Source: a virus
DNA length: 64,000 nt
IMG/VR virus record: IMGVR_UViG_3300036399_001571
Coordinates: 96,001-160,000 of that record
Direction: 5' to 3' (one strand)
A program made the translations under genes and the position numbers. Positions 1-64,000 of this stretch are shown here, piece after piece (the stretch's first letter is position 1; every line of letters begins with the position of its first letter). The notes beneath the pieces were generated by a model. That model was not told the DNA's origin. It saw nothing but the letters and a program-made list of their open reading frames with translations, and did not search any database.

Positions 1-155
1 GTAAAGCGCGTTGCGTGGCTGAGTCTCGTCCATCCAAGTTCGTTATTCCAGTACATGTCAGGAGAGTCGTCATCGTGCTCGCTGACACTAAGAATTACGA
101 ATTCAAGAGGCTTGTCAATCGCCTTGTTCTGAATGAGGGTGAATTTATTCTGCAT
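1..155 (-). CDS. Hypothetical protein, 3' end runs off the window
   Basis: Manual translation from ATG at 155: MQNKFTLIQNKAIDKPLEFVILSVSEHDDDSPDMYWNNELGWTRLSHATRF, open to position 1. Confidence 0.65.
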   Translation of the reverse strand, partial: MQNKFTLIQNKAIDKPLEFVILSVSEHDDDSPDMYWNNELGWTRLSHATRF

Positions 156-333
156 TGAAAACTCCGTCGTTGTAATCCTGTACGAGTTCTGCCAGTAGAC
201 CATCAACAAAGTTTTCTACTCTTCCCTCAATCTCACTTCCGACGTTCTTCCATTCTTCATCGGTGAGCGGACCTTCAATCCAGTGTTCAAAATCTTCTCT
301 AGTAACTGGTTCAAACTTTACTTCTTTTTCCAT
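145..333 (-). CDS. Hypothetical protein
   Basis: 62-aa ORF with AAGGAG SD upstream; co-oriented with neighbours. Confidence 0.75.
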   Translation of the reverse strand: MEKEVKFEPVTREDFEHWIEGPLTDEEWKNVGSEIEGRVENFVDGLLAELVQDYNDGVFNAE

Positions 334-382
334 GACTGCTCCTTGTTAGTAGTTGTTAGTAATTCTATATCGAATTTAGTGA

Positions 383-424
383 ATCCCCCCAGCGTTGAAA
401 GGAGGGTAAGGACGCTGAGGGGAT
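383..424 (-). terminator. Stem-loop downstream of the vWA gene, with a C/U-rich loop on the sense strand
   Basis: ATCCCC(C)CAGCGT / ACGCTG(A)GGGGAT inverted repeat with loop TGAAAGGAGGGTAAGG (+ strand). Confidence 0.55.
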
Positions 425-487
425 TACACCTGCGCTGATTAAAGCGCATGCCGTGGAGCGCAAGTCCGCACCCCACGGCACACCTCG

Positions 488-2020
488 TTAGATAAGTTCA
501 GTTCCGTTCAGTTCCTTGTATGTTCGCTTAAACATTTCAGGATAGATACTCACTGCCTTATCGCCAGCCTTTAGTTTTTTCAGTTGGTCAATCGCTTCGT
601 CAACATGAGGCACAACAACGATGTTGTTTTTCTTGCAGAAGTTAATGCACTGCATAGCAAGCACTGCTTCATAGTTGCCACCCGCACCGCACACTCCACC
701 GTCAGTTACCCAAATAATTGGTGACTTAGAAGTTTGCTTCTGCTTCACGCCCCACTCAATCGCAGGGAAGTCAACTCCGTTGCCGTATCCAACGCTCGGA
801 AGTTCATTAACCATTTTGCCTTTATGAGAAACAACCCAAAGGTTCGTTATGTTTGGGTCACCTTTATCGGTGTACACAGCCACAGTTGCACCCGGAGCAT
901 GCTCAATGATTCTCGTAAGTTGTTCTCTGCTGAATGACATTGAACCACTTCCGTCAATGATTACAACTCCACCAGTGCCACGAATTACCTTGTCAAAGAT
1001 TCTCATCTGTGGGTCGGTAATCATTCGGTGCATTCGGCGTGGACGCATTCCCATATTGGAAGCAACACGTTTCTTGCCCAAGTTGCCTTTTGACAACACT
1101 GGCATTGGCAGAAACTCAATGTTCAGTTTTTGCCATGAAGCAACTCGGTATGTCGCATTGGAACTGGTGATTCCCTTGTATGGGTTTCCGTCCTCTTTGC
1201 CTTGGTCAGTTGGCTTGATTCCCTTGTTGGAGTGTTTGCCACTACCTTCACTGGTTTCGTCACCTTCCTCGCCCTCTGATTCCTCACCGTCTTGACCAAG
1301 AGCCTTGCGGAGTTTTGCTTCCTCACGCTCTCTGCGAGCCTTTTCTTTTTCCTCTGCTATCTGCTCGGGTGACTTTGCGCAAAGACGGTCAACCCATTCA
1401 GCCAGTCGTTCTGTGTGAACGAATCCCAAAGGGAATAGACCGCTAGTTGGGTCAACTTTTGTGGAAGCAAGGTTTGAATACTTGTCAGCCTTTTTCATTT
1501 CCTTGACTGCTCGCTTGGAGATATCAAGAAGTATCGCACCCCACTCTCGCTTGTGTCTGCGGATTCCGTTTAGCAATAGTTTGTTGGACGCAGTGCCAGC
1601 AGTAGCAACTGCCATTTGCACAGCACCAGCCCAATCCTCTGTCGCACCAAGTCGTTCACCGTCAGCCGTTTCTCCACCGTCTGCAAGGTCGTTCTTAACA
1701 TCAAAGCCAGCCTTTTGGCAAAGATAGTTAACACGCAATTCCTCAACCACAGTCATTGATTCTTGGGTTGCAATCTTGCGTTCAATCCATTTCGACCAAT
1801 CATCAGCAGGCGATACTTTTGCGTGAACCATTTCATGCGCACGAATTGCCCGAGCGAGTGAATCATCATCAGTAGGAACTTTCATTTCCCTTGTAACGAT
1901 GTTGGTGCAAGGTTCGCCACGAATTGCACGAACCTCGCCCACCGTCCACACGCCACCTTCCACATCGTTGCGTGAAAGAAACTCGGGTTCAGCCGAGATA
2001 CGTTTTTTCACAGTTTTCAT
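488..2020 (-). CDS. vWA-domain protein with an N-terminal HExxH metallopeptidase-like motif (CobT/DUF2201-like partner of a MoxR AAA+ ATPase)
   Basis: AHEMVH motif; acidic linker; MIDAS DGSGS and IWVTDG; overlaps the AAA gene by 4 nt. Confidence 0.8.
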   Translation of the reverse strand: MKTVKKRISAEPEFLSRNDVEGGVWTVGEVRAIRGEPCTNIVTREMKVPTDDDSLARAIRAHEMVHAKVSPADDWSKWIERKIATQESMTVVEELRVNYLCQKAGFDVKNDLADGGETADGERLGATEDWAGAVQMAVATAGTASNKLLLNGIRRHKREWGAILLDISKRAVKEMKKADKYSNLASTKVDPTSGLFPLGFVHTERLAEWVDRLCAKSPEQIAEEKEKARREREEAKLRKALGQDGEESEGEEGDETSEGSGKHSNKGIKPTDQGKEDGNPYKGITSSNATYRVASWQKLNIEFLPMPVLSKGNLGKKRVASNMGMRPRRMHRMITDPQMRIFDKVIRGTGGVVIIDGSGSMSFSREQLTRIIEHAPGATVAVYTDKGDPNITNLWVVSHKGKMVNELPSVGYGNGVDFPAIEWGVKQKQTSKSPIIWVTDGGVCGAGGNYEAVLAMQCINFCKKNNIVVVPHVDEAIDQLKKLKAGDKAVSIYPEMFKRTYKELNGTELI

Positions 2021-2742
2021 CGTGCCAACTTCTCAATCGCAATAGCGTCAAGAATTGACTGCGCCCTGTCACCGAATGTCAACTGGCTTGCTCGCTCGTC
2101 ACCAAGACCCTTGCGGAGACTGTCGTAAGCGATGAATGCTCGCAGTGAGATACGGCGTTCGCCAGCGTCAGCCATACGAACTGCGAACTGGCGCAATTCA
2201 GGTGAGAGACGAAGCAAAGCGTCAGGGTGTGGTTCGTTGATACGAATCTTGATAGGGAATCGGTCAGTGAGAGCAGTTGGCAATTCGCCCATGTTCTCAA
2301 CATTGGTGGTCATAATTGCAGAGAAGCCTGCTTTTGGACGGTGGACACGGGCAGTGTCAGGGTGTTCAAACGAAGCCGATTCAGGTGAATCCAACATCGC
2401 CAAGAGCGTTGCATAAACATCGCCCGAAGCCTTGTCAATTTCGTCCACGATGAGACGACCACCTTTAATGCCGTTGCCTTCCCAAGCCTTTAAAGCCGAC
2501 CCGTCAAGCCACTTAGTGCCACCCTTACCGTCAGGTAGGAATGTTCCAGTAACATCCATATTGGTCATGTCCTCGGTGCATACCAATCGGAATGCGCCTG
2601 CTTCAACATCGCCGATAGTCATACCAGCGTATGTCTTGCCGATACCCGAAGGTCCGAAAAGGATTACTCGGTCAACACCGTTGTTGAGAGCGTCCTCTAG
2701 GTCTTGCCAGCACTGTGGCAATTTGGTTTGTGTAGTAGTCAT
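2017..2742 (-). CDS. MoxR/CbbQ/NirQ/CobS-like AAA+ ATPase
   Basis: Walker A GPSGIGKT, Walker B LIVDEID, sensor-1 TTN, Arg finger ALTDRF. Confidence 0.85.
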   Translation of the reverse strand: MTTTQTKLPQCWQDLEDALNNGVDRVILFGPSGIGKTYAGMTIGDVEAGAFRLVCTEDMTNMDVTGTFLPDGKGGTKWLDGSALKAWEGNGIKGGRLIVDEIDKASGDVYATLLAMLDSPESASFEHPDTARVHRPKAGFSAIMTTNVENMGELPTALTDRFPIKIRINEPHPDALLRLSPELRQFAVRMADAGERRISLRAFIAYDSLRKGLGDERASQLTFGDRAQSILDAIAIEKLAR

Positions 2743-3026
2743 TTCTGTTTCCCTCCTTAAGGGTGTTTGGTTAGTTGTAGTTACCTTACAGCAGGCGATA
2801 TCAGATTTACAAAATCGCTTTACACCGTGAGGCAGTACCTACCCTAGGGCATGCGATATCAGATTTACAAAATCGATTTATCCCCACATTACCTATAGAG
2901 CAATTTTTTGATTTTTTTGCAGGGGTGTAACAGGGTTTCCCCGGGGCTATCAGCTCTTATTGTTAGGCATACCTAACAGGTTCGGCCGGGGCTCTAGGGT
3001 CGAGCGGCCGGCAAATGACCGGTGGG

Positions 3027-3209
3027 TTAGTTACAACCGCAACAGGCAGAGCAGAAAACTACTTCGCCATGTTCACCGCAGTCAGCGCGGCGCGACTCAC
3101 AAATAATGCAATTTTCTGCAGACATGGCAGCCTGCGCACGACGCTCCGCCTTTTTCTCTCCACGGTTCTTGCCTATCTTGTAGACAACATAACCACCGAG
3201 TAGACCCAC
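3027..3209 (-). CDS. Small membrane-anchored Cys-rich protein
   Basis: Hydrophobic N-terminus; CIIC..C..CSACCGC C-terminus. Confidence 0.6.
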   Translation of the reverse strand: MGLLGGYVVYKIGKNRGEKKAERRAQAAMSAENCIICESRRADCGEHGEVVFCSACCGCN

Positions 3210-3715
3210 TAGATACCAGCCTGTCTGTCAGCCTTAGCGTCCCTGACTTCCCAAAGACCTTTCTTGACCTTACGGAAGGTTGGACTCTCTTGGACGTATT
3301 TCAGAGTGGTCGGGTAGGAGAAGCCACACTGCTCCATAAGTTGCTCTGTGGTGAACTGCTCAAAATGGTGCTGGTTCGCCCACTTCAGGAACGAGTCCCA
3401 CTTGTCAGCCCGCTTCTCGGTCTTGACCTCATCTACGACAGACTCCTCATCTACCTGAATACCGCAGTACTCACTAGATACCTCTGCGATTACAGCGTCA
3501 GGAAGCGAATAGGAGAGCATGGCACGGATAGGACTGCCCTTTGCTCCGTCACGATTCCACACTTGGAGAACATGTAATGCCCTTGTGTAGTCACTGATAC
3601 CTTGGGCGACTTCCCGTGGCACGGCGAACTTATCCCCGAACTCGTCAATGGCTTCAGCCCAACGAGAGGTGTGGATATCGGTAATGGTTGATTCGGTTAT
3701 TGACTTTTTCAACAT
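3209..3715 (-). CDS. Hypothetical protein, possible C-terminal HTH
   Basis: 168-aa ORF directly downstream of promoter copy 3753 with GAAAGGAAG SD. Confidence 0.75.
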   Translation of the reverse strand: MLKKSITESTITDIHTSRWAEAIDEFGDKFAVPREVAQGISDYTRALHVLQVWNRDGAKGSPIRAMLSYSLPDAVIAEVSSEYCGIQVDEESVVDEVKTEKRADKWDSFLKWANQHHFEQFTTEQLMEQCGFSYPTTLKYVQESPTFRKVKKGLWEVRDAKADRQAGI

Positions 3716-3902
3716 AGTAGATACTTCCTTTCACCACCCACCTTACAGGAGGCGATATCAGATTTACAAACAGACTCTTCCACCACCGTCAAGATAAGGC
3801 GGCCCCCGGAGGTCATCACATTTTTTGATTTTTTTGAAAATAAAGCTCCAGGCTCTTCGGCCGAACAGTGCTACTACCCACTATCCGGCCCGAGCCCCGG
3901 TC

Positions 3903-4181
3903 TTACCCTTTTGTTTTTTCGAAAGATTTGTTCCACGTGTGCGTGTAGTAGAAACTTGCAGTCGTCTTAAGCTTTCCCTCGATGTGGAATTTAACTCGAA
4001 GGTATTCAATAGCCGCCGCTACCTCTTCATCCGTGAAGTCGTTGTCCGTGTCGTTCTCCCAGTAGCCGTTTAAAAAATCGCTTTTTGCTGTCTCCACCGC
4101 ATCTTCACCGGTGGTGGACAGTGTGTAGTAATTCTCCTCAAGAATCTCTGCAATTTGGGCGAGCACATCCATGTCAATCAT
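3903..4181 (-). CDS. Hypothetical protein
   Basis: 92-aa acidic ORF with stop/start coupling to the upstream gene. Confidence 0.7.
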   Translation of the reverse strand: MIDMDVLAQIAEILEENYYTLSTTGEDAVETAKSDFLNGYWENDTDNDFTDEEVAAAIEYLRVKFHIEGKLKTTASFYYTHTWNKSFEKTKG

Positions 4182-4588
4182 TTCGCTTCGCCTTTCAACA
4201 TCGTGTAGAGGTCGTCTATGACGCCACTAATACTTTCTTCAACAGTTTCGTTGATGTTGTTTTCAATTTTCTCTTCAATCTTTCCCAAGCCGGCAACGAA
4301 TACATTCCACAGTTCCTCTAGTGATTCCTGCTCTTCATCCGTGAATTGGTCGCCCATGGGTATGAACCTGATTTCTACAATGCCATCAGAAAGTAAATCC
4401 ATAAGTTCTTCAGGGGTAATAGATTCACGGCGTTTAGCGGAATACATCCGTCCATCCTTGGTAAAAATACCAGTGGTCATTCGACGATTTGCGTCTCTGT
4501 AGATAGAGAGGGCTTCAACAATCAGGTTTATTTCATCGAGGGTGAAACGTTTGCTGATTTGTCCAGTTACTGCTTTTTTCTTAGCCAT
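4178..4588 (-). CDS. Hypothetical protein
   Basis: 136-aa ORF, translationally coupled. Confidence 0.75.
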   Translation of the reverse strand: MAKKKAVTGQISKRFTLDEINLIVEALSIYRDANRRMTTGIFTKDGRMYSAKRRESITPEELMDLLSDGIVEIRFIPMGDQFTDEEQESLEELWNVFVAGLGKIEEKIENNINETVEESISGVIDDLYTMLKGEAK

Positions 4589-4806
4589 TACAAGGTCCTT
4601 CCTGAGAATTCAAACCATTCATCATAGGTCATACCAATAGTTCCAACAAATTCTGCATTCTCATAGAAGTCCATGATAAAGCCCTCATGGGTGATTCCAA
4701 TGTTTATGAACTTGGCGTTGACCTCGTCATAGCCACTAGTAAAGACGGTTACATCCTTGCGTGAATGCTGATTGACATCAAATGTCATCTTCTCATTGTC
4801 GCTCAC
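4588..4806 (-). CDS. Hypothetical protein
   Basis: 72-aa ORF, coupled. Confidence 0.7.
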   Translation of the reverse strand: MSDNEKMTFDVNQHSRKDVTVFTSGYDEVNAKFINIGITHEGFIMDFYENAEFVGTIGMTYDEWFEFSGRTL

Positions 4807-5207
4807 TTGTCACCTGCCTCGTCTAGGTGTCGCTTGATTGAAGCCATTTCAGCCAAGTACTCATCAAACGACATTGCGAACGGGAACTCAATCATGTTGA
4901 TGTTGTTCAGGAACAGCGAGTCCCTGAGGTCTAGTTGTTGCCAAAGGTCCAGCAGTTTGTATCCAGCACTCAGGTACTGGTCAAACGCAGTCATCCATTC
5001 CTCGGCAATGCCTACAGACACCCAAGAGTCCTCACCTTCCACCAAGGAGAGCGAACTGCCGTTGTCCCAATCAACACCGATACACATAGCGCCAGCATTA
5101 TCGTATGGCTCACGCGTAACGGTCCCTAGGTCACCCTTGCGAATCCGTGTATACGGGTCGCTAGTGCCGACTAGTTTGATTCTTTCTCCGACAAGTGTCT
5201 TTGTCAT
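4803..5207 (-). CDS. DUF4314-like protein
   Basis: Start revised to MTKTL (AAGGAG SD); GERIKL..SDPY..GDLGTV..IGVDWDNGSSLSL pattern. Confidence 0.65.
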   Translation of the reverse strand: MTKTLVGERIKLVGTSDPYTRIRKGDLGTVTREPYDNAGAMCIGVDWDNGSSLSLVEGEDSWVSVGIAEEWMTAFDQYLSAGYKLLDLWQQLDLRDSLFLNNINMIEFPFAMSFDEYLAEMASIKRHLDEAGDK

Positions 5208-5259
5208 GATTTTCTCCTTAGTAGTAGTTGAGGACATCTTAGGGTATCCGATATCAGAT

Positions 5260-5541
5260 TTACAATTTTTTAGGCATCGGGTTGCTCTGACTCACATTGT
5301 AGAGCCAGTCATCTGATGTTGGTGCTGTTTCTTCCTTTAGCCTGCGTCCACTACTTTGTCCTTCAATGATTGTGATGCCGAGAGAATCTAGGTAGTCTCC
5401 AGCTTTCATGTGAATTTCGGTCATGAGGTTGTGAACCCCATCCTTTTCAACATCGTCGCTTTCAAACAGTTCTTTATCCAAAGCGAATGTAAAATTGACT
5501 TCGTAAAAAGGTGTATCTGCATCTATTTCTTTGCGTGTCAT
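5260..5541 (-). CDS. Hypothetical protein
   Basis: 93-aa ORF in operon. Confidence 0.65.
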   Translation of the reverse strand: MTRKEIDADTPFYEVNFTFALDKELFESDDVEKDGVHNLMTEIHMKAGDYLDSLGITIIEGQSSGRRLKEETAPTSDDWLYNVSQSNPMPKKL

Positions 5542-5542
5542 T

Positions 5543-5761
5543 TCAGATGCCTTCTAGAACATCTGATGGCTTCACCTTGAGCGCTCCGCAGAGCAAGATG
5601 AGTGACTGAAGGCTAGGTGAGAAGTGTCCGTTCTCAATCCGGTTGATGGTCTTGCGCTCGAGCCCCGCCTTCTTTGCCAACGCATCTTGCGAGAGTTCTC
5701 GCTCAATACGCAAATCACGAAGTCTTGCACTAACCCGTGCTTCTTTCTTTTCGGTATTCAT
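5543..5761 (-). CDS. XRE-family helix-turn-helix transcriptional regulator
   Basis: LRDLRIERELSQDALAKKAGLERKTINRIENG..PSL pattern. Confidence 0.9.
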   Translation of the reverse strand: MNTEKKEARVSARLRDLRIERELSQDALAKKAGLERKTINRIENGHFSPSLQSLILLCGALKVKPSDVLEGI

Positions 5762-5794
5762 GTTTCTCCTTGTTAGGTGTTTATTTGGTTTATT

Positions 5795-6460
5795 TCAGTT
5801 TGCACTGAAAATCTGTTGTGAGGTCATGGCTGTATCCATGCCTTCTGCAATCTCAAATGTGAGAGCGTCTTTCCATTCCGAATACTTTTCGTCAAAGTTC
5901 TCGTCGTCGTCGTCGTATTCAGGTTGTCCCTGCATTTCGTGTTCACCTTCTGCAACAATCTCTCCTTTGTGAAAGACCATGTAGCCAGCAAAGAAATCTG
6001 CTTCCTCTGTGAAGTGCATTCCGAATACAAGTTCAGGGAACTGTTCGGAGATGTTCCTCATAAGACCAACCGCAGGGCTCCAAGCACTTTCCCAGTACAG
6101 CGTTATTGAGTTGCTGTTCTCGTCAAATGTGTCCTCGTCAAAATCAACACGGCAAGCACCCCATTTAGTGTCCCAGTTAGCATTCGCCCAGTCGTACCAG
6201 TCCTTGTGACCGTACTTAGCGAGATTTGACTCTTGTTGCTTGCGGTGTTCTTCTGCCTTCTCTTCACCAACATATCCTGAAACTGTTTCGTGCAGTTCTG
6301 TTGGAATTGGGAATAGTTGGTTCATGTCCCATTCTGTTCTGTTCCATTCAGGAATTGCTTTCCACTCTTCAGTCTGCTCAATGCGAATAGCCTCAATGAA
6401 CCGCTTCAGTTCTTTGTTGCTTCCACGAACTTCTCCGTATTGGTTGCACCAGTTAGGCAT
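5795..6460 (-). CDS. DUF1281/YubB ferredoxin-like domain protein
   Basis: MPNWC start; WYDWANANWDTKW; WESAWSP motifs. Confidence 0.75.
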   Translation of the reverse strand: MPNWCNQYGEVRGSNKELKRFIEAIRIEQTEEWKAIPEWNRTEWDMNQLFPIPTELHETVSGYVGEEKAEEHRKQQESNLAKYGHKDWYDWANANWDTKWGACRVDFDEDTFDENSNSITLYWESAWSPAVGLMRNISEQFPELVFGMHFTEEADFFAGYMVFHKGEIVAEGEHEMQGQPEYDDDDENFDEKYSEWKDALTFEIAEGMDTAMTSQQIFSAN

Positions 6461-6523
6461 TTCATTCTCCTTTTGTAGTAGTAGGTGATGTAACTATACA
6501 GGTACAAATATCAGATTTACAAA

Positions 6524-7021
6524 TTAGTACCATGCGTCAGACCCGTTACATTCATTGGCAACCCAGCGCAACCACCAAATGGCGTACTTGACTTCCTTGT
6601 CCAAGTTCTCACCGTCTTTGGTTACGGTTCCCATTTCGGTCATGCGGTTTTCCATGTCGTCTGCCAAAGCGAGGCATGATGATGGTGACTTGTATGTGCC
6701 ATCTTCGTTGTCGCCATAGAACGAATACTCAAAATCAGGAAGTTCCAGTGCTTCTATGAGGAAGTTGCCGTACTTACCCCTATACCAGCAGTCTGTTCCG
6801 AACATGCCAGTAACACTTCCTTCTTGCAAATCAGTCTTTGATACAGAGATGAGGTAAGGGCATTTGCCTTGTGCCTGCGTTTCTCTGCAGTCAATTCGCT
6901 TTTCAGATAATCCTGTTTCTTCGTCAACAATGGCTACGCCGTCTTTGTCAAGAATGTCAACTTTTACAGCAGTGCCAAGACGCTCGCAGGCGTATCGGTG
7001 TGGGATGTTGTCTAAGCCCAT
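6524..7021 (-). CDS. Hypothetical protein
   Basis: 165-aa ORF after promoter copy 7066 with AAGGAG SD. Confidence 0.8.
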   Translation of the reverse strand: MGLDNIPHRYACERLGTAVKVDILDKDGVAIVDEETGLSEKRIDCRETQAQGKCPYLISVSKTDLQEGSVTGMFGTDCWYRGKYGNFLIEALELPDFEYSFYGDNEDGTYKSPSSCLALADDMENRMTEMGTVTKDGENLDKEVKYAIWWLRWVANECNGSDAWY

Positions 7022-7169
7022 GTGGGAATCTCCTTAGTAGTAGGTGAGTACCACTGTAGCGACCCTGATATCAGATTTACAACTCTCTTCCGCCACCGTC
7101 ATGATAATAGAGGCGTATATGACCTACGGTTTTCCGGTGCGCAGGTCAGGCATCATGCCGGCATGAAAG

Positions 7170-7183
7170 CGAACACCTGTTCG
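7170..7183. promoter_or_regulatory. LexA-type SOS box CGAAC-ACCT-GTTCG
   Basis: Perfect inverted half-sites matching the actinobacterial/Firmicutes LexA consensus. Confidence 0.65.
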
Positions 7184-7236
7184 CATAGCCCCGGTGACTC
7201 AGTGGCCGCCTTGTACACCGGGGCTTTACGAGATGA

Positions 7237-7548
7237 TTATTCGCTTTGAGCTATAACCAAACTTCCATCGAGAATTTGCCATCCGTCTTCATGGTCATTC
7301 CAAATGATGGAGACTACCTCTTTGATTCCGTCTAGGTAATAGAAGACATCATCATCCTGAACTCCGAAGTCATCCCACTGCAGGTAGACAGGGTCTTTAC
7401 TGAATGAGAGGTAGTAACTCCTTGTGTCAGAGTCATCATCCCATTGAACTAGTGCGTCCATGCCAACCAGGATTCCCTCTTTAGCAATTACATTTTTCAG
7501 GTATTCCTTCAGTAATCGGAGCGTGAGTAGTGCTTTTCTAATCATCAT
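7237..7548 (-). CDS. Hypothetical protein
   Basis: 103-aa ORF, coupled. Confidence 0.7.
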   Translation of the reverse strand: MMIRKALLTLRLLKEYLKNVIAKEGILVGMDALVQWDDDSDTRSYYLSFSKDPVYLQWDDFGVQDDDVFYYLDGIKEVVSIIWNDHEDGWQILDGSLVIAQSE

Positions 7549-7862
7549 GCGCTCACTACATCTATAAGTTGTACGAATGAATCCAGTGGCTCGCTTGCGT
7601 CAGGGTACGCCCTCATTGCGTCATCAAGGAACAATTGGTAAGCACCCAAGTTGTCATGAAAGTAGCGATTCGCTCCGCCATCTCCATAATTTTCGACTCG
7701 GCAAACAGTAATCCCTTTTCTTTGAATTTCTGCAGTCCATACGATTCCTTTAGACGTTTCCATCTCGTGGATTATCTTGAAGTCGTACTGGCTAGCAATG
7801 TCGTCCACTGCTGGCTCTGTCACGAAGAGTTTTAGTGACGGTGGAAGTGTTGAATAAAGCAT
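7545..7862 (-). CDS. Hypothetical protein
   Basis: 105-aa ORF with AAGGAG SD; VENYGDGG motif. Confidence 0.75.
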   Translation of the reverse strand: MLYSTLPPSLKLFVTEPAVDDIASQYDFKIIHEMETSKGIVWTAEIQRKGITVCRVENYGDGGANRYFHDNLGAYQLFLDDAMRAYPDASEPLDSFVQLIDVVSA

Positions 7863-7899
7863 GATTTCTCCTTGTTAGTAGTTGTTTGAATTCTAGTCG

Positions 7900-8418
7900 T
7901 CAGCAGATTTGAAATCCACCGCAGTTCTCTAGGAACTCTGCGAACCGCTTGACATTCTCCACATCAAACGGGTAGGAAGTGAGCCACGATTCTTTAGTGC
8001 CGATTCCATCACAGGCATTACACCAGCCATAAGTGCGTCCAGTAAGAATCTGATTTTCAGGAGAGAGTTCTTTAGTGGGCATTCCCATTTCCACGCCTAC
8101 CTCGTCATTGCGAATGCCAGTGCATTCACAGAGTTGGCACGCTTCACGGGGAAGTGAGGAACGCCACTCATTGTAAGTCTTTGCGTACTTCTCAACCGTG
8201 CCATTTTCAAGGTCTATCTTGAGTGACCAAGCCAATGATTCAGCCAATGCTTCATCTAGCCCGTCACCGTCGTTTGAGTGCCAGTACTCGCAACCGCTAG
8301 CAATGTCGTCATAGTTGTTGCAGATAAAGTCTGCCAGTGGACGCCAGTACCACACATTGTTGCGGAAGTAACTGCCCGTTTCATTCTTTGGATTTACTCC
8401 AATGACATCCATTCCCAT
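7900..8418 (-). CDS. Hypothetical protein with a CxxC...CxxC (DnaJ-like) Zn finger
   Basis: YFRNNVWYWRPL motif; CQLCECTG and CNACDGIG. Confidence 0.75.
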   Translation of the reverse strand: MGMDVIGVNPKNETGSYFRNNVWYWRPLADFICNNYDDIASGCEYWHSNDGDGLDEALAESLAWSLKIDLENGTVEKYAKTYNEWRSSLPREACQLCECTGIRNDEVGVEMGMPTKELSPENQILTGRTYGWCNACDGIGTKESWLTSYPFDVENVKRFAEFLENCGGFQIC

Positions 8419-8506
8419 TTTCTTGCTCCTTGTTAGTAGTAGTAGGTAATGAAATCTTACAGTATCAAATATCAGATTTACAAAATCGAGCTAGAGCCCC
8501 GGGCTT

Positions 8507-8857
8507 CTAGTCGCTGTTCGCTTCTATGTACTGACGCACCGCTTCCCGTAGGGCAAAACTTCGTTCAATACATTTTGACATTGCTATTCGGTTCAGTTGT
8601 TCCAAGTCATTCTGCGATATCCTAAACACGCAAATTGGGTTTATTTTTCCTTGCTCTAAGTGCTCGTCGTGCGGCGGTAACAGATTGGCTTTTCGTGACG
8701 CCATTATCCGCTTGTTAGACGTAGATATAGAAACATTCATTCTCTGCGCAACATAGCGCTGTACTGGAATGCGCTTGCTTAGTGCTTCTCTATAAAGGTC
8801 TGCAACAACCTCTAGTTCTTCGTGTGTTGTTTTTCTACCTTTATGCGTTCCTATCAT
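8507..8857 (-). CDS. Putative DNA-binding protein (HTH-like N-terminus plus C-terminal ribbon-helix-helix)
   Basis: CVFRISQNDLEQLNRIA..RSFALREAVRQYI resembles CopG/RHH. Confidence 0.55.
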   Translation of the reverse strand: MIGTHKGRKTTHEELEVVADLYREALSKRIPVQRYVAQRMNVSISTSNKRIMASRKANLLPPHDEHLEQGKINPICVFRISQNDLEQLNRIAMSKCIERSFALREAVRQYIEANSD

Positions 8858-9321
8858 ACGCTTGCTCCATCAAATGGACATTGAGCAACTTCACCGAATA
8901 CAGCCTCGTACAAGTTACGCCCGTCTTGCCACTCACTCCAGTCACCATCTGACGAGATAGAGACACAAGAGCCGTAGATTTCTTTCGCCCGAATAAGTAT
9001 CGCCGTAACTACAGCGTCATACGGTTTCATAGCAGTCTTGCAAAAATCAAAGATTTCAGGCTCATTTTTTCTCCACTCAACTTGAGTTGGCATTGCTTTC
9101 CAAGTAAAGGTTTCGTGAGACATATCATCTATGCCATTGAGACTGAACTCGCCTTCCGTGAATTGAGGTGAAGTTCCATTCTCTCCACTCCAGTCGCCTA
9201 GTTTTATGCCAATGGTGTATGCGTGTTCGCAAATAGCCTTAGCGTCTAGTGCAAGTTTGCCGTACATATAGGCAGACCCAGCGTTGTTTCGTGGTCGGTA
9301 GTTGTAATGCGTGTAACCCAT
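8854..9321 (-). CDS. Conserved phage hypothetical protein (MGYTHY family)
   Basis: MGYTHY start; HETF; FCKTAMKPYDAVVTAIL; SSDGD motifs. Confidence 0.75.
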   Translation of the reverse strand: MGYTHYNYRPRNNAGSAYMYGKLALDAKAICEHAYTIGIKLGDWSGENGTSPQFTEGEFSLNGIDDMSHETFTWKAMPTQVEWRKNEPEIFDFCKTAMKPYDAVVTAILIRAKEIYGSCVSISSDGDWSEWQDGRNLYEAVFGEVAQCPFDGASV

Positions 9322-9375
9322 AGTTATTGCCTTTCGTTAGTAGGTGGTAGTACCTTATCAGACCCGATATCAGAT

Positions 9376-9582
9376 TTACAATTGCTCATAAATCATCAGT
9401 TCTTCTTCATCAGAGAATGGATTTGAGTGCCGACCAATTCCAGTTACCCACATTTTTCGACCTTGCTGACCGCTGTCACCAATTGCGTCTTGCACCTGTG
9501 CTATCGCAAGCCCCGCTGCCGCTCCATCATCAACGCCTGTTACATCAAGCGTGACCATTACTGTCACTCGGTATGTATTCAT
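9376..9582 (-). CDS. Hypothetical protein
   Basis: Start revised to MNTYRV (TAATG overlap with the upstream gene). Confidence 0.6.
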   Translation of the reverse strand: MNTYRVTVMVTLDVTGVDDGAAAGLAIAQVQDAIGDSGQQGRKMWVTGIGRHSNPFSDEEELMIYEQL

Positions 9583-9851
9583 TAGTAAGTACTCCAATCG
9601 TAGTTGTCGTTTTTGTGTGCGATTTCCTCTGAACAAACTCCGATTACCTTTAGAGTTTCGCCGTCAATGATACGGCTACATTTCTCGCAAAGATAAACCT
9701 GCCCGTCCCAATCTCCATAGATAGTTGGCGAGACAATCTCTCCAGTCCTTAGGCAAGAGTAAAAGCCCTCGTAGTTTGGTTGGTTGCCACATAGGCACTG
9801 GAACCAATCAGTAGTGCCACCTATGAACTCCTCAAATAGTCGGTTGCTCAT
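9582..9851 (-). CDS. Small Zn-binding hypothetical protein
   Basis: CLCGN and CEKCSRII motifs. Confidence 0.7.
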   Translation of the reverse strand: MSNRLFEEFIGGTTDWFQCLCGNQPNYEGFYSCLRTGEIVSPTIYGDWDGQVYLCEKCSRIIDGETLKVIGVCSEEIAHKNDNYDWSTY

Positions 9852-10096
9852 TTGTCCACTCTCCCGTCCATAATCATTGCGTAGCGGATTAGTTCCTCAA
9901 CCAATTCCACACACTCCCAATCGTTCGCCTCTTGCCCGTCAATATCTTTCACGGCGAGAATACCGTCAAGGACAAACCCTGCATAGCCGTCCTGCATTTC
10001 GCTGGTTGGTTCCGCATTTGGGTCACTGGCGAGATTATAGAAAGGTTGTAGGTATCTGTCGTGCCACTCTTGCGCTGTTATCTTGTCTGTTTCCAT
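9848..10096 (-). CDS. Hypothetical protein, probably a leaderless transcript
   Basis: ATG of METDK lies 7 nt after the -10 TATGAT of promoter copy 10117. Confidence 0.65.
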   Translation of the reverse strand: METDKITAQEWHDRYLQPFYNLASDPNAEPTSEMQDGYAGFVLDGILAVKDIDGQEANDWECVELVEELIRYAMIMDGRVDK

Positions 10097-10291
10097 AAGT
10101 ACCATCATAGGGAACCCGATATCAGATTTACAAACCACCTCTTCCGCCACCGTCAAGATAATAAGGGTGGGTAGGTAGTCGTTTTTTTGCAGAGCGATTT
10201 ATTTATTTTTTGCGATTTTTTTTATTTTTCTGGATAGCCCCGCAGCACATTCTGGGCCGTACTGAGGCCGGGGCTCCTGGTGGAAAATAGC

Positions 10292-10513
10292 TCACTCCCT
10301 CACCAATGGAGTTGCCCATCGGTCTTCGCTGTCGTAAAAACATGTATTGCAGACGAGACTATCTATGTCGTCATCCCAGACTGGCTCACTCCCGAAGGAA
10401 CGCACGGACATCTCCATTCCGCATGAGTCGCAATTACCACCGTCACCACGAATATGCACCGCTCCATGCACTAGTGGTAGTGCGTTTATTTTTGCGATAT
10501 ATGCCTCGCTCAT
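10292..10513 (-). CDS. Small Zn-finger hypothetical protein
   Basis: CDSCG..CNTC; GGGAG SD before MSEAY. Confidence 0.6.
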   Translation of the reverse strand: MSEAYIAKINALPLVHGAVHIRGDGGNCDSCGMEMSVRSFGSEPVWDDDIDSLVCNTCFYDSEDRWATPLVRE

Positions 10514-10518
10514 GTCGT

Positions 10519-10788
10519 TCACTCCCACGCCCTATTGAGCAGTATGCCTGCGAACGGATTGGGATATCGCACTTCGTCATTGAGCCAACGCTCGCTATCG
10601 GAGTGTTGAGTCTCGCAGTCACGGAATGTCTTAGTAGCGAACGCCTTACCGTCCTTCATGAGGCGAACTAGCAACTTGCCAGTGCCGTCTTCCCATAGGT
10701 CCAGTTGGTAGGTAGCGTCAATGCCGCCGAACGGGTCAGTTTGTTCACCGAATACGGAGAGTTTGTGAGTCATTACTGCAGTGCTCAT
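10519..10788 (-). CDS. Hypothetical protein
   Basis: Start revised to MSTAVM (TAATG overlap). Confidence 0.65.
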   Translation of the reverse strand: MSTAVMTHKLSVFGEQTDPFGGIDATYQLDLWEDGTGKLLVRLMKDGKAFATKTFRDCETQHSDSERWLNDEVRYPNPFAGILLNRAWE

Positions 10789-11078
10789 TACTTGCCACCT
10801 CTTTCGGAGTAGCAAGCAACGGCTTCGGTCAGTGTGGTGCAGTAGTCACCGCTATAACGCTCCCAGCCACTAGGGCGAGCCACAACGGTCCATACGGCGA
10901 ACTTGTGGAATGGGTTGCTTGGGTTATAGCAGACGGTAATCCACGAGGCGTATGAGTCGTCAATTTCACGGTCATTCTTTTTCGTAAGTGCCAAAACAAT
11001 TATGTCATTGGCAATTACTTCACCAAGTTTTAGTTCAGCGAATGTCAGGTCCACTGAATTGTCGGTTAGTAGGTACAA
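10788..11078 (-). CDS. Hypothetical protein (TTG start)
   Basis: GAAAGG SD before TTG at 11078; the longer ORF call runs through the promoter motif. Confidence 0.6.
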   Translation of the reverse strand: MYLLTDNSVDLTFAELKLGEVIANDIIVLALTKKNDREIDDSYASWITVCYNPSNPFHKFAVWTVVARPSGWERYSGDYCTTLTEAVACYSERGGK

Positions 11079-11268
11079 GGTATTTCCTTTCGTAGTAGTT
11101 GAGATAGACACTACACGAGCCGATATCAGATTTACAAAATTGTTAGGAGCCCCGCTGGGTAGGTAGTCAGGCATCGAGGCGGGGCTTTTCACGCGCATAA
11201 GGAAGCCCTGCCCACCAGTTACGGCAGGCAGGGCTTCGGTTGTTCGTAGGGGTGAAAGGGGTAAAGCC

Positions 11269-11706
11269 CTAGAACAAGCCCATTATTGCGTCAGCGAGTG
11301 CGCCACGAGCATTACCGTCATCGGTAATCGTTTCGTCAGGTGTGTCCGAGAAGCGCATAACGCTAGCCCAACCGTCTTTGCCAGCAAACACCATTAGGCG
11401 TACACGCCTGCGCTGTGGGTGCTGTGAAGGTGCTACCTCGTTTTCAGGGTCATCGCTTTCGGTGATAGGTGAAGCCCAACCACAAGTGACGAGGGCAACA
11501 TAATCGCTCACCTTCGCTACTGCTCGGCTGTCATCGCTGTCAAGTAGGTCGTACACATCGCCGTGTTCGCCTGCCAAGACCATAGCCACGCCTTCATCGG
11601 TTTCGTTGATAGCAAAGAACAATGCCGTTTTCAGGTCAAAGCCCCCCTCTAATTGCTCGGAGATAAGCCTCTCGGCAAACTCCGCTTTATCCAGTACATC
11701 GCTCAT
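11269..11706 (-). CDS. Hypothetical protein
   Basis: Start revised to MSDVLD after GAAAGG SD; PSQHPQRRRVRL motif. Confidence 0.75.
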   Translation of the reverse strand: MSDVLDKAEFAERLISEQLEGGFDLKTALFFAINETDEGVAMVLAGEHGDVYDLLDSDDSRAVAKVSDYVALVTCGWASPITESDDPENEVAPSQHPQRRRVRLMVFAGKDGWASVMRFSDTPDETITDDGNARGALADAIMGLF

Positions 11707-12034
11707 CGGTAGTTCCTTTCGGTAGTAGTTGATTAGATAAGCACTACTCACCTTAGCCAGCCCGATATCAGATTTACAAAACACGGGTAGCCGATATGAG
11801 AGCCCCGCTGGGCTAATCTCTTTGGGTGAACGAACTAGAGCAAGCAAGAAGCCGGGGCTTATCAAAAAGAATTGCCGAGTTCGATATCGAGTTGTACAAC
11901 CTTTGGATACAGATAAGAGCCGTAGAGGAAAGTAACGCCGAGTTCACTGCCGACAATTTGCGCAAAAGTTTCAGGGTAATAACAAAAGAGGGCTAGAGAT
12001 TTCTCTCTAACCCTCTTTCGGTAGGTGGATAGGA

Positions 12035-12433
12035 CTAGACCGCTTCGGCGGTTTCGGTTACTGCGCCTTTAGCAAGGTCACGGACAACGATACGAGTGTA
12101 AGCCGATGGCTTCACACACGCAGTTTCCACTTCCTCACTGATATCGCCAGCCTTACGAGCCTTATCAAACTCCTTGACCTCAACGGCAGTCTTGGTGACT
12201 GCGCTGAAAATCTTGGCATTGACAAGTTCCGAAAGTGTTGCGACATCAAAGTTGCGACGAATTGCCTCAACAAGTTGTACGCACTTGTCGTTCACTTCCC
12301 AAGAGTTCACGCCTGCTTCGGCGTACGCTTCTGAAAGCAATTCCTTCGCAACTGCGACGGCTTTCTCGGCAGAGGCGAGAGCCTCAACGGCACTCACATA
12401 CTGACGAGCAACGGCAGAAAGTTGCTTGGACAT
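12035..12433 (-). CDS. Hypothetical protein
   Basis: Start revised to MSKQLS after GAAGGGGG SD. Confidence 0.75.
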   Translation of the reverse strand: MSKQLSAVARQYVSAVEALASAEKAVAVAKELLSEAYAEAGVNSWEVNDKCVQLVEAIRRNFDVATLSELVNAKIFSAVTKTAVEVKEFDKARKAGDISEEVETACVKPSAYTRIVVRDLAKGAVTETAEAV

Positions 12434-12631
12434 ATTTTGTTCACCCCCTTCGGTGTCTGTAGTAGGTAGTACCACTATATACCACCCGATATCAGATTTA
12501 CAAAATCGCTTGACGAAGTACAGAGCCCCGTCTTTGCCTTTGTTTGGTTGGTTTGCGGGGCTTTTGGGCGCACGAAAAAAAAGAGGGGCAGGTTTCCCCA
12601 CCCCTCTCTCCTTTTCGGTAGCCAGTTGTGA

Positions 12632-13054
12632 CTAGAGGTACTCCGACACCGACTTGAGAGTAGATGCGCTCACATACTCTTGGTCAGTCATCTTGAGGAC
12701 ACGGATTGCCTGCTTGATTTCGTCAGTCTCGCGCTCGTACCTGTGTTCAGGGTATGTATCAACCTGTGTAGGTTCGGTTGGGAGTGCTGACTTTGGCAAC
12801 TCCATAGTGACGCTGAACTCCACCGTCTTGCTCTTGGAGTTGCTGGAATACCAACGCTGACGGCTTGCGTCAGTTATCACGCCCTTGCTCTTGACGAGTT
12901 TGAGGATAGCCAAGTTGTAGGCTTCCTTTTCCTTCTCAAAACGGGCTTCCTCTTTTTCTTGATTGGCGAAACGCTGTTGGCGCTCTACCAATGCTTTCTC
13001 TAGTGATGAGATGAGAGTACCCACCTTCACCTTGACGGATATTGACTTACTCAT
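12632..13054 (-). CDS. Hypothetical protein (coiled coil)
   Basis: 140-aa ORF after promoter copy 13108. Confidence 0.8.
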   Translation of the reverse strand: MSKSISVKVKVGTLISSLEKALVERQQRFANQEKEEARFEKEKEAYNLAILKLVKSKGVITDASRQRWYSSNSKSKTVEFSVTMELPKSALPTEPTQVDTYPEHRYERETDEIKQAIRVLKMTDQEYVSASTLKSVSEYL

Positions 13055-13212
13055 TATGCCCTGCCTTTCGTAGTAGTTGATTGGGGCAGTAACGACATTA
13101 CAACACCCGATATCAGATTTACAAAGTGCTTTCCGCCACCGTCATCTAAACACCGATACTTGACAAGCCCTCTCACACCTGCTAGCGCACCAACTTTTTT
13201 CGGCTGGTTGGG

Positions 13213-13226
13213 CGAACATATGTTCG
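13213..13226. promoter_or_regulatory. LexA-type SOS box CGAAC-ATAT-GTTCG
   Basis: Perfect palindrome in an intergenic spacer. Confidence 0.65.
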
Positions 13227-13316
13227 GTGAGCCCCGGTGGGTCAGCCCGCACGGCGGGGCTTATTCATAAAAAATGGCAGAGAGCTCGAAGCCCCCTGCC
13301 TAATTTTTATCGAGTG

Positions 13317-13721
13317 TCAGTCTCTCCACTCCGTGACCACTGGCGTCAAGTCCATGCTCTCTCTGCTGTTGTTTATCATGGTGCCCAACTCCAAGTCATG
13401 TGAAGCCTCTAGAGCCATGTTGGCAAAGTGTTCTGTCATGAAGTCGCTCGGAACGTCAGTGTCATAGCCTTCATCGTCAGCGATACCGACCAGCACAGCG
13501 TCACCAGCGAGAACCCTGCGGAACAACAAAGACGTGATGTTGTTTGTCGGCAGGTCAATGAGCAAGCCTTCGTCATGTACGTAGGCAGTAACGCCCATTT
13601 CCCAATCGTTCACACAGTCAAACCAGCCACCAACTAATTCGTGAATGACGGTATGCGCACCGTCACGTGGAATGTCAATAGCGGTTACTTCACCGCTTGT
13701 TTTCACGAGTACTGCTTTCAT
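13317..13721 (-). CDS. DUF3846-like protein
   Basis: VIHELVGGWFDCV..YVHDEGLL..LPTN..LAGDAVLVG pattern. Confidence 0.75.
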   Translation of the reverse strand: MKAVLVKTSGEVTAIDIPRDGAHTVIHELVGGWFDCVNDWEMGVTAYVHDEGLLIDLPTNNITSLLFRRVLAGDAVLVGIADDEGYDTDVPSDFMTEHFANMALEASHDLELGTMINNSRESMDLTPVVTEWRD

Positions 13722-13790
13722 TTTTTCCCTCTTTCGTAGTAGTTGATTAGAGATTACAGGAATAGATATCAGATTTACAAAACAATTTGA

Positions 13791-13955
13791 TTAGTGAACT
13801 AAATTACTTTCGGGAACGATTGCGAGTGGGTCAAACTTTCCTGAACCACTTACACGAACCAAGTAACGCAGGTGATTGTCGTAACCAACAACCACTCCAC
13901 TGATGATGTTCCCGTGATTGTCACGGTACGCCACCTGCGAACCCTCGTCTTTCAT
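13791..13955 (-). CDS. Small hypothetical protein (SH3-like beta fold possible)
   Basis: Start revised to MKDEGS after GAAAGGGG SD. Confidence 0.6.
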   Translation of the reverse strand: MKDEGSQVAYRDNHGNIISGVVVGYDNHLRYLVRVSGSGKFDPLAIVPESNLVH

Positions 13956-14137
13956 AAGCACCCCTTTCGTTGAGTAGTAGTACCTTACAGGAACCGATAT
14001 CAGATTTACAAAAATACATAGCCCCGCTAGCTTTGCGACAGGTTGTACAGCGGGGCTTTCATAGCGGCAAATAGATTGCGCTGCGCACCCATTACTAGAA
14101 GTGGGTTCTGTTGCCAAGCCCCACTCGGCTCCGTTTG

Positions 14138-14374
14138 TTAGACAGTGATGGTTCCACCTTCCCAAATGCCTCGGGTGCGGTGTCCTACCAGTGGATACTC
14201 ATAGTTGAGGTATCCAAGTGGGTAGTCCGCAGCGAAGCGATTTGTTGCGATGACGGTCGCCATGTCAATGCCACAGCGCTCCAAGTCACGCACAAAGGAC
14301 AGAATCAGGTGTGTGTAAACCACACGCTGACGAATCATCTGTCCATCGTGGAACTGAAGAATGCTCTTTTTCAT
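14138..14374 (-). CDS. Hypothetical protein
   Basis: GAAAGGGGG SD before MKKSIL; follows promoter copy 14440. Confidence 0.65.
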   Translation of the reverse strand: MKKSILQFHDGQMIRQRVVYTHLILSFVRDLERCGIDMATVIATNRFAADYPLGYLNYEYPLVGHRTRGIWEGGTITV

Positions 14375-14491
14375 ATTCACCCCCTTTCAAAGAAGTGTGG
14401 TTCGAGCGGTTCTCGAACGCAGTAGCACCTTAGTAAACCCGATATCAGATTTACAAAACAGCAAGGGCGCAAATAAGCCCCGGCACAACTC

Positions 14492-14662
14492 CTACCGCAT
14501 GCTCCCTGAATACATTCTGTCCTGAAGGTCTGCGAAGTGATAATCGCACAATGAAACGGTAATAACGCCACTCTCATACTGGCGCACAGTGCCACCGCAC
14601 ATATCTGCGCTATCGGCATTGGTGTCGTATTCTCGGCATTGTTGGTGTGTTTGGTTATTCAT
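14492..14662 (-). CDS. Small hypothetical protein (56 aa)
   Basis: Manual ORF MNNQTHQQCREY...SGSMR directly after promoter copy 14685. Confidence 0.55.
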   Translation of the reverse strand: MNNQTHQQCREYDTNADSADMCGGTVRQYESGVITVSLCDYHFADLQDRMYSGSMR

Positions 14663-14820
14663 AGTGATATGACCTTATCAAACTAGATATCAGATTTCCA
14701 AATTGAACAATAAGCCCCGGCATTAGGAGAAAGCAATACCTCTAATGAGGCGGGGCTCCTGGCCAAATAAGTGACGCAGGTTTCCCCACGCCACCTAATC
14801 GGTTGAACTTGCTTCGCTGA

Positions 14821-15123
14821 TTATTCCTCGTAGCGAAGGTCGTAATCCTCAATGTCGTCACACCATGCGCCAAGGTGGTGAGATTCAATGATTGCCCATG
14901 CAGGCGCACTCGTCTTACCCTTCCACGACACACCTTCAGGCAATTCAATGAGTTCATCCCCACTGAAGTCTGCGTTGTAACTGTCAATTGCTTGAATGCA
15001 CACTGGCACCATTGACAATGGCACTGGCGGGTAGTGATTACTCCGCAGGTGGATTGCTAGGGCTGTATCCAGTGATAGGCCCATGTCGTTGTCGGCTAGT
15101 TCGCTTGCTAACTGATTACCCAT
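14821..15123 (-). CDS. Hypothetical protein
   Basis: 100-aa ORF with GAAGGGGG SD; HLRSNHYPPVP..HHLGAW motifs. Confidence 0.8.
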   Translation of the reverse strand: MGNQLASELADNDMGLSLDTALAIHLRSNHYPPVPLSMVPVCIQAIDSYNADFSGDELIELPEGVSWKGKTSAPAWAIIESHHLGAWCDDIEDYDLRYEE

Positions 15124-15155
15124 TATTTGCCCCCTTCAGGACTAGTAGTAGTGAA

Positions 15156-15228
15156 GTTGGTGGGAGCCTGTCGGGGGACATTTCCATCCCCCGATTAGCG
15201 TTATAGGACACTCTTCAGTCCCACCAAC
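15156..15228 (-). ncRNA. Structured 5' leader RNA (three-way-junction candidate, hammerhead-like core motifs)
   Basis: 10-bp closing stem GTTGGTGGGA/TCCCACCAAC, CTGAAGA, GAAA, and an internal 8-bp hairpin; starts at the predicted TSS of promoter copy 15249. Confidence 0.45.
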
Positions 15229-15412
15229 AGTAAACACTTTACGGTATGCGATATCAAATTTACAATTCACGACTGGCCACCCCTGCGCCTTCAGGAGCGT
15301 GGTTTGAGCCCCGCATACCAACTGTCTTGGGTGTTGGAGTGGCGGGGCTATAAAGCCAAAAAAGTCGAGCAACCTACTGGCTGCCCGACTTCTCGGAGGG
15401 TTTTACTGGCGC

Positions 15413-15652
15413 TTACTGGCGCTGGAGTTTGTACAACTCGTAAATCCAGCCAGTGCCACCGCCGTAGTGATACTTCTCACCAACAGTGTTCTTCATTTCG
15501 TACAGCGCGTCATCCAACATGTAGATGGCTCCCTCTCCTTCTTCGCTCTCGAGATTCCTGAGCATTTCAGTCATCTCATCGAGCAAGGTCCTAAGTTCTT
15601 GGGCGATTTCCCCAACACTCTTTACCTTTTCTTCTTCCAGTATTTCGTCTAT
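15413..15652 (-). CDS. Hypothetical protein with an ATA at the start position (non-canonical start or recent pseudogene)
   Basis: 79-codon open frame IDEILEEEK...YHYGGGTGWIYELYKLQRQ; SD context is homologous to that of 16009-16257. Confidence 0.55.
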   Translation of the reverse strand: MDEILEEEKVKSVGEIAQELRTLLDEMTEMLRNLESEEGEGAIYMLDDALYEMKNTVGEKYHYGGGTGWIYELYKLQRQ

Positions 15653-15670
15653 GTCTTTCCCCTTTGTTCG

Positions 15671-15690
15671 AATGTTCCACGTGGAACATT
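15671..15690. promoter_or_regulatory. parS-like perfect palindrome AATGTTCCACGTGGAACATT
   Basis: 16-bp core TGTTCCACGTGGAACA versus chromosomal parS TGTTTCACGTGAAACA. Confidence 0.7.
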
Positions 15691-15760
15691 TCCTTACAAG
15701 ACCAACTCTAGTACACCTGATATCAGATTTACAACTTCACTTTTTAGCCCCGTCTTGGGG

Positions 15761-15774
15761 CGAACATATGTTTG
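15761..15774. promoter_or_regulatory. LexA-type SOS box CGAAC-ATAT-GTTTG (1 mismatch)
   Basis: Lies inside an AGCCCCG/CGGGGCT pair upstream of promoter copy 15718. Confidence 0.55.
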
Positions 15775-16008
15775 CAGCCGTAGGCGGGGCTATAAAACTA
15801 AAATGTCGGGCAACCGATTTGGCTACCCGACACTTTCAGTCGATTTGGATTTTGTCAAACACTTCGGCTCGAGCATTGAGCATCGCCCAATGAAAAGCGT
15901 CCATGAAAATCTGCTGCTTCTCTGCCGACCTGAACTCTCGCTCGGCGTGGGCTCGAGCCTCGGCGGTCTTAACCGCCAAGAGCCCGACCCACCACTCGAC
16001 CTTCTCGT

Positions 16009-16257
16009 TCACCAGTTAGCCGAGTTAAACGGCTCTTTGTTTGGTTCTTTGAGCGCTCGCTCCCAGCCGTCGGCACTGCCGTACCAGTAACTTCCCTTGT
16101 AATCACTGACGATGTAGCCGAGTTTCCCTAGCACTGCTTCCTCGATTGTCTCGTCCTCGGGTTGGCTGTCGAGTATCTCGAGTAGTTCGAGTACCGCTTC
16201 CCTGATTTCATCAAGAGCCTTCGCTCCTGCTTTCCGCACCTCTACTTGACCTTCCAT
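16009..16257 (-). CDS. Hypothetical protein
   Basis: 82-aa ORF with AAAAGGGG SD. Confidence 0.75.
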   Translation of the reverse strand: MEGQVEVRKAGAKALDEIREAVLELLEILDSQPEDETIEEAVLGKLGYIVSDYKGSYWYGSADGWERALKEPNKEPFNSANW

Positions 16258-16275
16258 TACTTTCCCCTTTTCTCG

Positions 16276-16297
16276 GAATGTTCCACGTGGAACATTC
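16276..16297. promoter_or_regulatory. parS-like perfect palindrome GAATGTTCCACGTGGAACATTC
   Basis: Second copy of the 16-bp core (16279-16294), between promoter and SD. Confidence 0.7.
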
Positions 16298-16549
16298 GGT
16301 TTTTCTTACAAGACCAACTCTAGTACACCCGAAAGAGAATTGCAACTTTTATTTATAGCCCCGCAGAAGTTTTTTTCATTTAACATACAGATGACATACA
16401 GGTAACATACAAATTTTCGTCAGCAGAAGGGCAGGCGGGGCTGTTTTGAGAAAAAAATAAGCCACACCAAAACTCAACGCAGGTTGAAAGGGGTAAAACG
16501 CGGAGTAATGGTGTGGCTATTTATTAGTAGGTATTGCTACCCACTAAAC

Positions 16550-16804
16550 CTAGTTTGACATTTCGTGAGTTTGCTCGTCAAACCTTCCAACTAAGTGAGG
16601 CTGTAATACCTCGTTGTATCCGTCTGCAATACTGCAAGCCTGCGAGTGAGAAACACAGGGCATTGAGTATTGTAGGAAGTCGCTACTGTCTCCAGTAGGT
16701 GACTGAATATGAAGCATTACTGCCCAAGTAGTAGAAACCCCATAAACCTGCATTGGGTCGTGGACTACTTGTGCGCTAACGATAGAACCTTTACCTGATT
16801 TCAT
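16550..16804 (-). CDS. Hypothetical protein
   Basis: Start revised to MKSGKG (TAATG overlap). Confidence 0.6.
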   Translation of the reverse strand: MKSGKGSIVSAQVVHDPMQVYGVSTTWAVMLHIQSPTGDSSDFLQYSMPCVSHSQACSIADGYNEVLQPHLVGRFDEQTHEMSN

Positions 16805-17052
16805 TACTTGCCTACCTTTCCAGTAGTGAGTGTTTGCTCTAGGACTAGCCACGAGTGACCAGAACTTGTGTTTGCGTGGATTTGGAAACTGTAAGTGTTG
16901 TAGTCGCCTACACTCTCCCAGTATTCCGAAGCCTCGTCAGTTGCCAACCAAGCCTCACACTCTTTACGAGTGTCTGCCTCAAAGGCTGGCGTGTCGCTAT
17001 CTGGGAGACAGCCTGCGCTTGCCCACCAAACCTGATAAACGGTATGTTTCAT
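16804..17052 (-). CDS. Hypothetical protein
   Basis: 82-aa ORF; AGCLPDSD motif; GAAAGGGG SD. Confidence 0.75.
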   Translation of the reverse strand: MKHTVYQVWWASAGCLPDSDTPAFEADTRKECEAWLATDEASEYWESVGDYNTYSFQIHANTSSGHSWLVLEQTLTTGKVGK

Positions 17053-17384
17053 AATTTCCCCTTTCCGAGAAACTTACGGGGATACTTTCCCCGTTGAGAT
17101 AACAGTACAGGACTAGATATCAGATTTACAAAATTACTTATTGCGCTTTATTACTGCGTAGATATAGGTAAAGATAACGCCACTAAGAAACCCAATAATT
17201 AGCCCTTGTGTGTACATAACTGCTTGCACGATTTTTTCTTTCCGTTGTAGGTGATACTAAATTACAGGCTTGTAGTGATTATGTCAAGGATTTCGATATA
17301 GCCCCGCATATCGGGCTGAGCCCGTCTAATAGCCGGGGCTCCGGGAAAAATTTCAGCCGGGTGAACAGGCTGAAACTGGTGGGC

Positions 17385-17639
17385 TCACCAAGTCGAAAGG
17401 TCGACGCCCCCGTGTGGGAAGTTCTCGGCGAAGCCTGTCGTCCAAATCGAGTTGCCTGTTGGGCACCTGTAAGTGTCGTGCTCCCCGAGCTTGTCCAGTA
17501 TGTCCACGATGACTTCGTCACCAGCGACTGTCACCAGTATCACATGGCCCTCGTAGACCTTGTATGAGCTGTCGCCAGCGTTGATGTATGTACCAATGCG
17601 CAGCTTCTCTGCGTCTACGAGCTGTGGCGTGTAGTTCAT
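17385..17639 (-). CDS. Hypothetical protein
   Basis: Start revised to MNYTPQ (ATGA overlap). Confidence 0.6.
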   Translation of the reverse strand: MNYTPQLVDAEKLRIGTYINAGDSSYKVYEGHVILVTVAGDEVIVDILDKLGEHDTYRCPTGNSIWTTGFAENFPHGGVDLSTW

Positions 17640-17761
17640 TCCCAATCCAACCCGTCTGTGAAGGCCTCGTTCTCTGCGTACCACGCAAGGTCGTCCTCTT
17701 GTACGAGGTGCCCGTCCAGTGTGTACTCCCCGTCATCCCACGGGTTGAATTCTGCTTTCAT
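17636..17761 (-). CDS. Small acidic protein (41 aa)
   Basis: Manual ORF MKAEFNPWDDGEY...GLDWE with GAAAGGGG SD after promoter copy 17814. Confidence 0.6.
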   Translation of the reverse strand: MKAEFNPWDDGEYTLDGHLVQEDDLAWYAENEAFTDGLDWE

Positions 17762-17854
17762 TTTGTGCCCCTTTCAGTTGGCCTTGCTTCCGTGCTCCAA
17801 ACATTACAACACGCGATATCAGATTTACAAAACGGGCGAACAGGCCAGCCCGGG

Positions 17855-17868
17855 CGAACATGTGTTCG
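17855..17868. promoter_or_regulatory. LexA-type SOS box CGAAC-ATGT-GTTCG
   Basis: Perfect half-sites about 25 bp upstream of the -35 of promoter copy 17814. Confidence 0.65.
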
Positions 17869-17969
17869 TGCGCGACCCGGAGTCCCGGCTATCAGGCGCG
17901 AGCGCCGGGGCTCATGGAAAATTTTGGGGGTGTAACAAGGTTTTTATTCCCTGTCACACCCCCTCGGGT

Positions 17970-18287
17970 TTAGAACTCGTAGGAGTAGTAGTACCTGCGA
18001 CCGCTCAGGTGAAGCACAGCCCAACTATCCAACGAATCACCAATCTGAACCCACCTTCCGTTTTTGCGGAGTGTAAAGCAAGCGGTTGGGTTGTTTGGGT
18101 TTGGTGTAATTTCCCAGTCGTTGCTGTAAGGCTTCGCACCTTCGGCTGGCTTGACATCGTCTTGCTGAACGATAATCTTCTTGCCGTTTTCACTGACGAA
18201 AACAATCGTTACTGAGTGAGTGTCCACTCCGTTGCTTACGTGTGCGCCGTTTCCGACTACTGGCTTTATTCTTTCCTTGGTTTCCAT
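17970..18287 (-). CDS. Hypothetical protein
   Basis: 105-aa ORF after promoter copy 18336; FTLRKNGRW..GRRYYYSYEF. Confidence 0.8.
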   Translation of the reverse strand: METKERIKPVVGNGAHVSNGVDTHSVTIVFVSENGKKIIVQQDDVKPAEGAKPYSNDWEITPNPNNPTACFTLRKNGRWVQIGDSLDSWAVLHLSGRRYYYSYEF

Positions 18288-18454
18288 TGTGTCCCCTTTC
18301 GTGGAACTCGTTTACAAAATAAACTTTACAGTACGCGATATCAGATTTACAAAAATTGGAATTTTTTACATAGCCCCGCTGCCGGATTTTTTATTACTAT
18401 GCCGGGGCTAGCTAAGAAAAAAGAGCAGGCGCTTTCGCACCCACTCTCTCTCCG

Positions 18455-18646
18455 TTATCGGGTTGCGGACTGCACTCGGTCAGCGAGGTTCTTGATGGCG
18501 ATTTGCAGACTAATCGTTACCATGTAGAGGTAATGATTTTCAATTTTGTCCTTTTTGTAAATCTCTAGGATTTCTTCCCGTGTCTTGATGAGTGACAGGA
18601 TTTCGTCTGCGCATTCTGTAAGACTGAGTGTGTTGTCTGTTTCCAT
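18455..18646 (-). CDS. Hypothetical protein
   Basis: 63-aa ORF after promoter copy 18699. Confidence 0.7.
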   Translation of the reverse strand: METDNTLSLTECADEILSLIKTREEILEIYKKDKIENHYLYMVTISLQIAIKNLADRVQSATR

Positions 18647-18718
18647 TTCGTGCCCCTTTCGTAAGGCTTGTTGTTGTTACTGATTACATTACAGCAAGCG
18701 ATATCAGATTTACAAAAG

Positions 18719-18732
18719 CGAACATGTGTTTG
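18719..18732. promoter_or_regulatory. LexA-type SOS box CGAAC-ATGT-GTTTG (1 mismatch)
   Basis: About 3 bp from the -35 of promoter copy 18699. Confidence 0.55.
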
Positions 18733-18824
18733 CCCAGCCCCGCTGCACCTTCGTGTAAAGAATTTATGCCGGGGCTTTCAGCAATGAATATCGTTGACTG
18801 AATAATTCATAAAGTGAAAACGCA

Positions 18825-18857
18825 ACCGGGGAGACTCGGTGGTGAAGTCTCCCCGGT
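18825..18857 (-). terminator. Intrinsic terminator-like hairpin
   Basis: ACCGGGGAGACT / AGTCTCCCCGGT perfect 12-bp stem after the stop of 18864-19151. Confidence 0.7.
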
Positions 18858-18863
18858 CAGGAT

Positions 18864-19151
18864 TTAGTAGACGACTACCGAGGCCTTCGTCCACTTGGTG
18901 AATGAGTGAGTGCTAGGCACTCCGTCAATGGTGAGCACTAGGAACTTTCCTGCGTTGCTCCACTTTTTATTCTCAGGTGCAATCTTTGAAATTGTTCCCG
19001 TTGCGTATCCCCACGCCTGTCGCTCACGGCGTGTGGTGTTCTTTCCGAACAGGCGAGCTTCAGTCTCGCCAGTCACCGTGTTGGTGATATAGCCAACCAG
19101 TATTTGGTCGCCGACTTCTAGGTCGCTTACTTTTACCCTTGTTGTTTCCAT
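18864..19151 (-). CDS. Hypothetical protein
   Basis: 95-aa ORF after promoter copy 19193. Confidence 0.75.
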   Translation of the reverse strand: METTRVKVSDLEVGDQILVGYITNTVTGETEARLFGKNTTRRERQAWGYATGTISKIAPENKKWSNAGKFLVLTIDGVPSTHSFTKWTKASVVVY

Positions 19152-19373
19152 TGCTATCCCCTTTCAGTTGGATAAATAAATCGTACAACAAGCGATATCA
19201 GATTTACAAAATACCCTCGAGCCCCGCAGTCGCGGTTACAGACGCGCTCTCTGCTGTCATCAAGTGAAGTCGTATGTCAAGAAGCAAGTCCTGCATTTCG
19301 CTTGAGGCTACGAGTTCACGGCTAGAGATATTGACTAGCGCCTTATCAAGAAGTGTGATTATTTCTTTTTCGT

Positions 19374-19556
19374 TCATTGTGGGCAGTCCTCGTATGGGTT
19401 GGGGTTTCCTTCATTGTCCTCGCAAGAACAGAAGCCGAATAATTCTACTTGAGTTTCGTGAGTGAGTTCAGTCAAGTCCTCGTATGACGGGGAGCCCCGT
19501 AGTTCCTCTATCACTAAACTCCAAAAATCCACAAAAAGTTTCTCTTGTGAGTTCAC
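19374..19556 (-). CDS. Small hypothetical protein
   Basis: GTG start (VNSQEK) coupled to the upstream stop; FGFCSCED..PYEDCP. Confidence 0.55.
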   Translation of the reverse strand: MNSQEKLFVDFWSLVIEELRGSPSYEDLTELTHETQVELFGFCSCEDNEGNPNPYEDCPQ

Positions 19557-19750
19557 TTCTTGCCCCTCATCTCCAAGCCGATTAGTACTACGGCAACTCC
19601 GACTAACACTTGACTTACTCCTACCCACTGAAGGATAGAGGCGAGTTCGTTACCCGTGAGAGAGGCGTAGGCGTTCTCTTTCTGCCAGAACCAAGCACCG
19701 ATTAGTGCGCTTACTGAACCAAGTCCAATAATCCAGTCGGGCTTATTCAT
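19553..19750 (-). CDS. Small two-TM membrane protein
   Basis: AGGAG SD before MNKPDW; two hydrophobic segments. Confidence 0.65.
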   Translation of the reverse strand: MNKPDWIIGLGSVSALIGAWFWQKENAYASLTGNELASILQWVGVSQVLVGVAVVLIGLEMRGKK

Positions 19751-20226
19751 TACGCACTCCTCATTGGGCATACTTCCCAAAAAGCACGATAGAAATCACT
19801 TGCCGCGTCATTCACATCGGTTATGTAATTGTTCACCGATAGGTCACGCCTTTCTGATTCCCAATAAGCGTTGTAAGCGTCTAGATATTCATCTATGACA
19901 TTTACAAAAACACTTTGCTCAAAAGACACGGTTGGTATGTCAAGTGTTCTCACATACGAGCGAAGGTCTCGTAAGGCACTCACCTTCGCCTCATATTCAG
20001 ACCGACTTGGTATTCCTCCGTTGTCTGTTGCGTTTTCCCACGACGCTTCTACATCGTCTGCGAGTAGTGAGATTTTTTCAGCAACAACCTTATTGCAGTC
20101 TTTGCCATAACTAATTGTTGTAGTTGTCGCAATGGTTGTTTCCACTGCTACGGGCTCACTGTTGCCACAAGACGAAATACTCATTACGAGTATCGCCCCT
20201 AGTAATACTGTCTTTACTGCTTTCAT
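19750..20226 (-). CDS. Putative lipoprotein
   Basis: MKAVKTVLLGAILVMSISSC signal with lipobox-like Cys, followed by a Thr-rich linker. Confidence 0.7.
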   Translation of the reverse strand: MKAVKTVLLGAILVMSISSCGNSEPVAVETTIATTTTISYGKDCNKVVAEKISLLADDVEASWENATDNGGIPSRSEYEAKVSALRDLRSYVRTLDIPTVSFEQSVFVNVIDEYLDAYNAYWESERRDLSVNNYITDVNDAASDFYRAFWEVCPMRSA

Positions 20227-20414
20227 TACTTCGCCCCCTTGACTTTGATAATGAGCGAGCAAACTCCATAAACCATTCCGAACCATAACGCTCCACCAAT
20301 CGCCATATCCAAAAAGACATATGGTGATGTTGTGTTTATGCTCCCAGCCGAAGCCGCTAACGCTCCGACTACTGCTCCAATGTTTGACGCTTTCTTTCGT
20401 GTTTCGTGTTTCAT
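20226..20414 (-). CDS. Small membrane protein
   Basis: Two hydrophobic helices; GAAAAGGGG SD. Confidence 0.65.
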   Translation of the reverse strand: MKHETRKKASNIGAVVGALAASAGSINTTSPYVFLDMAIGGALWFGMVYGVCSLIIKVKGAK

Positions 20415-20507
20415 TACTTATCCCCTTTCTAAGGGCTTGTTGTTGTTAGTAATAACTTAGGGCAACGGATATCAGATTTACAAATCCACTTATAGCCCCG
20501 GTGGATG

Positions 20508-20840
20508 TTATGCGCACTCTTCCATAACTTGACCACCATCAGTTATGCGCAACTCACAAGTGTTGTGTGTTGGTAGGTAAATTGTGTCGCCGATAGCGAG
20601 GTTTGTTCCGTACAACTTCACGAGCCTGTCCACTACTTCCATAGTGTTGCCCTCGCAGTTTGTTCGGGCTATCCAGTAAAGCGTGTCGCCCTCTTTGATA
20701 GTGACTGGTGTTCCGTCACAAAAGAACTCGCTGTCTTTTGTATTCAGTCTGTCCAAGTATCCAAATGCGAATACTGACGCAAGTGTTATTGCGATAGTGA
20801 TAAGCACTGTCTTTGCTGTTCGGTAGGTTTGTTCGTTCAT
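20508..20840 (-). CDS. Membrane-anchored LysM-domain protein
   Basis: N-terminal TM; VTIKEGDTLYWIA..N..LAIGDTIYLP LysM pattern. Confidence 0.8.
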   Translation of the reverse strand: MNEQTYRTAKTVLITIAITLASVFAFGYLDRLNTKDSEFFCDGTPVTIKEGDTLYWIARTNCEGNTMEVVDRLVKLYGTNLAIGDTIYLPTHNTCELRITDGGQVMEECA

Positions 20841-20991
20841 TGCTCTCCCTTTCAGTAGGTAACTAAATCATATCCGAGCCGATATCAGAATTACAGGATA
20901 CCCGTGCGGGGCTATTTCGAGCCTTTATGGATTTGTAAATCTGATATTGGGGACTATATGCTTTACTTATCCACGAGAAAAGGGGAAAGAA

Positions 20992-21108
20992 ATGAAAGTA
21001 TCATCACACACAAAAGCCAAGTGCCAAGAGTGCGAGCGAGTATTTGACTTGCTTGACGAGGAACAGGCAAATGAGTTTTTTCACGGTCACGATTGCGAGG
21101 GACAATGA
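20992..21108 (+). CDS. Tiny Zn-finger protein (38 aa)
   Basis: Manual ORF with CQEC..HDC after rightward promoter 20933 and AAAGGGG SD. Confidence 0.55.
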   Translation: MKVSSHTKAKCQECERVFDLLDEEQANEFFHGHDCEGQ

Positions 21109-21272
21109 GCAAGAACATTATCTGCCCTACTTGTAGTGGCTTTATTCCTAACGGGCACACGCCAGGTTTATATCCAGGTGCTATCTCACGGAAAGACAAC
21201 AAAACAGAAATTTGTTCGCAATGCGGTGAAGACGAGGCAATGGAAGATTTCTTCCGTATGATGAAGAAATGA
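21105..21272 (+). CDS. Small Zn-finger protein (55 aa)
   Basis: Manual ORF with CPTC..GAISRKDNKTEICSQCG; ATGA overlaps at both ends. Confidence 0.65.
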   Translation: MSKNIICPTCSGFIPNGHTPGLYPGAISRKDNKTEICSQCGEDEAMEDFFRMMKK

Positions 21273-21643
21273 GCGACACACCGAAAAAGCCATTCAATGA
21301 TGTATTTGTTGGAAAAGAATACGAAGATTGGAAAGCAATTGGCGAACAGCGAGGCTGGGAGAGCGGGGCTAAAGCGCCCACTCGGCAAGAAATACAGGAA
21401 GCACTTGAGGCAGGTGACGAAACTACCTTGCTTATGGACGGGTTTGACGAAGCCTTTATCGGTTGGTCACGCCGTATCAACGAACCACTACTTGCCGTCT
21501 ACGACTATGACGCAATAATCAAGGTTTGTGTTGAGCGAGACGGTATGGATTTTGAGGAAGCCGTTGAGTATGTGGACTACAATGTCATAGGTGCTTGGGT
21601 TGGCGAACAGACACCAATAATCGTTATGCCGTTTATCCACTAA
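21269..21643 (+). CDS. Conserved phage hypothetical protein
   Basis: DGFDEAFIG..AVYDY..EEAVEYVDYNVIGAWVGEQTP motif. Confidence 0.75.
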   Translation: MSDTPKKPFNDVFVGKEYEDWKAIGEQRGWESGAKAPTRQEIQEALEAGDETTLLMDGFDEAFIGWSRRINEPLLAVYDYDAIIKVCVERDGMDFEEAVEYVDYNVIGAWVGEQTPIIVMPFIH

Positions 21644-21660
21644 TTTACTATCGGAGAAAA

Positions 21661-21978
21661 ATGACAGCAGTAGCAGTAAGAGTGAGCGCACCACCGAGTG
21701 GCGATTTGCCTTGTACTGGCAGGCAGGATTTGTTTTATGGCAAGTACGCCGAAAGACCTGAAGCACGATTGCGCCGTGAAGAAAAAGCCAAAAAAGTTTG
21801 CGCTACTTGTTCACAGGCGACTATTTGCCGTGATTACGCCCGTAGTAATGGCGAAGTGTTTGGTATTTGGGGCGGAGAAACAGAAATGGAAAGATACAGC
21901 GCAGGATTTATGTTGTCAGTACCACCTCACTTGTCACGGAGAGTTGTTACTATGAAAGAAAGATATGGGAACTTATAA
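21661..21978 (+). CDS. whiB: WhiB-family Fe-S transcription factor
   Basis: C..DLFY..AKKVCATCSQATICRDYA..FGIWGGETEMER signature. Confidence 0.9.
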   Translation: MTAVAVRVSAPPSGDLPCTGRQDLFYGKYAERPEARLRREEKAKKVCATCSQATICRDYARSNGEVFGIWGGETEMERYSAGFMLSVPPHLSRRVVTMKERYGNL

Positions 21979-22189
21979 CGATTTCCTCGCCACGATTTCT
22001 ATTTACTACGAGCGACAACTTGTAGCAGGTGGAGACTTGCGATACGGGCAAATGTATATGAACCACCTTTGGGAGATAAAGCCCCGCATAGCAGAGAAAC
22101 TAAATGGTTCGTTGCTTGACCCGTTTCATAGGGATAATTGCCCACCTAAAGTCCACGAGTTTGTAGAAAGACTTTGGTCTAGCGAATAG
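21965..22189 (+). CDS. Hypothetical protein
   Basis: 74-aa ORF; LRYGQ..DPFH motif. Confidence 0.7.
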   Translation: MGTYNDFLATISIYYERQLVAGGDLRYGQMYMNHLWEIKPRIAEKLNGSLLDPFHRDNCPPKVHEFVERLWSSE

Positions 22190-22328
22190 GACAGCAAGAC
22201 GAACGGCGAGGTTTCTGAATAACCCGTGAAGGCTTTGGTTCAGCCTCTTTTTTCTTCTTTTTTTCTTCGTCTGCCATACAACAAGAATACACCTTGCGTT
22301 TCGAGCTGAGCCCCGCTAACATCTCGGT

Positions 22329-22526
22329 ATGAGTATGCCCCCGCTTTATACCTGTATTGTTTGCCAAAATGGAATTGACCCAAGCGCAGCGAGTTCTCTT
22401 AGGTTGGCAACCGTTTGGCTAAAGAGTAGCGGTAAGACAGTTCACGCCGTTGAGACCGAACTGTATCGCTATCGTCACAGTTTTTGTAGTCTTGACCCGA
22501 ACTTCCAGCAGGACAGTTTGTTCTAG
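22329..22526 (+). CDS. Small Zn-binding hypothetical protein
   Basis: CIVC..HSFC. Confidence 0.55.
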   Translation: MSMPPLYTCIVCQNGIDPSAASSLRLATVWLKSSGKTVHAVETELYRYRHSFCSLDPNFQQDSLF

Positions 22527-22744
22527 CCAAGCCTCATTGCGCCAATTGTTGGGTTCATTTCTCCAAGCGTCTTGCCAGCCGTATTGTTCGTGACGGCAAC
22601 CCGAGCGTCAAGGTTGTTGAGTGCCACCTGAACTGCGTCAAGTTTCTTGTTTATTTCCTCAACCGAATTCATTACCGACTTCATTGCTTGTTCTAACGAG
22701 GCTTCTATTTCCATAACGCCAAGCATAGCAAGTATGATGAGCCA

Positions 22745-24667
22745 GTGAGACTTTATCTTGACCACGATTTACTAGCCCTTGACTTCCCGTATGACCCAGC
22801 ACAAGTTGCCGAAGTCAAGTCAATAGCCGGGGCTAGCTGGGACAAGGTGGACAAACTGTGGAAAGCACCCGTAGCCTCAATTGACGAGGTGCGAGCCTTT
22901 GCGATAAAGCACGATTTTGAGATAACAGACGAAGTACTTAGGTTCACTGCCCCAAAGAGAGCGTCACGAAAAGGTGTGTATCTCAAAGGTGACTGGACTT
23001 ATATCCAATTCCCCTATGACAAGGTTGTACTCAAAGCAGTAAAGCAAATAGCAGGGGTAACTTGGGATAACAAAGAGATGGCGTGGAGAGCGCCACTTAC
23101 CTCAACAGCCGAAGCAATAGCGTGGGCTAACTCATTTGGAGTACTTGTGTCGCCCGAAGTACACGGAGTATCTGCCTCAATGACTAAGAAGTTAGATGAA
23201 CTAAAGGAAGCCTCACGCTCAACCGACGCTGATATAGAAGTGCCTTCACTACAAGGAACGCTACTGCCTTACCAAAGAGCAGGCGTGGAGTATGCGTCTA
23301 AAGCCCGTAGAAGTTTTATCGCAGACGAAATGGGACTTGGAAAGACGATACAAGCGATAGCGACACTGGAATATTCGTCAAAAGATAGCGAAGTGTACCC
23401 AGCAGTAATCGTCTGCCCCCCTTCACTTGTACTGAACTGGAAGTCGGAGTGGAATAGGTGGTTGCCTGATAGACGAGTTGCCGTTGTAACCAACCGTAGA
23501 GAGATACCAGAGCCCCGTTCATATGATGTGCTCGTTGTCGGATACTCAAATATTTCTCACTGGGAAAAGCAACTACTTGCGCATAACTCTTATGTGTTTG
23601 ACGAGAGCCACTACGCCAAAAGCCCAACGGCACAGCGAACTAAGTCGGCTATAAAAATGGCAAAGAGTGCCCCTAAACACGGGATAGTCCTATGTCTTAC
23701 TGGAACACCCGTAACCAATAGACCAGCGGAGTACGCCAGCCAATTAGACATAATCGGAAAACTAAAAGAGTTTGGTGGCTTGTGGGGATTTTATAGACGG
23801 TATTGTTCAGCCTTCCAAGACAGGTTTGGTCAATGGAATATCAGCGGTCACTCGCACCTTGACGAACTCAACGACAGGCTTCGTGGTACTTGCTATATCA
23901 GACGAACCAAGTCGCAAGTGCTTACTGAACTGCCACCCGTGATACACAGCACCCTTGTAGTAGAGGGGACTGATGCGGGGCTCAAGGAGTATCGGAAGGC
24001 AGAAAAAGACATAATAAAGTACATAACCGATAGAGCAAAAGAGATAGCGATAGAACTCGGGGAAAGCCCGTACTCGGCTTCGGTTATTGCGAGAATAAAA
24101 GCAGAAAGCAACGAACATCTAGTAAAACTCTCGGTACTTAGACGGCTCGCTGCGAAAGCCAAAATGCCAATGGTTGAGGAGTGGGTACAGTCCCGCATTG
24201 ACGACGGAAAGAAAGTGGTAATCGCAGCGCACCATAGAGACGTGGTAGATGAACTCGCACGAAAGTTCGGCAACCTTCGTATTCAGGGTGGTATGTCGGT
24301 TGAGGAAGTGGAAGCACAAAAAGCACGATTTCAGAACGAACCCGTAGAGACTGCGCCAGTTATTGTGTTATCTATTCAGGCAGCGAAAACTGGTCACACG
24401 CTTACAGCCTCGCAAGACATACTCTTTGTAGAACTGCCATACACGCCAGCAGACCTAGACCAAACTTACTCACGCCTTCACCGAATTGGGCAGACAGGAA
24501 GCGTTACGACTACTTATATGCTCGTTGACGGGACTATTGACGAGGAAATCTATGCGCTCATAGAAAAGAAGCGCAAGGTAGTGAACGCTTCAGTTGAGGG
24601 TGGAGAGTTCGCTGAAGGTGGCAACGCTACGCAGTTGGTACTTGACTTACTCAACCGATATCGATAA
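22745..24667 (+). CDS. SNF2/SWI2-family helicase with two N-terminal HARP-like domains
   Basis: LLPYQ, ADEMGLGKT, FDESH, LTGTP, QTYSRLHRIGQ; duplicated FPYD..VK.IAG..WD...W.AP units. Confidence 0.9.
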   Translation: MRLYLDHDLLALDFPYDPAQVAEVKSIAGASWDKVDKLWKAPVASIDEVRAFAIKHDFEITDEVLRFTAPKRASRKGVYLKGDWTYIQFPYDKVVLKAVKQIAGVTWDNKEMAWRAPLTSTAEAIAWANSFGVLVSPEVHGVSASMTKKLDELKEASRSTDADIEVPSLQGTLLPYQRAGVEYASKARRSFIADEMGLGKTIQAIATLEYSSKDSEVYPAVIVCPPSLVLNWKSEWNRWLPDRRVAVVTNRREIPEPRSYDVLVVGYSNISHWEKQLLAHNSYVFDESHYAKSPTAQRTKSAIKMAKSAPKHGIVLCLTGTPVTNRPAEYASQLDIIGKLKEFGGLWGFYRRYCSAFQDRFGQWNISGHSHLDELNDRLRGTCYIRRTKSQVLTELPPVIHSTLVVEGTDAGLKEYRKAEKDIIKYITDRAKEIAIELGESPYSASVIARIKAESNEHLVKLSVLRRLAAKAKMPMVEEWVQSRIDDGKKVVIAAHHRDVVDELARKFGNLRIQGGMSVEEVEAQKARFQNEPVETAPVIVLSIQAAKTGHTLTASQDILFVELPYTPADLDQTYSRLHRIGQTGSVTTTYMLVDGTIDEEIYALIEKKRKVVNASVEGGEFAEGGNATQLVLDLLNRYR

Positions 24668-24754
24668 GCCCCGCACTCGCTTCCGTTCTGTAAATCTGAT
24701 ATCGGGCTTACTAGGCTTACGTTGCCGTAAGGCAAACGAGCCCAATGAAAGGGG

Positions 24755-24940
24755 GTGAGCAAAATGGAACAGTGGCAAGAGGAGGGTTTCGCTTCAGAGG
24801 AGGAATTCTTTGAGTTACAGCGAAGCCTTTGCGAGGAGGAACAGCGGGCGGAATTCATTATGAGTTACGTCGCTGGTGGTGGCTTGTCAAGCGAGGCGCA
24901 AATCGCTTGGTTTCACCACAACCACTCGTGGGGCGAGTAA
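24755..24940 (+). CDS. Small hypothetical protein in its own promoter cassette
   Basis: Follows rightward promoter copy 24688. Confidence 0.6.
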   Translation: MSKMEQWQEEGFASEEEFFELQRSLCEEEQRAEFIMSYVAGGGLSSEAQIAWFHHNHSWGE

Positions 24941-25001
24941 CCCACAGAGGCAGGGGCTGGGGCTGGCAACCCTTGTCCCTCGCCTGCGCGTGTGGCGGGG
25001 C

Positions 25002-25424
25002 TTACTCGGTTTCTTTGGTTGGAACTCTGCCCATAAGTTCGTCAGCAATTAGTTTTGCGTACTTTCTGCGCAGTTTCCATACTTTTTGGTTCATTTCAGC
25101 CATTGCGTCAGTGTTTCGTGCTTTCTTTATGCTGTCGCTGTCAAACACGCCGTACTTTCTGAACAAGATGTCGTCAATATCGTTGTTTTCTATCATTATG
25201 TCGGTAATCCAATGGCCCCGCTTGTCAATGCTAAGCAACAGTTCGCAAAGACCCTCAAATCCAAACTCGTTATAGACACGATTAGTCACTAAGTCACAAA
25301 AATGCGCACGATACATAGTCTCGGCTTCGGCAGTGTGCGTCATAAACTCACTCAGCCATACGGCGAGTTCTTCTTTTGACGGAATATCACCGTCTTCACT
25401 GTCAAACTCAAAGTCGTCTTCCAT
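25002..25424 (-). CDS. Hypothetical protein
   Basis: 140-aa acidic ORF. Confidence 0.75.
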   Translation of the reverse strand: MEDDFEFDSEDGDIPSKEELAVWLSEFMTHTAEAETMYRAHFCDLVTNRVYNEFGFEGLCELLLSIDKRGHWITDIMIENNDIDDILFRKYGVFDSDSIKKARNTDAMAEMNQKVWKLRRKYAKLIADELMGRVPTKETE

Positions 25425-25480
25425 TAGCCTGCCTTCCGTTGCGCCGGGGCTCTAGTAATCAATGATACTTGTGGCAACTG

Positions 25481-26506
25481 TCAAGCCAAAGACAGAATAA
25501 CTTCTTGCGCTAACACTTTCTTTTGTGTCACCCACGAGTTGTTGTTCATTGAGGCAAGCGCCCGTTCATCTGCTTTTGCGTCACGATAATGGTCAAGGTA
25601 TTCAGCAATAGCGTTGTAAGCACTCCACCCGTTATACCCGTAGCCACCTGCGTTGCGTTCGTTGTCATACACGCCACGAACTAATGCCACTACCCCGTCA
25701 CGGTTTTTCTTTTGTCTCTCCGTACCGTTCATTTCGTTCGGGAATACCTTGTCAAGTATCGTTGCGAGTTGCGCACTTCGTGGTGGAACGTTGATAGCAA
25801 GCAAGCGATTAGCCGTAAGTTGGAATGACTTCGCCCACTCCGTTGATATTTCTAGGACTTTTTGCGCTTCCTCAATAGCATTATCAGCGTTACGAGTGTG
25901 TCGTGCCGTGAATACCCGACGAGCCGACGACTGCCCTGCGATTACCGTGTTTTTACACACCGCACGAATTGAGGTATTGGCAAAGGTGATAGCCGTCTTA
26001 CCGTCGTGTCCGTTGCGAACTAGCAAGTAACGGTCTATCTTGTCGTTGATACCCGTAGGGTCTATGACGAGTTGCCCCAAGTCAAGCGAACTAAAGAACT
26101 CTCTACCTTCGTCAAGTACGCCACAAGTATCTACTACTGCGTCGCCCTTAGAAGCCCCGACTATTGCGAGGGCATACTCCAAGCACTCACGGTTTTGCTG
26201 TACGACATAGCGAGTGCCAACCGTAGCAAGTCCGTCAAAAGTGCCGTCGGGGTTCACTCTCACGGTTGCCCGACTGTCCTCAATAACGACTGGCGTATTA
26301 TCAGGATTTCTGATTAGGTTGCCCTCTGCGTCTACGACTGCGACTTTAGTAGTGACGACATCAAAGTCTGCTTGCGCCGCCTGAAGCATTGCCTCTGCTG
26401 TTTGTAGCCCCTTCATAGGCACTCCAAGCCTATGCCACGGGACTTCACGGTCTGCGTAAGCCATTTTCGCTACGCCCTTAGTGTCTACTTCTAGCATATG
26501 CGCCAT
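25481..26506 (-). CDS. DUF932-family phage/plasmid protein
   Basis: MAH..PWHRLG; YVVQQN; RNGHDGK; RAVCKNT; RHTRN; GWSAYNAIAEY.DH. Confidence 0.9.
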   Translation of the reverse strand: MAHMLEVDTKGVAKMAYADREVPWHRLGVPMKGLQTAEAMLQAAQADFDVVTTKVAVVDAEGNLIRNPDNTPVVIEDSRATVRVNPDGTFDGLATVGTRYVVQQNRECLEYALAIVGASKGDAVVDTCGVLDEGREFFSSLDLGQLVIDPTGINDKIDRYLLVRNGHDGKTAITFANTSIRAVCKNTVIAGQSSARRVFTARHTRNADNAIEEAQKVLEISTEWAKSFQLTANRLLAINVPPRSAQLATILDKVFPNEMNGTERQKKNRDGVVALVRGVYDNERNAGGYGYNGWSAYNAIAEYLDHYRDAKADERALASMNNNSWVTQKKVLAQEVILSLA

Positions 26507-26655
26507 AACTTCGTGCCTCTCGCTGTTACTTCTAGTTAGATTTATCTAAAGGCAAGCATACACTCGCCCCCTGCCTCACAGTGTATGCCGGGGCTATCTC
26601 GACATAACAAAAAGGGGGGCAGGCTGTGACACCTACCCCCTTCGCTTTCGTTTTG

Positions 26656-26880
26656 TTAGTTGTATTCGTTGGTTAGCCAGTCATCACTTGACTTAGTGAC
26701 TGGCGTAGCGAACTGACCAAATAACTGGCGAGCATATGGTGCGACAATTTCAGCGCCTCGCTTGACGGTCTGAAACTGCGTCACCTTTCTACCTGCCTTG
26801 TATCCAACGGCACTACCTAAGCCGAACGATACGACTGCTGTCATTGTTAGTAGTACGAGTACTGCGATTATTTCTATCAC
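26656..26880 (-). CDS. Small membrane protein
   Basis: N-terminal TM; AAAGGGG SD. Confidence 0.7.
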   Translation of the reverse strand: MIEIIAVLVLLTMTAVVSFGLGSAVGYKAGRKVTQFQTVKRGAEIVAPYARQLFGQFATPVTKSSDDWLTNEYN

Positions 26881-26916
26881 TTGCTTCCCCTTTGTTAGTA
26901 GTAACTTACCTACCTA

Positions 26917-26945
26917 AGTATAGGGATAGTCATAGTACTTGTCAA
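26917..26945 (-). promoter_or_regulatory. Canonical sigma70/HrdB-type promoter TTGACA-N17-TATACT
   Basis: Near-consensus hexamers with 17-bp spacing upstream of 26656-26880. Confidence 0.75.
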
Positions 26946-27051
26946 GTCACCCGTACGACACCCGTAGGCACTTGCGAACTTCACAGAAATACGACTTGTG
27001 CCGTGTTTGTGTGGTTGTATAGGTGGCGTGGTGGCTATAAGCCCCGGCTTT

Positions 27052-27330
27052 TCACTGCCTCTTGTCGTCTACGAACTCTGCGTATGCTTTCAGTGCTTCA
27101 TCAGGTGCGCCGTCTACTAGATATTGGTGCATAACGCCTGCGAGGTCACGCCACTTGCCGTCACTTAGTACCTTCTCGGTAATCGTGTAGCCTTCGTGTT
27201 CGGTTGCCCAACTTATTGAGTGGGGCTGTGCCTTGTGTAGATAAGCAACGGCTTCGTAGTAAGTGCCGAAACTCTCAAGCACTGCGCCGTCTCTCGCTAC
27301 TTCGTAACTAATCTGCGCTTCTGTGTTCAC
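27052..27330 (-). CDS. Hypothetical protein
   Basis: 92-aa ORF; YLHKAQPHSISWATEHEGY. Confidence 0.7.
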   Translation of the reverse strand: MNTEAQISYEVARDGAVLESFGTYYEAVAYLHKAQPHSISWATEHEGYTITEKVLSDGKWRDLAGVMHQYLVDGAPDEALKAYAEFVDDKRQ

Positions 27331-27599
27331 TTGTCAAACCTCACTTCTTGAGACACTCGGATTACTTGTCCGTACTTCGCCACTAGGTCATCAGTCGCTT
27401 TCAGTGTGTTGCCGTGACACCACTTGACTGCTAAGCCACTTAGGGTATCGCCTTCCTGAACGATTACTCGGTCAATATCGCAACGATAATTTTCGTCGCC
27501 TCGCATTGAGATAATCATTGCGATAATCGTCACGAGGAATACGAGTGGGAGTGTAATCAGGTCACGCTTGCTTGGTCGGTTTGTGTAGTGGTTGTTCAT
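27327..27599 (-). CDS. Membrane-anchored LysM-domain protein
   Basis: TM LPLVFLVTIIAMII; VIVQEGDTLSGLA LysM pattern. Confidence 0.75.
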   Translation of the reverse strand: MNNHYTNRPSKRDLITLPLVFLVTIIAMIISMRGDENYRCDIDRVIVQEGDTLSGLAVKWCHGNTLKATDDLVAKYGQVIRVSQEVRFDK

Positions 27600-27808
27600 T
27601 GTCTGCCCCTTTCAGTAGGTACTAATTACACTAGGGTAGTTTGTGACAAAGGTCAAGGATTTCCGAGCCTTATGGGCATTGGGTTATACCCGTAGGGCTA
27701 CCCGTAGGCACTGCGCCAACCTCATAGGGATTAGTAGGTGGCAGGGTGAGTGTGTTGCCACTACCTATGCCGGGGCTTCGAGCTTGCTGTTCGGTAATGG
27801 CAGGTGGA

Positions 27809-28591
27809 TTACTTAGTGACGGTGCGCTTCTTTGGTGACTTCTTAGTGACTTGCTTCTTTGGGGCGGTGCGCTTGCTCACTGTCACTGATTTGTTTGGCG
27901 TGGGTAGCACTGTCACGGTAATCGCTCTAGCACTCTCAACCACTAGCACTGTCGTTGTTGTCGTTGTCGTAGGTGCTTCGGTAATCACTGGCTCACTCTC
28001 AACCACTGTCACTGGCTCACTGTCTGCTACTGCTTCGGCTGTCTCGGATACAGGGACTGTCGTAGTCGTGGGTGCGATAGTCGTTGTCGTAGTCGTAGGG
28101 GCGAGGGTAGTCGTAGTCGTAGTCGTGGTCGTAGGTGCTTCGCTCACGGCTTCATTACAACTAACTGAACAGTCGCCATTGGTGACTACTGGATTACTAC
28201 TAGCACCAACCAACTGATAGACGGCACTACGAGCGAGGGCGGTATCTATTCCGTCACGCCATAGGGCGAGCATAAAGTTAGGGCGATAGCCGTTGCCACC
28301 TGAACCGTGACCAATACCAACTCCGACATATTCGCACACTGCGAACCATTGGTGCGCTTTCGCTATCGCCTTACCTAGTGCGCTATGACCACCATTGGAA
28401 TAGGTAACTAATCTCTCAAATGCTTCAGTGCCTATCTCGGTGTCAATAATCGTTATGACTGTCGGTTGCTGTGACGAGGGTGCTTCTCTCGGCTCACTAC
28501 ACTCACTTGCTCTCGCTTCGGTGATAGTGACAAGGGGTAGCGATAGCGATAGGGCTAGGGCTAATGCGATAAAGGTTCGTGCTTGCTTCAT
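27809..28591 (-). CDS. Secreted/membrane Thr-rich (mucin-like) protein
   Basis: Signal-like N-terminus MKQARTFIALALAL; poly-Thr/Pro tracts; basic C-terminus. Confidence 0.7.
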   Translation of the reverse strand: MKQARTFIALALALSLSLPLVTITEARASECSEPREAPSSQQPTVITIIDTEIGTEAFERLVTYSNGGHSALGKAIAKAHQWFAVCEYVGVGIGHGSGGNGYRPNFMLALWRDGIDTALARSAVYQLVGASSNPVVTNGDCSVSCNEAVSEAPTTTTTTTTTLAPTTTTTTIAPTTTTVPVSETAEAVADSEPVTVVESEPVITEAPTTTTTTTVLVVESARAITVTVLPTPNKSVTVSKRTAPKKQVTKKSPKKRTVTK

Positions 28592-28649
28592 AGTAACTCT
28601 CTCTCGGTATGGGCTACCCGTAAGGCTACCCGTAGGCATTGGAATTTTT

Positions 28650-29006
28650 TCACTTTTTTTCGCTTATCCACTCACCACCACTGGCGAACACTGTCTCTCC
28701 CTCATTGGTGAAACTCCAAGCGTAATCGCAACAAGGCTTTTGCTCATAGGGGCTAGGGTGTGCGCCTTTCTCTAGCGACTTCGCTAGTAGTGGGAATGTC
28801 TCTAGTAACTTGACGATACAAGCGTGGCAGATATTCCACGACTTAGGTTCACTATCAGACATTAGAAACTCAAGGTTGTCGGTGAAACCACCATAGAAAC
28901 CAAATGCTTCATAGGGTAAGCACCAACCACTGTCTAGTGTTGTTGCTGTCGGGTGACTTACGAGCTTGACTTCATCACAAGCGTCACACTTCACTGCGTT
29001 GCTCAT
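28650..29006 (-). CDS. Zn-binding hypothetical protein
   Basis: CDAC...CHAC. Confidence 0.7.
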   Translation of the reverse strand: MSNAVKCDACDEVKLVSHPTATTLDSGWCLPYEAFGFYGGFTDNLEFLMSDSEPKSWNICHACIVKLLETFPLLAKSLEKGAHPSPYEQKPCCDYAWSFTNEGETVFASGGEWISEKK

Positions 29007-29296
29007 AGTGCGTACTCTCCACGCTTACGGCGATAGTGCGATACAAAGTCATCACTGTCGTAGTCACAAGGCGTCCACACTATGTCGGCTTCGCTAAAGG
29101 TATCGTCAAGGTGTAAGCGAACTACTACATAGTCAAATGCGTCATAGGCGTTGTATGCGATAAACCTCATACAGCCTACGAGGGTAGAACGGTGTTCGTA
29201 GTGACTAGGTAAGTCATAGCGACACATACTCCAAGCGTCACCATAAGAGGGACACTCAACCACTGCGTACCTGCGTCTATCTTTCTCAATAGTCAT
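29003..29296 (-). CDS. Hypothetical protein, leaderless candidate
   Basis: ATG 6 nt after the -10 TACGCT of promoter copy 29316. Confidence 0.65.
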   Translation of the reverse strand: MTIEKDRRRYAVVECPSYGDAWSMCRYDLPSHYEHRSTLVGCMRFIAYNAYDAFDYVVVRLHLDDTFSEADIVWTPCDYDSDDFVSHYRRKRGEYAL

Positions 29297-29338
29297 AGTG
29301 TAAGCGTAGGGTAGGTGATATCAGAATTACTAAATGGG

Positions 29339-29422
29339 GTAAGCAAGTAGGTAAGAGTAAGCAACGAGGTAAGCGAGTAGGTAGGTAAGCGAGTAAGTAA
29401 GTAGGTAGGTAAGTAGGTAGGT
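29339..29422. repeat. Low-complexity GTAA/GTAG tetranucleotide array
   Basis: GTAAGCAAGTAGGTAAG...GTAGGTAGGTAAGTAGGTAGGT, 84 bp. Confidence 0.8.
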
Positions 29423-29538
29423 GTTACCCGTATGCTACCCGTGTGCCTTGCGTTAGTCATACTCTCTCAACTTCAGTGCGAAATAGATAAGGGCGATACT
29501 TGCTAGGCAGAATAACTCAAGCACTGTCTCACCACTCA

Positions 29539-29739
29539 TTAGTCATTGCCTTGCGTATCGTTGCTATCCACTGCGTAGTCACTGCTGTCAAGCGTGAACT
29601 TAGGCATAACGAATAGCGTGTTGCCTATGCTGTATGCGTTACGGCTTGCGTTGTAAATTGCGTCAGGGAATAAGCGAACTAAGTCAATTGCTTTCAGTGG
29701 CGTATCGCTTAGGTGAACTATGTTGCGTATTCGTGCCAT
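29539..29739 (-). CDS. Hypothetical protein
   Basis: Start tentatively MARIRN. Confidence 0.5.
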   Translation of the reverse strand: MARIRNIVHLSDTPLKAIDLVRLFPDAIYNASRNAYSIGNTLFVMPKFTLDSSDYAVDSNDTQGND

Positions 29740-29752
29740 TGTCGTTGTCGCT

Positions 29753-29977
29753 TTACTTCGTACTAGCGACTGCGTGTGCGTAATAAATATCGTCACACCA
29801 CTCTGCCAACTTCACTAAGTCGGCGACTAACGAACCTTGCGAGTTGAGCAACCCACGCAACCCATCAGGCAATGTTTGTGAATTGCTGTCACCACTGCGT
29901 GTTGTGTTGTGTATCGCCGTGATTAGGTCGCTAGCAATTTTTGCTATGTCACCAAAGTCGTTTGCGTTGTATACCAT
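29753..29977 (-). CDS. Hypothetical protein
   Basis: Start revised to MVYNAN after AAGGGGG SD and promoter copy 30019. Confidence 0.65.
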   Translation of the reverse strand: MVYNANDFGDIAKIASDLITAIHNTTRSGDSNSQTLPDGLRGLLNSQGSLVADLVKLAEWCDDIYYAHAVASTK

Positions 29978-30066
29978 AATGCCCCCTTGTGTAGTAGTTA
30001 CGGTAAGCATAGCGTATGCGATATCAGATTTACAAAACGCCTTCCAGAGTGGTAGGCGGGGCTCTT

Positions 30067-30080
30067 CGAACACCTGTTCG
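30067..30080. promoter_or_regulatory. LexA-type SOS box (T)CGAAC-ACCT-GTTCG
   Basis: Perfect half-sites at the right boundary of the cassette region. Confidence 0.65.
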
Positions 30081-30135
30081 CCCTTGGTGGGCACCCGTAT
30101 TCCAAATTTTTCACTTCACCGTATTTCAACTAGAT

Positions 30136-30768
30136 TTATCTAAAGCGGCTCTTAGAGGTCTTCTTCTTGCCTTTTGCTGCCTGGTAGGCCTCCATGTCGT
30201 CTATCGGCGTCACAAGCTCTCCTATGTTCGTCCAGTCCGCCTTCTCGCCTAAGTGCATGACCGCTGTCTTGACTTCCCAGCGCATCTCAGCATCGAATGC
30301 AATGTCTAATAGTTTGATATGCAGCTTGTTGAGGTCGTATATGGTCATCGGTGATGAGTCGCCATACCTGAAGTGTTCTCTGAGTGCTGCAGATAGCTCT
30401 GCGTAGTTTCCGTCAACATGAATGATGTCTTCAGGCTTTGTGATGTTTGTAGCTATGTAGCCATATGGCTCTTCCATCAAATTGAGAAACGTCCGCATGA
30501 GTTCTCTCATTTTTTGAGTCCCAAAACCGGCTTCTTCTAACTGTCCAAGGAGTAGAACAATGAAGCATCCTTCATAGGTGAAGCTTCTGTCATAGCCTGA
30601 GACACCTGTCTGTATGTAGGCGGGGGGGATAAACCCTTCTTTAATCCAGTTATCGAAAGTCTTGTACTGAGTTTCGGTGTAAAAGGAGAGCTCTTGCAGT
30701 GTGAGTGTAAGAGTTTGTTTCTTTTGTAGATGGAGAGCTTTGATTCTCTCTGTGTCCATAAGTGCCAT
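30136..30768 (-). CDS. MerR-like winged-HTH DNA-binding protein
   Basis: LTLQELSFYTETQYKTFDNWIKEGFIPP..RSFTYE pattern. Confidence 0.6.
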   Translation of the reverse strand: MALMDTERIKALHLQKKQTLTLTLQELSFYTETQYKTFDNWIKEGFIPPAYIQTGVSGYDRSFTYEGCFIVLLLGQLEEAGFGTQKMRELMRTFLNLMEEPYGYIATNITKPEDIIHVDGNYAELSAALREHFRYGDSSPMTIYDLNKLHIKLLDIAFDAEMRWEVKTAVMHLGEKADWTNIGELVTPIDDMEAYQAAKGKKKTSKSRFR

Positions 30769-30965
30769 TGTGTTGTTCCTCTAGGTGTAAATATAACAGA
30801 AGACGTGGCAAACCAGGATAAATTTAACTGAAAGTTGGCGCGCCGTTTTTCTCAGTTTCGTTATGCGTGGTAGCTACAAAATATATAACAGCTTGCTATT
30901 GCTGTTTAAATTTATCCAATAGAGGGCCAAAAATAAAAAAATCGCGGGGAAACCCGTCGCCTAGA

Positions 30966-31355
30966 TTACAAGTCCCCGCCGTTTCGTTTTAATTTATCCA
31001 GAACTCTGAACTCAGCAAGCGATTTTGACTTGTATCCATTTGCTGTCATTCTGGCGTTCATGGCGTCGTGTTCTTGTTTCTTTCTTGTTTGTCCTGTGAG
31101 CTGGAGAACGTGCTGTCCATAGAGCGTGATTCTGTATTTCTCTTGTCCTTTTGACCCTGTCTCTTCCAGACAGCCGCTTCTTGCCAGATGCTTGAAAGAC
31201 TCCTCAACATGATTGATGTAGTCCTTCCTGTTGAGTTGGAAGCTCCGGTAATCAGCACGAGTGAACCAGCCTTTTTTCATCTTTGCATAACACATGACAA
31301 CATAGGCCTGGCTGCCCTGTTTGATTGGCTTTCTATTTGGGATTTGATTTGTCAT
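30966..31355 (-). CDS. Hypothetical protein (winged-helix-like)
   Basis: 129-aa ORF; FKHLARSGCLEE..KYRITLYG. Confidence 0.65.
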   Translation of the reverse strand: MTNQIPNRKPIKQGSQAYVVMCYAKMKKGWFTRADYRSFQLNRKDYINHVEESFKHLARSGCLEETGSKGQEKYRITLYGQHVLQLTGQTRKKQEHDAMNARMTANGYKSKSLAEFRVLDKLKRNGGDL

Positions 31356-31357
31356 AT

Positions 31358-31669
31358 TTAGTCTTTTTTGGTTCCTTGCCAGCTCAGTGAGTTGATGATT
31401 CTCGACTCCTCATGCAGTGCCATTGCGTACTCCCCAATGACGGTGCCCGTAGAATCGTCCACAATCGCATTGTGGAGCCTTGTAGCGAGCCCTTTCCATA
31501 GTTCTATTAGTTCTGCCGCATTTGTGGCGTCATCATGCATTACGCACTTGCTCACAGGGTTTCGTATCTTCTCCAAAAACTCTGGGTAATCAACTTTTGC
31601 CTTTGGTTTTACCTTTTTTGCCATTCCGATTGACTTTCCGGTGGCTGTAACTACTTTTGGTTCCGTCAT
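31358..31669 (-). CDS. Hypothetical protein
   Basis: 103-aa ORF. Confidence 0.65.
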   Translation of the reverse strand: MTEPKVVTATGKSIGMAKKVKPKAKVDYPEFLEKIRNPVSKCVMHDDATNAAELIELWKGLATRLHNAIVDDSTGTVIGEYAMALHEESRIINSLSWQGTKKD

Positions 31670-31716
31670 GGACCAGAGCGTATCTATTTTTTGGTTTTTA
31701 ACAACCTAAATTTGAA

Positions 31717-32562
31717 TTAATCATACTTTGAGCCAGATTTCCGGTGCGCCCATAGGCCGTGGAAAAAGCGTTGTTCAGGCCTGAATCCGCCAAGTACGGC
31801 GTGTGCCATGAGGAACAGGTCAACAACGATTACATCGCCCTCATTCCACTCGTGAACCTGTCGAATATCCTCGTTGTTGTGTATTTGTTTTGTAAAGAAC
31901 AATGACAACTCAAGAAATCGTGCATCTTCGTAATCTGAAGGCCGCCTTCCATCAAAGCTGTGCAAGTAATAGGTCTCTCTATCGTATTTAAAAAGGGCGC
32001 TGAGTCTTAGGGCGTTTCTGCCAGACGGTTCGTACATCTCAACGGCATCATGGAGTGCCGGAATCTGTTGGCGCCCTGGCTCATCGAGCGCCCAACCGTA
32101 AAACGCTGCCACTTTGCATTTTTTGAGAAAATCGGCATCTTCTTCACTGAGCATGTCGTATACATCAGAGATGTTCACAAACAAGGTATTCCCAACACCG
32201 GTTTCGCACTTGAACTTCTCCATATTCCAAGTCGCCCCGACTGCAGGGTTGTGGTGACCCATATGCTCAAGGTGCCAGGACAAAAGTATTTCATCTTTTT
32301 TAATGTTGTGCCTGTTGTGCATATTCATTGAGTGTGAGTGGTTTTCTTCATATGACCAAATTTGCTCACCAAATTCTGACGAGTTTGGATACCAGCCCAT
32401 TCTGTCGCCGAATATCTTTGTTAAAAGCAGCTGTTCGGAGCGAGAGATACTAGTGCCACGAAAAACAATCAGTGCGTTCCTCTTGAAAGCATCTACGTAG
32501 CCATCAATGTTCTGAATGATTGACTCAAATGAATCAACAATGACTGGTTCAACAATTTTCAT
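31717..32562 (-). CDS. TauD/TfdA-family 2OG-Fe(II) dioxygenase
   Basis: WHLE (HxE) facial triad start; GNTLFVN; HEWNEGDVIVVDLFLMAHAV. Confidence 0.85.
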   Translation of the reverse strand: MKIVEPVIVDSFESIIQNIDGYVDAFKRNALIVFRGTSISRSEQLLLTKIFGDRMGWYPNSSEFGEQIWSYEENHSHSMNMHNRHNIKKDEILLSWHLEHMGHHNPAVGATWNMEKFKCETGVGNTLFVNISDVYDMLSEEDADFLKKCKVAAFYGWALDEPGRQQIPALHDAVEMYEPSGRNALRLSALFKYDRETYYLHSFDGRRPSDYEDARFLELSLFFTKQIHNNEDIRQVHEWNEGDVIVVDLFLMAHAVLGGFRPEQRFFHGLWAHRKSGSKYD

Positions 32563-32591
32563 ACTCGCAATAATCCTATTCCTTCTGTCAG

Positions 32592-33599
32592 CTACAACGA
32601 TTCAACCAAATTCTTAGCCCAGTGCCAATGAGCATGTGAGCCAAAGTGACCCATGGGTCTGTTGTCCTCAAAATGAAGGGTTGACTTCTTTAATCTATCC
32701 AGTTCGACCTCTTCGATAATCAGGTCAAACTTTCTATGCTTCTTGGGTACCAAATATCTGTCATAACCATAATTGAAGCATCCATTAGACCTGTTTTTTA
32801 GGTCAACACAGCACTCCCCCGACCACATGTTATGTGAGTAATTTCCAAGGATTTCATTTGTCTCATAATCGACATAGGGGTTATACAGCTGAAGATAGTT
32901 CACTGTGTATTTGTTCTTTACGTAAGATTTAAAGTTCTCTAAAAATTTGTACTCTAAATACTCACTTGTGTCTGTCCACATTTGCCAGCGCAGCACAATG
33001 TCGTTCGCCGCACACATTGCCTCCAACTCGCTCAGCGCTACTACCGACTGTGTCGATGCTTGTTCATTCGTGTAGGAGTTGTCGGTCATTCCCACATGGG
33101 TATGGCCATCGACTATCTCACCAGATTCCGTCGTATGTTGGTATCTGGTAATTTCTGGGAAATTGCAGAGAACTATTTCAGGGGCACCGTAGGTTCGGAT
33201 GTATGTGGCCAGCATCCTTACCTGAAGGGCAATTGACGAACCAGGTTTTCCGAGGTTCACCACGTCGTCAATTCCAGTTAATTCTCCAACCACCGAAGGC
33301 CATATGAAGTTTTCCGGGACACCAACACCGAGAGTGTGCGAACATCCAAGGGCTATAATCCCCGTATCTTCATGAAAATCTTTTGACCTAAAATTGTTTA
33401 TGTTAAAAGAGTAACTAAGAAGTTCCGGAGAAGCATATTCGCTCTTTAGGTTTGATGTATACGATGTATACGGAGAATAGCATTTCTCAAAAGATACGTG
33501 TTTGAACCCGGCACTCTCCCATGTCATTAACGGCTGTGGCGGTTCATGTTCTGCTTTGCTATTTATCATCATAGTGAGTCGACTAGGTTTTTTGCCCAA
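32592..33599 (-). CDS. SGNH/GDSL-like hypothetical protein, paralogue A
   Basis: ALGCSHTLG and NLGKPGSSI blocks; C-terminal HFGSHAH. Confidence 0.7.
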   Translation of the reverse strand: MGKKPSRLTMMINSKAEHEPPQPLMTWESAGFKHVSFEKCYSPYTSYTSNLKSEYASPELLSYSFNINNFRSKDFHEDTGIIALGCSHTLGVGVPENFIWPSVVGELTGIDDVVNLGKPGSSIALQVRMLATYIRTYGAPEIVLCNFPEITRYQHTTESGEIVDGHTHVGMTDNSYTNEQASTQSVVALSELEAMCAANDIVLRWQMWTDTSEYLEYKFLENFKSYVKNKYTVNYLQLYNPYVDYETNEILGNYSHNMWSGECCVDLKNRSNGCFNYGYDRYLVPKKHRKFDLIIEEVELDRLKKSTLHFEDNRPMGHFGSHAHWHWAKNLVESL

Positions 33600-34594
33600 T
33601 GAAAATGGGCATGCGAGCCAAAATGAGCCACTGGTATAGTGCCCCTAGTATTCAAGGTCGATTTTTTTAATTTCTCTAGTTCATTTTTTTCAATAATTAA
33701 GTCGTGTTTTTGGTATTTTTTAGGGACCGAATACCTATCGTAACCATAATTGAAGCATCCGTTTGACCTCTTTCTCAAGTCACTACAGCACTCTTCTGGC
33801 CATGAATCATGCGAGTAATCTCCGCAAATTTCATTTGTCTCGTAGTCAGTATACAAGTTGTGCATATGGAGATAATTTGCGGTGTACTTATTCTTTACGT
33901 AGGAGGTAAAGTTATTCAACAATTTATCTTCAAAATTTTCACCTGTGCCCGCCCACATTTGCCAGCGGAGTAAAATCCCGTTTGCATTACAGATTGCTTC
34001 TAAATCTCCAAGCGCCAATATGGATTGTGTCGATGCTTGCTCATTCGTATAAGAATTATCTGCCATACCCATGTAGGTGTTACCATCAACTATTTCTCCA
34101 GATTCGGTTATATGTTGATACCTGACAATTTCTGGGAAATTGCAAAGAACCATTTTGGGAGCACCATAGGTTCTGACGTAAGTGGCCAACATTCTTACCT
34201 GAAGGGCAATTGACGAACCAGGTTTTCCGAGGTTCACCACGTCGTCAATTCCAGTTAGTTCTTTAACAAACGATGGCCATATGAGGTTTTCTGGAACACC
34301 GACTCCGAATGTGTGCGAACACCCAAGTGTCACCGTGTTTGTGTTTTCATGGAAGTCTTTTGACCTAAAATTATGTATATTAAAAGAGTAACTAAGCAGT
34401 TCTGGCGACGCATATTCAGACTGGAAGTTTAACGTATAAGAGGTGCGCGGTGAGTCACGCTCCTCAAATGAAATATGCTTGAAACCGATGGTGTCCCATT
34501 TCGGTGAAGAAAATGGAGCGTTTTTGTCAAAATGCGATGGTTTCAATGGCGCACTAGACACCAAATTTTTTTTGTACTCCTGCCATGGGCTCAT
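33569..34594 (-). CDS. SGNH/GDSL-like hypothetical protein, paralogue B
   Basis: Collinear with paralogue A over nearly its full length. Confidence 0.7.
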   Translation of the reverse strand: MSPWQEYKKNLVSSAPLKPSHFDKNAPFSSPKWDTIGFKHISFEERDSPRTSYTLNFQSEYASPELLSYSFNIHNFRSKDFHENTNTVTLGCSHTFGVGVPENLIWPSFVKELTGIDDVVNLGKPGSSIALQVRMLATYVRTYGAPKMVLCNFPEIVRYQHITESGEIVDGNTYMGMADNSYTNEQASTQSILALGDLEAICNANGILLRWQMWAGTGENFEDKLLNNFTSYVKNKYTANYLHMHNLYTDYETNEICGDYSHDSWPEECCSDLRKRSNGCFNYGYDRYSVPKKYQKHDLIIEKNELEKLKKSTLNTRGTIPVAHFGSHAHFHWAKNLVDSL

Positions 34595-34692
34595 GATGCT
34601 CTTTAGTATGTGAATCTGGATTTTTTTCCAAATGCACGTCTCCAGAGAATCCGGATTATTTTACGGAATTTTCTAACTTTCATACCGCTATC

Positions 34693-36126
34693 CTACATGC
34701 AGATATTTATAGTGGAATGTAACGAATTCCACTTTTTGATGTCTTCCACATCGTTTAGTAACGGCTGACCCTTTATATTTAGGCTTGTATTGAGAAGAAC
34801 TGGAATGCCTGAGTATTTCTTCCATTTTTTTAGCAGCTCGTATAAACCAGGATGCTGTTCCTTGTTGACGGTTTGAACCCGTGATGTTCCGTCCTTATGG
34901 ACAACCGATGGGATTAGCTCTGGTTTCTTGCATTTAAATGCGTACTGCATATACGGGCTTGGCTGACTCATTTCAAACCACTCCGATGCATGTTCCTCCA
35001 TAATCACGGGGGCAAACGGGCGAAACAGTTCCCTTTCTTTTACGGTATTAACCAAGTCTTTGCACGAAGGGTCTCTTGGGTCGGCAAGAATGCTCCTGTT
35101 TCCTAGCGCACGTGGGCCATACTCGGCTCTTCCATTTGCGACTGCCGCAATCTTGTTGTTCACAAGCTGACTGAATATTGAATCAACCGGGTATTCTCCG
35201 GGGACTGTTTCCCCAAGATAGGGGCTCTTCCAATCAAGGTGTTTGCCGTATATTGCGGCCGCCGCACCAAGACTGCTTCCGGCATCACCTGGATTTGGCA
35301 TTATCCATACCTGATTGTAGATATCGAATAATTTCGTATTTGCCGAGCAGTTGAGTGCGCACCCACCCATGAATACCAAATTCTCTTTGCCTGTTTTTTT
35401 CTTTGCGAAGACCATGAATTCAATTAGTCTTTTTTCGTAGACGGCCTGAACGGCTGCTGCGATATGAAATTTATTCTGCTCTGTAGGAACTACAGAGAAT
35501 CCCCCAACCCCGTAATGGAATATTTCTGTCTGCTCTTCGATTGTTGGGAATAACTCATTGATTTCAGAGAAGTAAATCTCGGGGTCCCCATATGCGGCCA
35601 TTCCCATCATTATGTACTCTTCTTCATTGGGTTTTAGTCCTATGTATTCAGTAAAGGCCGAGTAGAACAGGCCGAAGCTAAATGGGTAATTTCTGGAGTA
35701 AACCTTTTTAATTGTTTTTCCATTCCCCGACCAGATACTGGTTGTTTCAAATTCCCCAATGGCATCAAGAACGACAATCACGGCATCTTCAAACGGGCTT
35801 GTGTAATACCCGGCACAAGCATGGGAGTAATGGTGTTTAAAGTTGGTAATTTTCGAGTCGGGGAAGTATTTTTTTACAGCAGAATAAGAAGAACCGTAGC
35901 CACCAAACAGATTCATTCGCAATTTCTTTAGCCGTGGCTTTTCGTAGTATCCGATTGCGTCTGGCTTGCCGTACTTAAACGCCTCTTTTACTATCTCGTC
36001 GTTTAAGTGCCAATCATTTTTTATTTTGCTATATCTCTCAGAGTGTGAAGCAAAAAGAATCTCACCATTCTCGATAACGGAAATTGATGCATCGTGAGAG
36101 CAGGCGTTCACGCCAAATATAATCAC
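34693..36126 (-). CDS. Carbamoyltransferase (NodU/CmcH/TobZ family)
   Basis: HDASI; HHYSHA; DAIGE; GGCALNC; GDAG; EYGPRALGNRS; RPFAP; LLNTSLN. Confidence 0.93.
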   Translation of the reverse strand: MIIFGVNACSHDASISVIENGEILFASHSERYSKIKNDWHLNDEIVKEAFKYGKPDAIGYYEKPRLKKLRMNLFGGYGSSYSAVKKYFPDSKITNFKHHYSHACAGYYTSPFEDAVIVVLDAIGEFETTSIWSGNGKTIKKVYSRNYPFSFGLFYSAFTEYIGLKPNEEEYIMMGMAAYGDPEIYFSEINELFPTIEEQTEIFHYGVGGFSVVPTEQNKFHIAAAVQAVYEKRLIEFMVFAKKKTGKENLVFMGGCALNCSANTKLFDIYNQVWIMPNPGDAGSSLGAAAAIYGKHLDWKSPYLGETVPGEYPVDSIFSQLVNNKIAAVANGRAEYGPRALGNRSILADPRDPSCKDLVNTVKERELFRPFAPVIMEEHASEWFEMSQPSPYMQYAFKCKKPELIPSVVHKDGTSRVQTVNKEQHPGLYELLKKWKKYSGIPVLLNTSLNIKGQPLLNDVEDIKKWNSLHSTINICM

Positions 36127-36533
36127 TGGTTATCAGTATTTATTCCGACGACCGAGTACTTTCCGTGGCGCAGTGTCTCTGCGGCATACTCTGGGTTGAG
36201 GGTTTTTCGCCATCCGCCGATTGATTTCATGAGGACTCCAGGTCCACCGGTGGCACTGCACGTTTTAGATGCAATATCTTCGTATTTGGAGATGATATTA
36301 CCGATTTGTATCAGGGTGTGCTTGTCATCCATGTTTGATGGCTTTATGTAGAAGCGAAGGCCGCCAAACTTTTCCTTGACTTGGTAAATCTGGTAGTTCG
36401 GGTCCACTCTGGTCAGTTCTTTGTCGCAATCCAGGACAAGCTGATACCAGCCTTCATCGACGTCTATCGATTTCCAGTATTCAGGAACTATCTTCTTCTT
36501 GAGCTCCTCTATCTGTAGTTGCAGCTCATTCAT
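36123..36533 (-). CDS. Conserved phage hypothetical protein
   Basis: DVDEGW..QVKEKFGGLRFY motif. Confidence 0.8.
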   Translation of the reverse strand: MNELQLQIEELKKKIVPEYWKSIDVDEGWYQLVLDCDKELTRVDPNYQIYQVKEKFGGLRFYIKPSNMDDKHTLIQIGNIISKYEDIASKTCSATGGPGVLMKSIGGWRKTLNPEYAAETLRHGKYSVVGINTDNQ

Positions 36534-36560
36534 TTCTTCTCCTTTTTTGATTTATCCTAG

Positions 36561-36633
<73 letters not shown>

Positions 36634-36638
36634 TTTTC

Positions 36639-36860
36639 TTATCTGATTGCCTGCCACCAAGCATCTTCTTCGTCAGCGGAATAATTATTTTTTATTCTCT
36701 CGCGGACCCTGTCATACAACCCATCCTTGATGTCCTCGTAGACTTCTGTTGCAATCTGCACATCACCAAGGTCCATGGCGAGCATCTCTGCTGTTTGTTG
36801 CCAGTCAGTAGCAATCTTTTTCCAGTTCTTTATCTCTGCAACCATGTCTTGCATATACAC
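36639..36860 (-). CDS. Hypothetical protein
   Basis: 73-aa ORF with GAAAGGG SD, between two tRNA elements. Confidence 0.7.
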   Translation of the reverse strand: MYMQDMVAEIKNWKKIATDWQQTAEMLAMDLGDVQIATEVYEDIKDGLYDRVRERIKNNYSADEEDAWWQAIR

Positions 36861-36867
36861 CCTTTCG

Positions 36868-36942
36868 TGCCCCTGGTTGGAATTGAACCAACGTGGACCA
36901 TTACGGTTTCTACACCTTATAAGAGTGAGCCGATACAGGGGC
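36868..36942 (-). ncRNA. Atypical tRNA-like RNA: no D-arm, TAT anticodon-like loop, extra arm
   Basis: Acceptor GCCCCTG/CAGGGGC+A; T-arm GTTGG-TTCAATT-CCAAC; loop CTTATAA. Confidence 0.65.
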
Positions 36943-37177
36943 GAGCATTACTCTGCCAACCTTTGTATTCGACCAGTTAGAAACATTAGTAACGAAAGCC
37001 CACCCCTACCATCTGTTTATGCAATTTTAATTTCATTTTGCATCTTCTTCCGGTGTTTGCTTGTCTTCGGTTTCTTCTAAATCTTCGTATGTTTCGTAAA
37101 CTTCAATAAGCGCATCGGTTCCATTTGTCATCCCAGGTTTTTCGAGGCTAATAAACCTGCGTACAAATTTACGCTTC

Positions 37178-37450
37178 TCATCCACGTCGTCGTGCTCTGT
37201 GGTTCGTTACGGCGGAGGCGTATTTTTCTGCATAACTTTGGTCTGTATATTCCATTCTTACAACATCATAAAGCTCATCTGCTAGGTCGCGCTCTTTTTG
37301 GTAATCGTTTCTCCAGTTGTCCCTGTCTAGGCGAAGCAAGACATTGTGGTCGCGCAGCGCTTTTATTTCATTTATAACTGTCTGCGCAAATGGACTTGGG
37401 CTCTTTCTGAGCTCTTCAATGATGTCTATTTGGTCTTCTTCTGCTGACAC
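37178..37450 (-). CDS. Hypothetical coiled-coil protein
   Basis: 90-aa ORF. Confidence 0.7.
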   Translation of the reverse strand: MSAEEDQIDIIEELRKSPSPFAQTVINEIKALRDHNVLLRLDRDNWRNDYQKERDLADELYDVVRMEYTDQSYAEKYASAVTNHRARRRG

Positions 37451-37454
37451 TTTT

Positions 37455-37913
37455 CTATCCTTGTTCGTCGTATCTCTGGTTAATCATCATGTCTTGGACA
37501 TCTTCAGGCATAAGAAGAAAACCTTTTGCCGGATTGTCCGCGCCACCAAGATTTATCTTATTAGAGCTGTTGAACCTTTCCGGGAATGCTCGTAGGTATC
37601 TTTTTAGCCTCGCTACAGAGACAACAATAAATGCTCCCTCAGGTGAAAAGATATAAACCCACCATTTAGCGGTAGTTATGTTTATGCCGCTTTTGTTCCA
37701 GACCTGAACGCCGTTAACGTCCTTGTATCCGCGTGGGTTTTGGTCTGTTTCAACAACCATCCTCCCATTGCGATACCTGTCGCTCTTCACTTCAAACGAA
37801 CCGTCTGAAAGGTCGTCGAGGAATATTGACACAAGGGATTCACCTTGTTGCCCGTAGGCCAGGTCTTTTTTAAAATCAAATTTTCGTGCTGGAATATCAA
37901 ACTCTGCGGCCAT
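37455..37913 (-). CDS. PD-(D/E)xK nuclease-like phage protein
   Basis: FKKDLAYG..FEVKSDR..VVE..SGINITTAKWW. Confidence 0.55.
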   Translation of the reverse strand: MAAEFDIPARKFDFKKDLAYGQQGESLVSIFLDDLSDGSFEVKSDRYRNGRMVVETDQNPRGYKDVNGVQVWNKSGINITTAKWWVYIFSPEGAFIVVSVARLKRYLRAFPERFNSSNKINLGGADNPAKGFLLMPEDVQDMMINQRYDEQG

Positions 37914-37950
37914 TAACCAATCATGCCAGCATTAAAACTTAATTGCAACC

Positions 37951-38664
37951 CTAGTTTTTGTATACTCGCCAGTTTCCTAGCTTGCCCTGAGAGTTGTCCA
38001 TAATCCATTTTGCAAATTTTACGTTGCAGTTAACGTCTTTGAGACCGCTCATTCGATTTTCTACGGCATCTTCTCCGCAGACATCAGCAACTCGCGACCT
38101 CCAGGAAGAATTAATCTGAAGTAAGCCAGTGTCGTATGACTTATCCTTGTTCAGAGCGTAGGTCATGTTGCCATTGGCATCCCATCTAGCGTTTTGAGCA
38201 GCTGGATTGCATCCACTTTCACGCCATGCAATATACGAAAACACCTCAACCGGCTCAAGCCCCACCTGTTTGAATAGCGGCTCCCACATCGGACAGCGCT
38301 TTGACTGGTCCGCTGGGATGTTGTATACGGCGCTCATTGGCGGAGTTGGAACGTTGCTTACGGGAAGATTGAGTGATTGGAGCTTCTCTATATGCTCTCG
38401 GCGAGTTATCGGACCGTAAGTTCCATCTATTCGCACTGTGCCTATCGCCTGTTGTAGGCTTTTGACTCTTTCACTCTTCTCTCCGAATGAGTAATTGTCC
38501 AATAAAACATGCCTATTTTTGGCCTCTTCCATTCTGTCTGGAGAAACAACAGAGACAGCTGGTTGAGGCGCCAGCATGGCTACCTCCGCCTTTGTCCCAC
38601 CCGGGATTGAAATCCCTAGGGCTCCAAAAAGTATAGAAATAGACCATCCTGTGATTTGCTTCAA
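37951..38664 (-). CDS. Lytic transglycosylase (SLT-like) with a peptidoglycan-binding domain
   Basis: Signal-like N-terminus; VKSLQQAIG..IDGTYGP; AWRESGCNP; DTGLLQINS. Confidence 0.85.
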   Translation of the reverse strand: MKQITGWSISILFGALGISIPGGTKAEVAMLAPQPAVSVVSPDRMEEAKNRHVLLDNYSFGEKSERVKSLQQAIGTVRIDGTYGPITRREHIEKLQSLNLPVSNVPTPPMSAVYNIPADQSKRCPMWEPLFKQVGLEPVEVFSYIAWRESGCNPAAQNARWDANGNMTYALNKDKSYDTGLLQINSSWRSRVADVCGEDAVENRMSGLKDVNCNVKFAKWIMDNSQGKLGNWRVYKN

Positions 38665-38802
38665 TGTTGTTCTCCTGAACTCGGCGGATAGGGCAACAAG
38701 CTTTAGTAAATAGCTTGCCTATGTCAGTATCGGGTACTTCAATATTACCAAATTATTGCGCAATAGCAACTTCAACGATAGCTTAACTCTTGACGAGTGG
38801 CC

Positions 38803-39072
38803 CTAATCCCCAATAACCGTACGGTCTTGAAGGCTTGTCATAAATTTCTCAAAATCTTTCAGATTTACTGAGGTTTTGAATGAATTTTCGGACTCAACAT
38901 CATGAATATCGAGATTCATTGATTGAACAAGAACGCTGGCAATGTCGCCGCAGTTATTTGATGCATCATCAATTTCTTCTTCGCTCATATCTTCATCTAT
39001 ATAAAAGTACAAAAGCACCCCTGCAATATGCTCAACGAGATTTAGGCGGGCTTCATCATTTGTTGCTGTCAT
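38803..39072 (-). CDS. Hypothetical acidic protein
   Basis: Start revised to avoid overlap with ssb. Confidence 0.6.
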   Translation of the reverse strand: MTATNDEARLNLVEHIAGVLLYFYIDEDMSEEEIDDASNNCGDIASVLVQSMNLDIHDVESENSFKTSVNLKDFEKFMTSLQDRTVIGD

Positions 39073-39155
39073 GTGTTGCATCCTATCACCCGTGGTGATA
39101 AAGTTGCACTCGCCGAAGTCATCCGACCTCGGCATACGTAAACCAAGGAGAAGAA

Positions 39156-39632
39156 ATGAACCCGGCACCAACGGTGATTATCGGTAACGTTACGGCGGAA
39201 CCAGAACTCACCTTCACATCAAACGGACAGGCACGCCTGTCATTTTCAGTAGCCGCAAACTATGTTTGGTACGACCAGGCAGGCGAAAAGCAGGAAAAGG
39301 TTTCCTTTTTCAACATCGTCGCATGGCGCTACACAGCCGAGAATGCTGCAAAGACACTGGAAAAGGGAATTGGTGTAATCGTAACAGGACGCCTTGAACA
39401 GCGTTCATGGGACGACAAAGAGACAGGTCAAAAGCGTTCAACAGTCGAAGTTATTGCAGACGAAATTGCAATTAACACTCGCAGTGTTGAAACTGTTGTC
39501 CGTCGCACCAAGCAGGACGGTGGTCAAGCGCAGGGCGGTTCATCCGCTCCGGCACAGCGCCGCTCAAAGCCAGCAGCATCAAACCGCCAGCCAGTAGGCG
39601 TCGGCGTAGATGGTGAATCAGAACCATTCTGA
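39156..39632 (+). CDS. ssb: Single-stranded DNA-binding protein
   Basis: IIGNVTAEPELTFT; GRLEQRSWDDKETGQKRS; acidic ..EPF tail. Confidence 0.95.
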   Translation: MNPAPTVIIGNVTAEPELTFTSNGQARLSFSVAANYVWYDQAGEKQEKVSFFNIVAWRYTAENAAKTLEKGIGVIVTGRLEQRSWDDKETGQKRSTVEVIADEIAINTRSVETVVRRTKQDGGQAQGGSSAPAQRRSKPAASNRQPVGVGVDGESEPF

Positions 39633-39651
39633 TTCCTGCTATTTAAATAAA

Positions 39652-39700
39652 CAAAACCCTCGTTAATTTCGTGCAGAGACGCGAAGACGAGGGTTTTTTT
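39652..39700. terminator. Bidirectional terminator-like hairpin
   Basis: AAAACCCTCGT / ACGAGGGTTTTTTT between convergent genes. Confidence 0.65.
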
Positions 39701-39884
39701 ATGCTCTTTTTAAGCCATGCAATATTTTCGTAAGTTCATCGCCGTCAAACGGAATGGCATAAGCATCGACATAGTTCTTAGCATCCAAAAGCATGTCTAT
39801 GACCTCCGCCACTGGGACTGAAGACCTAGGGTCTTTGACTAATTGCTTTGAAAGCCGCTGTAAGTGAGTATCTATGGAATCCAT
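39699..39884 (-). CDS. Hypothetical protein
   Basis: 61-aa ORF. Confidence 0.6.
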   Translation of the reverse strand: MDSIDTHLQRLSKQLVKDPRSSVPVAEVIDMLLDAKNYVDAYAIPFDGDELTKILHGLKRA

Positions 39885-39994
39885 GGGTTAAGTATAAACA
39901 TAAAAAATATCTGCTTTGGGGTTGCCAATGTATTTTTTAGTTATTAATATCTAAGTCAACCTACAAATAGACGGACATAAAGGAGTTATTACTA

Positions 39995-40204
39995 ATGTCT
40001 GAATACAATAAACTAAAGAACAGCGGACTTGGTCGCGGTCGACCGAAACTCAAAGAGGAAGAGCGTGTTCTGCGCAAGCAGATGAATTCTGTTCGCCAGG
40101 AAGCCCGCAGGCGTGCTCATCTCGTTCTTCAGCATCGCCATCAAGTTGAGTATGACGAGATTTTCCAAGAAGAACTTAAATCCCTTTTCAAAAAGGGACG
40201 CTAG
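39995..40204 (+). CDS. Small DNA-binding protein with an AT-hook-like motif
   Basis: GRGRPK motif; AAGGAG SD. Confidence 0.65.
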   Translation: MSEYNKLKNSGLGRGRPKLKEEERVLRKQMNSVRQEARRRAHLVLQHRHQVEYDEIFQEELKSLFKKGR

Positions 40205-40303
40205 TCAGATTCTTGTTCCCTGGTGGCTTCATATGCCTCCAGGGACTTTGCATCATGAACTAATTCTCCAGTTTTAAATCTAAGAACAAGGGGCGGAGGT
40301 TCT

Positions 40304-40504
40304 TCAGGGGTAGTCAATGTTCCCACTTTTCATTGAGCCTCTACCCTTTTTTGAGGGCTTCATGACTTTTGACTTTGATTTTCCATACTGAGATTCTAGC
40401 CATTCGTCGAAGTCTTCTACTTCTCCGGGCTTAGAAATAACGTATTTTTCGTATTGCTTTATTAAGCCAATAAGCTCATCGTCTTCTTCATCAAATCGTG
40501 GCAT
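40304..40504 (-). CDS. Hypothetical protein
   Basis: Start revised to MPRFDE just after the upstream stop. Confidence 0.55.
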   Translation of the reverse strand: MPRFDEEDDELIGLIKQYEKYVISKPGEVEDFDEWLESQYGKSKSKVMKPSKKGRGSMKSGNIDYP

Positions 40505-40506
40505 TT

Positions 40507-41016
40507 CTATCTGGACCTTCGCGCTCTTCTTCCAGCTTTTGCCGCTCTCATCGTATTTGGAACGAATTGTTTTCCTTTTTTGCTTCCGGCAATCTTTTTC
40601 CTGTTTGTTGCATTTTTTTGTGCTGGTGTTAGTTTTTCCCATGCCGCTGCAGGAAGATATCTACGCATTCCGTCTGGTCGGTTTGCTGGCTTACCATCGC
40701 TGGTAGTCCATTTTTCTTTCGTCCACTTCTTTAGAGACCTCTGAGTCTTGCTTAATCCGCCGCGATAACCGCCACCAGCTTTTCTGTACTGCACAGCAAG
40801 CAATTGAGCTTTTCTGGCAGACCACTGGCCAGGTTTGCCGCCATCAGAGCCGGCAAGAATGCGAGATTTAATTCTTTCTCGTAGCTCCGGTTTTGTGTAT
40901 GAGTTTTTTGCTGATTTTTCCATTAACTCGGAATCAACACCAGCTAAAAATTCGCCAACAGCCTGCTCAACCCACTCCGGGCCGTAATCTTCTGATTTAT
41001 CTTGTCTGCTGGCCAT
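40507..41016 (-). CDS. DUF5872-like phage protein
   Basis: YTKPELRERIK..GGKPGQWSARKAQ..YRKAGGGY; WTKEKW; RYLP. Confidence 0.75.
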   Translation of the reverse strand: MASRQDKSEDYGPEWVEQAVGEFLAGVDSELMEKSAKNSYTKPELRERIKSRILAGSDGGKPGQWSARKAQLLAVQYRKAGGGYRGGLSKTQRSLKKWTKEKWTTSDGKPANRPDGMRRYLPAAAWEKLTPAQKNATNRKKIAGSKKGKQFVPNTMRAAKAGRRARRSR

Positions 41017-41070
41017 TTGTTTCTCCGCTTAAAATAATACGCGATATAGAAGCGGATTCGTGTTAAGTGT

Positions 41071-41370
41071 TTATTGCAGTCTTTGACCGCATTTTAAGCA
41101 GGTAACAGACCATGGGTAGCGCCTGACCGAAGGGTGCTCACATTCAAGTAGCGTCTTTGCCTTCGCATTTAGCACGTCTCGTATCCACGCCGACATGGTT
41201 TTACCATCGACGGCCGCAGCCTGCCTCCAGCGCTCCCTGACCTCGTCCGTGGTTCTGATTAGGACCGATGTGTTGGTTGGTCCTTCGTCTTCTTTTTCTA
41301 GTGGTCTTACCGACAAATCTGTCGAATCAGCGACGGCCTTCATTGCAGCTTCAAGGTTGCTGTCACTCAT
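41071..41370 (-). CDS. Ribbon-helix-helix protein with a C-terminal Zn ribbon
   Basis: VLIRTTDEVRERWRQAA..MSAWIRDVL; CEH..CLKCG. Confidence 0.65.
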   Translation of the reverse strand: MSDSNLEAAMKAVADSTDLSVRPLEKEDEGPTNTSVLIRTTDEVRERWRQAAAVDGKTMSAWIRDVLNAKAKTLLECEHPSVRRYPWSVTCLKCGQRLQ

Positions 41371-42004
41371 CTGTTTCCTCTTCGTTTGGTTCTTCTTCTA
41401 CGGATACTATCTCAGCATCAACGATGTCTGCTTCACCCAACATTTGTCTCACAGCGCTTTCTGGGAGAACTCCAGACATCCCCATTAGTTGAAGAAGTTG
41501 CCTTGCTTCTGATTCTGGGTCAAATGTATTTCCAATTTGCTTGAGCTGTTCAGAGCCAGCAAGTGTTGCCTTTATCGTTTCGCTCGTCTTATTCCCAACA
41601 TCCATCTGAACGCTGATGTTGGTTTGGTCCATGCCTAGAAGTTTTGTGCGCCTATCCATGATGGAAAGAACCTGCTGTATCGCCTTCAAGTCCGGCTCAA
41701 CGGCAACTTCTGTTCCATCATCCATCACCTGTCTTCTGTGTTGGGTTAATGGCCAAATTGCCTGCTGAAGACTGTCCAGTCTTTCAAGTTCAAGCCGAAG
41801 AACTTCCGGGTAAGCCATCAAGGTCTCGCGGTTCATTTTCTCTAACTGACGAGAAATTGCTTTAGACACAGCGCTCGTTGTCATTCCAAAACGTCTTGCT
41901 ATTTCGGATGTCGAAGTGCCAGCTTGGCGAAGCTTAAATATTCGCATGTCTCTTTCACCAAGAAACTCACGCGTAGCAATTTTATTGCTTTTGTCTTCGC
42001 TCAT
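41363..42004 (-). CDS. HTH protein, terminase small subunit-like
   Basis: IFKLRQAGTSTSEIARRFG; LELERLDSL; DRRTKLLGMD. Confidence 0.5.
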   Translation of the reverse strand: MSEDKSNKIATREFLGERDMRIFKLRQAGTSTSEIARRFGMTTSAVSKAISRQLEKMNRETLMAYPEVLRLELERLDSLQQAIWPLTQHRRQVMDDGTEVAVEPDLKAIQQVLSIMDRRTKLLGMDQTNISVQMDVGNKTSETIKATLAGSEQLKQIGNTFDPESEARQLLQLMGMSGVLPESAVRQMLGEADIVDAEIVSVEEEPNEEETDE

Positions 42005-42021
42005 TACCCTATCTTAGTGAC

Positions 42022-43848
42022 TTATTTGTCAACTTTCATGAACTCAATCACTTCGAACGGGAATACCTTGCCTCGTTTGATTTTCAAAGGCCACTGACGT
42101 TGGTCGCGAGCTCCTCTGAAGTGCCGAACGTCGTAAACGTATGGCTCGTTGGCTGTCGGGTCCGGTTGAAGAGAAATACCAAACTCCGGCCAGCGCGACC
42201 AAACAGCAGAACCAAAAGGACGCAATTCTCTTGTATTAAGAGTTGTTCCAAGTGGTGCGTGGTGCTCGAGCCAAAGAGCGCATCCATAAACTGTTCTAAT
42301 TGTGTCTAGGTACTTGGCAACCTCAACAGCAATGGCCTCTGAGGTTCGTCCGCCTGGGTCGACGAATGCCTTATACAAAGGACCCATCACCAAAATGTCT
42401 GGCTTGACTCGCTCAATCGCTTCTTCAAGAATCAATCTGTCTTCTGGCTTCAATAGGTCCATTCCAGACGGTTTGGTTAAAACCTCTCCATAAACCCTGG
42501 CGACATGTCCGCGACGCATTGCTTGCGTAAGGATTGCAGAAGATGCTCTTCGAATAATTCGCTCAGGGTTTTCAAGGTCAACGGTCAAAGTTACGACGGG
42601 CTTCATCTGCCCGTACGTGAAAGGGTGAATACCAGCAGCAGCACAAAGCGCAACTTGCCGCGCGAGCATAGTCTTGCCAACGCCTTCGGCAGCAACAACG
42701 ATTACTCTTTCGCCACGTTCAAGAAGACCAGGAATAACCCAGTCGTAAGATTCATCAACCTGCTCCGCAATAAAGTCGTTCCATTGAACCAGTCTGCCTG
42801 GGTCCGTGATTTGCTTCGATGTAGTTGCAGAAAGAATCATCGACATTTTTGAAACCATTTGACCAGGACTTAAGTCCTCCCTACCAAATAGTTCTTGAAT
42901 CTTTACGAGCGCCGAATCAAAAACAGATTCTTTCTTTTCTTCGATTGGCTCGCTATCTTCTTGAAATTCATTTTCGACATTTTCAACATGCTCTGATTCA
43001 TTTTCTTCAGATGGCGAAAATGCGACAAGTGTCTCAAATGTCCCACCTGAAGATAGGTGGTCAGTAATGTCTTTTACATCTGGGCAAACCCATGCCTGCG
43101 CATCGCACCCTGCATCTGTTAAGACTTTCAGCAGTTTTGAAGCATGCTCTCTTCCAGGGGCATCGTTATCTGCGACGATGTCTACAACTGCGCCTTTAAG
43201 CGCTTCTGTGTGGATGTCGAGCCAGTGTCCAGCTCCACCGGGCATTGTTGTTGCAACATACCCCAACGCAATAAGTGTGTCTGCGTCTTTCTCTCCCTCA
43301 ACTACCCAAATTGGCGTTCCAGAATCTTTTGCAGCAAGAACAGCTGGAAGATTGTAGAGAATTTTTGGAACTTCTGAAAGCGAATATGACCATCCGCCAT
43401 TCTCAACCGGTTTTCTCTGTCGAAAAGTCTTAACACCATCCTGATTTGTATATCGAACTTTTTGAAACAGCAATTCACCAGATTCGTCGATGTAGTCATA
43501 AGAGCAAACAAATTTAAGCTCCTCTTTAATGATGGGCTTTGGCGCCTGCGTTGACGTTTGTTGTTTTTCTTTTTTAACAATTGGCTTTTCGTAAATTGTG
43601 CTCGTGCCGTTTTGGGGCATTATGTCGGAAATCGCTAAACCAACCGAAGCACATATCTCTGCGACATCGCACCCATTGCCTCTATGGCAATGAACCAAAA
43701 CGCGACCATCTGTTCCCTCACTTACAGAAAGAGATGGGTTGTTATCGTCATTCCTGCAAGGGCAGCGTGCCATAAAGTTCCCGCCACTTTGCCTGACCCC
43801 ATCAAGTCTGTCAAGGAAGTTCTGGACGATTGGTCCGGGCGTTGTCAC
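42022..43848 (-). CDS. DNA primase-helicase (Zn finger + TOPRIM + AAA_25/RepA)
   Basis: CPC..PSLSV..HCHRGNGC; VVEGEKDAD; ADNDAPG; Walker A AAEGVGKT. Confidence 0.9.
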   Translation of the reverse strand: MTTPGPIVQNFLDRLDGVRQSGGNFMARCPCRNDDNNPSLSVSEGTDGRVLVHCHRGNGCDVAEICASVGLAISDIMPQNGTSTIYEKPIVKKEKQQTSTQAPKPIIKEELKFVCSYDYIDESGELLFQKVRYTNQDGVKTFRQRKPVENGGWSYSLSEVPKILYNLPAVLAAKDSGTPIWVVEGEKDADTLIALGYVATTMPGGAGHWLDIHTEALKGAVVDIVADNDAPGREHASKLLKVLTDAGCDAQAWVCPDVKDITDHLSSGGTFETLVAFSPSEENESEHVENVENEFQEDSEPIEEKKESVFDSALVKIQELFGREDLSPGQMVSKMSMILSATTSKQITDPGRLVQWNDFIAEQVDESYDWVIPGLLERGERVIVVAAEGVGKTMLARQVALCAAAGIHPFTYGQMKPVVTLTVDLENPERIIRRASSAILTQAMRRGHVARVYGEVLTKPSGMDLLKPEDRLILEEAIERVKPDILVMGPLYKAFVDPGGRTSEAIAVEVAKYLDTIRTVYGCALWLEHHAPLGTTLNTRELRPFGSAVWSRWPEFGISLQPDPTANEPYVYDVRHFRGARDQRQWPLKIKRGKVFPFEVIEFMKVDK

Positions 43849-44237
43849 TGTGCTTCCCGCAGGGCTTTCTTTATTGCCGCATCCTTAAGGCGATAGTTGC
43901 CCTTATATGCAAACCCATTGGCGTTTCGCCTTCCGATTCCAGGAAGGAAAATTCTTGCTTCTCGAGATAGGAGAATCCCTTTGTCACTTCTCATCATTGC
44001 GCGTTCAGCTTCTGTTTTCCCTCCCCAAATACCAATTGGTTCATGACGAAGTGAATACTCAAGACAGTGCTCCATTGATGGGCATGAGTTGCAAAGCTCA
44101 ATTGCTTCTTTTGTATCTGCCCTAAATTTAAGCCACTGTTCCCTTGGCAAACCTTTTTCGATTACTGGGAACCACTTGTCAACATCGTGTCCTTTGCAGT
44201 TTCCCTCTGCTGGCGGCGCATCGTAGTTTGGCAACAA
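43845..44237 (-). CDS. whiB: WhiB-family Fe-S transcription factor
   Basis: C..KWFP..CNSCPSMEHCLEYSL..GIWGGKTEAER. Confidence 0.9.
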   Translation of the reverse strand: MLPNYDAPPAEGNCKGHDVDKWFPVIEKGLPREQWLKFRADTKEAIELCNSCPSMEHCLEYSLRHEPIGIWGGKTEAERAMMRSDKGILLSREARIFLPGIGRRNANGFAYKGNYRLKDAAIKKALREAQ

Positions 44238-44246
44238 TTCAACTCC

Positions 44247-44669
44247 TTACGTCGGATTAGGTTTGGTTATCCTAGCGACGTCGGATGAAGAAAGAAATAC
44301 CAGAGCGTGTTTTACTACAAGATTTCCGGAGATGTCTGTTGCGACAATATCTATTGCTTCTAATGGTATTTTAAACTTTGAAGCAATTGCAGCTTTCATT
44401 TTGCTTATATCAATTTCTTCTTCAACAAATTTTACATTGTCATCAATGTCTGTTGGAATGGCTCCGGCGGTAAGAGCTTTCATTTCGCCATCTTTTTCCA
44501 CAGCACGAAGACACCATGCACAAGCTAATTTTGGCGTCGAAGCAGCGCGCGCACGTGTTTCAGTGTGCCCACAAGAAAGCAAGTGTCGGTATTCGACTTT
44601 TCCCCAAGCACCCTCACGGGTAATTTGAACCACATCTTGGCGTGGCGCTTTGCGATGTTCAGTTGTCAC
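44247..44669 (-). CDS. Hypothetical Zn-binding protein
   Basis: LSCGH..CAWC. Confidence 0.7.
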   Translation of the reverse strand: MTTEHRKAPRQDVVQITREGAWGKVEYRHLLSCGHTETRARAASTPKLACAWCLRAVEKDGEMKALTAGAIPTDIDDNVKFVEEEIDISKMKAAIASKFKIPLEAIDIVATDISGNLVVKHALVFLSSSDVARITKPNPT

Positions 44670-44696
44670 AGCCCACCATTATGGTGGAAGAGGAAG

Positions 44697-44960
44697 TTAT
44701 TTTGCGATACCCTTAAACAACTTTCGCAACCACTTCTTCAAGCCGCGAGCATCAACTGATACTTGCGCTGGAATGCTGTCGATAAGTTGTTCAATTTTGT
44801 CTGCATGCTCAGCCACTTGCTTTGCTGCTACTGCTTCTACGAAGTCTTCTGCTTTTGCAAAAGTGCTTTTTGGAGCAGCCTTCTTTGCAGGAGCCTTCTT
44901 TGCGGCAGCCTTCTTTGCAGGGGCCTTTTTTGCTGTTGTCTTTTTCTTTGATGTTGCCAT
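44697..44960 (-). CDS. Histone-like AKK-repeat protein
   Basis: MATSKKKTTAKKAPAKKAAAKKAPAKKAAPK. Confidence 0.7.
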   Translation of the reverse strand: MATSKKKTTAKKAPAKKAAAKKAPAKKAAPKSTFAKAEDFVEAVAAKQVAEHADKIEQLIDSIPAQVSVDARGLKKWLRKLFKGIAK

Positions 44961-45041
44961 GACCTTGACTTTATCAAACCATTTACCACCGTGGCGGAAC
45001 CACCTCCCCTGTAGAAGCGCGGTCCGACCTAGGCTGTTGCC

Positions 45042-45689
45042 GTGGAAGGCTCTTATGACAATGATTATAGTAAAATAGCTCTTGCTATAACTGCCGCCCA
45101 ACTAGCAAAGTCGACCAGCGTAAAAGAATTCGGAATCGGCGAAGACCTGGCTATCAATTTTTTTGGCTGGGATGAAGAGCGACTAGCCATTGTCTGCCAG
45201 ATAAGGCAGGATTTGATGAAGATTGACCCAGAAGAGCGTTTAGCACGCTGTACGGAGCTCTGTGCGGTTCTCAGGCGATACTGGGGGGTGTCTTCGATAA
45301 CAATGGTGGCCGAGGGTTACTGTTCTGCAGATATGGCCGAGACAGAGGGTTTATCGCTAGCAGATGCATTTCTGGACGCATCAAAACCAGTGAAAGAGTG
45401 CATTACGGTAACAAACGTCACTTTAGACCAGAAGGCCGTAGAGGATGGCGGTTTTGTGACTACAATTCTTGCCGTTCCTTATGCATACGAGCTGGGACGG
45501 ACACTGAAGTGGTTTGACACCCTCATCTACACCAATGGTGGAGGCAAGAATTTTAGGAATTCAAAGTATCCACAGTCAATGAGGCGAGCCTTGAAAAACA
45601 AGGTTGTTGACGACCTCCCGGACGAGGCATACGAGGAGCTGGTAAGCCTGATTAATTCAAATGGATTTCATATACAAGAATTTTATTAA
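45042..45689 (+). CDS. Hypothetical protein
   Basis: 215-aa ORF. Confidence 0.7.
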   Translation: MEGSYDNDYSKIALAITAAQLAKSTSVKEFGIGEDLAINFFGWDEERLAIVCQIRQDLMKIDPEERLARCTELCAVLRRYWGVSSITMVAEGYCSADMAETEGLSLADAFLDASKPVKECITVTNVTLDQKAVEDGGFVTTILAVPYAYELGRTLKWFDTLIYTNGGGKNFRNSKYPQSMRRALKNKVVDDLPDEAYEELVSLINSNGFHIQEFY

Positions 45690-45704
45690 AGTATAATAAT
45701 TCAA

Positions 45705-46043
45705 ATGCCATTTTATGACAACTCATACGACGACTTGTATGGTCGTTCGCGCAATCTATTCGACAACGTCACAATTCTGCCAGCTGATAGGACTCCGTGC
45801 CTCGTGTGTGGGCATCCAACTGGGGACTGTGCTGGGGATAACTCATCCCATACGAGGATAGCTGGGTTCGGAATGATTGAATCACTTAAAGTTGTTCAAA
45901 CTTTTTTGGTAGAAGAAGACATACACGAAGAGAGACAAATAACACCTTCGATAAAAACAAAAGTTCTGTTGCACAAGAAGGGTAAACAGATACCATATGC
46001 CGAAGCCGAGCGACTTGGGTTAATAAAAAAATGGACAAACTAA
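45705..46043 (+). CDS. Hypothetical protein
   Basis: PCLVCGHPTGDC motif. Confidence 0.7.
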   Translation: MPFYDNSYDDLYGRSRNLFDNVTILPADRTPCLVCGHPTGDCAGDNSSHTRIAGFGMIESLKVVQTFLVEEDIHEERQITPSIKTKVLLHKKGKQIPYAEAERLGLIKKWTN

Positions 46044-46135
46044 GAGCAAAGTTACTACGACTTTAGACCCTTTCAGTATTCTCGGCTAAGTTAAAATCGA
46101 TACCTACTCAAATCACTATCACAACAGGACAAATC

Positions 46136-48061
46136 ATGACTTCGCTTGACCAATCATTCGTGGATTCGTATTCTCTAAAACAAGCTCCTTGGGGCTTCAA
46201 CGGTATGGGGGAAATTGTATTTCTTCGTACTTACAGCCGCAAGAAAGAAGATGGAAACAACGAAACTTGGCCAGAAACCCTTCAGCGCGTAATCAATGGA
46301 GCAATGGAAGTTGGAGTTGAGTACACAAAAGAAGAAGCAGAGGCACTGTTTGACCACTGCTTTAATCTTCGTTGCTCATTCTCTGGTCGTTCGCTTTGGC
46401 AGCTTGGAACGCCTCTTGTTCAGAAGTTCAATGCAACATCACTTAACAACTGCTACTTCACCAACATCGAAAAGATTGAAGACTTTGAATTGTTGTTCGA
46501 ATACTTGATGCTTGGTGGTGGCGTTGGCTTCTCCGTTGAGCGCTCAAAGATTCACGACTTGCCAAAGGTTAAAGCAGGAGTCACAATCACGCACGAACGT
46601 TCCAACGATGCAGACATCATTGTCCCTGACTCACGTCAAGGTTGGAAGCGTCTCTTGCATGCAGTGTTGAAGTCATATTTCGACACGGGTAAGTCTTTCT
46701 CATACTCAACAGTTCTTATCCGTGAATACGGTGCGCCATTGAAGACATTTGGTGGCACTGCATCTGGCCCAGGAGCACTGATTGATGGTATTGCCGACAT
46801 TTGCAAAGTGATGCAGAATCGTGAGGGCAAGAAGCTCCGTTCAATTGATGTCCTAGACATCTGTAACATCATTGGCCGCATTGTGGTTTCAGGCTCATCA
46901 CGTCGTTCAGCACAGATTGCGATGGGTGACCCGGACGACGTTCTTTTCCTCCGTGCAAAAAATTGGGCATCTGGGAATATTCCTGCGTGGAGAGCGAACT
47001 CCAACAACTCCATATACGCCGACCACTACGACGAAATCATGTCGGAACTGTGGAAGGGGTACGACGGAACCGGCGAGCCTTACGGCTTGTTGAATCGTCG
47101 ACTTGCTCGTAAGTTCGGAAGACTTGGTGAAGCAAAGCCTGACAACTCAATTGAGGGCTTTAACCCTTGTGCTGAAATCGCACTTGCTGATGGAGAGTCG
47201 TGCAACTTGGCAACAATATTCCTGCCAAACGTTGAGTCCCTTGAGCAATTTAAAGAAATCTCAAGCTTGCTCTACAAGACACAAAAGCAAATCACTCGCA
47301 TGGCTTATCCATACGAAAAGACAACAAACATCGTGAGCAAGAATGCACGACTTGGTCAGTCTGTTACTGGAATCCTCCAGTGTTCAGAGGAACAAGTTTC
47401 GTGGTTGTCCCCTGCTTACGAGTATTTGCAGGAATTTGATAAGCAATACTCCGCAGAGCGTGGATGGCCAGCATCAGTTCGTTTGACGACCGTTCAGCCA
47501 TCAGGAACGCTTTCATTACTTCCTGGAGTGACTCCTGGAATTCACCCTGCATTTGCTCCTTTCTATGTGAGACGTGTTCGCTTTGGTTCTTCAGACCCAC
47601 TCGTTGAGGCTTGTCGCAAGCGTGGATACAAGATTCAGTGGGATATTGGAATCGACGGCAGAGAAGACCACACTCGCTATGTTGTGGACTTCCCATGCAT
47701 GTCACCAGAGGGTTCGACACTTGCTGCGGCAATGACTGCTGTGCAACAGCTTGAATGGGTAAAGAAGATGCAAACTGAATGGGCAGATAACGCCGTGTCG
47801 GTTACTGTCTACTACCGCAAGGAAGAGCTTGGAGAAATCCAGGAATGGCTTTCAAAGAACTACGACAAGAGCGTTAAGTCAGTTTCGTTCCTGCTCCACG
47901 TAGACCACAACTTCTCTCTTCCTCCATATGAAGAAATCACCAAGGAGGAGTACAACAAGATGCTCGCCAAGGTTGACTTCTCTGCGCCATTGCAAGATGT
48001 AACTTTTATGGGTGATTTGGACCTCGACAATTGCGCAACAGGTGCTTGCCCGATAAAGTAG
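46136..48061 (+). CDS. nrdJ: Class II (adenosylcobalamin-dependent) monomeric ribonucleotide reductase
   Basis: VFLRTYSR; NNC; GGGVG; RRSAQI; NPCAEI; CNL; TTVQPSGT; C-terminal CATGACP. Confidence 0.93.
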   Translation: MTSLDQSFVDSYSLKQAPWGFNGMGEIVFLRTYSRKKEDGNNETWPETLQRVINGAMEVGVEYTKEEAEALFDHCFNLRCSFSGRSLWQLGTPLVQKFNATSLNNCYFTNIEKIEDFELLFEYLMLGGGVGFSVERSKIHDLPKVKAGVTITHERSNDADIIVPDSRQGWKRLLHAVLKSYFDTGKSFSYSTVLIREYGAPLKTFGGTASGPGALIDGIADICKVMQNREGKKLRSIDVLDICNIIGRIVVSGSSRRSAQIAMGDPDDVLFLRAKNWASGNIPAWRANSNNSIYADHYDEIMSELWKGYDGTGEPYGLLNRRLARKFGRLGEAKPDNSIEGFNPCAEIALADGESCNLATIFLPNVESLEQFKEISSLLYKTQKQITRMAYPYEKTTNIVSKNARLGQSVTGILQCSEEQVSWLSPAYEYLQEFDKQYSAERGWPASVRLTTVQPSGTLSLLPGVTPGIHPAFAPFYVRRVRFGSSDPLVEACRKRGYKIQWDIGIDGREDHTRYVVDFPCMSPEGSTLAAAMTAVQQLEWVKKMQTEWADNAVSVTVYYRKEELGEIQEWLSKNYDKSVKSVSFLLHVDHNFSLPPYEEITKEEYNKMLAKVDFSAPLQDVTFMGDLDLDNCATGACPIK

Positions 48062-48065
48062 AGGC

Positions 48066-48698
48066 ATGGCAGGAAGAAAACCAATACCAGAAGAAGAACG
48101 TTTTTGGGAAAAAGTGGACAAGTCTGGACCAAATCCAAATTATCCAGATTGCTGGGAATGGACTGCGCATAAGGTAAAAAAATACGGTCATTTTGTATGC
48201 AAGCAAGATGGAGTCAATAAAAAACTTGGCGCCCACGTATACAGCTGGCAAAAAGCAAATGGTAAGCGGGTGCCGAAAGGGCTTGAAGTCTGCCATACCT
48301 GCAATAACCCACCATGCGTTCGCCCTGACCACCTAGAGGCCGAGACTCGTTCCCATAATCAGCGTTATTCTGTTACGAACGGCAACAACACGCAGAGAAA
48401 AAAAACACACTGCCCATATGGACATCCATACGATGAAGCGAACACAATCAAAAAAATAAGCAAACATACCGGTCTTGATACACGAGATTGCAGGACTTGT
48501 CAAAAGAGATGGAAGAAAGAACGCGTTGCACGCAGACAGAAGGAAAAGGGAATAGAACCCAAAAAACCAAATCACTGCAGAAAGGGTCACGACTTCAGCG
48601 TTTACGGGGAGAAGTGGTACGTAAAAAAAAGCGGACGCCCATACCGAACGTGCGTAGAGTGTATGCGGATTAGAGAGAGAAAGAGGAGAAATGGCTAA
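48066..48698 (+). CDS. HNH homing endonuclease with two C-terminal Cys/His modules
   Basis: CWEWTA; AHVYSW; VCHTCNNPPCVRPDHL; THCPYGH..CRTC; NHCRKGH..CVEC. Confidence 0.9.
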   Translation: MAGRKPIPEEERFWEKVDKSGPNPNYPDCWEWTAHKVKKYGHFVCKQDGVNKKLGAHVYSWQKANGKRVPKGLEVCHTCNNPPCVRPDHLEAETRSHNQRYSVTNGNNTQRKKTHCPYGHPYDEANTIKKISKHTGLDTRDCRTCQKRWKKERVARRQKEKGIEPKKPNHCRKGHDFSVYGEKWYVKKSGRPYRTCVECMRIRERKRRNG

Positions 48699-49149
48699 GC
48701 ACATGCCACATATTGAAAGATTTTTCCAGAAAGTTGATAAGTCTGGTAATGAAAAGTTTCCGGATTGTTGGATTTGGACTGGTGCGCCAACAAGCAGGAA
48801 TTATGGTTCTTTTTCCTTCTACACCAAGAAGCCCGCGATTGGGGCGCATGTATCAAGCTATCTTTTCCACAAGGGCGATGTCCCAAAAGGAATGCTTGTG
48901 TGTCATCATTGCGACAACCCACCGTGTGTTAATCCAGAGCATTTATTCCTTGATACAAACTCCGGGAACATGAGAGACATGATGAAAAAAGGTAGACATG
49001 GCTGGACGAACAGGGAGAGAACCCACTGTAGGCGTGGTCATGAATTCGAAGTTTTTGGAGTGATAAAGCGCACAAAAAAAGATGGGACAAGCTACCGTAC
49101 ATGCAAAGAATGCATAAAAATAAATAGAAAGAACAACAAGAATAAGTAA
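48691..49149 (+). CDS. HNH homing endonuclease
   Basis: CWIWTG; VCHHCDNPPCVNPEHL; THCRRGH..CKEC. Confidence 0.9.
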   Translation: MAKHMPHIERFFQKVDKSGNEKFPDCWIWTGAPTSRNYGSFSFYTKKPAIGAHVSSYLFHKGDVPKGMLVCHHCDNPPCVNPEHLFLDTNSGNMRDMMKKGRHGWTNRERTHCRRGHEFEVFGVIKRTKKDGTSYRTCKECIKINRKNNKNK

Positions 49150-49153
49150 ATAT

Positions 49154-49226
49154 GCGTCGGTGGCCAAATGGATAAGGCAACAGACTTCTAATCTGTAGAC
49201 TGTAGGTTCGAGTCCTACCCGACGCG
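49154..49226 (+). tRNA. tRNA-Arg(TCT)
   Basis: Cloverleaf; anticodon loop CTTCTAA. Confidence 0.92.
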
Positions 49227-49231
49227 CACAG

Positions 49232-49307
49232 TGGCAAGTAGCTCAGTTGGCAGAGCAAGGGACTGTTAATCCCTGGGTCGTAGGTTCGAGCCCTACCTTG
49301 CCAGCCA
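49232..49307 (+). tRNA. tRNA-Asn(GTT)
   Basis: Cloverleaf; loop CTGTTAA; encoded CCA. Confidence 0.93.
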
Positions 49308-49390
49308 CTATACTGACGATGGCCTCTTGCTAGAGGGCGTCATTAATATTTCTGTCGGTGCGCAGTTAGAGCGTCTAGCAAGCACTATTT

Positions 49391-49480
49391 GGAGCGATGG
49401 CAGAGAGGCTTATTGCACCTGTCTTGAAAACAGGAGTCCGTTTGCGCGGACCGGGGGTTCAAATCCCTCTCGCTCCTCCA
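49391..49480 (+). tRNA. tRNA-Ser(TGA)
   Basis: Long variable arm; loop CTTGAAA; encoded CCA. Confidence 0.9.
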
Positions 49481-49499
49481 CTTATGTTACGCTTTTACG

Positions 49500-49575
49500 C
49501 ACGCAGTAGCATCAGGGGTAGAGCACCCGTGGAATCTAACGGGAGGTCTCTGGGTTCAATTCCCAGACTGCGTGT
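49500..49575 (+). pseudogene. Degenerate tRNA with an 8-nt anticodon loop
   Basis: Acceptor CACGCAG/CTGCGTG; T-loop TTCAATT; anticodon arm CCCGT-GGAATCTA-ACGGG; D-stem has a 1-nt insertion. Confidence 0.6.
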
Positions 49576-49579
49576 CTAA

Positions 49580-49651
49580 GCCCGTTTAGCTCAGTGGTAG
49601 AGCTCTTCACTTGTAATGAAGCGGTCCTCGGTTCAATCCCGAGAGCGGGCT
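49580..49651 (+). tRNA. tRNA-Thr(TGT)
   Basis: Cloverleaf; loop CTTGTAA. Confidence 0.92.
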
Positions 49652-49676
49652 CTAACTGGGGTAGAATTTAGCCCCT

Positions 49677-50477
49677 ATGGGCATAACGATTTACAGAAAC
49701 CAGAGAATTGGCGTAATACCGCCAACCCCAGCTACCTCTGTTATTGAAGACTCGGTCACCCCTGAGAGCGTAAAGGCACTAATTGAGTACGGCTCCATGC
49801 TGGGTCATCCTGTTTCGTACGCCCAGGAACAAAATGGAAGATTAATCCAAAATCTTGTTCCAGTTCATAAGACTGAATACCAGCAGATATCAACATCATC
49901 GAAAGTTGAGCTGGAGATGCATACCGAGTCATCATTCCATCCATACAGGCCTTCATACGTCCTTCTTCTTTGCTTGCGCGGTGATGATGCGGTGGCAACC
50001 ACTTACGCTGATGATTTCGACATCGTTCCAAGATTAAGTCAAGAGGCAATTTCTGTGCTTCAAAAAGAATGGTTTACAACTCAGATTGACCAGAGTTTTA
50101 GGTCAGATGGACAGCCAGATATCGATGTTAGGACGGCGATACTTGAAGAAACAAATAGGGACGCTAATCCAGGATGGAAGATAACTTACGACTCTTGGTT
50201 CATGAAAGCCGTTGGAGATGGGACTGAAGAATCTCGCATGCAGGCTCAAAGAGCACTCAAGGAAATGCGTGATGCGGTTAATGATTCAACAAAAGAGGTT
50301 GTCTTGAAGACCGGTGACTTACTTGTTATAAATAACGATTGCACCGTCCATGGACGAAAGCCATTTCAACCACGATATGACGGAACGGATAGATGGGTTC
50401 AGAGGATGCTTGTGGTGCGTGAAATGCCACCGCCAGAGCACGTTAATGGCCATATGATTACCACCGAGTTCAACTAA
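49677..50477 (+). CDS. Clavaminate synthase/TauD-like 2OG-Fe(II) oxygenase
   Basis: LEMHTES (HxE); LLLCLR; GDLLVINN..VHGRKPF..RWVQR. Confidence 0.88.
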   Translation: MGITIYRNQRIGVIPPTPATSVIEDSVTPESVKALIEYGSMLGHPVSYAQEQNGRLIQNLVPVHKTEYQQISTSSKVELEMHTESSFHPYRPSYVLLLCLRGDDAVATTYADDFDIVPRLSQEAISVLQKEWFTTQIDQSFRSDGQPDIDVRTAILEETNRDANPGWKITYDSWFMKAVGDGTEESRMQAQRALKEMRDAVNDSTKEVVLKTGDLLVINNDCTVHGRKPFQPRYDGTDRWVQRMLVVREMPPPEHVNGHMITTEFN

Positions 50478-50776
50478 TGATGGATTTTGACGTGATGTTC
50501 GAACCAAGATACGACCTTTATCAGGTCGCAATTTTTCAATCCAGATATAGCGGGATATATGAAGGTGGGGAATGGTTCGCAATTGCTAATTTTAAGAGTT
50601 TTGACGAAACTGGAATTTCGGAATATGTATTCGGCGATGATTGTGATGCCGTAGATTTTTGGATGTCTGAAAAATCAGAAATGATTGGAGTTGGGAGTAC
50701 GCCAGATGCTGCTGTAGCGAATCTCTATGAGCGGTACGAGAAAAAGGGTGGACCTACTCAAACATCTCAGAGTTGA
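50477..50776 (+). CDS. Hypothetical protein
   Basis: SRYSGIYEGGEW..GDDCDA..GVGSTP motif. Confidence 0.7.
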   Translation: MMDFDVMFEPRYDLYQVAIFQSRYSGIYEGGEWFAIANFKSFDETGISEYVFGDDCDAVDFWMSEKSEMIGVGSTPDAAVANLYERYEKKGGPTQTSQS

Positions 50777-50975
50777 TAAAGCTCATTTTATTCCATAGTT
50801 TTTTTACCAATGGAATTGAAGTTACAGCAACAAATAGAGCAATAGCAACAGTAAGTATCAATGAGTTCTTTTTACCAATTTTTAGCTTATTTACATTCAT
50901 GATTGGTCCCATCTATTCTAGAGATACTATCTATAGGTTCATCTTATAACAAGATTGCACGCCATAATGTACGTT

Positions 50976-51122
50976 ATGTTCTACATCGTCTTAATTTTAA
51001 CAGCAACAGCAGTAGTGTCCATTCATAGATTCGTTATGAACTCGGTTGAGTCATACGATGGCTACGGTGCAGGTTCGTTCCGTGAATGGAAAGAATTCGA
51101 GAGGCAGAAGCTAGGCTTCTAG
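50976..51122 (+). CDS. Small membrane protein (48 aa)
   Basis: Manual ORF MFYIVLILTATAVVSIHRFVMNSVESYDGYGAGSFREWKEFERQKLGF; CATAAT lies 7 nt upstream (leaderless). Confidence 0.5.
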   Translation: MFYIVLILTATAVVSIHRFVMNSVESYDGYGAGSFREWKEFERQKLGF

Positions 51123-51123
51123 G

Positions 51124-51732
51124 CTACTTAACGTATATTCCTATACGTTCTAACTCGGTCCCCTCGTCGCTGATAAACCTATAACCCTCTGGCTTTGGGT
51201 CTGGCTCGTCTTTCCATACTGGAATCATCGAATCATTGCCATAGGCAAAGTCCGAATTTTCTCTTAGGTGAATTTCGATTAGTTTGCCACCAATAAACTC
51301 GCAGTTGATTGTCCTGTACTGAAGCGGGATTAACCCTATGAACTGTGGCAGAGGGTGCCATTTATCTGTTTTTTCCCATTTAGTGAATCTTTGATAGGGG
51401 CGCTCTAAATGCTTTGTCCCAACTGTTTTAAGGATTGGCTGATACCCCTTGTAGTCAATGCTTAGGTGTTCTCCCTCGAAAACCTCACACCAGAACTCGC
51501 CTGGGTGCAGAAGTTCTGTTGTGTCTTCTTCTATGTATATTTTTCTTGCTTTTTCTCCCATGCCCTCGATATTCATTACTGGTTTCACGAAGTACTCACC
51601 CGGCTTCGGAACGGGGGTTCCACGTGGTCCACAGATATGTCCGGAGAGCCTGGAAACAATTAACTTGTCAAATAACCAGAGGTGTTTTGGGTCGCAGTTA
51701 AGCCATGCTTTTGCTTCTAGTGATTGCTCCAC
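51124..51732 (-). CDS. ATP-grasp-like phage protein
   Basis: YFVKPVMNIEGMG; FEGEHLSIDY; NCEFIGGKLIEIHLR. Confidence 0.55.
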   Translation of the reverse strand: MEQSLEAKAWLNCDPKHLWLFDKLIVSRLSGHICGPRGTPVPKPGEYFVKPVMNIEGMGEKARKIYIEEDTTELLHPGEFWCEVFEGEHLSIDYKGYQPILKTVGTKHLERPYQRFTKWEKTDKWHPLPQFIGLIPLQYRTINCEFIGGKLIEIHLRENSDFAYGNDSMIPVWKDEPDPKPEGYRFISDEGTELERIGIYVK

Positions 51733-51734
51733 AT

Positions 51735-51980
51735 TTACGGCTCAATGAAGATGCACTCGCCAGGGCACTCTTCGGCGGCTTCTACTACGTCAGATAGTCT
51801 TTCGTCTGCGAAAGATGCCATTCCTTGTGCGCCCTCTGGATTCCCCACAGCGGCCGCATAAATCTTGTCCCCTTCGCGCACATACGCAAGACCGTCTGGC
51901 ATCATGTGAAAAACATCTGGGGCTATCTCTGCACATAGTCCGTCTCCAGTGCATAAGTCTTGGTCAATCCACACTCTCAT
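51735..51980 (-). CDS. Ferredoxin (single cluster, actinobacterial type)
   Basis: IDQDLCTGDGLCAEIAP..CPGECI. Confidence 0.93.
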   Translation of the reverse strand: MRVWIDQDLCTGDGLCAEIAPDVFHMMPDGLAYVREGDKIYAAAVGNPEGAQGMASFADERLSDVVEAAEECPGECIFIEP

Positions 51981-52375
51981 TACTTAAATTCGGTCCAGGT
52001 TTTATCGCCGACGCCGAAATATTCTCTTGCGTAACCAGACTGAATGATGTCCTTGTTGAGACATGCTGTCGTTGGGTCGTCTATCTTGTCTGAGCTGTAG
52101 ATTCGTGCAAGAACACGCCCATATTTGTCATTCTTGTCTGGAATGGTGTTAACAAATACCCATTTATGGCTTGTCAACCAGTCCTTGGTGAACGACTTAG
52201 CCTTAAGACCCATCTCTTTTTCTGCAAGGTCTTTGGTTCTTGATTCAGGAGTATTTACTCCATACAAGCGAACACGAATTTTGTGATGGATGCTAAAACC
52301 AAGGTCTATCATCAAATCAATCGTGTCACCATCAACGACGTTGAGGACTGTAGCCCCATACCAAAATCGCTGCAT
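51980..52375 (-). CDS. Thermonuclease (SNase-like)
   Basis: VVDGDTID; VRLYGVNTPE; DKYGRVLA. Confidence 0.92.
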   Translation of the reverse strand: MQRFWYGATVLNVVDGDTIDLMIDLGFSIHHKIRVRLYGVNTPESRTKDLAEKEMGLKAKSFTKDWLTSHKWVFVNTIPDKNDKYGRVLARIYSSDKIDDPTTACLNKDIIQSGYAREYFGVGDKTWTEFK

Positions 52376-54369
52376 CAGAAATTTCTTATGTTGCGATTTT
52401 GGCCAGATGTTCTTTTGTACTGATTGCCCGGCAATCGAGGACGGTCTATTGTTGGTCCTTGGCTGCCGCGTGATTCACCAATTCTTGGACGGTCTATGGT
52501 TGGTTTGCCAACAGGGCGAATATCGTCCCGTCTACGGTTACCCGGTTTAATCTTGTTTGGATTGGAGCGGTCGATGTTGTCAGGACGACGTTTATCATTT
52601 GCTCCTGTTCTTTTGTCAGGACCATACAGCTGGAGTGTTCCATCACGCTGTTCTTTGATGTATTCCCTGTCTTTTGGGTCCTTTCCGTCGTATTGCTGCA
52701 ACTGTCCATCAGCGTCTTCCAGAATGTATCCCGGCTTATACTCGGACCGACTGGCTCTATCAGCCGAATCTGGTTTTCTATTTGGGGCTGAACGGTCTGT
52801 TCTGTCGGCGCCTCTGCGGTCATCTGCGCTCGTTGGTCTGCGCGAATCCGTCTGACCACGACGTGTTGCAGCATCTCTTGTTCCTTGAGCTTCTTGACGG
52901 CCGACACGAACTGGTTGGTCTCCTGCTACTCGGTTTCCAGTTCCTCTGTCAACGCTGTCTGGGCGTCTCCTATCGTCGGCGCTTGTAGGGCGGCGTGAGT
53001 CTGTTTGACCGCGGCGAGTTGCGGCGTCTCTTGTTCCCTGTGCTTCTTGACGACCCACACGAACCGGCTGGTCACCAGCAACTCTGTTGCCAGTTCCCTT
53101 GTCAATCGAGTCAGGACGACGTCTATCATCGGCGCTTGTTGGTCTACGTGAGTCGGTTTGACCGCGACGTGTAGCAGCGTCAGAAACTCCAGTTGTTTTT
53201 CCACGATTCGCCTGAACTCGCTCTGCCGAATCGATTCGACGAGCTGGCGGAGAATTATCGATTCTGTCCGCTGGTTTTCTATCTGCAGCAGATGAGCGCT
53301 GTGCCTGACCGGTAAGTCTGTCACTTTGCGCTTGATTTCTTCTATCTCTTGCTGCATCCGTGTTTGCTCTACCGATTTGTGCTTGCGCTTCAGCCCCAGC
53401 TCGCACCGTCTGCTTGTCAAAAGCAGCTCTTGCTCTAGCTCTTGCGTCTCTTTCTTTCTTTGAACGGTCTGCTACGTCCCTGTTCGGCTTGATGCCTTGA
53501 GATGCAAGCTGTCCACGTACAAATTTTCTACGTCGCTTTTCATAGTCAGTGTTGCTTTGACGCTTGTACGGAACTCGCTGTTCATCTGGCGTGCCATCAA
53601 AAATCATTCCGTCGCCGTCAGCATCAACCATGTCGAGCGAACCCTGGGCTGTTGCGCCAATTGTTCCACCGCGCTGCTGACCTATGGTCTGTCCTTGAAG
53701 TTGCTTTTCTTCTACTGATTCAGAATCATCTTTTTTCTTTGTGTTCTGGTATCTCTCAAGAAGTCTCTTGCCCTTAGCGGCGAGCTTCGCTGCATCTTCT
53801 GCATTCTTTGGAACTCTTTCACCCCAAGCTGCAGCAGAAAGAGCCAAACGTGTTGCTCTACCTTTTTCATCGACCATTGGGCCTGATGGATTCGTAAAAA
53901 ATCTTGTTAGGAATGAACCCTTGCGACGCATCTTCTCTGGCGTATCAGCAGCACCCTTCACTCCAGGCTTTAGGTTTGAGCCTTCTGTTCTGTTGAAGTG
54001 CGCTCTCCCAGCTGCTGTCAAACCACCCTTTGGGTCTTTTAGTTTTTGCTTTGCTGATTTCTCATCTACCGGAACGCAGTTTGGAACCATCTTTCCGGCC
54101 TTGCTTCTCTTCATCCCGATTTGCTTATAACCGTCCCAGCACGGACTGTCTGATGCTTTTGTTTCGTTGTCCTCGAAAGAGTCAAAATCATCCGAGTAAT
54201 TATCAAACACTTTTGACGAGAAGTACTCGTCGTATATAGGCATTAATTCTTCGTCATCTACTTCTGATACCACTTCAACCTTGAGATTGAGCAATTCTTC
54301 GAAAAGTTGGTCGTCATCTATTTCGTTCATTTCACAATTCTCCCATATTTTTATTGGTTTGAAGGACAA
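52375..54369 (-). CDS. Large repeat-containing protein with a DUF6321-like domain, putative internal head protein
   Basis: CWDGYKQIGM..VPNCVP; DPKGGLTAAGR..RRKGSFLTRF; DADGDG; Arg/Asp-rich repeats. Confidence 0.7.
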   Translation of the reverse strand: MSFKPIKIWENCEMNEIDDDQLFEELLNLKVEVVSEVDDEELMPIYDEYFSSKVFDNYSDDFDSFEDNETKASDSPCWDGYKQIGMKRSKAGKMVPNCVPVDEKSAKQKLKDPKGGLTAAGRAHFNRTEGSNLKPGVKGAADTPEKMRRKGSFLTRFFTNPSGPMVDEKGRATRLALSAAAWGERVPKNAEDAAKLAAKGKRLLERYQNTKKKDDSESVEEKQLQGQTIGQQRGGTIGATAQGSLDMVDADGDGMIFDGTPDEQRVPYKRQSNTDYEKRRRKFVRGQLASQGIKPNRDVADRSKKERDARARARAAFDKQTVRAGAEAQAQIGRANTDAARDRRNQAQSDRLTGQAQRSSAADRKPADRIDNSPPARRIDSAERVQANRGKTTGVSDAATRRGQTDSRRPTSADDRRRPDSIDKGTGNRVAGDQPVRVGRQEAQGTRDAATRRGQTDSRRPTSADDRRRPDSVDRGTGNRVAGDQPVRVGRQEAQGTRDAATRRGQTDSRRPTSADDRRGADRTDRSAPNRKPDSADRASRSEYKPGYILEDADGQLQQYDGKDPKDREYIKEQRDGTLQLYGPDKRTGANDKRRPDNIDRSNPNKIKPGNRRRDDIRPVGKPTIDRPRIGESRGSQGPTIDRPRLPGNQYKRTSGQNRNIRNF
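52825..53190 (-). repeat. 153-nt (51-aa) intragenic tandem repeat, about 2.4 copies
   Basis: DAATRRGQTDSRRPTSADDRR occurs three times; equivalent positions at 52868 and 53021. Confidence 0.85.
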
Positions 54370-54381
54370 TAAATGATAACA

Positions 54382-54915
54382 CTAGCCAGCGTCAACAATC
54401 ATGTGAATCCTATGAGTGGAGCCATTGTTGTCGACTCTGTGAACCCTGTTGGTGTTGTCTATCACCCAAATCTCCCCTGGTTTTAAATTCTTAGAAATAC
54501 CACCAACCGTGAATGTGCAGGAGCTATTTGTGACAATAGGTATGTGTATTCTGTGAGTGTTTCTGGTGACCACCCCCTGGTCTTTATGCGGCTTAATAAT
54601 CCCTCCAGGGTTCATCCTTGTCAACATCGAGGACGTTTCTGAAACTTGACCAATGGATTCTCCTGCAATTTTGCATATTTCCATTATGTCCGAACTGAAT
54701 TGTTCGTAATGTTGGTGCTTTTCTGGACTGTACTCATTGGACTTTGGAGAATACTTCAACGGGATTGTCTCGGTGTGATAACTGGCTATCCCCCCTGTGT
54801 TTTTTCTACCCTTATATTCACTCCAATCTAGGTCATTGAAGGATAAAACCTTATTCAGTAGATTCTGAAAGTCTGGGAAAATTCCCACATATCTAAATGC
54901 TTCATTTTCTTTCAT
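54382..54915 (-). CDS. Aspartyl/asparaginyl beta-hydroxylase-like 2OG-Fe(II) oxygenase
   Basis: PGGIIKPHKD; RIHIPI; GEIWVIDN..HRVDN..RIHMIVD. Confidence 0.88.
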   Translation of the reverse strand: MKENEAFRYVGIFPDFQNLLNKVLSFNDLDWSEYKGRKNTGGIASYHTETIPLKYSPKSNEYSPEKHQHYEQFSSDIMEICKIAGESIGQVSETSSMLTRMNPGGIIKPHKDQGVVTRNTHRIHIPIVTNSSCTFTVGGISKNLKPGEIWVIDNTNRVHRVDNNGSTHRIHMIVDAG

Positions 54916-54930
54916 GAAATCATCCTATAT

Positions 54931-54978
54931 AAAGCAAAAACCTCACGCCCCCATTGCTGGAAACGTGAGGTTTGCTTT
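54931..54978 (-). terminator. Terminator after the major capsid gene
   Basis: AAGCAAAAACCTCACG / CGTGAGGTTTGCTTT. Confidence 0.7.
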
Positions 54979-54991
54979 TACTTGGTTTGAA

Positions 54992-56368
54992 TTACGCTTC
55001 TGGAGCTCCGTCGAAGTCAATCGAAACGAACGCTTCTGGACGCTTAACAGCGAGAGCAAGTCTCTGTTCTGCAAGAATCACGATTGCGTTGCGCACGAAG
55101 AAGTCTGAGTGCTGTTCCGAAATTCGGATTGAAGCCTGCTCGCGGTCGTACAGCTGTGCAGCAGTACCGAAGGCGCCGACGAGGCCGGTTCCTTCTGTCA
55201 TTGCTGGAGTGTCGATAACTGGCATTCTCCAAACGCGTGGCTCGCCACCCATTGCAACCGAAACTGCGATGAGGTATTGACCCTGCTCGTCCTTCGTCAA
55301 CTCGATGTCTTCCCAGTCGTTCGGGTGCAATACAACGCCCGATGGCTCGTAGTAAGCCAAGAACGAGAGTGTTGCGGCACGACGGATTGCATCAGCCTTG
55401 GTGTCTGCTACTGGAAGTGTTGCACCATCTGACCAGGCGTATGTCTGGATGTTTGGTGTGTTCAAAACGCCCAAGAGGTTCTCGCCAGCGCCGTCGCCAT
55501 TGAGGATTTGGTTGTCTTCCAACAAACGAAGGCCGTACATCAATTCGTTGTCGATGATTGAACGCAGCTGTGGCTCATCGGCAAGGACGTTGCGGTGTGC
55601 AGCTTCCCAGTGTGCCAATGTGCGAACAGGAGCCTGCTCACCAACGAATGAGAATGATGACTGTGGCTTCAACGCGAATGCGTTGTTTCCACCGTTACGC
55701 TCTGCGATTGTTGATGCCGAGTTAACACCAGCAGCGTAGCCGTAACCCTCCTGGATAGGAGTGGTGAAACCGAGCTGACGGAAGTACTCAATAACAGCAG
55801 CAGTTGTTGTGCGAACTGGGAACAAGTCACGAACACGCTTTGTGCGCATTGGCTGTGTAATCATCGCATCGCGCTGTACTGAACCAAACGAGCCAAGACG
55901 GCTGTTTGTTACGTCAGTGCCAGGAAGTGCTGAGTAAACGTCCTTCACATTGTATGAACCAGATGTGAACGAAGCCTTTACCTGCCATGGTGCAACCATG
56001 TTTGCGCCGTTACGGCCGTTTGCGAGTGTCTTGAATTCAGCTGAGTCCAAGAACATTTCGCCGATTGACTTGATTTCACGGCTTGAAAGCTGTGCAACTT
56101 CTGCACTTGCTGCAGCGAATGAACCTGCAACACTTTCTGCTGGCTGTGAAGCCCAAGAATCAACGCTGTTCATTGTCTGCATACCGTCAATGAGGCTCTT
56201 GATTTCCTTGATGTCTGACATGTTCTTGTCGAACGCTGTCTTCTGCTCAGGGGTGACGACAACTGTGCCGTCTTCTACACGGAATGAATCCGCAATGGCC
56301 TTATTATCGGCCATCTTTCCACGAAGTGCACCTTGCAGTTCGTTTAATCTTGCATTGTCTTGCGACAT
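54992..56368 (-). CDS. Major capsid protein, HK97 fold, with an N-terminal coiled-coil delta domain
   Basis: VRTLAHW; QLRSIIDNELMYGL..EDNQILNGDG; LHPNDW; RVWRMPV; EQRLALAVKRPEAF. Confidence 0.95.
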   Translation of the reverse strand: MSQDNARLNELQGALRGKMADNKAIADSFRVEDGTVVVTPEQKTAFDKNMSDIKEIKSLIDGMQTMNSVDSWASQPAESVAGSFAAASAEVAQLSSREIKSIGEMFLDSAEFKTLANGRNGANMVAPWQVKASFTSGSYNVKDVYSALPGTDVTNSRLGSFGSVQRDAMITQPMRTKRVRDLFPVRTTTAAVIEYFRQLGFTTPIQEGYGYAAGVNSASTIAERNGGNNAFALKPQSSFSFVGEQAPVRTLAHWEAAHRNVLADEPQLRSIIDNELMYGLRLLEDNQILNGDGAGENLLGVLNTPNIQTYAWSDGATLPVADTKADAIRRAATLSFLAYYEPSGVVLHPNDWEDIELTKDEQGQYLIAVSVAMGGEPRVWRMPVIDTPAMTEGTGLVGAFGTAAQLYDREQASIRISEQHSDFFVRNAIVILAEQRLALAVKRPEAFVSIDFDGAPEA

Positions 56369-56520
56369 GTTTTGCTCCTATTGGAATTGATTGAGGGTTG
56401 GGTTGTTAACTTTTATTGTGGCTTAGGTAAGCACCCAGCCCTAGTTATATAAAGTAACAGAGATTTACACCTTTTAGTGGAACTACTTTATTTGCAAACA
56501 AAAGTGTGTAAATGATTAAA

Positions 56521-57240
56521 TTAATCTTCTGTTAGTTCTTCTTGGATTGATTTTTTTCTTTTTAGTTTTCCTAGCTCTTCTCGTAAAACTGTTCTGATTA
56601 CATTTCTTTCTTGCGCAGCTCTTCCTCTTCGCCCAAGCGAAGTTGTGCCGGCTAAACGGGCGTAATCACTCATGTTTGTGCATGGCATCCAAACTGCCCT
56701 GCCAGTTTTGGATATTCTTCTGCTTATCCCAATACACCCCATTTGACGCGAACGAGCACGAGCTGATTCTGGGTCAGTAAAAACATCTGGGTCGTTGTCT
56801 CTAACGTATTGAGGTCCAGTCATTGCCGCTTTTGCCATGCTCGCACCAAACATGTTCATTGTTGGGCCGCCAGAAACAGTTGAGCCGCTTGATACGGATG
56901 AGCCAACGGCTTGGGGTGGGGCGAACTGATTTGGGCCAGAAGTTATTCCTGGAGCAGAGCCGTTAATCCCCTGTATTGGCCGTTCATTAAGTTTTTCCCA
57001 ACCATCTCTTTTTTTCTTGCGTTTCTTACGACCTACTTCTTCTCTTTCTAAACGCCCTTCGAACGATGACTTCTCTTTCCATTTAGAAGTTTCGGCTCTA
57101 TTGGAAATTCGCTCCAAGGAATCCATTGAAGCACAAGGCATCCAATTCCCGTCTTCGTCTTTGTGTGCTCCTCTGCATCCAATCATTTCTGCAACACGAA
57201 GAGCTTCCATCTTCTTGACTAATTCTTTTTGCTTAGCCAT
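56521..57240 (-). CDS. Head-associated hypothetical protein with two GC.G...WMPC modules
   Basis: AEMIGCRGAH..WMPC and SRQMGCIG..WMPC. Confidence 0.7.
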   Translation of the reverse strand: MAKQKELVKKMEALRVAEMIGCRGAHKDEDGNWMPCASMDSLERISNRAETSKWKEKSSFEGRLEREEVGRKKRKKKRDGWEKLNERPIQGINGSAPGITSGPNQFAPPQAVGSSVSSGSTVSGGPTMNMFGASMAKAAMTGPQYVRDNDPDVFTDPESARARSRQMGCIGISRRISKTGRAVWMPCTNMSDYARLAGTTSLGRRGRAAQERNVIRTVLREELGKLKRKKSIQEELTED

Positions 57241-57241
57241 C

Positions 57242-57967
57242 TTAGAATCGCTTCAGTCTTTGCTCTATAGCTTTGCTTATTCTTGTGCCATGGCTTAATT
57301 CTTGGTTTTCAGATATTGATTTAACTCTTCTCAGCGAGCGGTTGCTCGTGCAGCCAATTTCTGACTTCTCGTCAATAAATCGAGATATCTTTCTTGACAT
57401 GCCAAATCCTGCTGTTTCTTGAATTTTCATAGATTCAAAGGATTGTTTGTATTCTGAGCGTTGGTCGATAAATTTTCCAGATTTAGTATCGATTGAGACT
57501 TTTTTACTTTTTGCCTCTTTTATCAAAGAAATCTTTTTAATTTTATTTTTGAAAGATTTTGCTCTGTAGTCGAACTTTGAGAATTCTGATGAATTTTTAT
57601 CCACTTTCTCTGATTTAGTCTCAATTTCTGAATTCTTGTTAATTATGGTTCTACCAACAAAAATAGTTTTTGAAGCAAAAGTCTTCTTAATTACCTTTTC
57701 GGCAAATTCATTCAATTCTATTTTCTTTGACAATGTTTTATCAATAATTGATTTTGCTGCATTATCGCTAACAGACTTGAATGTAGTTGATTCAGTCCAT
57801 TCTGGAGCTTTTATATCAGCTTCTGAAGAAACTGTCTTTTGGGCGTGCTCAGCCCAATCCGAACCCATTTCATGGAAACCATAAAAAGACAAAGAATCAT
57901 CACTTTTCACAACTAGTGCAAATGGAGTATCTCTGACTACATCTTTAATTACGAGTATTTCAGGCAT
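57242..57967 (-). CDS. Hypothetical Lys/Ser-rich protein in the head module
   Basis: Start revised to MPEIL (GGTGGA SD, overlap with the upstream stop). Confidence 0.7.
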   Translation of the reverse strand: MPEILVIKDVVRDTPFALVVKSDDSLSFYGFHEMGSDWAEHAQKTVSSEADIKAPEWTESTTFKSVSDNAAKSIIDKTLSKKIELNEFAEKVIKKTFASKTIFVGRTIINKNSEIETKSEKVDKNSSEFSKFDYRAKSFKNKIKKISLIKEAKSKKVSIDTKSGKFIDQRSEYKQSFESMKIQETAGFGMSRKISRFIDEKSEIGCTSNRSLRRVKSISENQELSHGTRISKAIEQRLKRF

Positions 57968-59990
57968 TTGTTCCACCTTTGAGTACTTCAACAATGCTTC
58001 TCTTGCTGTTAGAAAGTGTTTCTAGTCGGTTTTTGTATAAAGTTTCTACTATCGACAAGTGTGTCTTTTCTCCGGCCGAGAGACCATCTTTTTCGAATCT
58101 TCTACGTAGCTCATTCATCTTAAAAGAGCGTGCCCTCTTGAGTAGGGCTTCAATGTGTTTTCTATACGCAACCTGCTGGTCCTGTTTCAAGTTGTTGTAG
58201 TACTCGGAGTACCTGGCACCGTTTGAACCCTGGTAAAAACCAGCGATGGTCATTTTTGTTCTCTTGGATATTTGAATCTTGTCAAGGTCAACCAACCCAG
58301 AGGTCACGTTCTGTGCAAGCATCGGCACTGCGCCTTCAGGGGTTGTTAATGGGTAAATTGAAGAACTTGGTCTGTCTCTTTGGTCTGTCAAGAAATCAGA
58401 AATCATTATCGTAGCAACATCTTCTGGCTTGAGGTCCGAGAACTTTACGTCAGGGCTAAATTTTGCGCCCTTTAGCGCTGTTTCGACATCTTCTCGGATA
58501 TATCTTCTCTTATCAGACGGCTTGTCAGCAAAGATTACGTCAGGGGATTGTAGGCCAAGATGTTGCTGAACATCTGACGCAAATCTTTCAGCCAAGTGCT
58601 GATACTTGTCTGGAGATGAGTAAAGAAAGTATTTATCTGCGCCAATCGTTAGAAGAGACTGGTTGTTTGCAAGTTTTCTTTCCTGTATAAGCTTGCTGTT
58701 CGACAATAGTTTTGGCATGATTTCCGCTGAAACCATAGATATCGAGCCACCAGCAGAGATGTGTTCAATTGCAGCTTCAAGTGAGGTTATTTTCTTCCCA
58801 GTTTGAGCATTTGATGACGACTGTCTCGCAACGGCTGCACTTTCTCCTGCAGGAGCTTTTGGCCTTCTTTTTCCGGAGAAAGCCTCTGTGGCCCAACGAA
58901 ATTTACCTTTTACTATCTCGTTTGGATTCTTTAGTCCTATAAAGTTTTCCGAGTATCTAATTCCATCACCCGTTTCGTCTGCAACCATCTTCAGCTTCGA
59001 TGCAGGGTCGGATGTTGACTGCGACTCAATTGCCGTATTGACAGTGCGACCAAGTTTCCTTCTCTCACCAACTGAAAGCTTTCTTGCCTTCTCTAGCGTG
59101 ATTGTGGAGCCACCAGGCAAAACATAGACAAGAGACTTAACGCCAGTATTCGAAAGAAGTCCAAGCTCGTCGTTGCCTATGTCATCTGGAGAAAGAGCTG
59201 AAAGGATGTATGTTGCGCCTTCCATGTCTCTGTTATCCGGGATTGCTCTCAAAACCTTTGCAGGGACTACTGGCTCTAAAACAAAACCGTCTCTTCTAAC
59301 CATTCTTGTAGCCTTGCCGTTATATCCACCAATTTCTGAAACCATTCCTTTTACTTGTTCAGCAGCAGAACGTGGATTATCAAGAGATACTTTTGGAATC
59401 TGTGGCTTGCGTGATTCAATCAGATTTCCAGGCAGGTCGCCACCGGTAAGAGGTTTTCCTGTTACGGGCTCTGGTTTTGCTGGTCCGCGTCCTGCGCGTC
59501 GAAGAGCAGCAACGAGCATCCTTAGTGGTGACGGAATATCAAAAAGTTTTGCTCCGCAAGTTGATAGACGAGAGTCAGTAAATCTTCCACCGTACTGGTA
59601 GCCCTCTGGACATCTGTAGCCACGATTTTGTCCTGGCTTTGAACCACCGACACCACCAGGCTTTCCAGGGGTAAGTGTTCTGTATATAGCAGAACGAACT
59701 GGAGAACGAATTGGGTCTGAGTCTCCGGGTATAGCAAGGCTTCTCAATGTTGAACCAATGCGTGATGCTTTTGTCTGTATCTCTACAGAGTCAAATGCAC
59801 TCTTTCTGAGTATTCTGTCCGTGCCATTACGCTTGGATAAAGCCTTGAATGACACTACATTTTCAGAAAGCTTCATTCTTGAGCGCGCAATATTATGCAG
59901 ATTCTTTGCATCAATATCTGCAATTACGATACGCGCGACAACTACGGCACGCTCAGGGCAGCATGGCAATGAGCCATCAATTTCACTCAT
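57960..59990 (-). CDS. Large putative internal head protein with a degenerate HipA/PI-kinase-like C-terminus
   Basis: GYRCPEGYQYGGRFTD motif; ERFASDVQQHLGLQSPDV; IMISDFLTDQRDRP. Confidence 0.65.
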   Translation of the reverse strand: MSEIDGSLPCCPERAVVVARIVIADIDAKNLHNIARSRMKLSENVVSFKALSKRNGTDRILRKSAFDSVEIQTKASRIGSTLRSLAIPGDSDPIRSPVRSAIYRTLTPGKPGGVGGSKPGQNRGYRCPEGYQYGGRFTDSRLSTCGAKLFDIPSPLRMLVAALRRAGRGPAKPEPVTGKPLTGGDLPGNLIESRKPQIPKVSLDNPRSAAEQVKGMVSEIGGYNGKATRMVRRDGFVLEPVVPAKVLRAIPDNRDMEGATYILSALSPDDIGNDELGLLSNTGVKSLVYVLPGGSTITLEKARKLSVGERRKLGRTVNTAIESQSTSDPASKLKMVADETGDGIRYSENFIGLKNPNEIVKGKFRWATEAFSGKRRPKAPAGESAAVARQSSSNAQTGKKITSLEAAIEHISAGGSISMVSAEIMPKLLSNSKLIQERKLANNQSLLTIGADKYFLYSSPDKYQHLAERFASDVQQHLGLQSPDVIFADKPSDKRRYIREDVETALKGAKFSPDVKFSDLKPEDVATIMISDFLTDQRDRPSSSIYPLTTPEGAVPMLAQNVTSGLVDLDKIQISKRTKMTIAGFYQGSNGARYSEYYNNLKQDQQVAYRKHIEALLKRARSFKMNELRRRFEKDGLSAGEKTHLSIVETLYKNRLETLSNSKRSIVEVLKGGTNA

Positions 59991-60648
59991 AATCCCCACC
60001 GCAGCATTCTGCAGACTTGCGACCAGAAGGGATTTCAAACTTTACGGTTTCGCCTTTTTCGTCTTCACCCTCCATTTCCCAGTTATTGTCATCCCTGAGC
60101 AATTCTGCAAACTTTGGTTCCATCTCAATGAAGTCACGCAAAACGCTAAAAGCGTGAAGAATGTCTGATTCGGTTACTACGTCATTTGGCTTTTTGTCAT
60201 TAGCGCCTTTGAATTCATGGAAGAAAACATCATCTTCGTAGTACGAGTCATTTAATGACTTCTTTGCAGTTCTCTTTGCGGCGCTGCGGAGATGGCTGGC
60301 AAACTCAGTGTTCGTCCAATTTCTCTTCTTGAGCTTTCCGCGGCAATTCTTCATGCCCGGATGATGGCATCCCTCGTTTGGCCAAAGACCAGTTGTTTCA
60401 TGATGTAACCATGCGCAAATATTGTTCAATGGGTATAGCTCTGGGTGGTTTGCAAGAATCACTCGGCAACGACGGAATCCGCCTGGTTTGCGCATGATTG
60501 GTCGCCAGTAGCGTAAAAGTCTTTCTAGGTTTCCACGACGAGGGCCGTATCCACGGAGCAGGTCGCCAGTAACCAGCTCTTGAGGGATTATTCCGCCAAG
60601 AGGGTCGAGTTTCACTTCGTTATTTTCGAATTCAGAACTCATTGCCAT
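59983..60648 (-). CDS. Head-module hypothetical protein
   Basis: LLRYW..GGFRRC..CAWLHHETTGLWP motif recalled from actinophage head-region proteins. Confidence 0.7.
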   Translation of the reverse strand: MAMSSEFENNEVKLDPLGGIIPQELVTGDLLRGYGPRRGNLERLLRYWRPIMRKPGGFRRCRVILANHPELYPLNNICAWLHHETTGLWPNEGCHHPGMKNCRGKLKKRNWTNTEFASHLRSAAKRTAKKSLNDSYYEDDVFFHEFKGANDKKPNDVVTESDILHAFSVLRDFIEMEPKFAELLRDDNNWEMEGEDEKGETVKFEIPSGRKSAECCGGDYE

Positions 60649-61066
60649 CCTCGTGTTTATTTGCGGAATTGTCTACCTTATAATCTACCATTTTAATGAG
60701 ACTCTTATTATTTATAAAGTCAATTGCTCGTGCATTCTTCTTTTCGAGCTTCACTTTTGTTTCACCAACTGTTGACAGTGTTGTTATGCCCTCAAGAACT
60801 TCTTTTTCTATTTCGACATCTTTCTTGATGAACGTCTCATACCACTTGCCCTTTGTTGGATTCTTGGGAGCATCCCATAGAGAACGATGAAACTTGGTGT
60901 TTCTAATCTTGTTTAATCCTTGCGCTTTTGAAGCCCATGAAAAGAAGTGAATCTTTACAGAAGAGCCATCTGGCCTAACGATTGCTCCGTCCTTTTCTCC
61001 AGCCTTTGCGTCCACGTCGTAGTAAACCTTATTGCCGTCGTATGTTCCAACAAGTACAGCTTTCAT
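60632..61066 (-). CDS. Hypothetical protein
   Basis: 144-aa ORF in the head operon. Confidence 0.7.
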   Translation of the reverse strand: MKAVLVGTYDGNKVYYDVDAKAGEKDGAIVRPDGSSVKIHFFSWASKAQGLNKIRNTKFHRSLWDAPKNPTKGKWYETFIKKDVEIEKEVLEGITTLSTVGETKVKLEKKNARAIDFINNKSLIKMVDYKVDNSANKHEDGNEF

Positions 61067-61068
61067 GA

Positions 61069-64000
61069 TTAGTCGACCATCAAATCTAATTGTCCGCTTT
61101 TTCTGATGCTGTCAAGTGTTTTCTTTAGTTCTGCTTCAACTTCTGCATCGATGTTTCTTTTAATTATCTCATCAACCCTGGTTGTTGGACTGGCTGTTTT
61201 GTCGTAAGAGCGAGGGTTCTCGATGTTTATTCCCTGTGGGTGAGCGAACTTAACATAACCAACTCCCATGCCTTCATACTTCTCTTTAATCTTCTTGGCG
61301 GCGCGGTACTCCTTGAGCTTGACCATGCTTGCCGTATTCAGTGGTTTGCCCCCAGATATTGAATAGAAGTAGGCAACCTCTTCTGGCGTGAATCCAAGTT
61401 TCTCAAGTTTTGATGCAAGCGACCTGTCGTTCACCACATCTGAGATATCTTCTGATTCAGCAATCTTGGCCACCTTTGAATACGGGTAGTGAATTCCCTC
61501 AACTTCATTCTTCTTGAATCCACCAAGAATCTGAGCCTCAAATGGCTCATGGGAACGAGCCGATGAGTCAACTGACCCAACTGGTGCCATCTTTCCATTT
61601 TCATCCATTGACGCATTGACGGAAGAAAAGTTCTTATCCATCTTTGCTCCGAGTAGATGAAGCATTGCTTCAGTGTTCTGTTTCTTTGAAGAAATTCCGT
61701 CAGCATTCATGATTGCGTCGGCAATGTCGTCAGGGTCGTTGGAGTTCATCGCTACTGGTCTGTGCGCCGACTGTAGAGCCTCTCCACGCCCATAGGCGGT
61801 GCGATTAGACACTTCAGGCTTAAGGATTACCTCTATTTCTCCGAGTGCAGTAAGACCGTCGCCAACCACGTCATTATCGCCAATCTCAAAGATTGCATCA
61901 CTTCCGATGTTCCCCTTGCCAGATGCGGCTATCTGCCTCTTCTTCTCTTCGTTGTGTGAACGATGCACAACATATCCGCTTACTGGTTTTGCAGAGTTTG
62001 GGGTTGATTTGCTAATACCAATTCTGCTGTTGTACTCATCTCTAAATGCATCAGATGAGCGGCCAGCTCTTTTCCCAGAACTGAAAGCAGAATCCCCAAA
62101 TGGGTCGTATTCTGTTTTTGCTGGTGTGTAATCGTTCTCATTGTAACCATCAAATGGGTCATCATATTCACTTGATGCTGGTAGTGACTCGGAGCCAAAA
62201 CGACTACGCAGCTCAGCGAGGTCTGGTCCATCACTAATACCATCTTCGCCAATACCATCTTCGGTGTTTTTTTTCTTTTTTAGTTTTTTGAATTTCTTTC
62301 CAACTTTGTCTCTGGCTGAACCGACTATCTCGCCAGCATTTTCCAAAAGTTCAGCCCCCTCACCGCGTATGATGTCACCAAATTCATCAAGCCTCTGCTT
62401 GTTCTCATCTGTAACGACTCGCTCATCAATAAAATCTGAAGCAATAGTCCAAGCGTCTGCAAGCTTGTCCACCACTGGGTCCGGAAGGCCATTTGGTGCG
62501 ACTCTGTCCACGGCGGACATTGCAACATCCATTTGGTTTTGAGTTATCTTCCCTCTTTGAACTGCTTCTTCTAGACCACGCTCGGCAACTTCTCTTCCAG
62601 CTCTTCTGGCAACGTCAACTGCAAGCGCGGTTGCAAAACCAACAGGACCACCAGCCGCAAGAGCGCCAGCCATATTCACGCCGTACTTAACGCGTTCACG
62701 AGTGTCTTCGTCTGCTCCAGAACGCTTCAGAACTGCGTCCAACACTCTTCCTGTTGCGCGACTGCCAGCAATTCCGGCAACTCTCTGTGTTTTACTTGGC
62801 TTGTTCGTGGTTCGACGGCCAGACGAAAATCTATCGCCTACCATGACCCCTGTTGTCCCAGTAAATTTGTCTGATATGCCAACGCTCTTTTGAGCATTTT
62901 TGCTCATTCGCGCTAGTTCTTGTGGCCACAGTTCAAGTGTTGACGGTCTGCCTAACTGCTCTTCTGTTCCGGAAGCATTCATTTCAATATATGCATGTGG
63001 CATATTTGAATGCATTTGATAATTAAATCCCTCGCCTTTTGCAATTCTTCTCACGGCCGATTCCGCTCCAGTAGATGAGCTGTATTCTCCGGGTTTAAAG
63101 AAATGTTTTGCACCAAGTTCTTTTAGTGCTGTTCTGACCATTTCATTTGAATCACCGTCTTCTGTTGTTTTTACAACCTGAAAACTACCCTTTGGCATCT
63201 TTATTCCGCCACCTGGTTTAGGTGTTAAGACGGTGTCAACTGGGAAAAGAGAATCTACGCTGTCTGGATTATTTTCCAATACATCTCTAAGTCGAACAAC
63301 TATCACATTCGAACCTGGTTTTTGTTGGCGAGCAATATGACCACCAGCCATATGGTTGAGCGCAAAGTGTATAGTGTGTCTTTGGACGGTTACCTTTTCT
63401 CCTGAATCAGAGGTCAATTCATAGGCGCTAAGTGGTTTAAGTATTATGTTCCCGTCAGCGTCCAGTGGTGGGTCGTACTGAGTTTCGTGAACCAAGTACA
63501 AATCATCCACACCAATCTTGTCCAGACCCTCTTTCCGTTCTTGCAAAAGGTCGTCCTCAGAGAAAGATATTCCTTCAATAGATTTTTCTCTTTCTTCAGC
63601 AATAAGCTTCAAACCAATTTCAGAAAGCCTGTCGAACTCTTTTGCTGCGTCATCATCACCACGAACAGACGCATAAAGCAATGCGTCAACATTTGTTGAC
63701 CTTCCAGGACTTCCTCCTTCACTGAGGTGCGCGGCGCGGGCAGCTACCCACTTCTCAGCAAGTTCCTGTCCTTTATCACTTGTTCTATCCAGACCGGTTA
63801 TGGCGTAAGGATTTATCGGCACATTTTTTATCTCAGTGTCTGACTCCATTTCAAAATCATTAGTCGGACCACCGAATACGACAGACTCCCCTCCAATGTC
63901 GTATACATCAAATGCCTTCCTTTCTTCTCCGAATCGTCCTTCCTTTTTTGCAAATCCTTGAGTTGGAGATTTTTTAAGGTCTCCAGGTTTTAGCGTTCTC
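61069..64000 (-). CDS. Very large protein (5' end outside the window), putative internal virion protein with ART-like/DUF3626-like domains
   Basis: Frame stays open from 63849 to the window end (RTLKPGDLKK...NDFEMESDTE); LVHET..RHTIHFALN; GEIEVILKPEVSNRT..EAQILGG. Confidence 0.75.
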   Translation of the reverse strand, partial: RTLKPGDLKKSPTQGFAKKEGRFGEERKAFDVYDIGGESVVFGGPTNDFEMESDTEIKNVPINPYAITGLDRTSDKGQELAEKWVAARAAHLSEGGSPGRSTNVDALLYASVRGDDDAAKEFDRLSEIGLKLIAEEREKSIEGISFSEDDLLQERKEGLDKIGVDDLYLVHETQYDPPLDADGNIILKPLSAYELTSDSGEKVTVQRHTIHFALNHMAGGHIARQQKPGSNVIVVRLRDVLENNPDSVDSLFPVDTVLTPKPGGGIKMPKGSFQVVKTTEDGDSNEMVRTALKELGAKHFFKPGEYSSSTGAESAVRRIAKGEGFNYQMHSNMPHAYIEMNASGTEEQLGRPSTLELWPQELARMSKNAQKSVGISDKFTGTTGVMVGDRFSSGRRTTNKPSKTQRVAGIAGSRATGRVLDAVLKRSGADEDTRERVKYGVNMAGALAAGGPVGFATALAVDVARRAGREVAERGLEEAVQRGKITQNQMDVAMSAVDRVAPNGLPDPVVDKLADAWTIASDFIDERVVTDENKQRLDEFGDIIRGEGAELLENAGEIVGSARDKVGKKFKKLKKKKNTEDGIGEDGISDGPDLAELRSRFGSESLPASSEYDDPFDGYNENDYTPAKTEYDPFGDSAFSSGKRAGRSSDAFRDEYNSRIGISKSTPNSAKPVSGYVVHRSHNEEKKRQIAASGKGNIGSDAIFEIGDNDVVGDGLTALGEIEVILKPEVSNRTAYGRGEALQSAHRPVAMNSNDPDDIADAIMNADGISSKKQNTEAMLHLLGAKMDKNFSSVNASMDENGKMAPVGSVDSSARSHEPFEAQILGGFKKNEVEGIHYPYSKVAKIAESEDISDVVNDRSLASKLEKLGFTPEEVAYFYSISGGKPLNTASMVKLKEYRAAKKIKEKYEGMGVGYVKFAHPQGINIENPRSYDKTASPTTRVDEIIKRNIDAEVEAELKKTLDSIRKSGQLDLMVD

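Follow-up and report, generated by a model that had tools for sequence, protein, structure and literature searches.

The middle promoters of phage T4 combine a MotA box at -30 with a sigma-70 -10 element and are served by sigma appropriation through MotA and AsiA; to our knowledge, lineage-by-lineage rewriting is not a described feature of MotA boxes. In T4-type phages, cassettes of the promoter-early stem-loop (PeSL) type (Arbiol et al. 2010, PMC2839356; Comeau et al. 2014, PMC4122927) number about 50 per genome in phi1 and RB49, and their promoters fit the host sigma-70 consensus and carry an AT-rich upstream region. The stoperators of the temperate Cluster A mycobacteriophages measure 13-14 bp, are scattered genome-wide without phasing to a -10 element and evolve together with the repressor which reads them (PMC6550527, PMC9283540). 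Cluster O mycobacteriophages harbour an invariant 17-bp palindromic repeat in more than 30 copies, and in one instance a gene has been gained or lost between two of them (PMC4351075).

The locus described here belongs to an uncultured phage of an actinobacterial host with a genome of 172,519 bp, of which a stretch of 64,000 nucleotides (the window) was analysed. It resembles PeSL in the host-type promoter and GC-rich stem-loop which recur wherever small unknown genes adjoin within a hyperplastic region, and in that indels and replacements between close relatives fall at cassette joints. It differs in phage lineage and host phylum, in some apparently leaderless transcripts, in stem arms of fixed sequence with unpaired centres of mostly 24-32 nt and, above all, in a 17-bp block over -35 and spacer which is invariant within the genome and rewritten between lineages. 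With T4 middle promoters it shares a host-type TAnnnT -10, a conserved element near -30 not read by host sigma and, as proposed below, the activation of a whole gene class by a single factor. Compared to the MotA box of 9-10 bp, however, the block is longer and retains a TTG -35 in most lineages, and neither MotA nor AsiA was matched in this phage, a weak negative since the control was unmatched too. As in Cluster A, roughly 30 asymmetric, transcription-oriented sites per genome shift in sequence between related actinophages; unlike stoperators, all of them are embedded in promoters and confined to one arm, and no integrase was found. The Cluster O repeat is likewise an invariant actinophage sequence of 17 bp in many copies, but it is a perfect 7-3-7 palindrome without fixed orientation, often intragenic and not linked to predicted promoters.

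The repeated promoter

A sequence-only reading of this DNA had described a recurring promoter with a conserved spacer. This is borne out by a search for the 17-mer TTGTAAATCTGATATCG (up to 3 mismatches allowed), which yields 30 copies in the window versus 0.11 expected, with a maximum of 2 in 100 shuffles; 7 variable bases and TANNNT follow the block. Nineteen of the 30 blocks are perfect and 27 lie on the minus strand; the copies span window positions 2796 to 30035, densely up to 20.9 kb and sparsely thereafter. In the whole record 31 matches occur, every one within genome positions 95.4-126.0 kb, that is, in a single 30-kb arm, and in 30 of them TANNNT lies exactly 7 nt past the block. Conservation extends from 2-3 nt upstream of the TTG to the G past the block, and everything outside this stretch, including the 7 nt preceding the -10, is unconserved across copies. 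When 185,579 species genomes were scanned, just 14 scattered single matches turned up, so the block is not the site of a host regulon or of a prophage. The copies in the window (motif matches; block, seven variable bases and -10) are:

2783-2812, minus, perfect block, driving the AAA_5 ATPase gene 2017-2742
2841-2870, minus, perfect block, in tandem with 2783-2812
3740-3769, minus, perfect block
5236-5265, minus, perfect block
6493-6522, minus, 2 mismatches at the block 3' end
7053-7082, minus, 1 mismatch
8454-8483, minus, 2 mismatches
9352-9381, minus, perfect block
10104-10133, minus, perfect block, leaderless ATG at 10096
11108-11137, minus, perfect block
11750-11779, minus, perfect block
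12474-12503, minus, perfect block
13095-13124, minus, perfect block
13751-13780, minus, 1 mismatch
13982-14011, minus, perfect block
14427-14456, minus, perfect block
14672-14701, minus, block position 4 is G, as in relative G001; ATG 9 nt past the -10
15236-15265, minus, T at block position 9 (G001 state)
15705-15734, minus, 1 mismatch, parS-like palindrome in the leader
17102-17131, minus, 1 mismatch
17801-17830, minus, perfect block
18323-18352, minus, perfect block
18686-18715, minus, perfect block
19180-19209, minus, perfect block
20454-20483, minus, 1 mismatch
20867-20896, minus, 2 mismatches, leftward half of a divergent pair
20933-20962, plus, 1 mismatch, rightward half of this pair, preceding a WhiB gene and the SNF2 helicase
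24688-24717, plus, 1 mismatch
29303-29332, minus, diverged (3 mismatches), leaderless ATG at 29296
30006-30035, minus, perfect block, final copy of the arm

In most copies an open reading frame with a ribosome site starts 18-46 nt past the inferred start point. An ATG only 6-9 nt past the -10 is found in 3 of the 31 copies (10117, 29316 and probably 14685), whereas the more distant relative G002 has a start codon 6-7 nt past the -10 in 36 of 47 copies, and G003 shows leaderless starts at 5-7 nt in 13 of 29. The leaderless starts 6-7 nt past the -10 fix the start point and, together with three WhiB genes, mark an actinobacterial host. Judged from these start codons and from the geometry shared by the relatives, the block copies are real promoters used by a sigma-A-type polymerase, which places the earlier assignment on firmer ground than a single genome could. 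The leader motif CTACTAC, to which the sequence-only reading had drawn attention, is real (19 occurrences of the 7-mer inside the arm, 2 outside); its supposed position at the transcript 5' end did not hold up, as it is present in about half of the leaders, 0-6 nt upstream of the ribosome site, and its spacing to the -10 varies.

Cassette joints and their turnover

The arm contains some 60 small genes, which about 30 promoters divide into units of one to four; most of these genes are unknown, and a Pfam match of any kind is limited to about 5 of 56 proteins. Each joint leads from a stop codon through a GC-rich stem-loop or an inverted heptamer pair to the promoter, which is followed by a short leader and a ribosome site. 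Inside the arm the heptamers AGCCCCG and CGGGGCT have 28 and 26 occurrences, versus one each outside, and they make 14 inverted pairs. These counts, together with four LexA-like 14-bp palindromes (CGAACA-N2-TGTTCG) and two perfect 16-bp parS-like palindromes, confirm the site families which had been noticed before; in addition, an 18-bp box is situated immediately upstream of three to four promoters. The host-type sites of the arm recur across phage lineages. In the sequence-only reading the DNA itself was a possible platform or decoy for host proteins. Of the elements listed here, only the 18-bp boxes have an assigned strand:

7187-7225, inverted heptamer pair or stem-loop, dG -29.3
10236-10275, inverted heptamer pair or stem-loop
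11148-11186, inverted heptamer pair; a promoter block follows 11 nt downstream, and homology to relative L075 resumes here
11801-11859, inverted heptamer pair
12524-12562, inverted heptamer pair
13230-13261, inverted heptamer pair right behind the canonical terminator 13300-13276
14020-14057, inverted heptamer pair
14713-14757, inverted heptamer pair
15307-15349, inverted heptamer pair
15746-15791, inverted heptamer pair right behind the canonical terminator 15836-15800
16357-16442, inverted heptamer pair, its centre 72 nt long
17300-17340, inverted heptamer pair
18372-18409, inverted heptamer pair
18736-18776, inverted heptamer pair right behind the canonical terminator 18859-18823
7170-7183, LexA-box-like palindrome
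13213-13226, LexA-box-like palindrome
17855-17868, LexA-box-like palindrome
30067-30080, LexA-box-like palindrome
15673-15688, perfect parS-like palindrome, in a leader
16279-16294, perfect parS-like palindrome
3775-3792, minus, 18-bp box adjoining the -35, also retained in other lineages
7085-7102, minus, 18-bp box
10139-10156, minus, 18-bp box

Comparison with the relatives demonstrates cassette-level turnover. Relative to G001 (about 90% identity) 16 indels or replacements are observed; about 13 of 56 arm genes have no homolog in G001 and about 42 of 56 none in G002, where gene order has changed as well. A block lies no more than 40 bp from 41% of the breakpoints versus 22% of random intergenic positions (P about 0.01), while a combined enrichment at promoters or hairpins is not significant against intergenic positions only (P 0.14). 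These observations lend partial support to the gain, loss and movement of cassettes proposed in the sequence-only reading. The repeat itself, named as recombination substrate in the same reading, is at most a candidate for that role.

Rewriting of the block between lineages

Throughout the relatives the promoter geometry is constant and the block differs by lineage, with at least seven block types seen. Copies with the respective own block number 34 in G001, about 47-55 in G002, 29 in G003, 12 in the L144 clade, 21 in L149 and about 13-20 in L126. Unrelated blocks, some AT-rich and others GC-rich, occur in lineages whose hosts are probably similar. L149-type blocks have no TTG at -35; its presence in most lineages could allow unaided binding of host sigma region 4, which counts against a model relying on a dedicated factor.

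The present phage and G001 are syntenic with 85-93% nucleotide identity and a median protein identity of 90%. In 18 promoter pairs both flanks are homologous; of these, all 18 differ at block position 4, 17 at position 12 and 14 at position 9, compared to 0-4 differing pairs at the other core positions (1-15) and 7-8 at the 3'-end positions 16-17. Despite the change of the block, these 18 promoters retain their own variable N7 and -10. Single-step intermediates are present within the genomes, namely the copies at 14685 and 15249 and variants in G001. The block has been rewritten per lineage at all copies together, and a lineage-specific protein probably reads it; the comparison thus supports the earlier argument that an invariant spacer implies a sequence-specific reader.

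The regulators which had been suggested for this role are not supported by the comparison. The XRE protein, the 210-aa "MerR-like" protein (zero Pfam matches) and the WhiB proteins each have a DNA-binding part which is identical in two phages with differing blocks and so does not vary along with the block. The "RHH" gene at 8507, a marginal Pfam call (E 0.09), has no ortholog in G001 and is replaced by unrelated sequence in contigs L075 and L083, the latter of which keeps the block of this phage. Among the annotated HTH and WhiB proteins common to the relatives, the DNA-binding part is unchanged between this phage and G001 in every one, and the sole HTH candidate which does change is absent from G002. 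No reader protein emerged from these comparisons.

Possible readers of the block

With a probability of about 0.6, we regard the arm from 2.8 to 30.1 kb as a regulon in which a lineage-specific phage factor would read the 17-bp block, activation of all copies being its most likely effect. The host sigma-A-type polymerase would recognise the -10 (TANNNT) and initiate about 7 nt downstream. The block, from about -36 to -20, consists of the TTG-type -35 plus the initial 11 bp of the 18-bp spacer; the candidate factor would bind it and most likely aid or replace sigma region 4 jointly at all copies. "Early" can be applied to the arm by analogy only, because in the maps of the relatives it lies in the middle and not at the end.

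Instead of an activator site the block might be an operator: host polymerase would fire unaided on entry, and a lineage-specific repressor would later silence the regulon or that of a superinfecting relative. Diversification of operator and repressor would follow the pattern of heteroimmune phages. Indeed, such promoters, with their TTG-type -35, 18-bp spacer and TANNNT, could function unaided, the block overlaps -35 and spacer, which is a frequent operator position, and like Cluster A stoperators it is asymmetric, multi-copy, transcription-oriented and divergent between relatives (PMC6550527, PMC9283540). We nevertheless consider this unlikely. Lysogeny is not evident because neither integrase nor resolvase was found in the phage, and the one clear Cro/C1-type arm protein has the same helix-turn-helix in this phage as in G001 and does not occur in G002. 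Moreover, the phage should tolerate losing the operator in front of any one small gene, but 19 of the 30 copies are perfect, and the L149-type blocks devoid of TTG resemble activator dependence.

More doubtful still is the notion that no dedicated reader exists and that a strong host-polymerase promoter is homogenised by recombination (molecular drive), lineage differences reflecting a drifted recombination address. The single-step intermediates and the enrichment of breakpoints near blocks agree with it, as does the finding that 12 of the 30 promoters share only one flank with G001, so that exchanges occur at or beside the block. However, the 18 both-flank-orthologous promoters keep N7 and -10 with the same three positions changed, for which 18 conversion tracts, each confined to less than 17 bp, would be needed; unrelated AT-rich or GC-rich blocks in lineages probably infecting similar hosts also argue against it, and we know of no host polymerase reading 11 spacer base pairs. 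T7-type polymerases co-evolve with their promoters, and lineage-specific promoters of at least 17 bp are typical of phages encoding their own polymerase. A diverged phage sigma or polymerase beyond Pfam recognition, co-evolving with the block, could hide among the proteins without annotation, which are the majority in this genome. It is nonetheless very improbable: a degenerate host-type TANNNT lies 7 nt beyond the end of the conserved part, and the start region lacks conservation too, unlike in T7-type promoters, and the phage gave no complete sigma, no match to sigma region 2 and none to the single-subunit RNA polymerase family (the last a weak negative, the control search being unmatched too).

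What is new in this arm is the lineage-private block; the surrounding cassette layout is of the known PeSL kind. As in the T4-type cassettes, the repeated joints are the sites where relatives gained, lost and replaced genes. A factor activating all copies of such a block would provide each phage lineage with a private promoter code, which may be of advantage to it.

A promoter block confined to one arm of the genome

The phage under study (G000) is represented by a single virus record of 172,519 bp with 45% G+C, whose bases 96,001-160,000 make up the window. The end of this record (genome 171228-172519, ~1.29 kb) repeats positions 1-1292 and would reflect either the overlap of a circular assembly or a terminal redundancy or repeat. 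Near-identity and protein searches of the phage collection returned distant relatives only, the best match being the capsid protein with 48% identity to Gordonia phages. Further genes of the record encode three WhiB-family proteins, a primase, a ribonucleotide reductase and an SNF2 helicase. Judged from the Gordonia-like capsid, the WhiB genes and other gene content, the host is most likely an actinobacterium and, since neither an integrase nor a resolvase was found in the phage, its life style is most likely virulent.

The sequence-only reading had described an array of promoter copies in front of small genes in the arm at ~2.8-30.1 kb of the window. This array is confirmed and proves to be stronger than first described. 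The 17-mer TTGTAAATCTGATATCG, hereafter called the block, which covers the TTG-type -35 element and the first 11 bp of the spacer, occurs 30 times in the window if up to three mismatches are allowed, compared to 0.11 copies expected by chance. Nineteen of these 30 copies are perfect and 27 lie on the minus strand, oriented with transcription. A motif scan of the whole genome yields 31 copies, every one of them within 95.4-126.0 kb, and no other strongly repeated regulatory word was found outside the arm. The block extends from about -36 to -20 and, in 30 of the 31 genomic copies, is followed by seven variable nucleotides and TANNNT, resulting in a predicted promoter composed of a TTG -35-like element, an 18-bp spacer and a -10 of the actinobacterial sigma-A type. 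Conservation begins 2-3 nt before TTG and ceases just past the block, while the remainder, including the start region, is unconserved. For the majority of copies, a strong ribosome site and an ATG come 18-46 nt downstream. A divergent promoter pair at window 20880/20933 separates a long leftward series from a short rightward series, to which a WhiB gene and the helicase belong. An Rfam search of the arm gave no match. The block as a site of a host regulon or prophage was dismissed since only 14 scattered single matches in unrelated taxa were obtained from 185,579 species (one genome each), so that the block is no copy of a host regulon present in those genomes.

Lineage-specific blocks and their concerted change

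Scanning metagenomes for the block plus -10 revealed one identical contig and five contigs of 80-95% identity (JGI metagenomes) which differ from G000 by cassette-sized indels. An exact 16-mer scan of IMG/VR produced nothing but single chance matches, as the relatives carry other blocks. A search with the helicase, however, led to 53 IMG/VR loci with 99% to 54% protein identity (full-length matches down to 58%), and three whole or large records (G001, G002 and G003) were fetched. Promoter geometry and arm are common to every lineage, whereas the block is distinct in each.

Table. Blocks of relatives (G, fetched records with length and capsid identity to G000; L, retrieved contigs or loci)
G001 (160 kb, 98%): TTGGAAATTTGGTATCG; 34 copies
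G002 (148 kb, 78%): TTGTCGG, 3-4 nt, then GGGGTGGG; about 47-55 copies; spacer 18 bp in 46/47
G003 (90 kb, 90%): TTGTATCTGTCCTGTGC; 29 copies
L144 clade: TTGTTT, then TACC.CTTACTACC; 12 copies
L149: AATCCGGAGAA, 2 nt, ACGCA; 21 copies
L126: CTAGACAT.TGTTGTA; about 13-20 copies

In most lineages TTG is kept at -35; it is missing from the L149 type. A start codon opening an ORF is found 6-7 nt past the -10 in 36 of 47 copies in G002 and 5-7 nt past it in 13 of 29 copies in G003; in G000, three copies show an ATG 6-9 nt past the hexamer. As a leaderless mRNA requires a start codon at the 5' end of the transcript, the start codons 6-7 nt past the -10 point to working promoters with transcription starting ~7 nt after TANNNT. 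Such predicted leaderless starts are the strongest available evidence of promoter function.

G000 and G001 are collinear, the arm included, with 85-93% nucleotide identity and a median identity of 90% among shared proteins. Eighteen promoters whose two flanks are homologous between the genomes were compared. Position 4 of the block is changed in all 18 pairs, position 12 in 17 and position 9 in 14, while the remaining core positions (1-15) are changed in 0-4 pairs. Positions 16 and 17 at the 3' end, which are also variable within G000, differ in seven and eight pairs, respectively. Every pair retains its own variable 7-mer as well as its own -10. Single-step intermediates are present within both genomes (window 14685 and 15249; several G001 copies). 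A block-like copy devoid of a -10 is located just left of the window (genome 95455-95471, plus strand), adjoining the gene of an HA-domain protein; its G001 counterpart retains the G000 bases at positions 9 and 12 and has followed the change incompletely. Drift does not account for the same bases changing in parallel at 18 separate promoters, and gene conversion would need tracts shorter than 17 bp each time since flanks and 7-mers are kept in each pair. The simplest explanation of this pattern would be selection by one trans-acting reader. The general cassette architecture is of a known kind; a lineage-private block changing in concert at all copies is, as far as our literature searches went, new for such arrays.

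Cassette joints, turnover of the arm and further site families

The arm contains 28 copies of the heptamer AGCCCCG and 26 of its complement, versus one copy of each elsewhere in the genome. They form 14 inverted pairs in which the C-rich arm always comes first and whose centres mostly comprise 24-32 unpaired nucleotides (folding energies -13 to -29 kcal/mol). The distance between the adjacent block and the nearer arm amounts to 9-22 nt in 8 of the 14 pairs and to 42-623 nt in the others, and the 5' arm of several pairs abuts the upstream gene's stop codon. Three canonical predicted intrinsic terminators, with 11-16-bp stems and a T run, are situated immediately before heptamer pairs, which identifies the pair as a separate element:

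window 13300-13276, minus strand, predicted intrinsic terminator
window 15836-15800, minus strand, predicted intrinsic terminator
window 18859-18823, minus strand, predicted intrinsic terminator

An integron-like interpretation of the pairs was rejected as there is no integrase, every cassette has its own promoter and ordinary hairpins of G002 carry this heptamer at their tip.

Only ~5 of 56 arm proteins have a Pfam match. About 23% of the arm genes are without a homolog in G001 (~90% identity) and ~75% without one in G002 (78% capsid identity), in which the shared arm genes stand in a different order. Sixteen indels or replacements of at least 60 bp distinguish the arm from that of G001, and at 12 of 30 promoters homology to G001 is limited to one flank. 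Of the 32 breakpoints, 66% lie no farther than 60 bp from a block or heptamer, versus 28% for random positions. If random intergenic positions are taken as reference, 41% versus 22% are near a block, which stays significant (P 0.011), while the hairpin alone is borderline (P 0.06) and block and hairpin combined are not significant (P 0.14), all these values being approximate as they depend on a rough gene list. The gain, loss and shuffling of cassettes proposed from the sequence are supported in part, by the indels and the altered order in G002. The layout of the arm is that of the promoter-early stem-loop (PeSL) cassettes described in T4-type phages (PMC2839356, PMC4122927), and its turnover would fit their pattern. 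There, as here, a stable stem-loop past the upstream stop codon is joined to a promoter unit in a hyperplastic, ORFan-rich location; the 30 copies of one host-type predicted promoter before small genes are a further trait of this type. Promoter-hairpin cassette arrays are a known phage means of organising and exchanging accessory genes.

The other binding-site families reported at the joints are likewise real, as counted in the arm for LexA-like sites, parS-like sites and heptamer pairs. The palindrome CGAACA-N2-TGTTCG, which we take for the core of an actinobacterial LexA box, is present four times in the arm (~0.03 expected in 30 kb), four times in that of G001 and seven times in that of G003; it was not found in the G002 arm. 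Two perfect 16-bp parS-like palindromes are present in G000 and a single one in each of G001 and G003, and such sites were encountered in all lineages examined. Those of G002 (114843, 127910, 128742 and 130456) comprise three canonical copies and one variant, three of the four being directly upstream of promoters. The sole ParB_N-domain ORF of G000 maps to genome 12917-13711. In the L135 and L144 clades, paired perfect DnaA boxes (TTATCCACA) just upstream of the block occupy the place held by heptamer pairs in G000, in whose window DnaA boxes are not enriched. Some blocks are preceded at a distance of 2-8 nt by an 18-bp box starting TTGACGGTGG. This box is also found in G002 and L149 and is thus kept across lineages with unrelated blocks, which suggests that it may be read by a factor common to all lineages. 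The word CTACTAC, 0-6 nt before the ribosome site in the leaders of about half the promoters and kept in G003 and L149, is real as well but belongs to the ribosome-site region and not, as first thought, to the transcript 5' end. It may serve translation or RNA stability, comparable to start-associated sequences in certain mycobacteriophages.

window 15673-15688, parS-like palindrome
window 16279-16294, parS-like palindrome
L144 2308-2330 and 635-655, DnaA-box pairs (examples)
L135 1938-1962 and 4460-4480, DnaA-box pairs (examples)
window 3775-3792, 7085-7102 and 10139-10156, 18-bp upstream box
window 5215-5230, 6470-6490 and 8425-8450, CTACTAC leader word (examples)

Since the site families recur at the joints across lineages, host-type sites appear to be a recurrent feature there. 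The recurrence of LexA-like and parS-like sites and, in sister lineages, of DnaA boxes suggests that host DNA-binding proteins may also act on the arm.

Candidate readers of the block

The recognisable DNA-binding proteins were compared across G000, G001 and G002:

genome 94946-95317, plus strand, 123-aa protein with a helicase-associated (HA) domain and an HTH, located at the arm's outer border in each of the five genomes, HTH nearly invariant
window 41363-42004, 213-aa HTH protein
window 5543-5761, XRE protein within the arm
window 30136-30768, 210-aa "MerR-like" protein, no family match
three WhiB proteins

The DNA-binding parts of all of them are unchanged between G000 and G001, and those of several are unchanged in G002 too. 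As their DNA-binding parts remain the same while the blocks differ, none of them explains the block switch. This also disposes of the XRE, "MerR-like" and WhiB proteins as the cognate regulators put forward in the sequence-only reading. The RHH protein it named at window 8507 is a marginal assignment (E 0.09) and fares no better: its gene is missing from G001 and replaced by unrelated sequence in contigs L075 and L083, the latter of which still has the G000-type block. A screen for fast-evolving proteins common to the three genomes gave as its best case a 142-aa protein (genome 70961-71389, minus strand) with 44-48% identity in close and distant relative alike; it is beta-rich and virion-like, lacks any DNA-binding signal and probably represents a rapidly evolving protein of the virion or of host contact. 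The other fast-evolving proteins of this screen have no Pfam match. Neither sigma region 2 nor a complete phage sigma factor was detected in the phage.

With respect to the role of the block, we lean towards activation. Most copies are kept perfect (19/30) as if each gene needed its block, no lineage has good -35-like hexamers, L149 lacking them altogether, and the spacer measures 18 bp. A serious rival is a shut-off or exclusion repressor reading the block in the manner of the Cluster A stoperators (PMC6550527, PMC9283540), which are likewise numerous, asymmetric, oriented with transcription (here 27/30) and different between related phages. Yet G000, unlike the temperate Cluster A phages, has no integrase or resolvase that we could find, and no repressor was found which changes along with the block. 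At the middle promoters of T4, a MotA box near -30 takes the place of the -35 and is combined with the host -10. In G000 the block extends from about -36 to -20 and is combined with TANNNT, but TTG is retained at -35 in most lineages, the L149 type excepted, and G000 gave no match to MotA or AsiA (PF09114, PF09010), a weak negative as the positive controls remained without match, too. T7-type promoters are conserved through +1, while here seven variable nucleotides, a degenerate -10 and an unconserved start follow the block; a single-subunit polymerase (PF00940) had no match in the phage, which is again a weak negative since its positive control also failed to match.

One reader candidate which does vary resides in the giant virion polyprotein (genome 166570-172479). 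Between two Leu-Ser-Ser-Gly joints, outside the window, the latter harbours a module of 165 residues (genome 170920-171414, minus strand; L074:10920-11414) with a tandem pair of sigma-region-4-like helix-turn-helix domains (Pfam match in two stretches, E 4e-10). It shares 73% identity with its G001 counterpart and 40% with that of G003, where a third copy is present; the first domain is well kept, the second variable. In the predicted model, which has a mean pLDDT of 77, individual units can be superposed on structures of sigma-4 domains at 2-3 Å, while a fold search with the module gave no match at E 0.001 or better. A possible reading of the G000 and G001 blocks is a pair of nTGnnA half-sites, spaced 8 bp apart and both changed in their fourth base; such an arrangement would be suited to a tandem reader. 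We keep the module only as a lead, however, because it was not found in G002 and the whole polyprotein region has diverged. We consider it unlikely, with a probability of roughly 0.12, that the module is cut from the polyprotein, injected with the DNA and binds the block as a surrogate of sigma region 4, creating a private promoter code. It would then contact both half-sites, the code of the incoming genome could be neither used nor silenced by relatives or host, and lineages without the module, such as G002, would employ another reader.

Whichever protein may read the block, these close relatives constitute a natural series with ~30-55 promoters per genome in which the same bases are changed together, and hence a direct handle on a putative promoter-specificity factor of actinobacterial phages. 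Swapping the three bases, or one candidate protein between two lineages, should shift promoter recognition. The series would also bear on the question of whether virulent phages keep private transcription codes which isolate them from co-infecting relatives.
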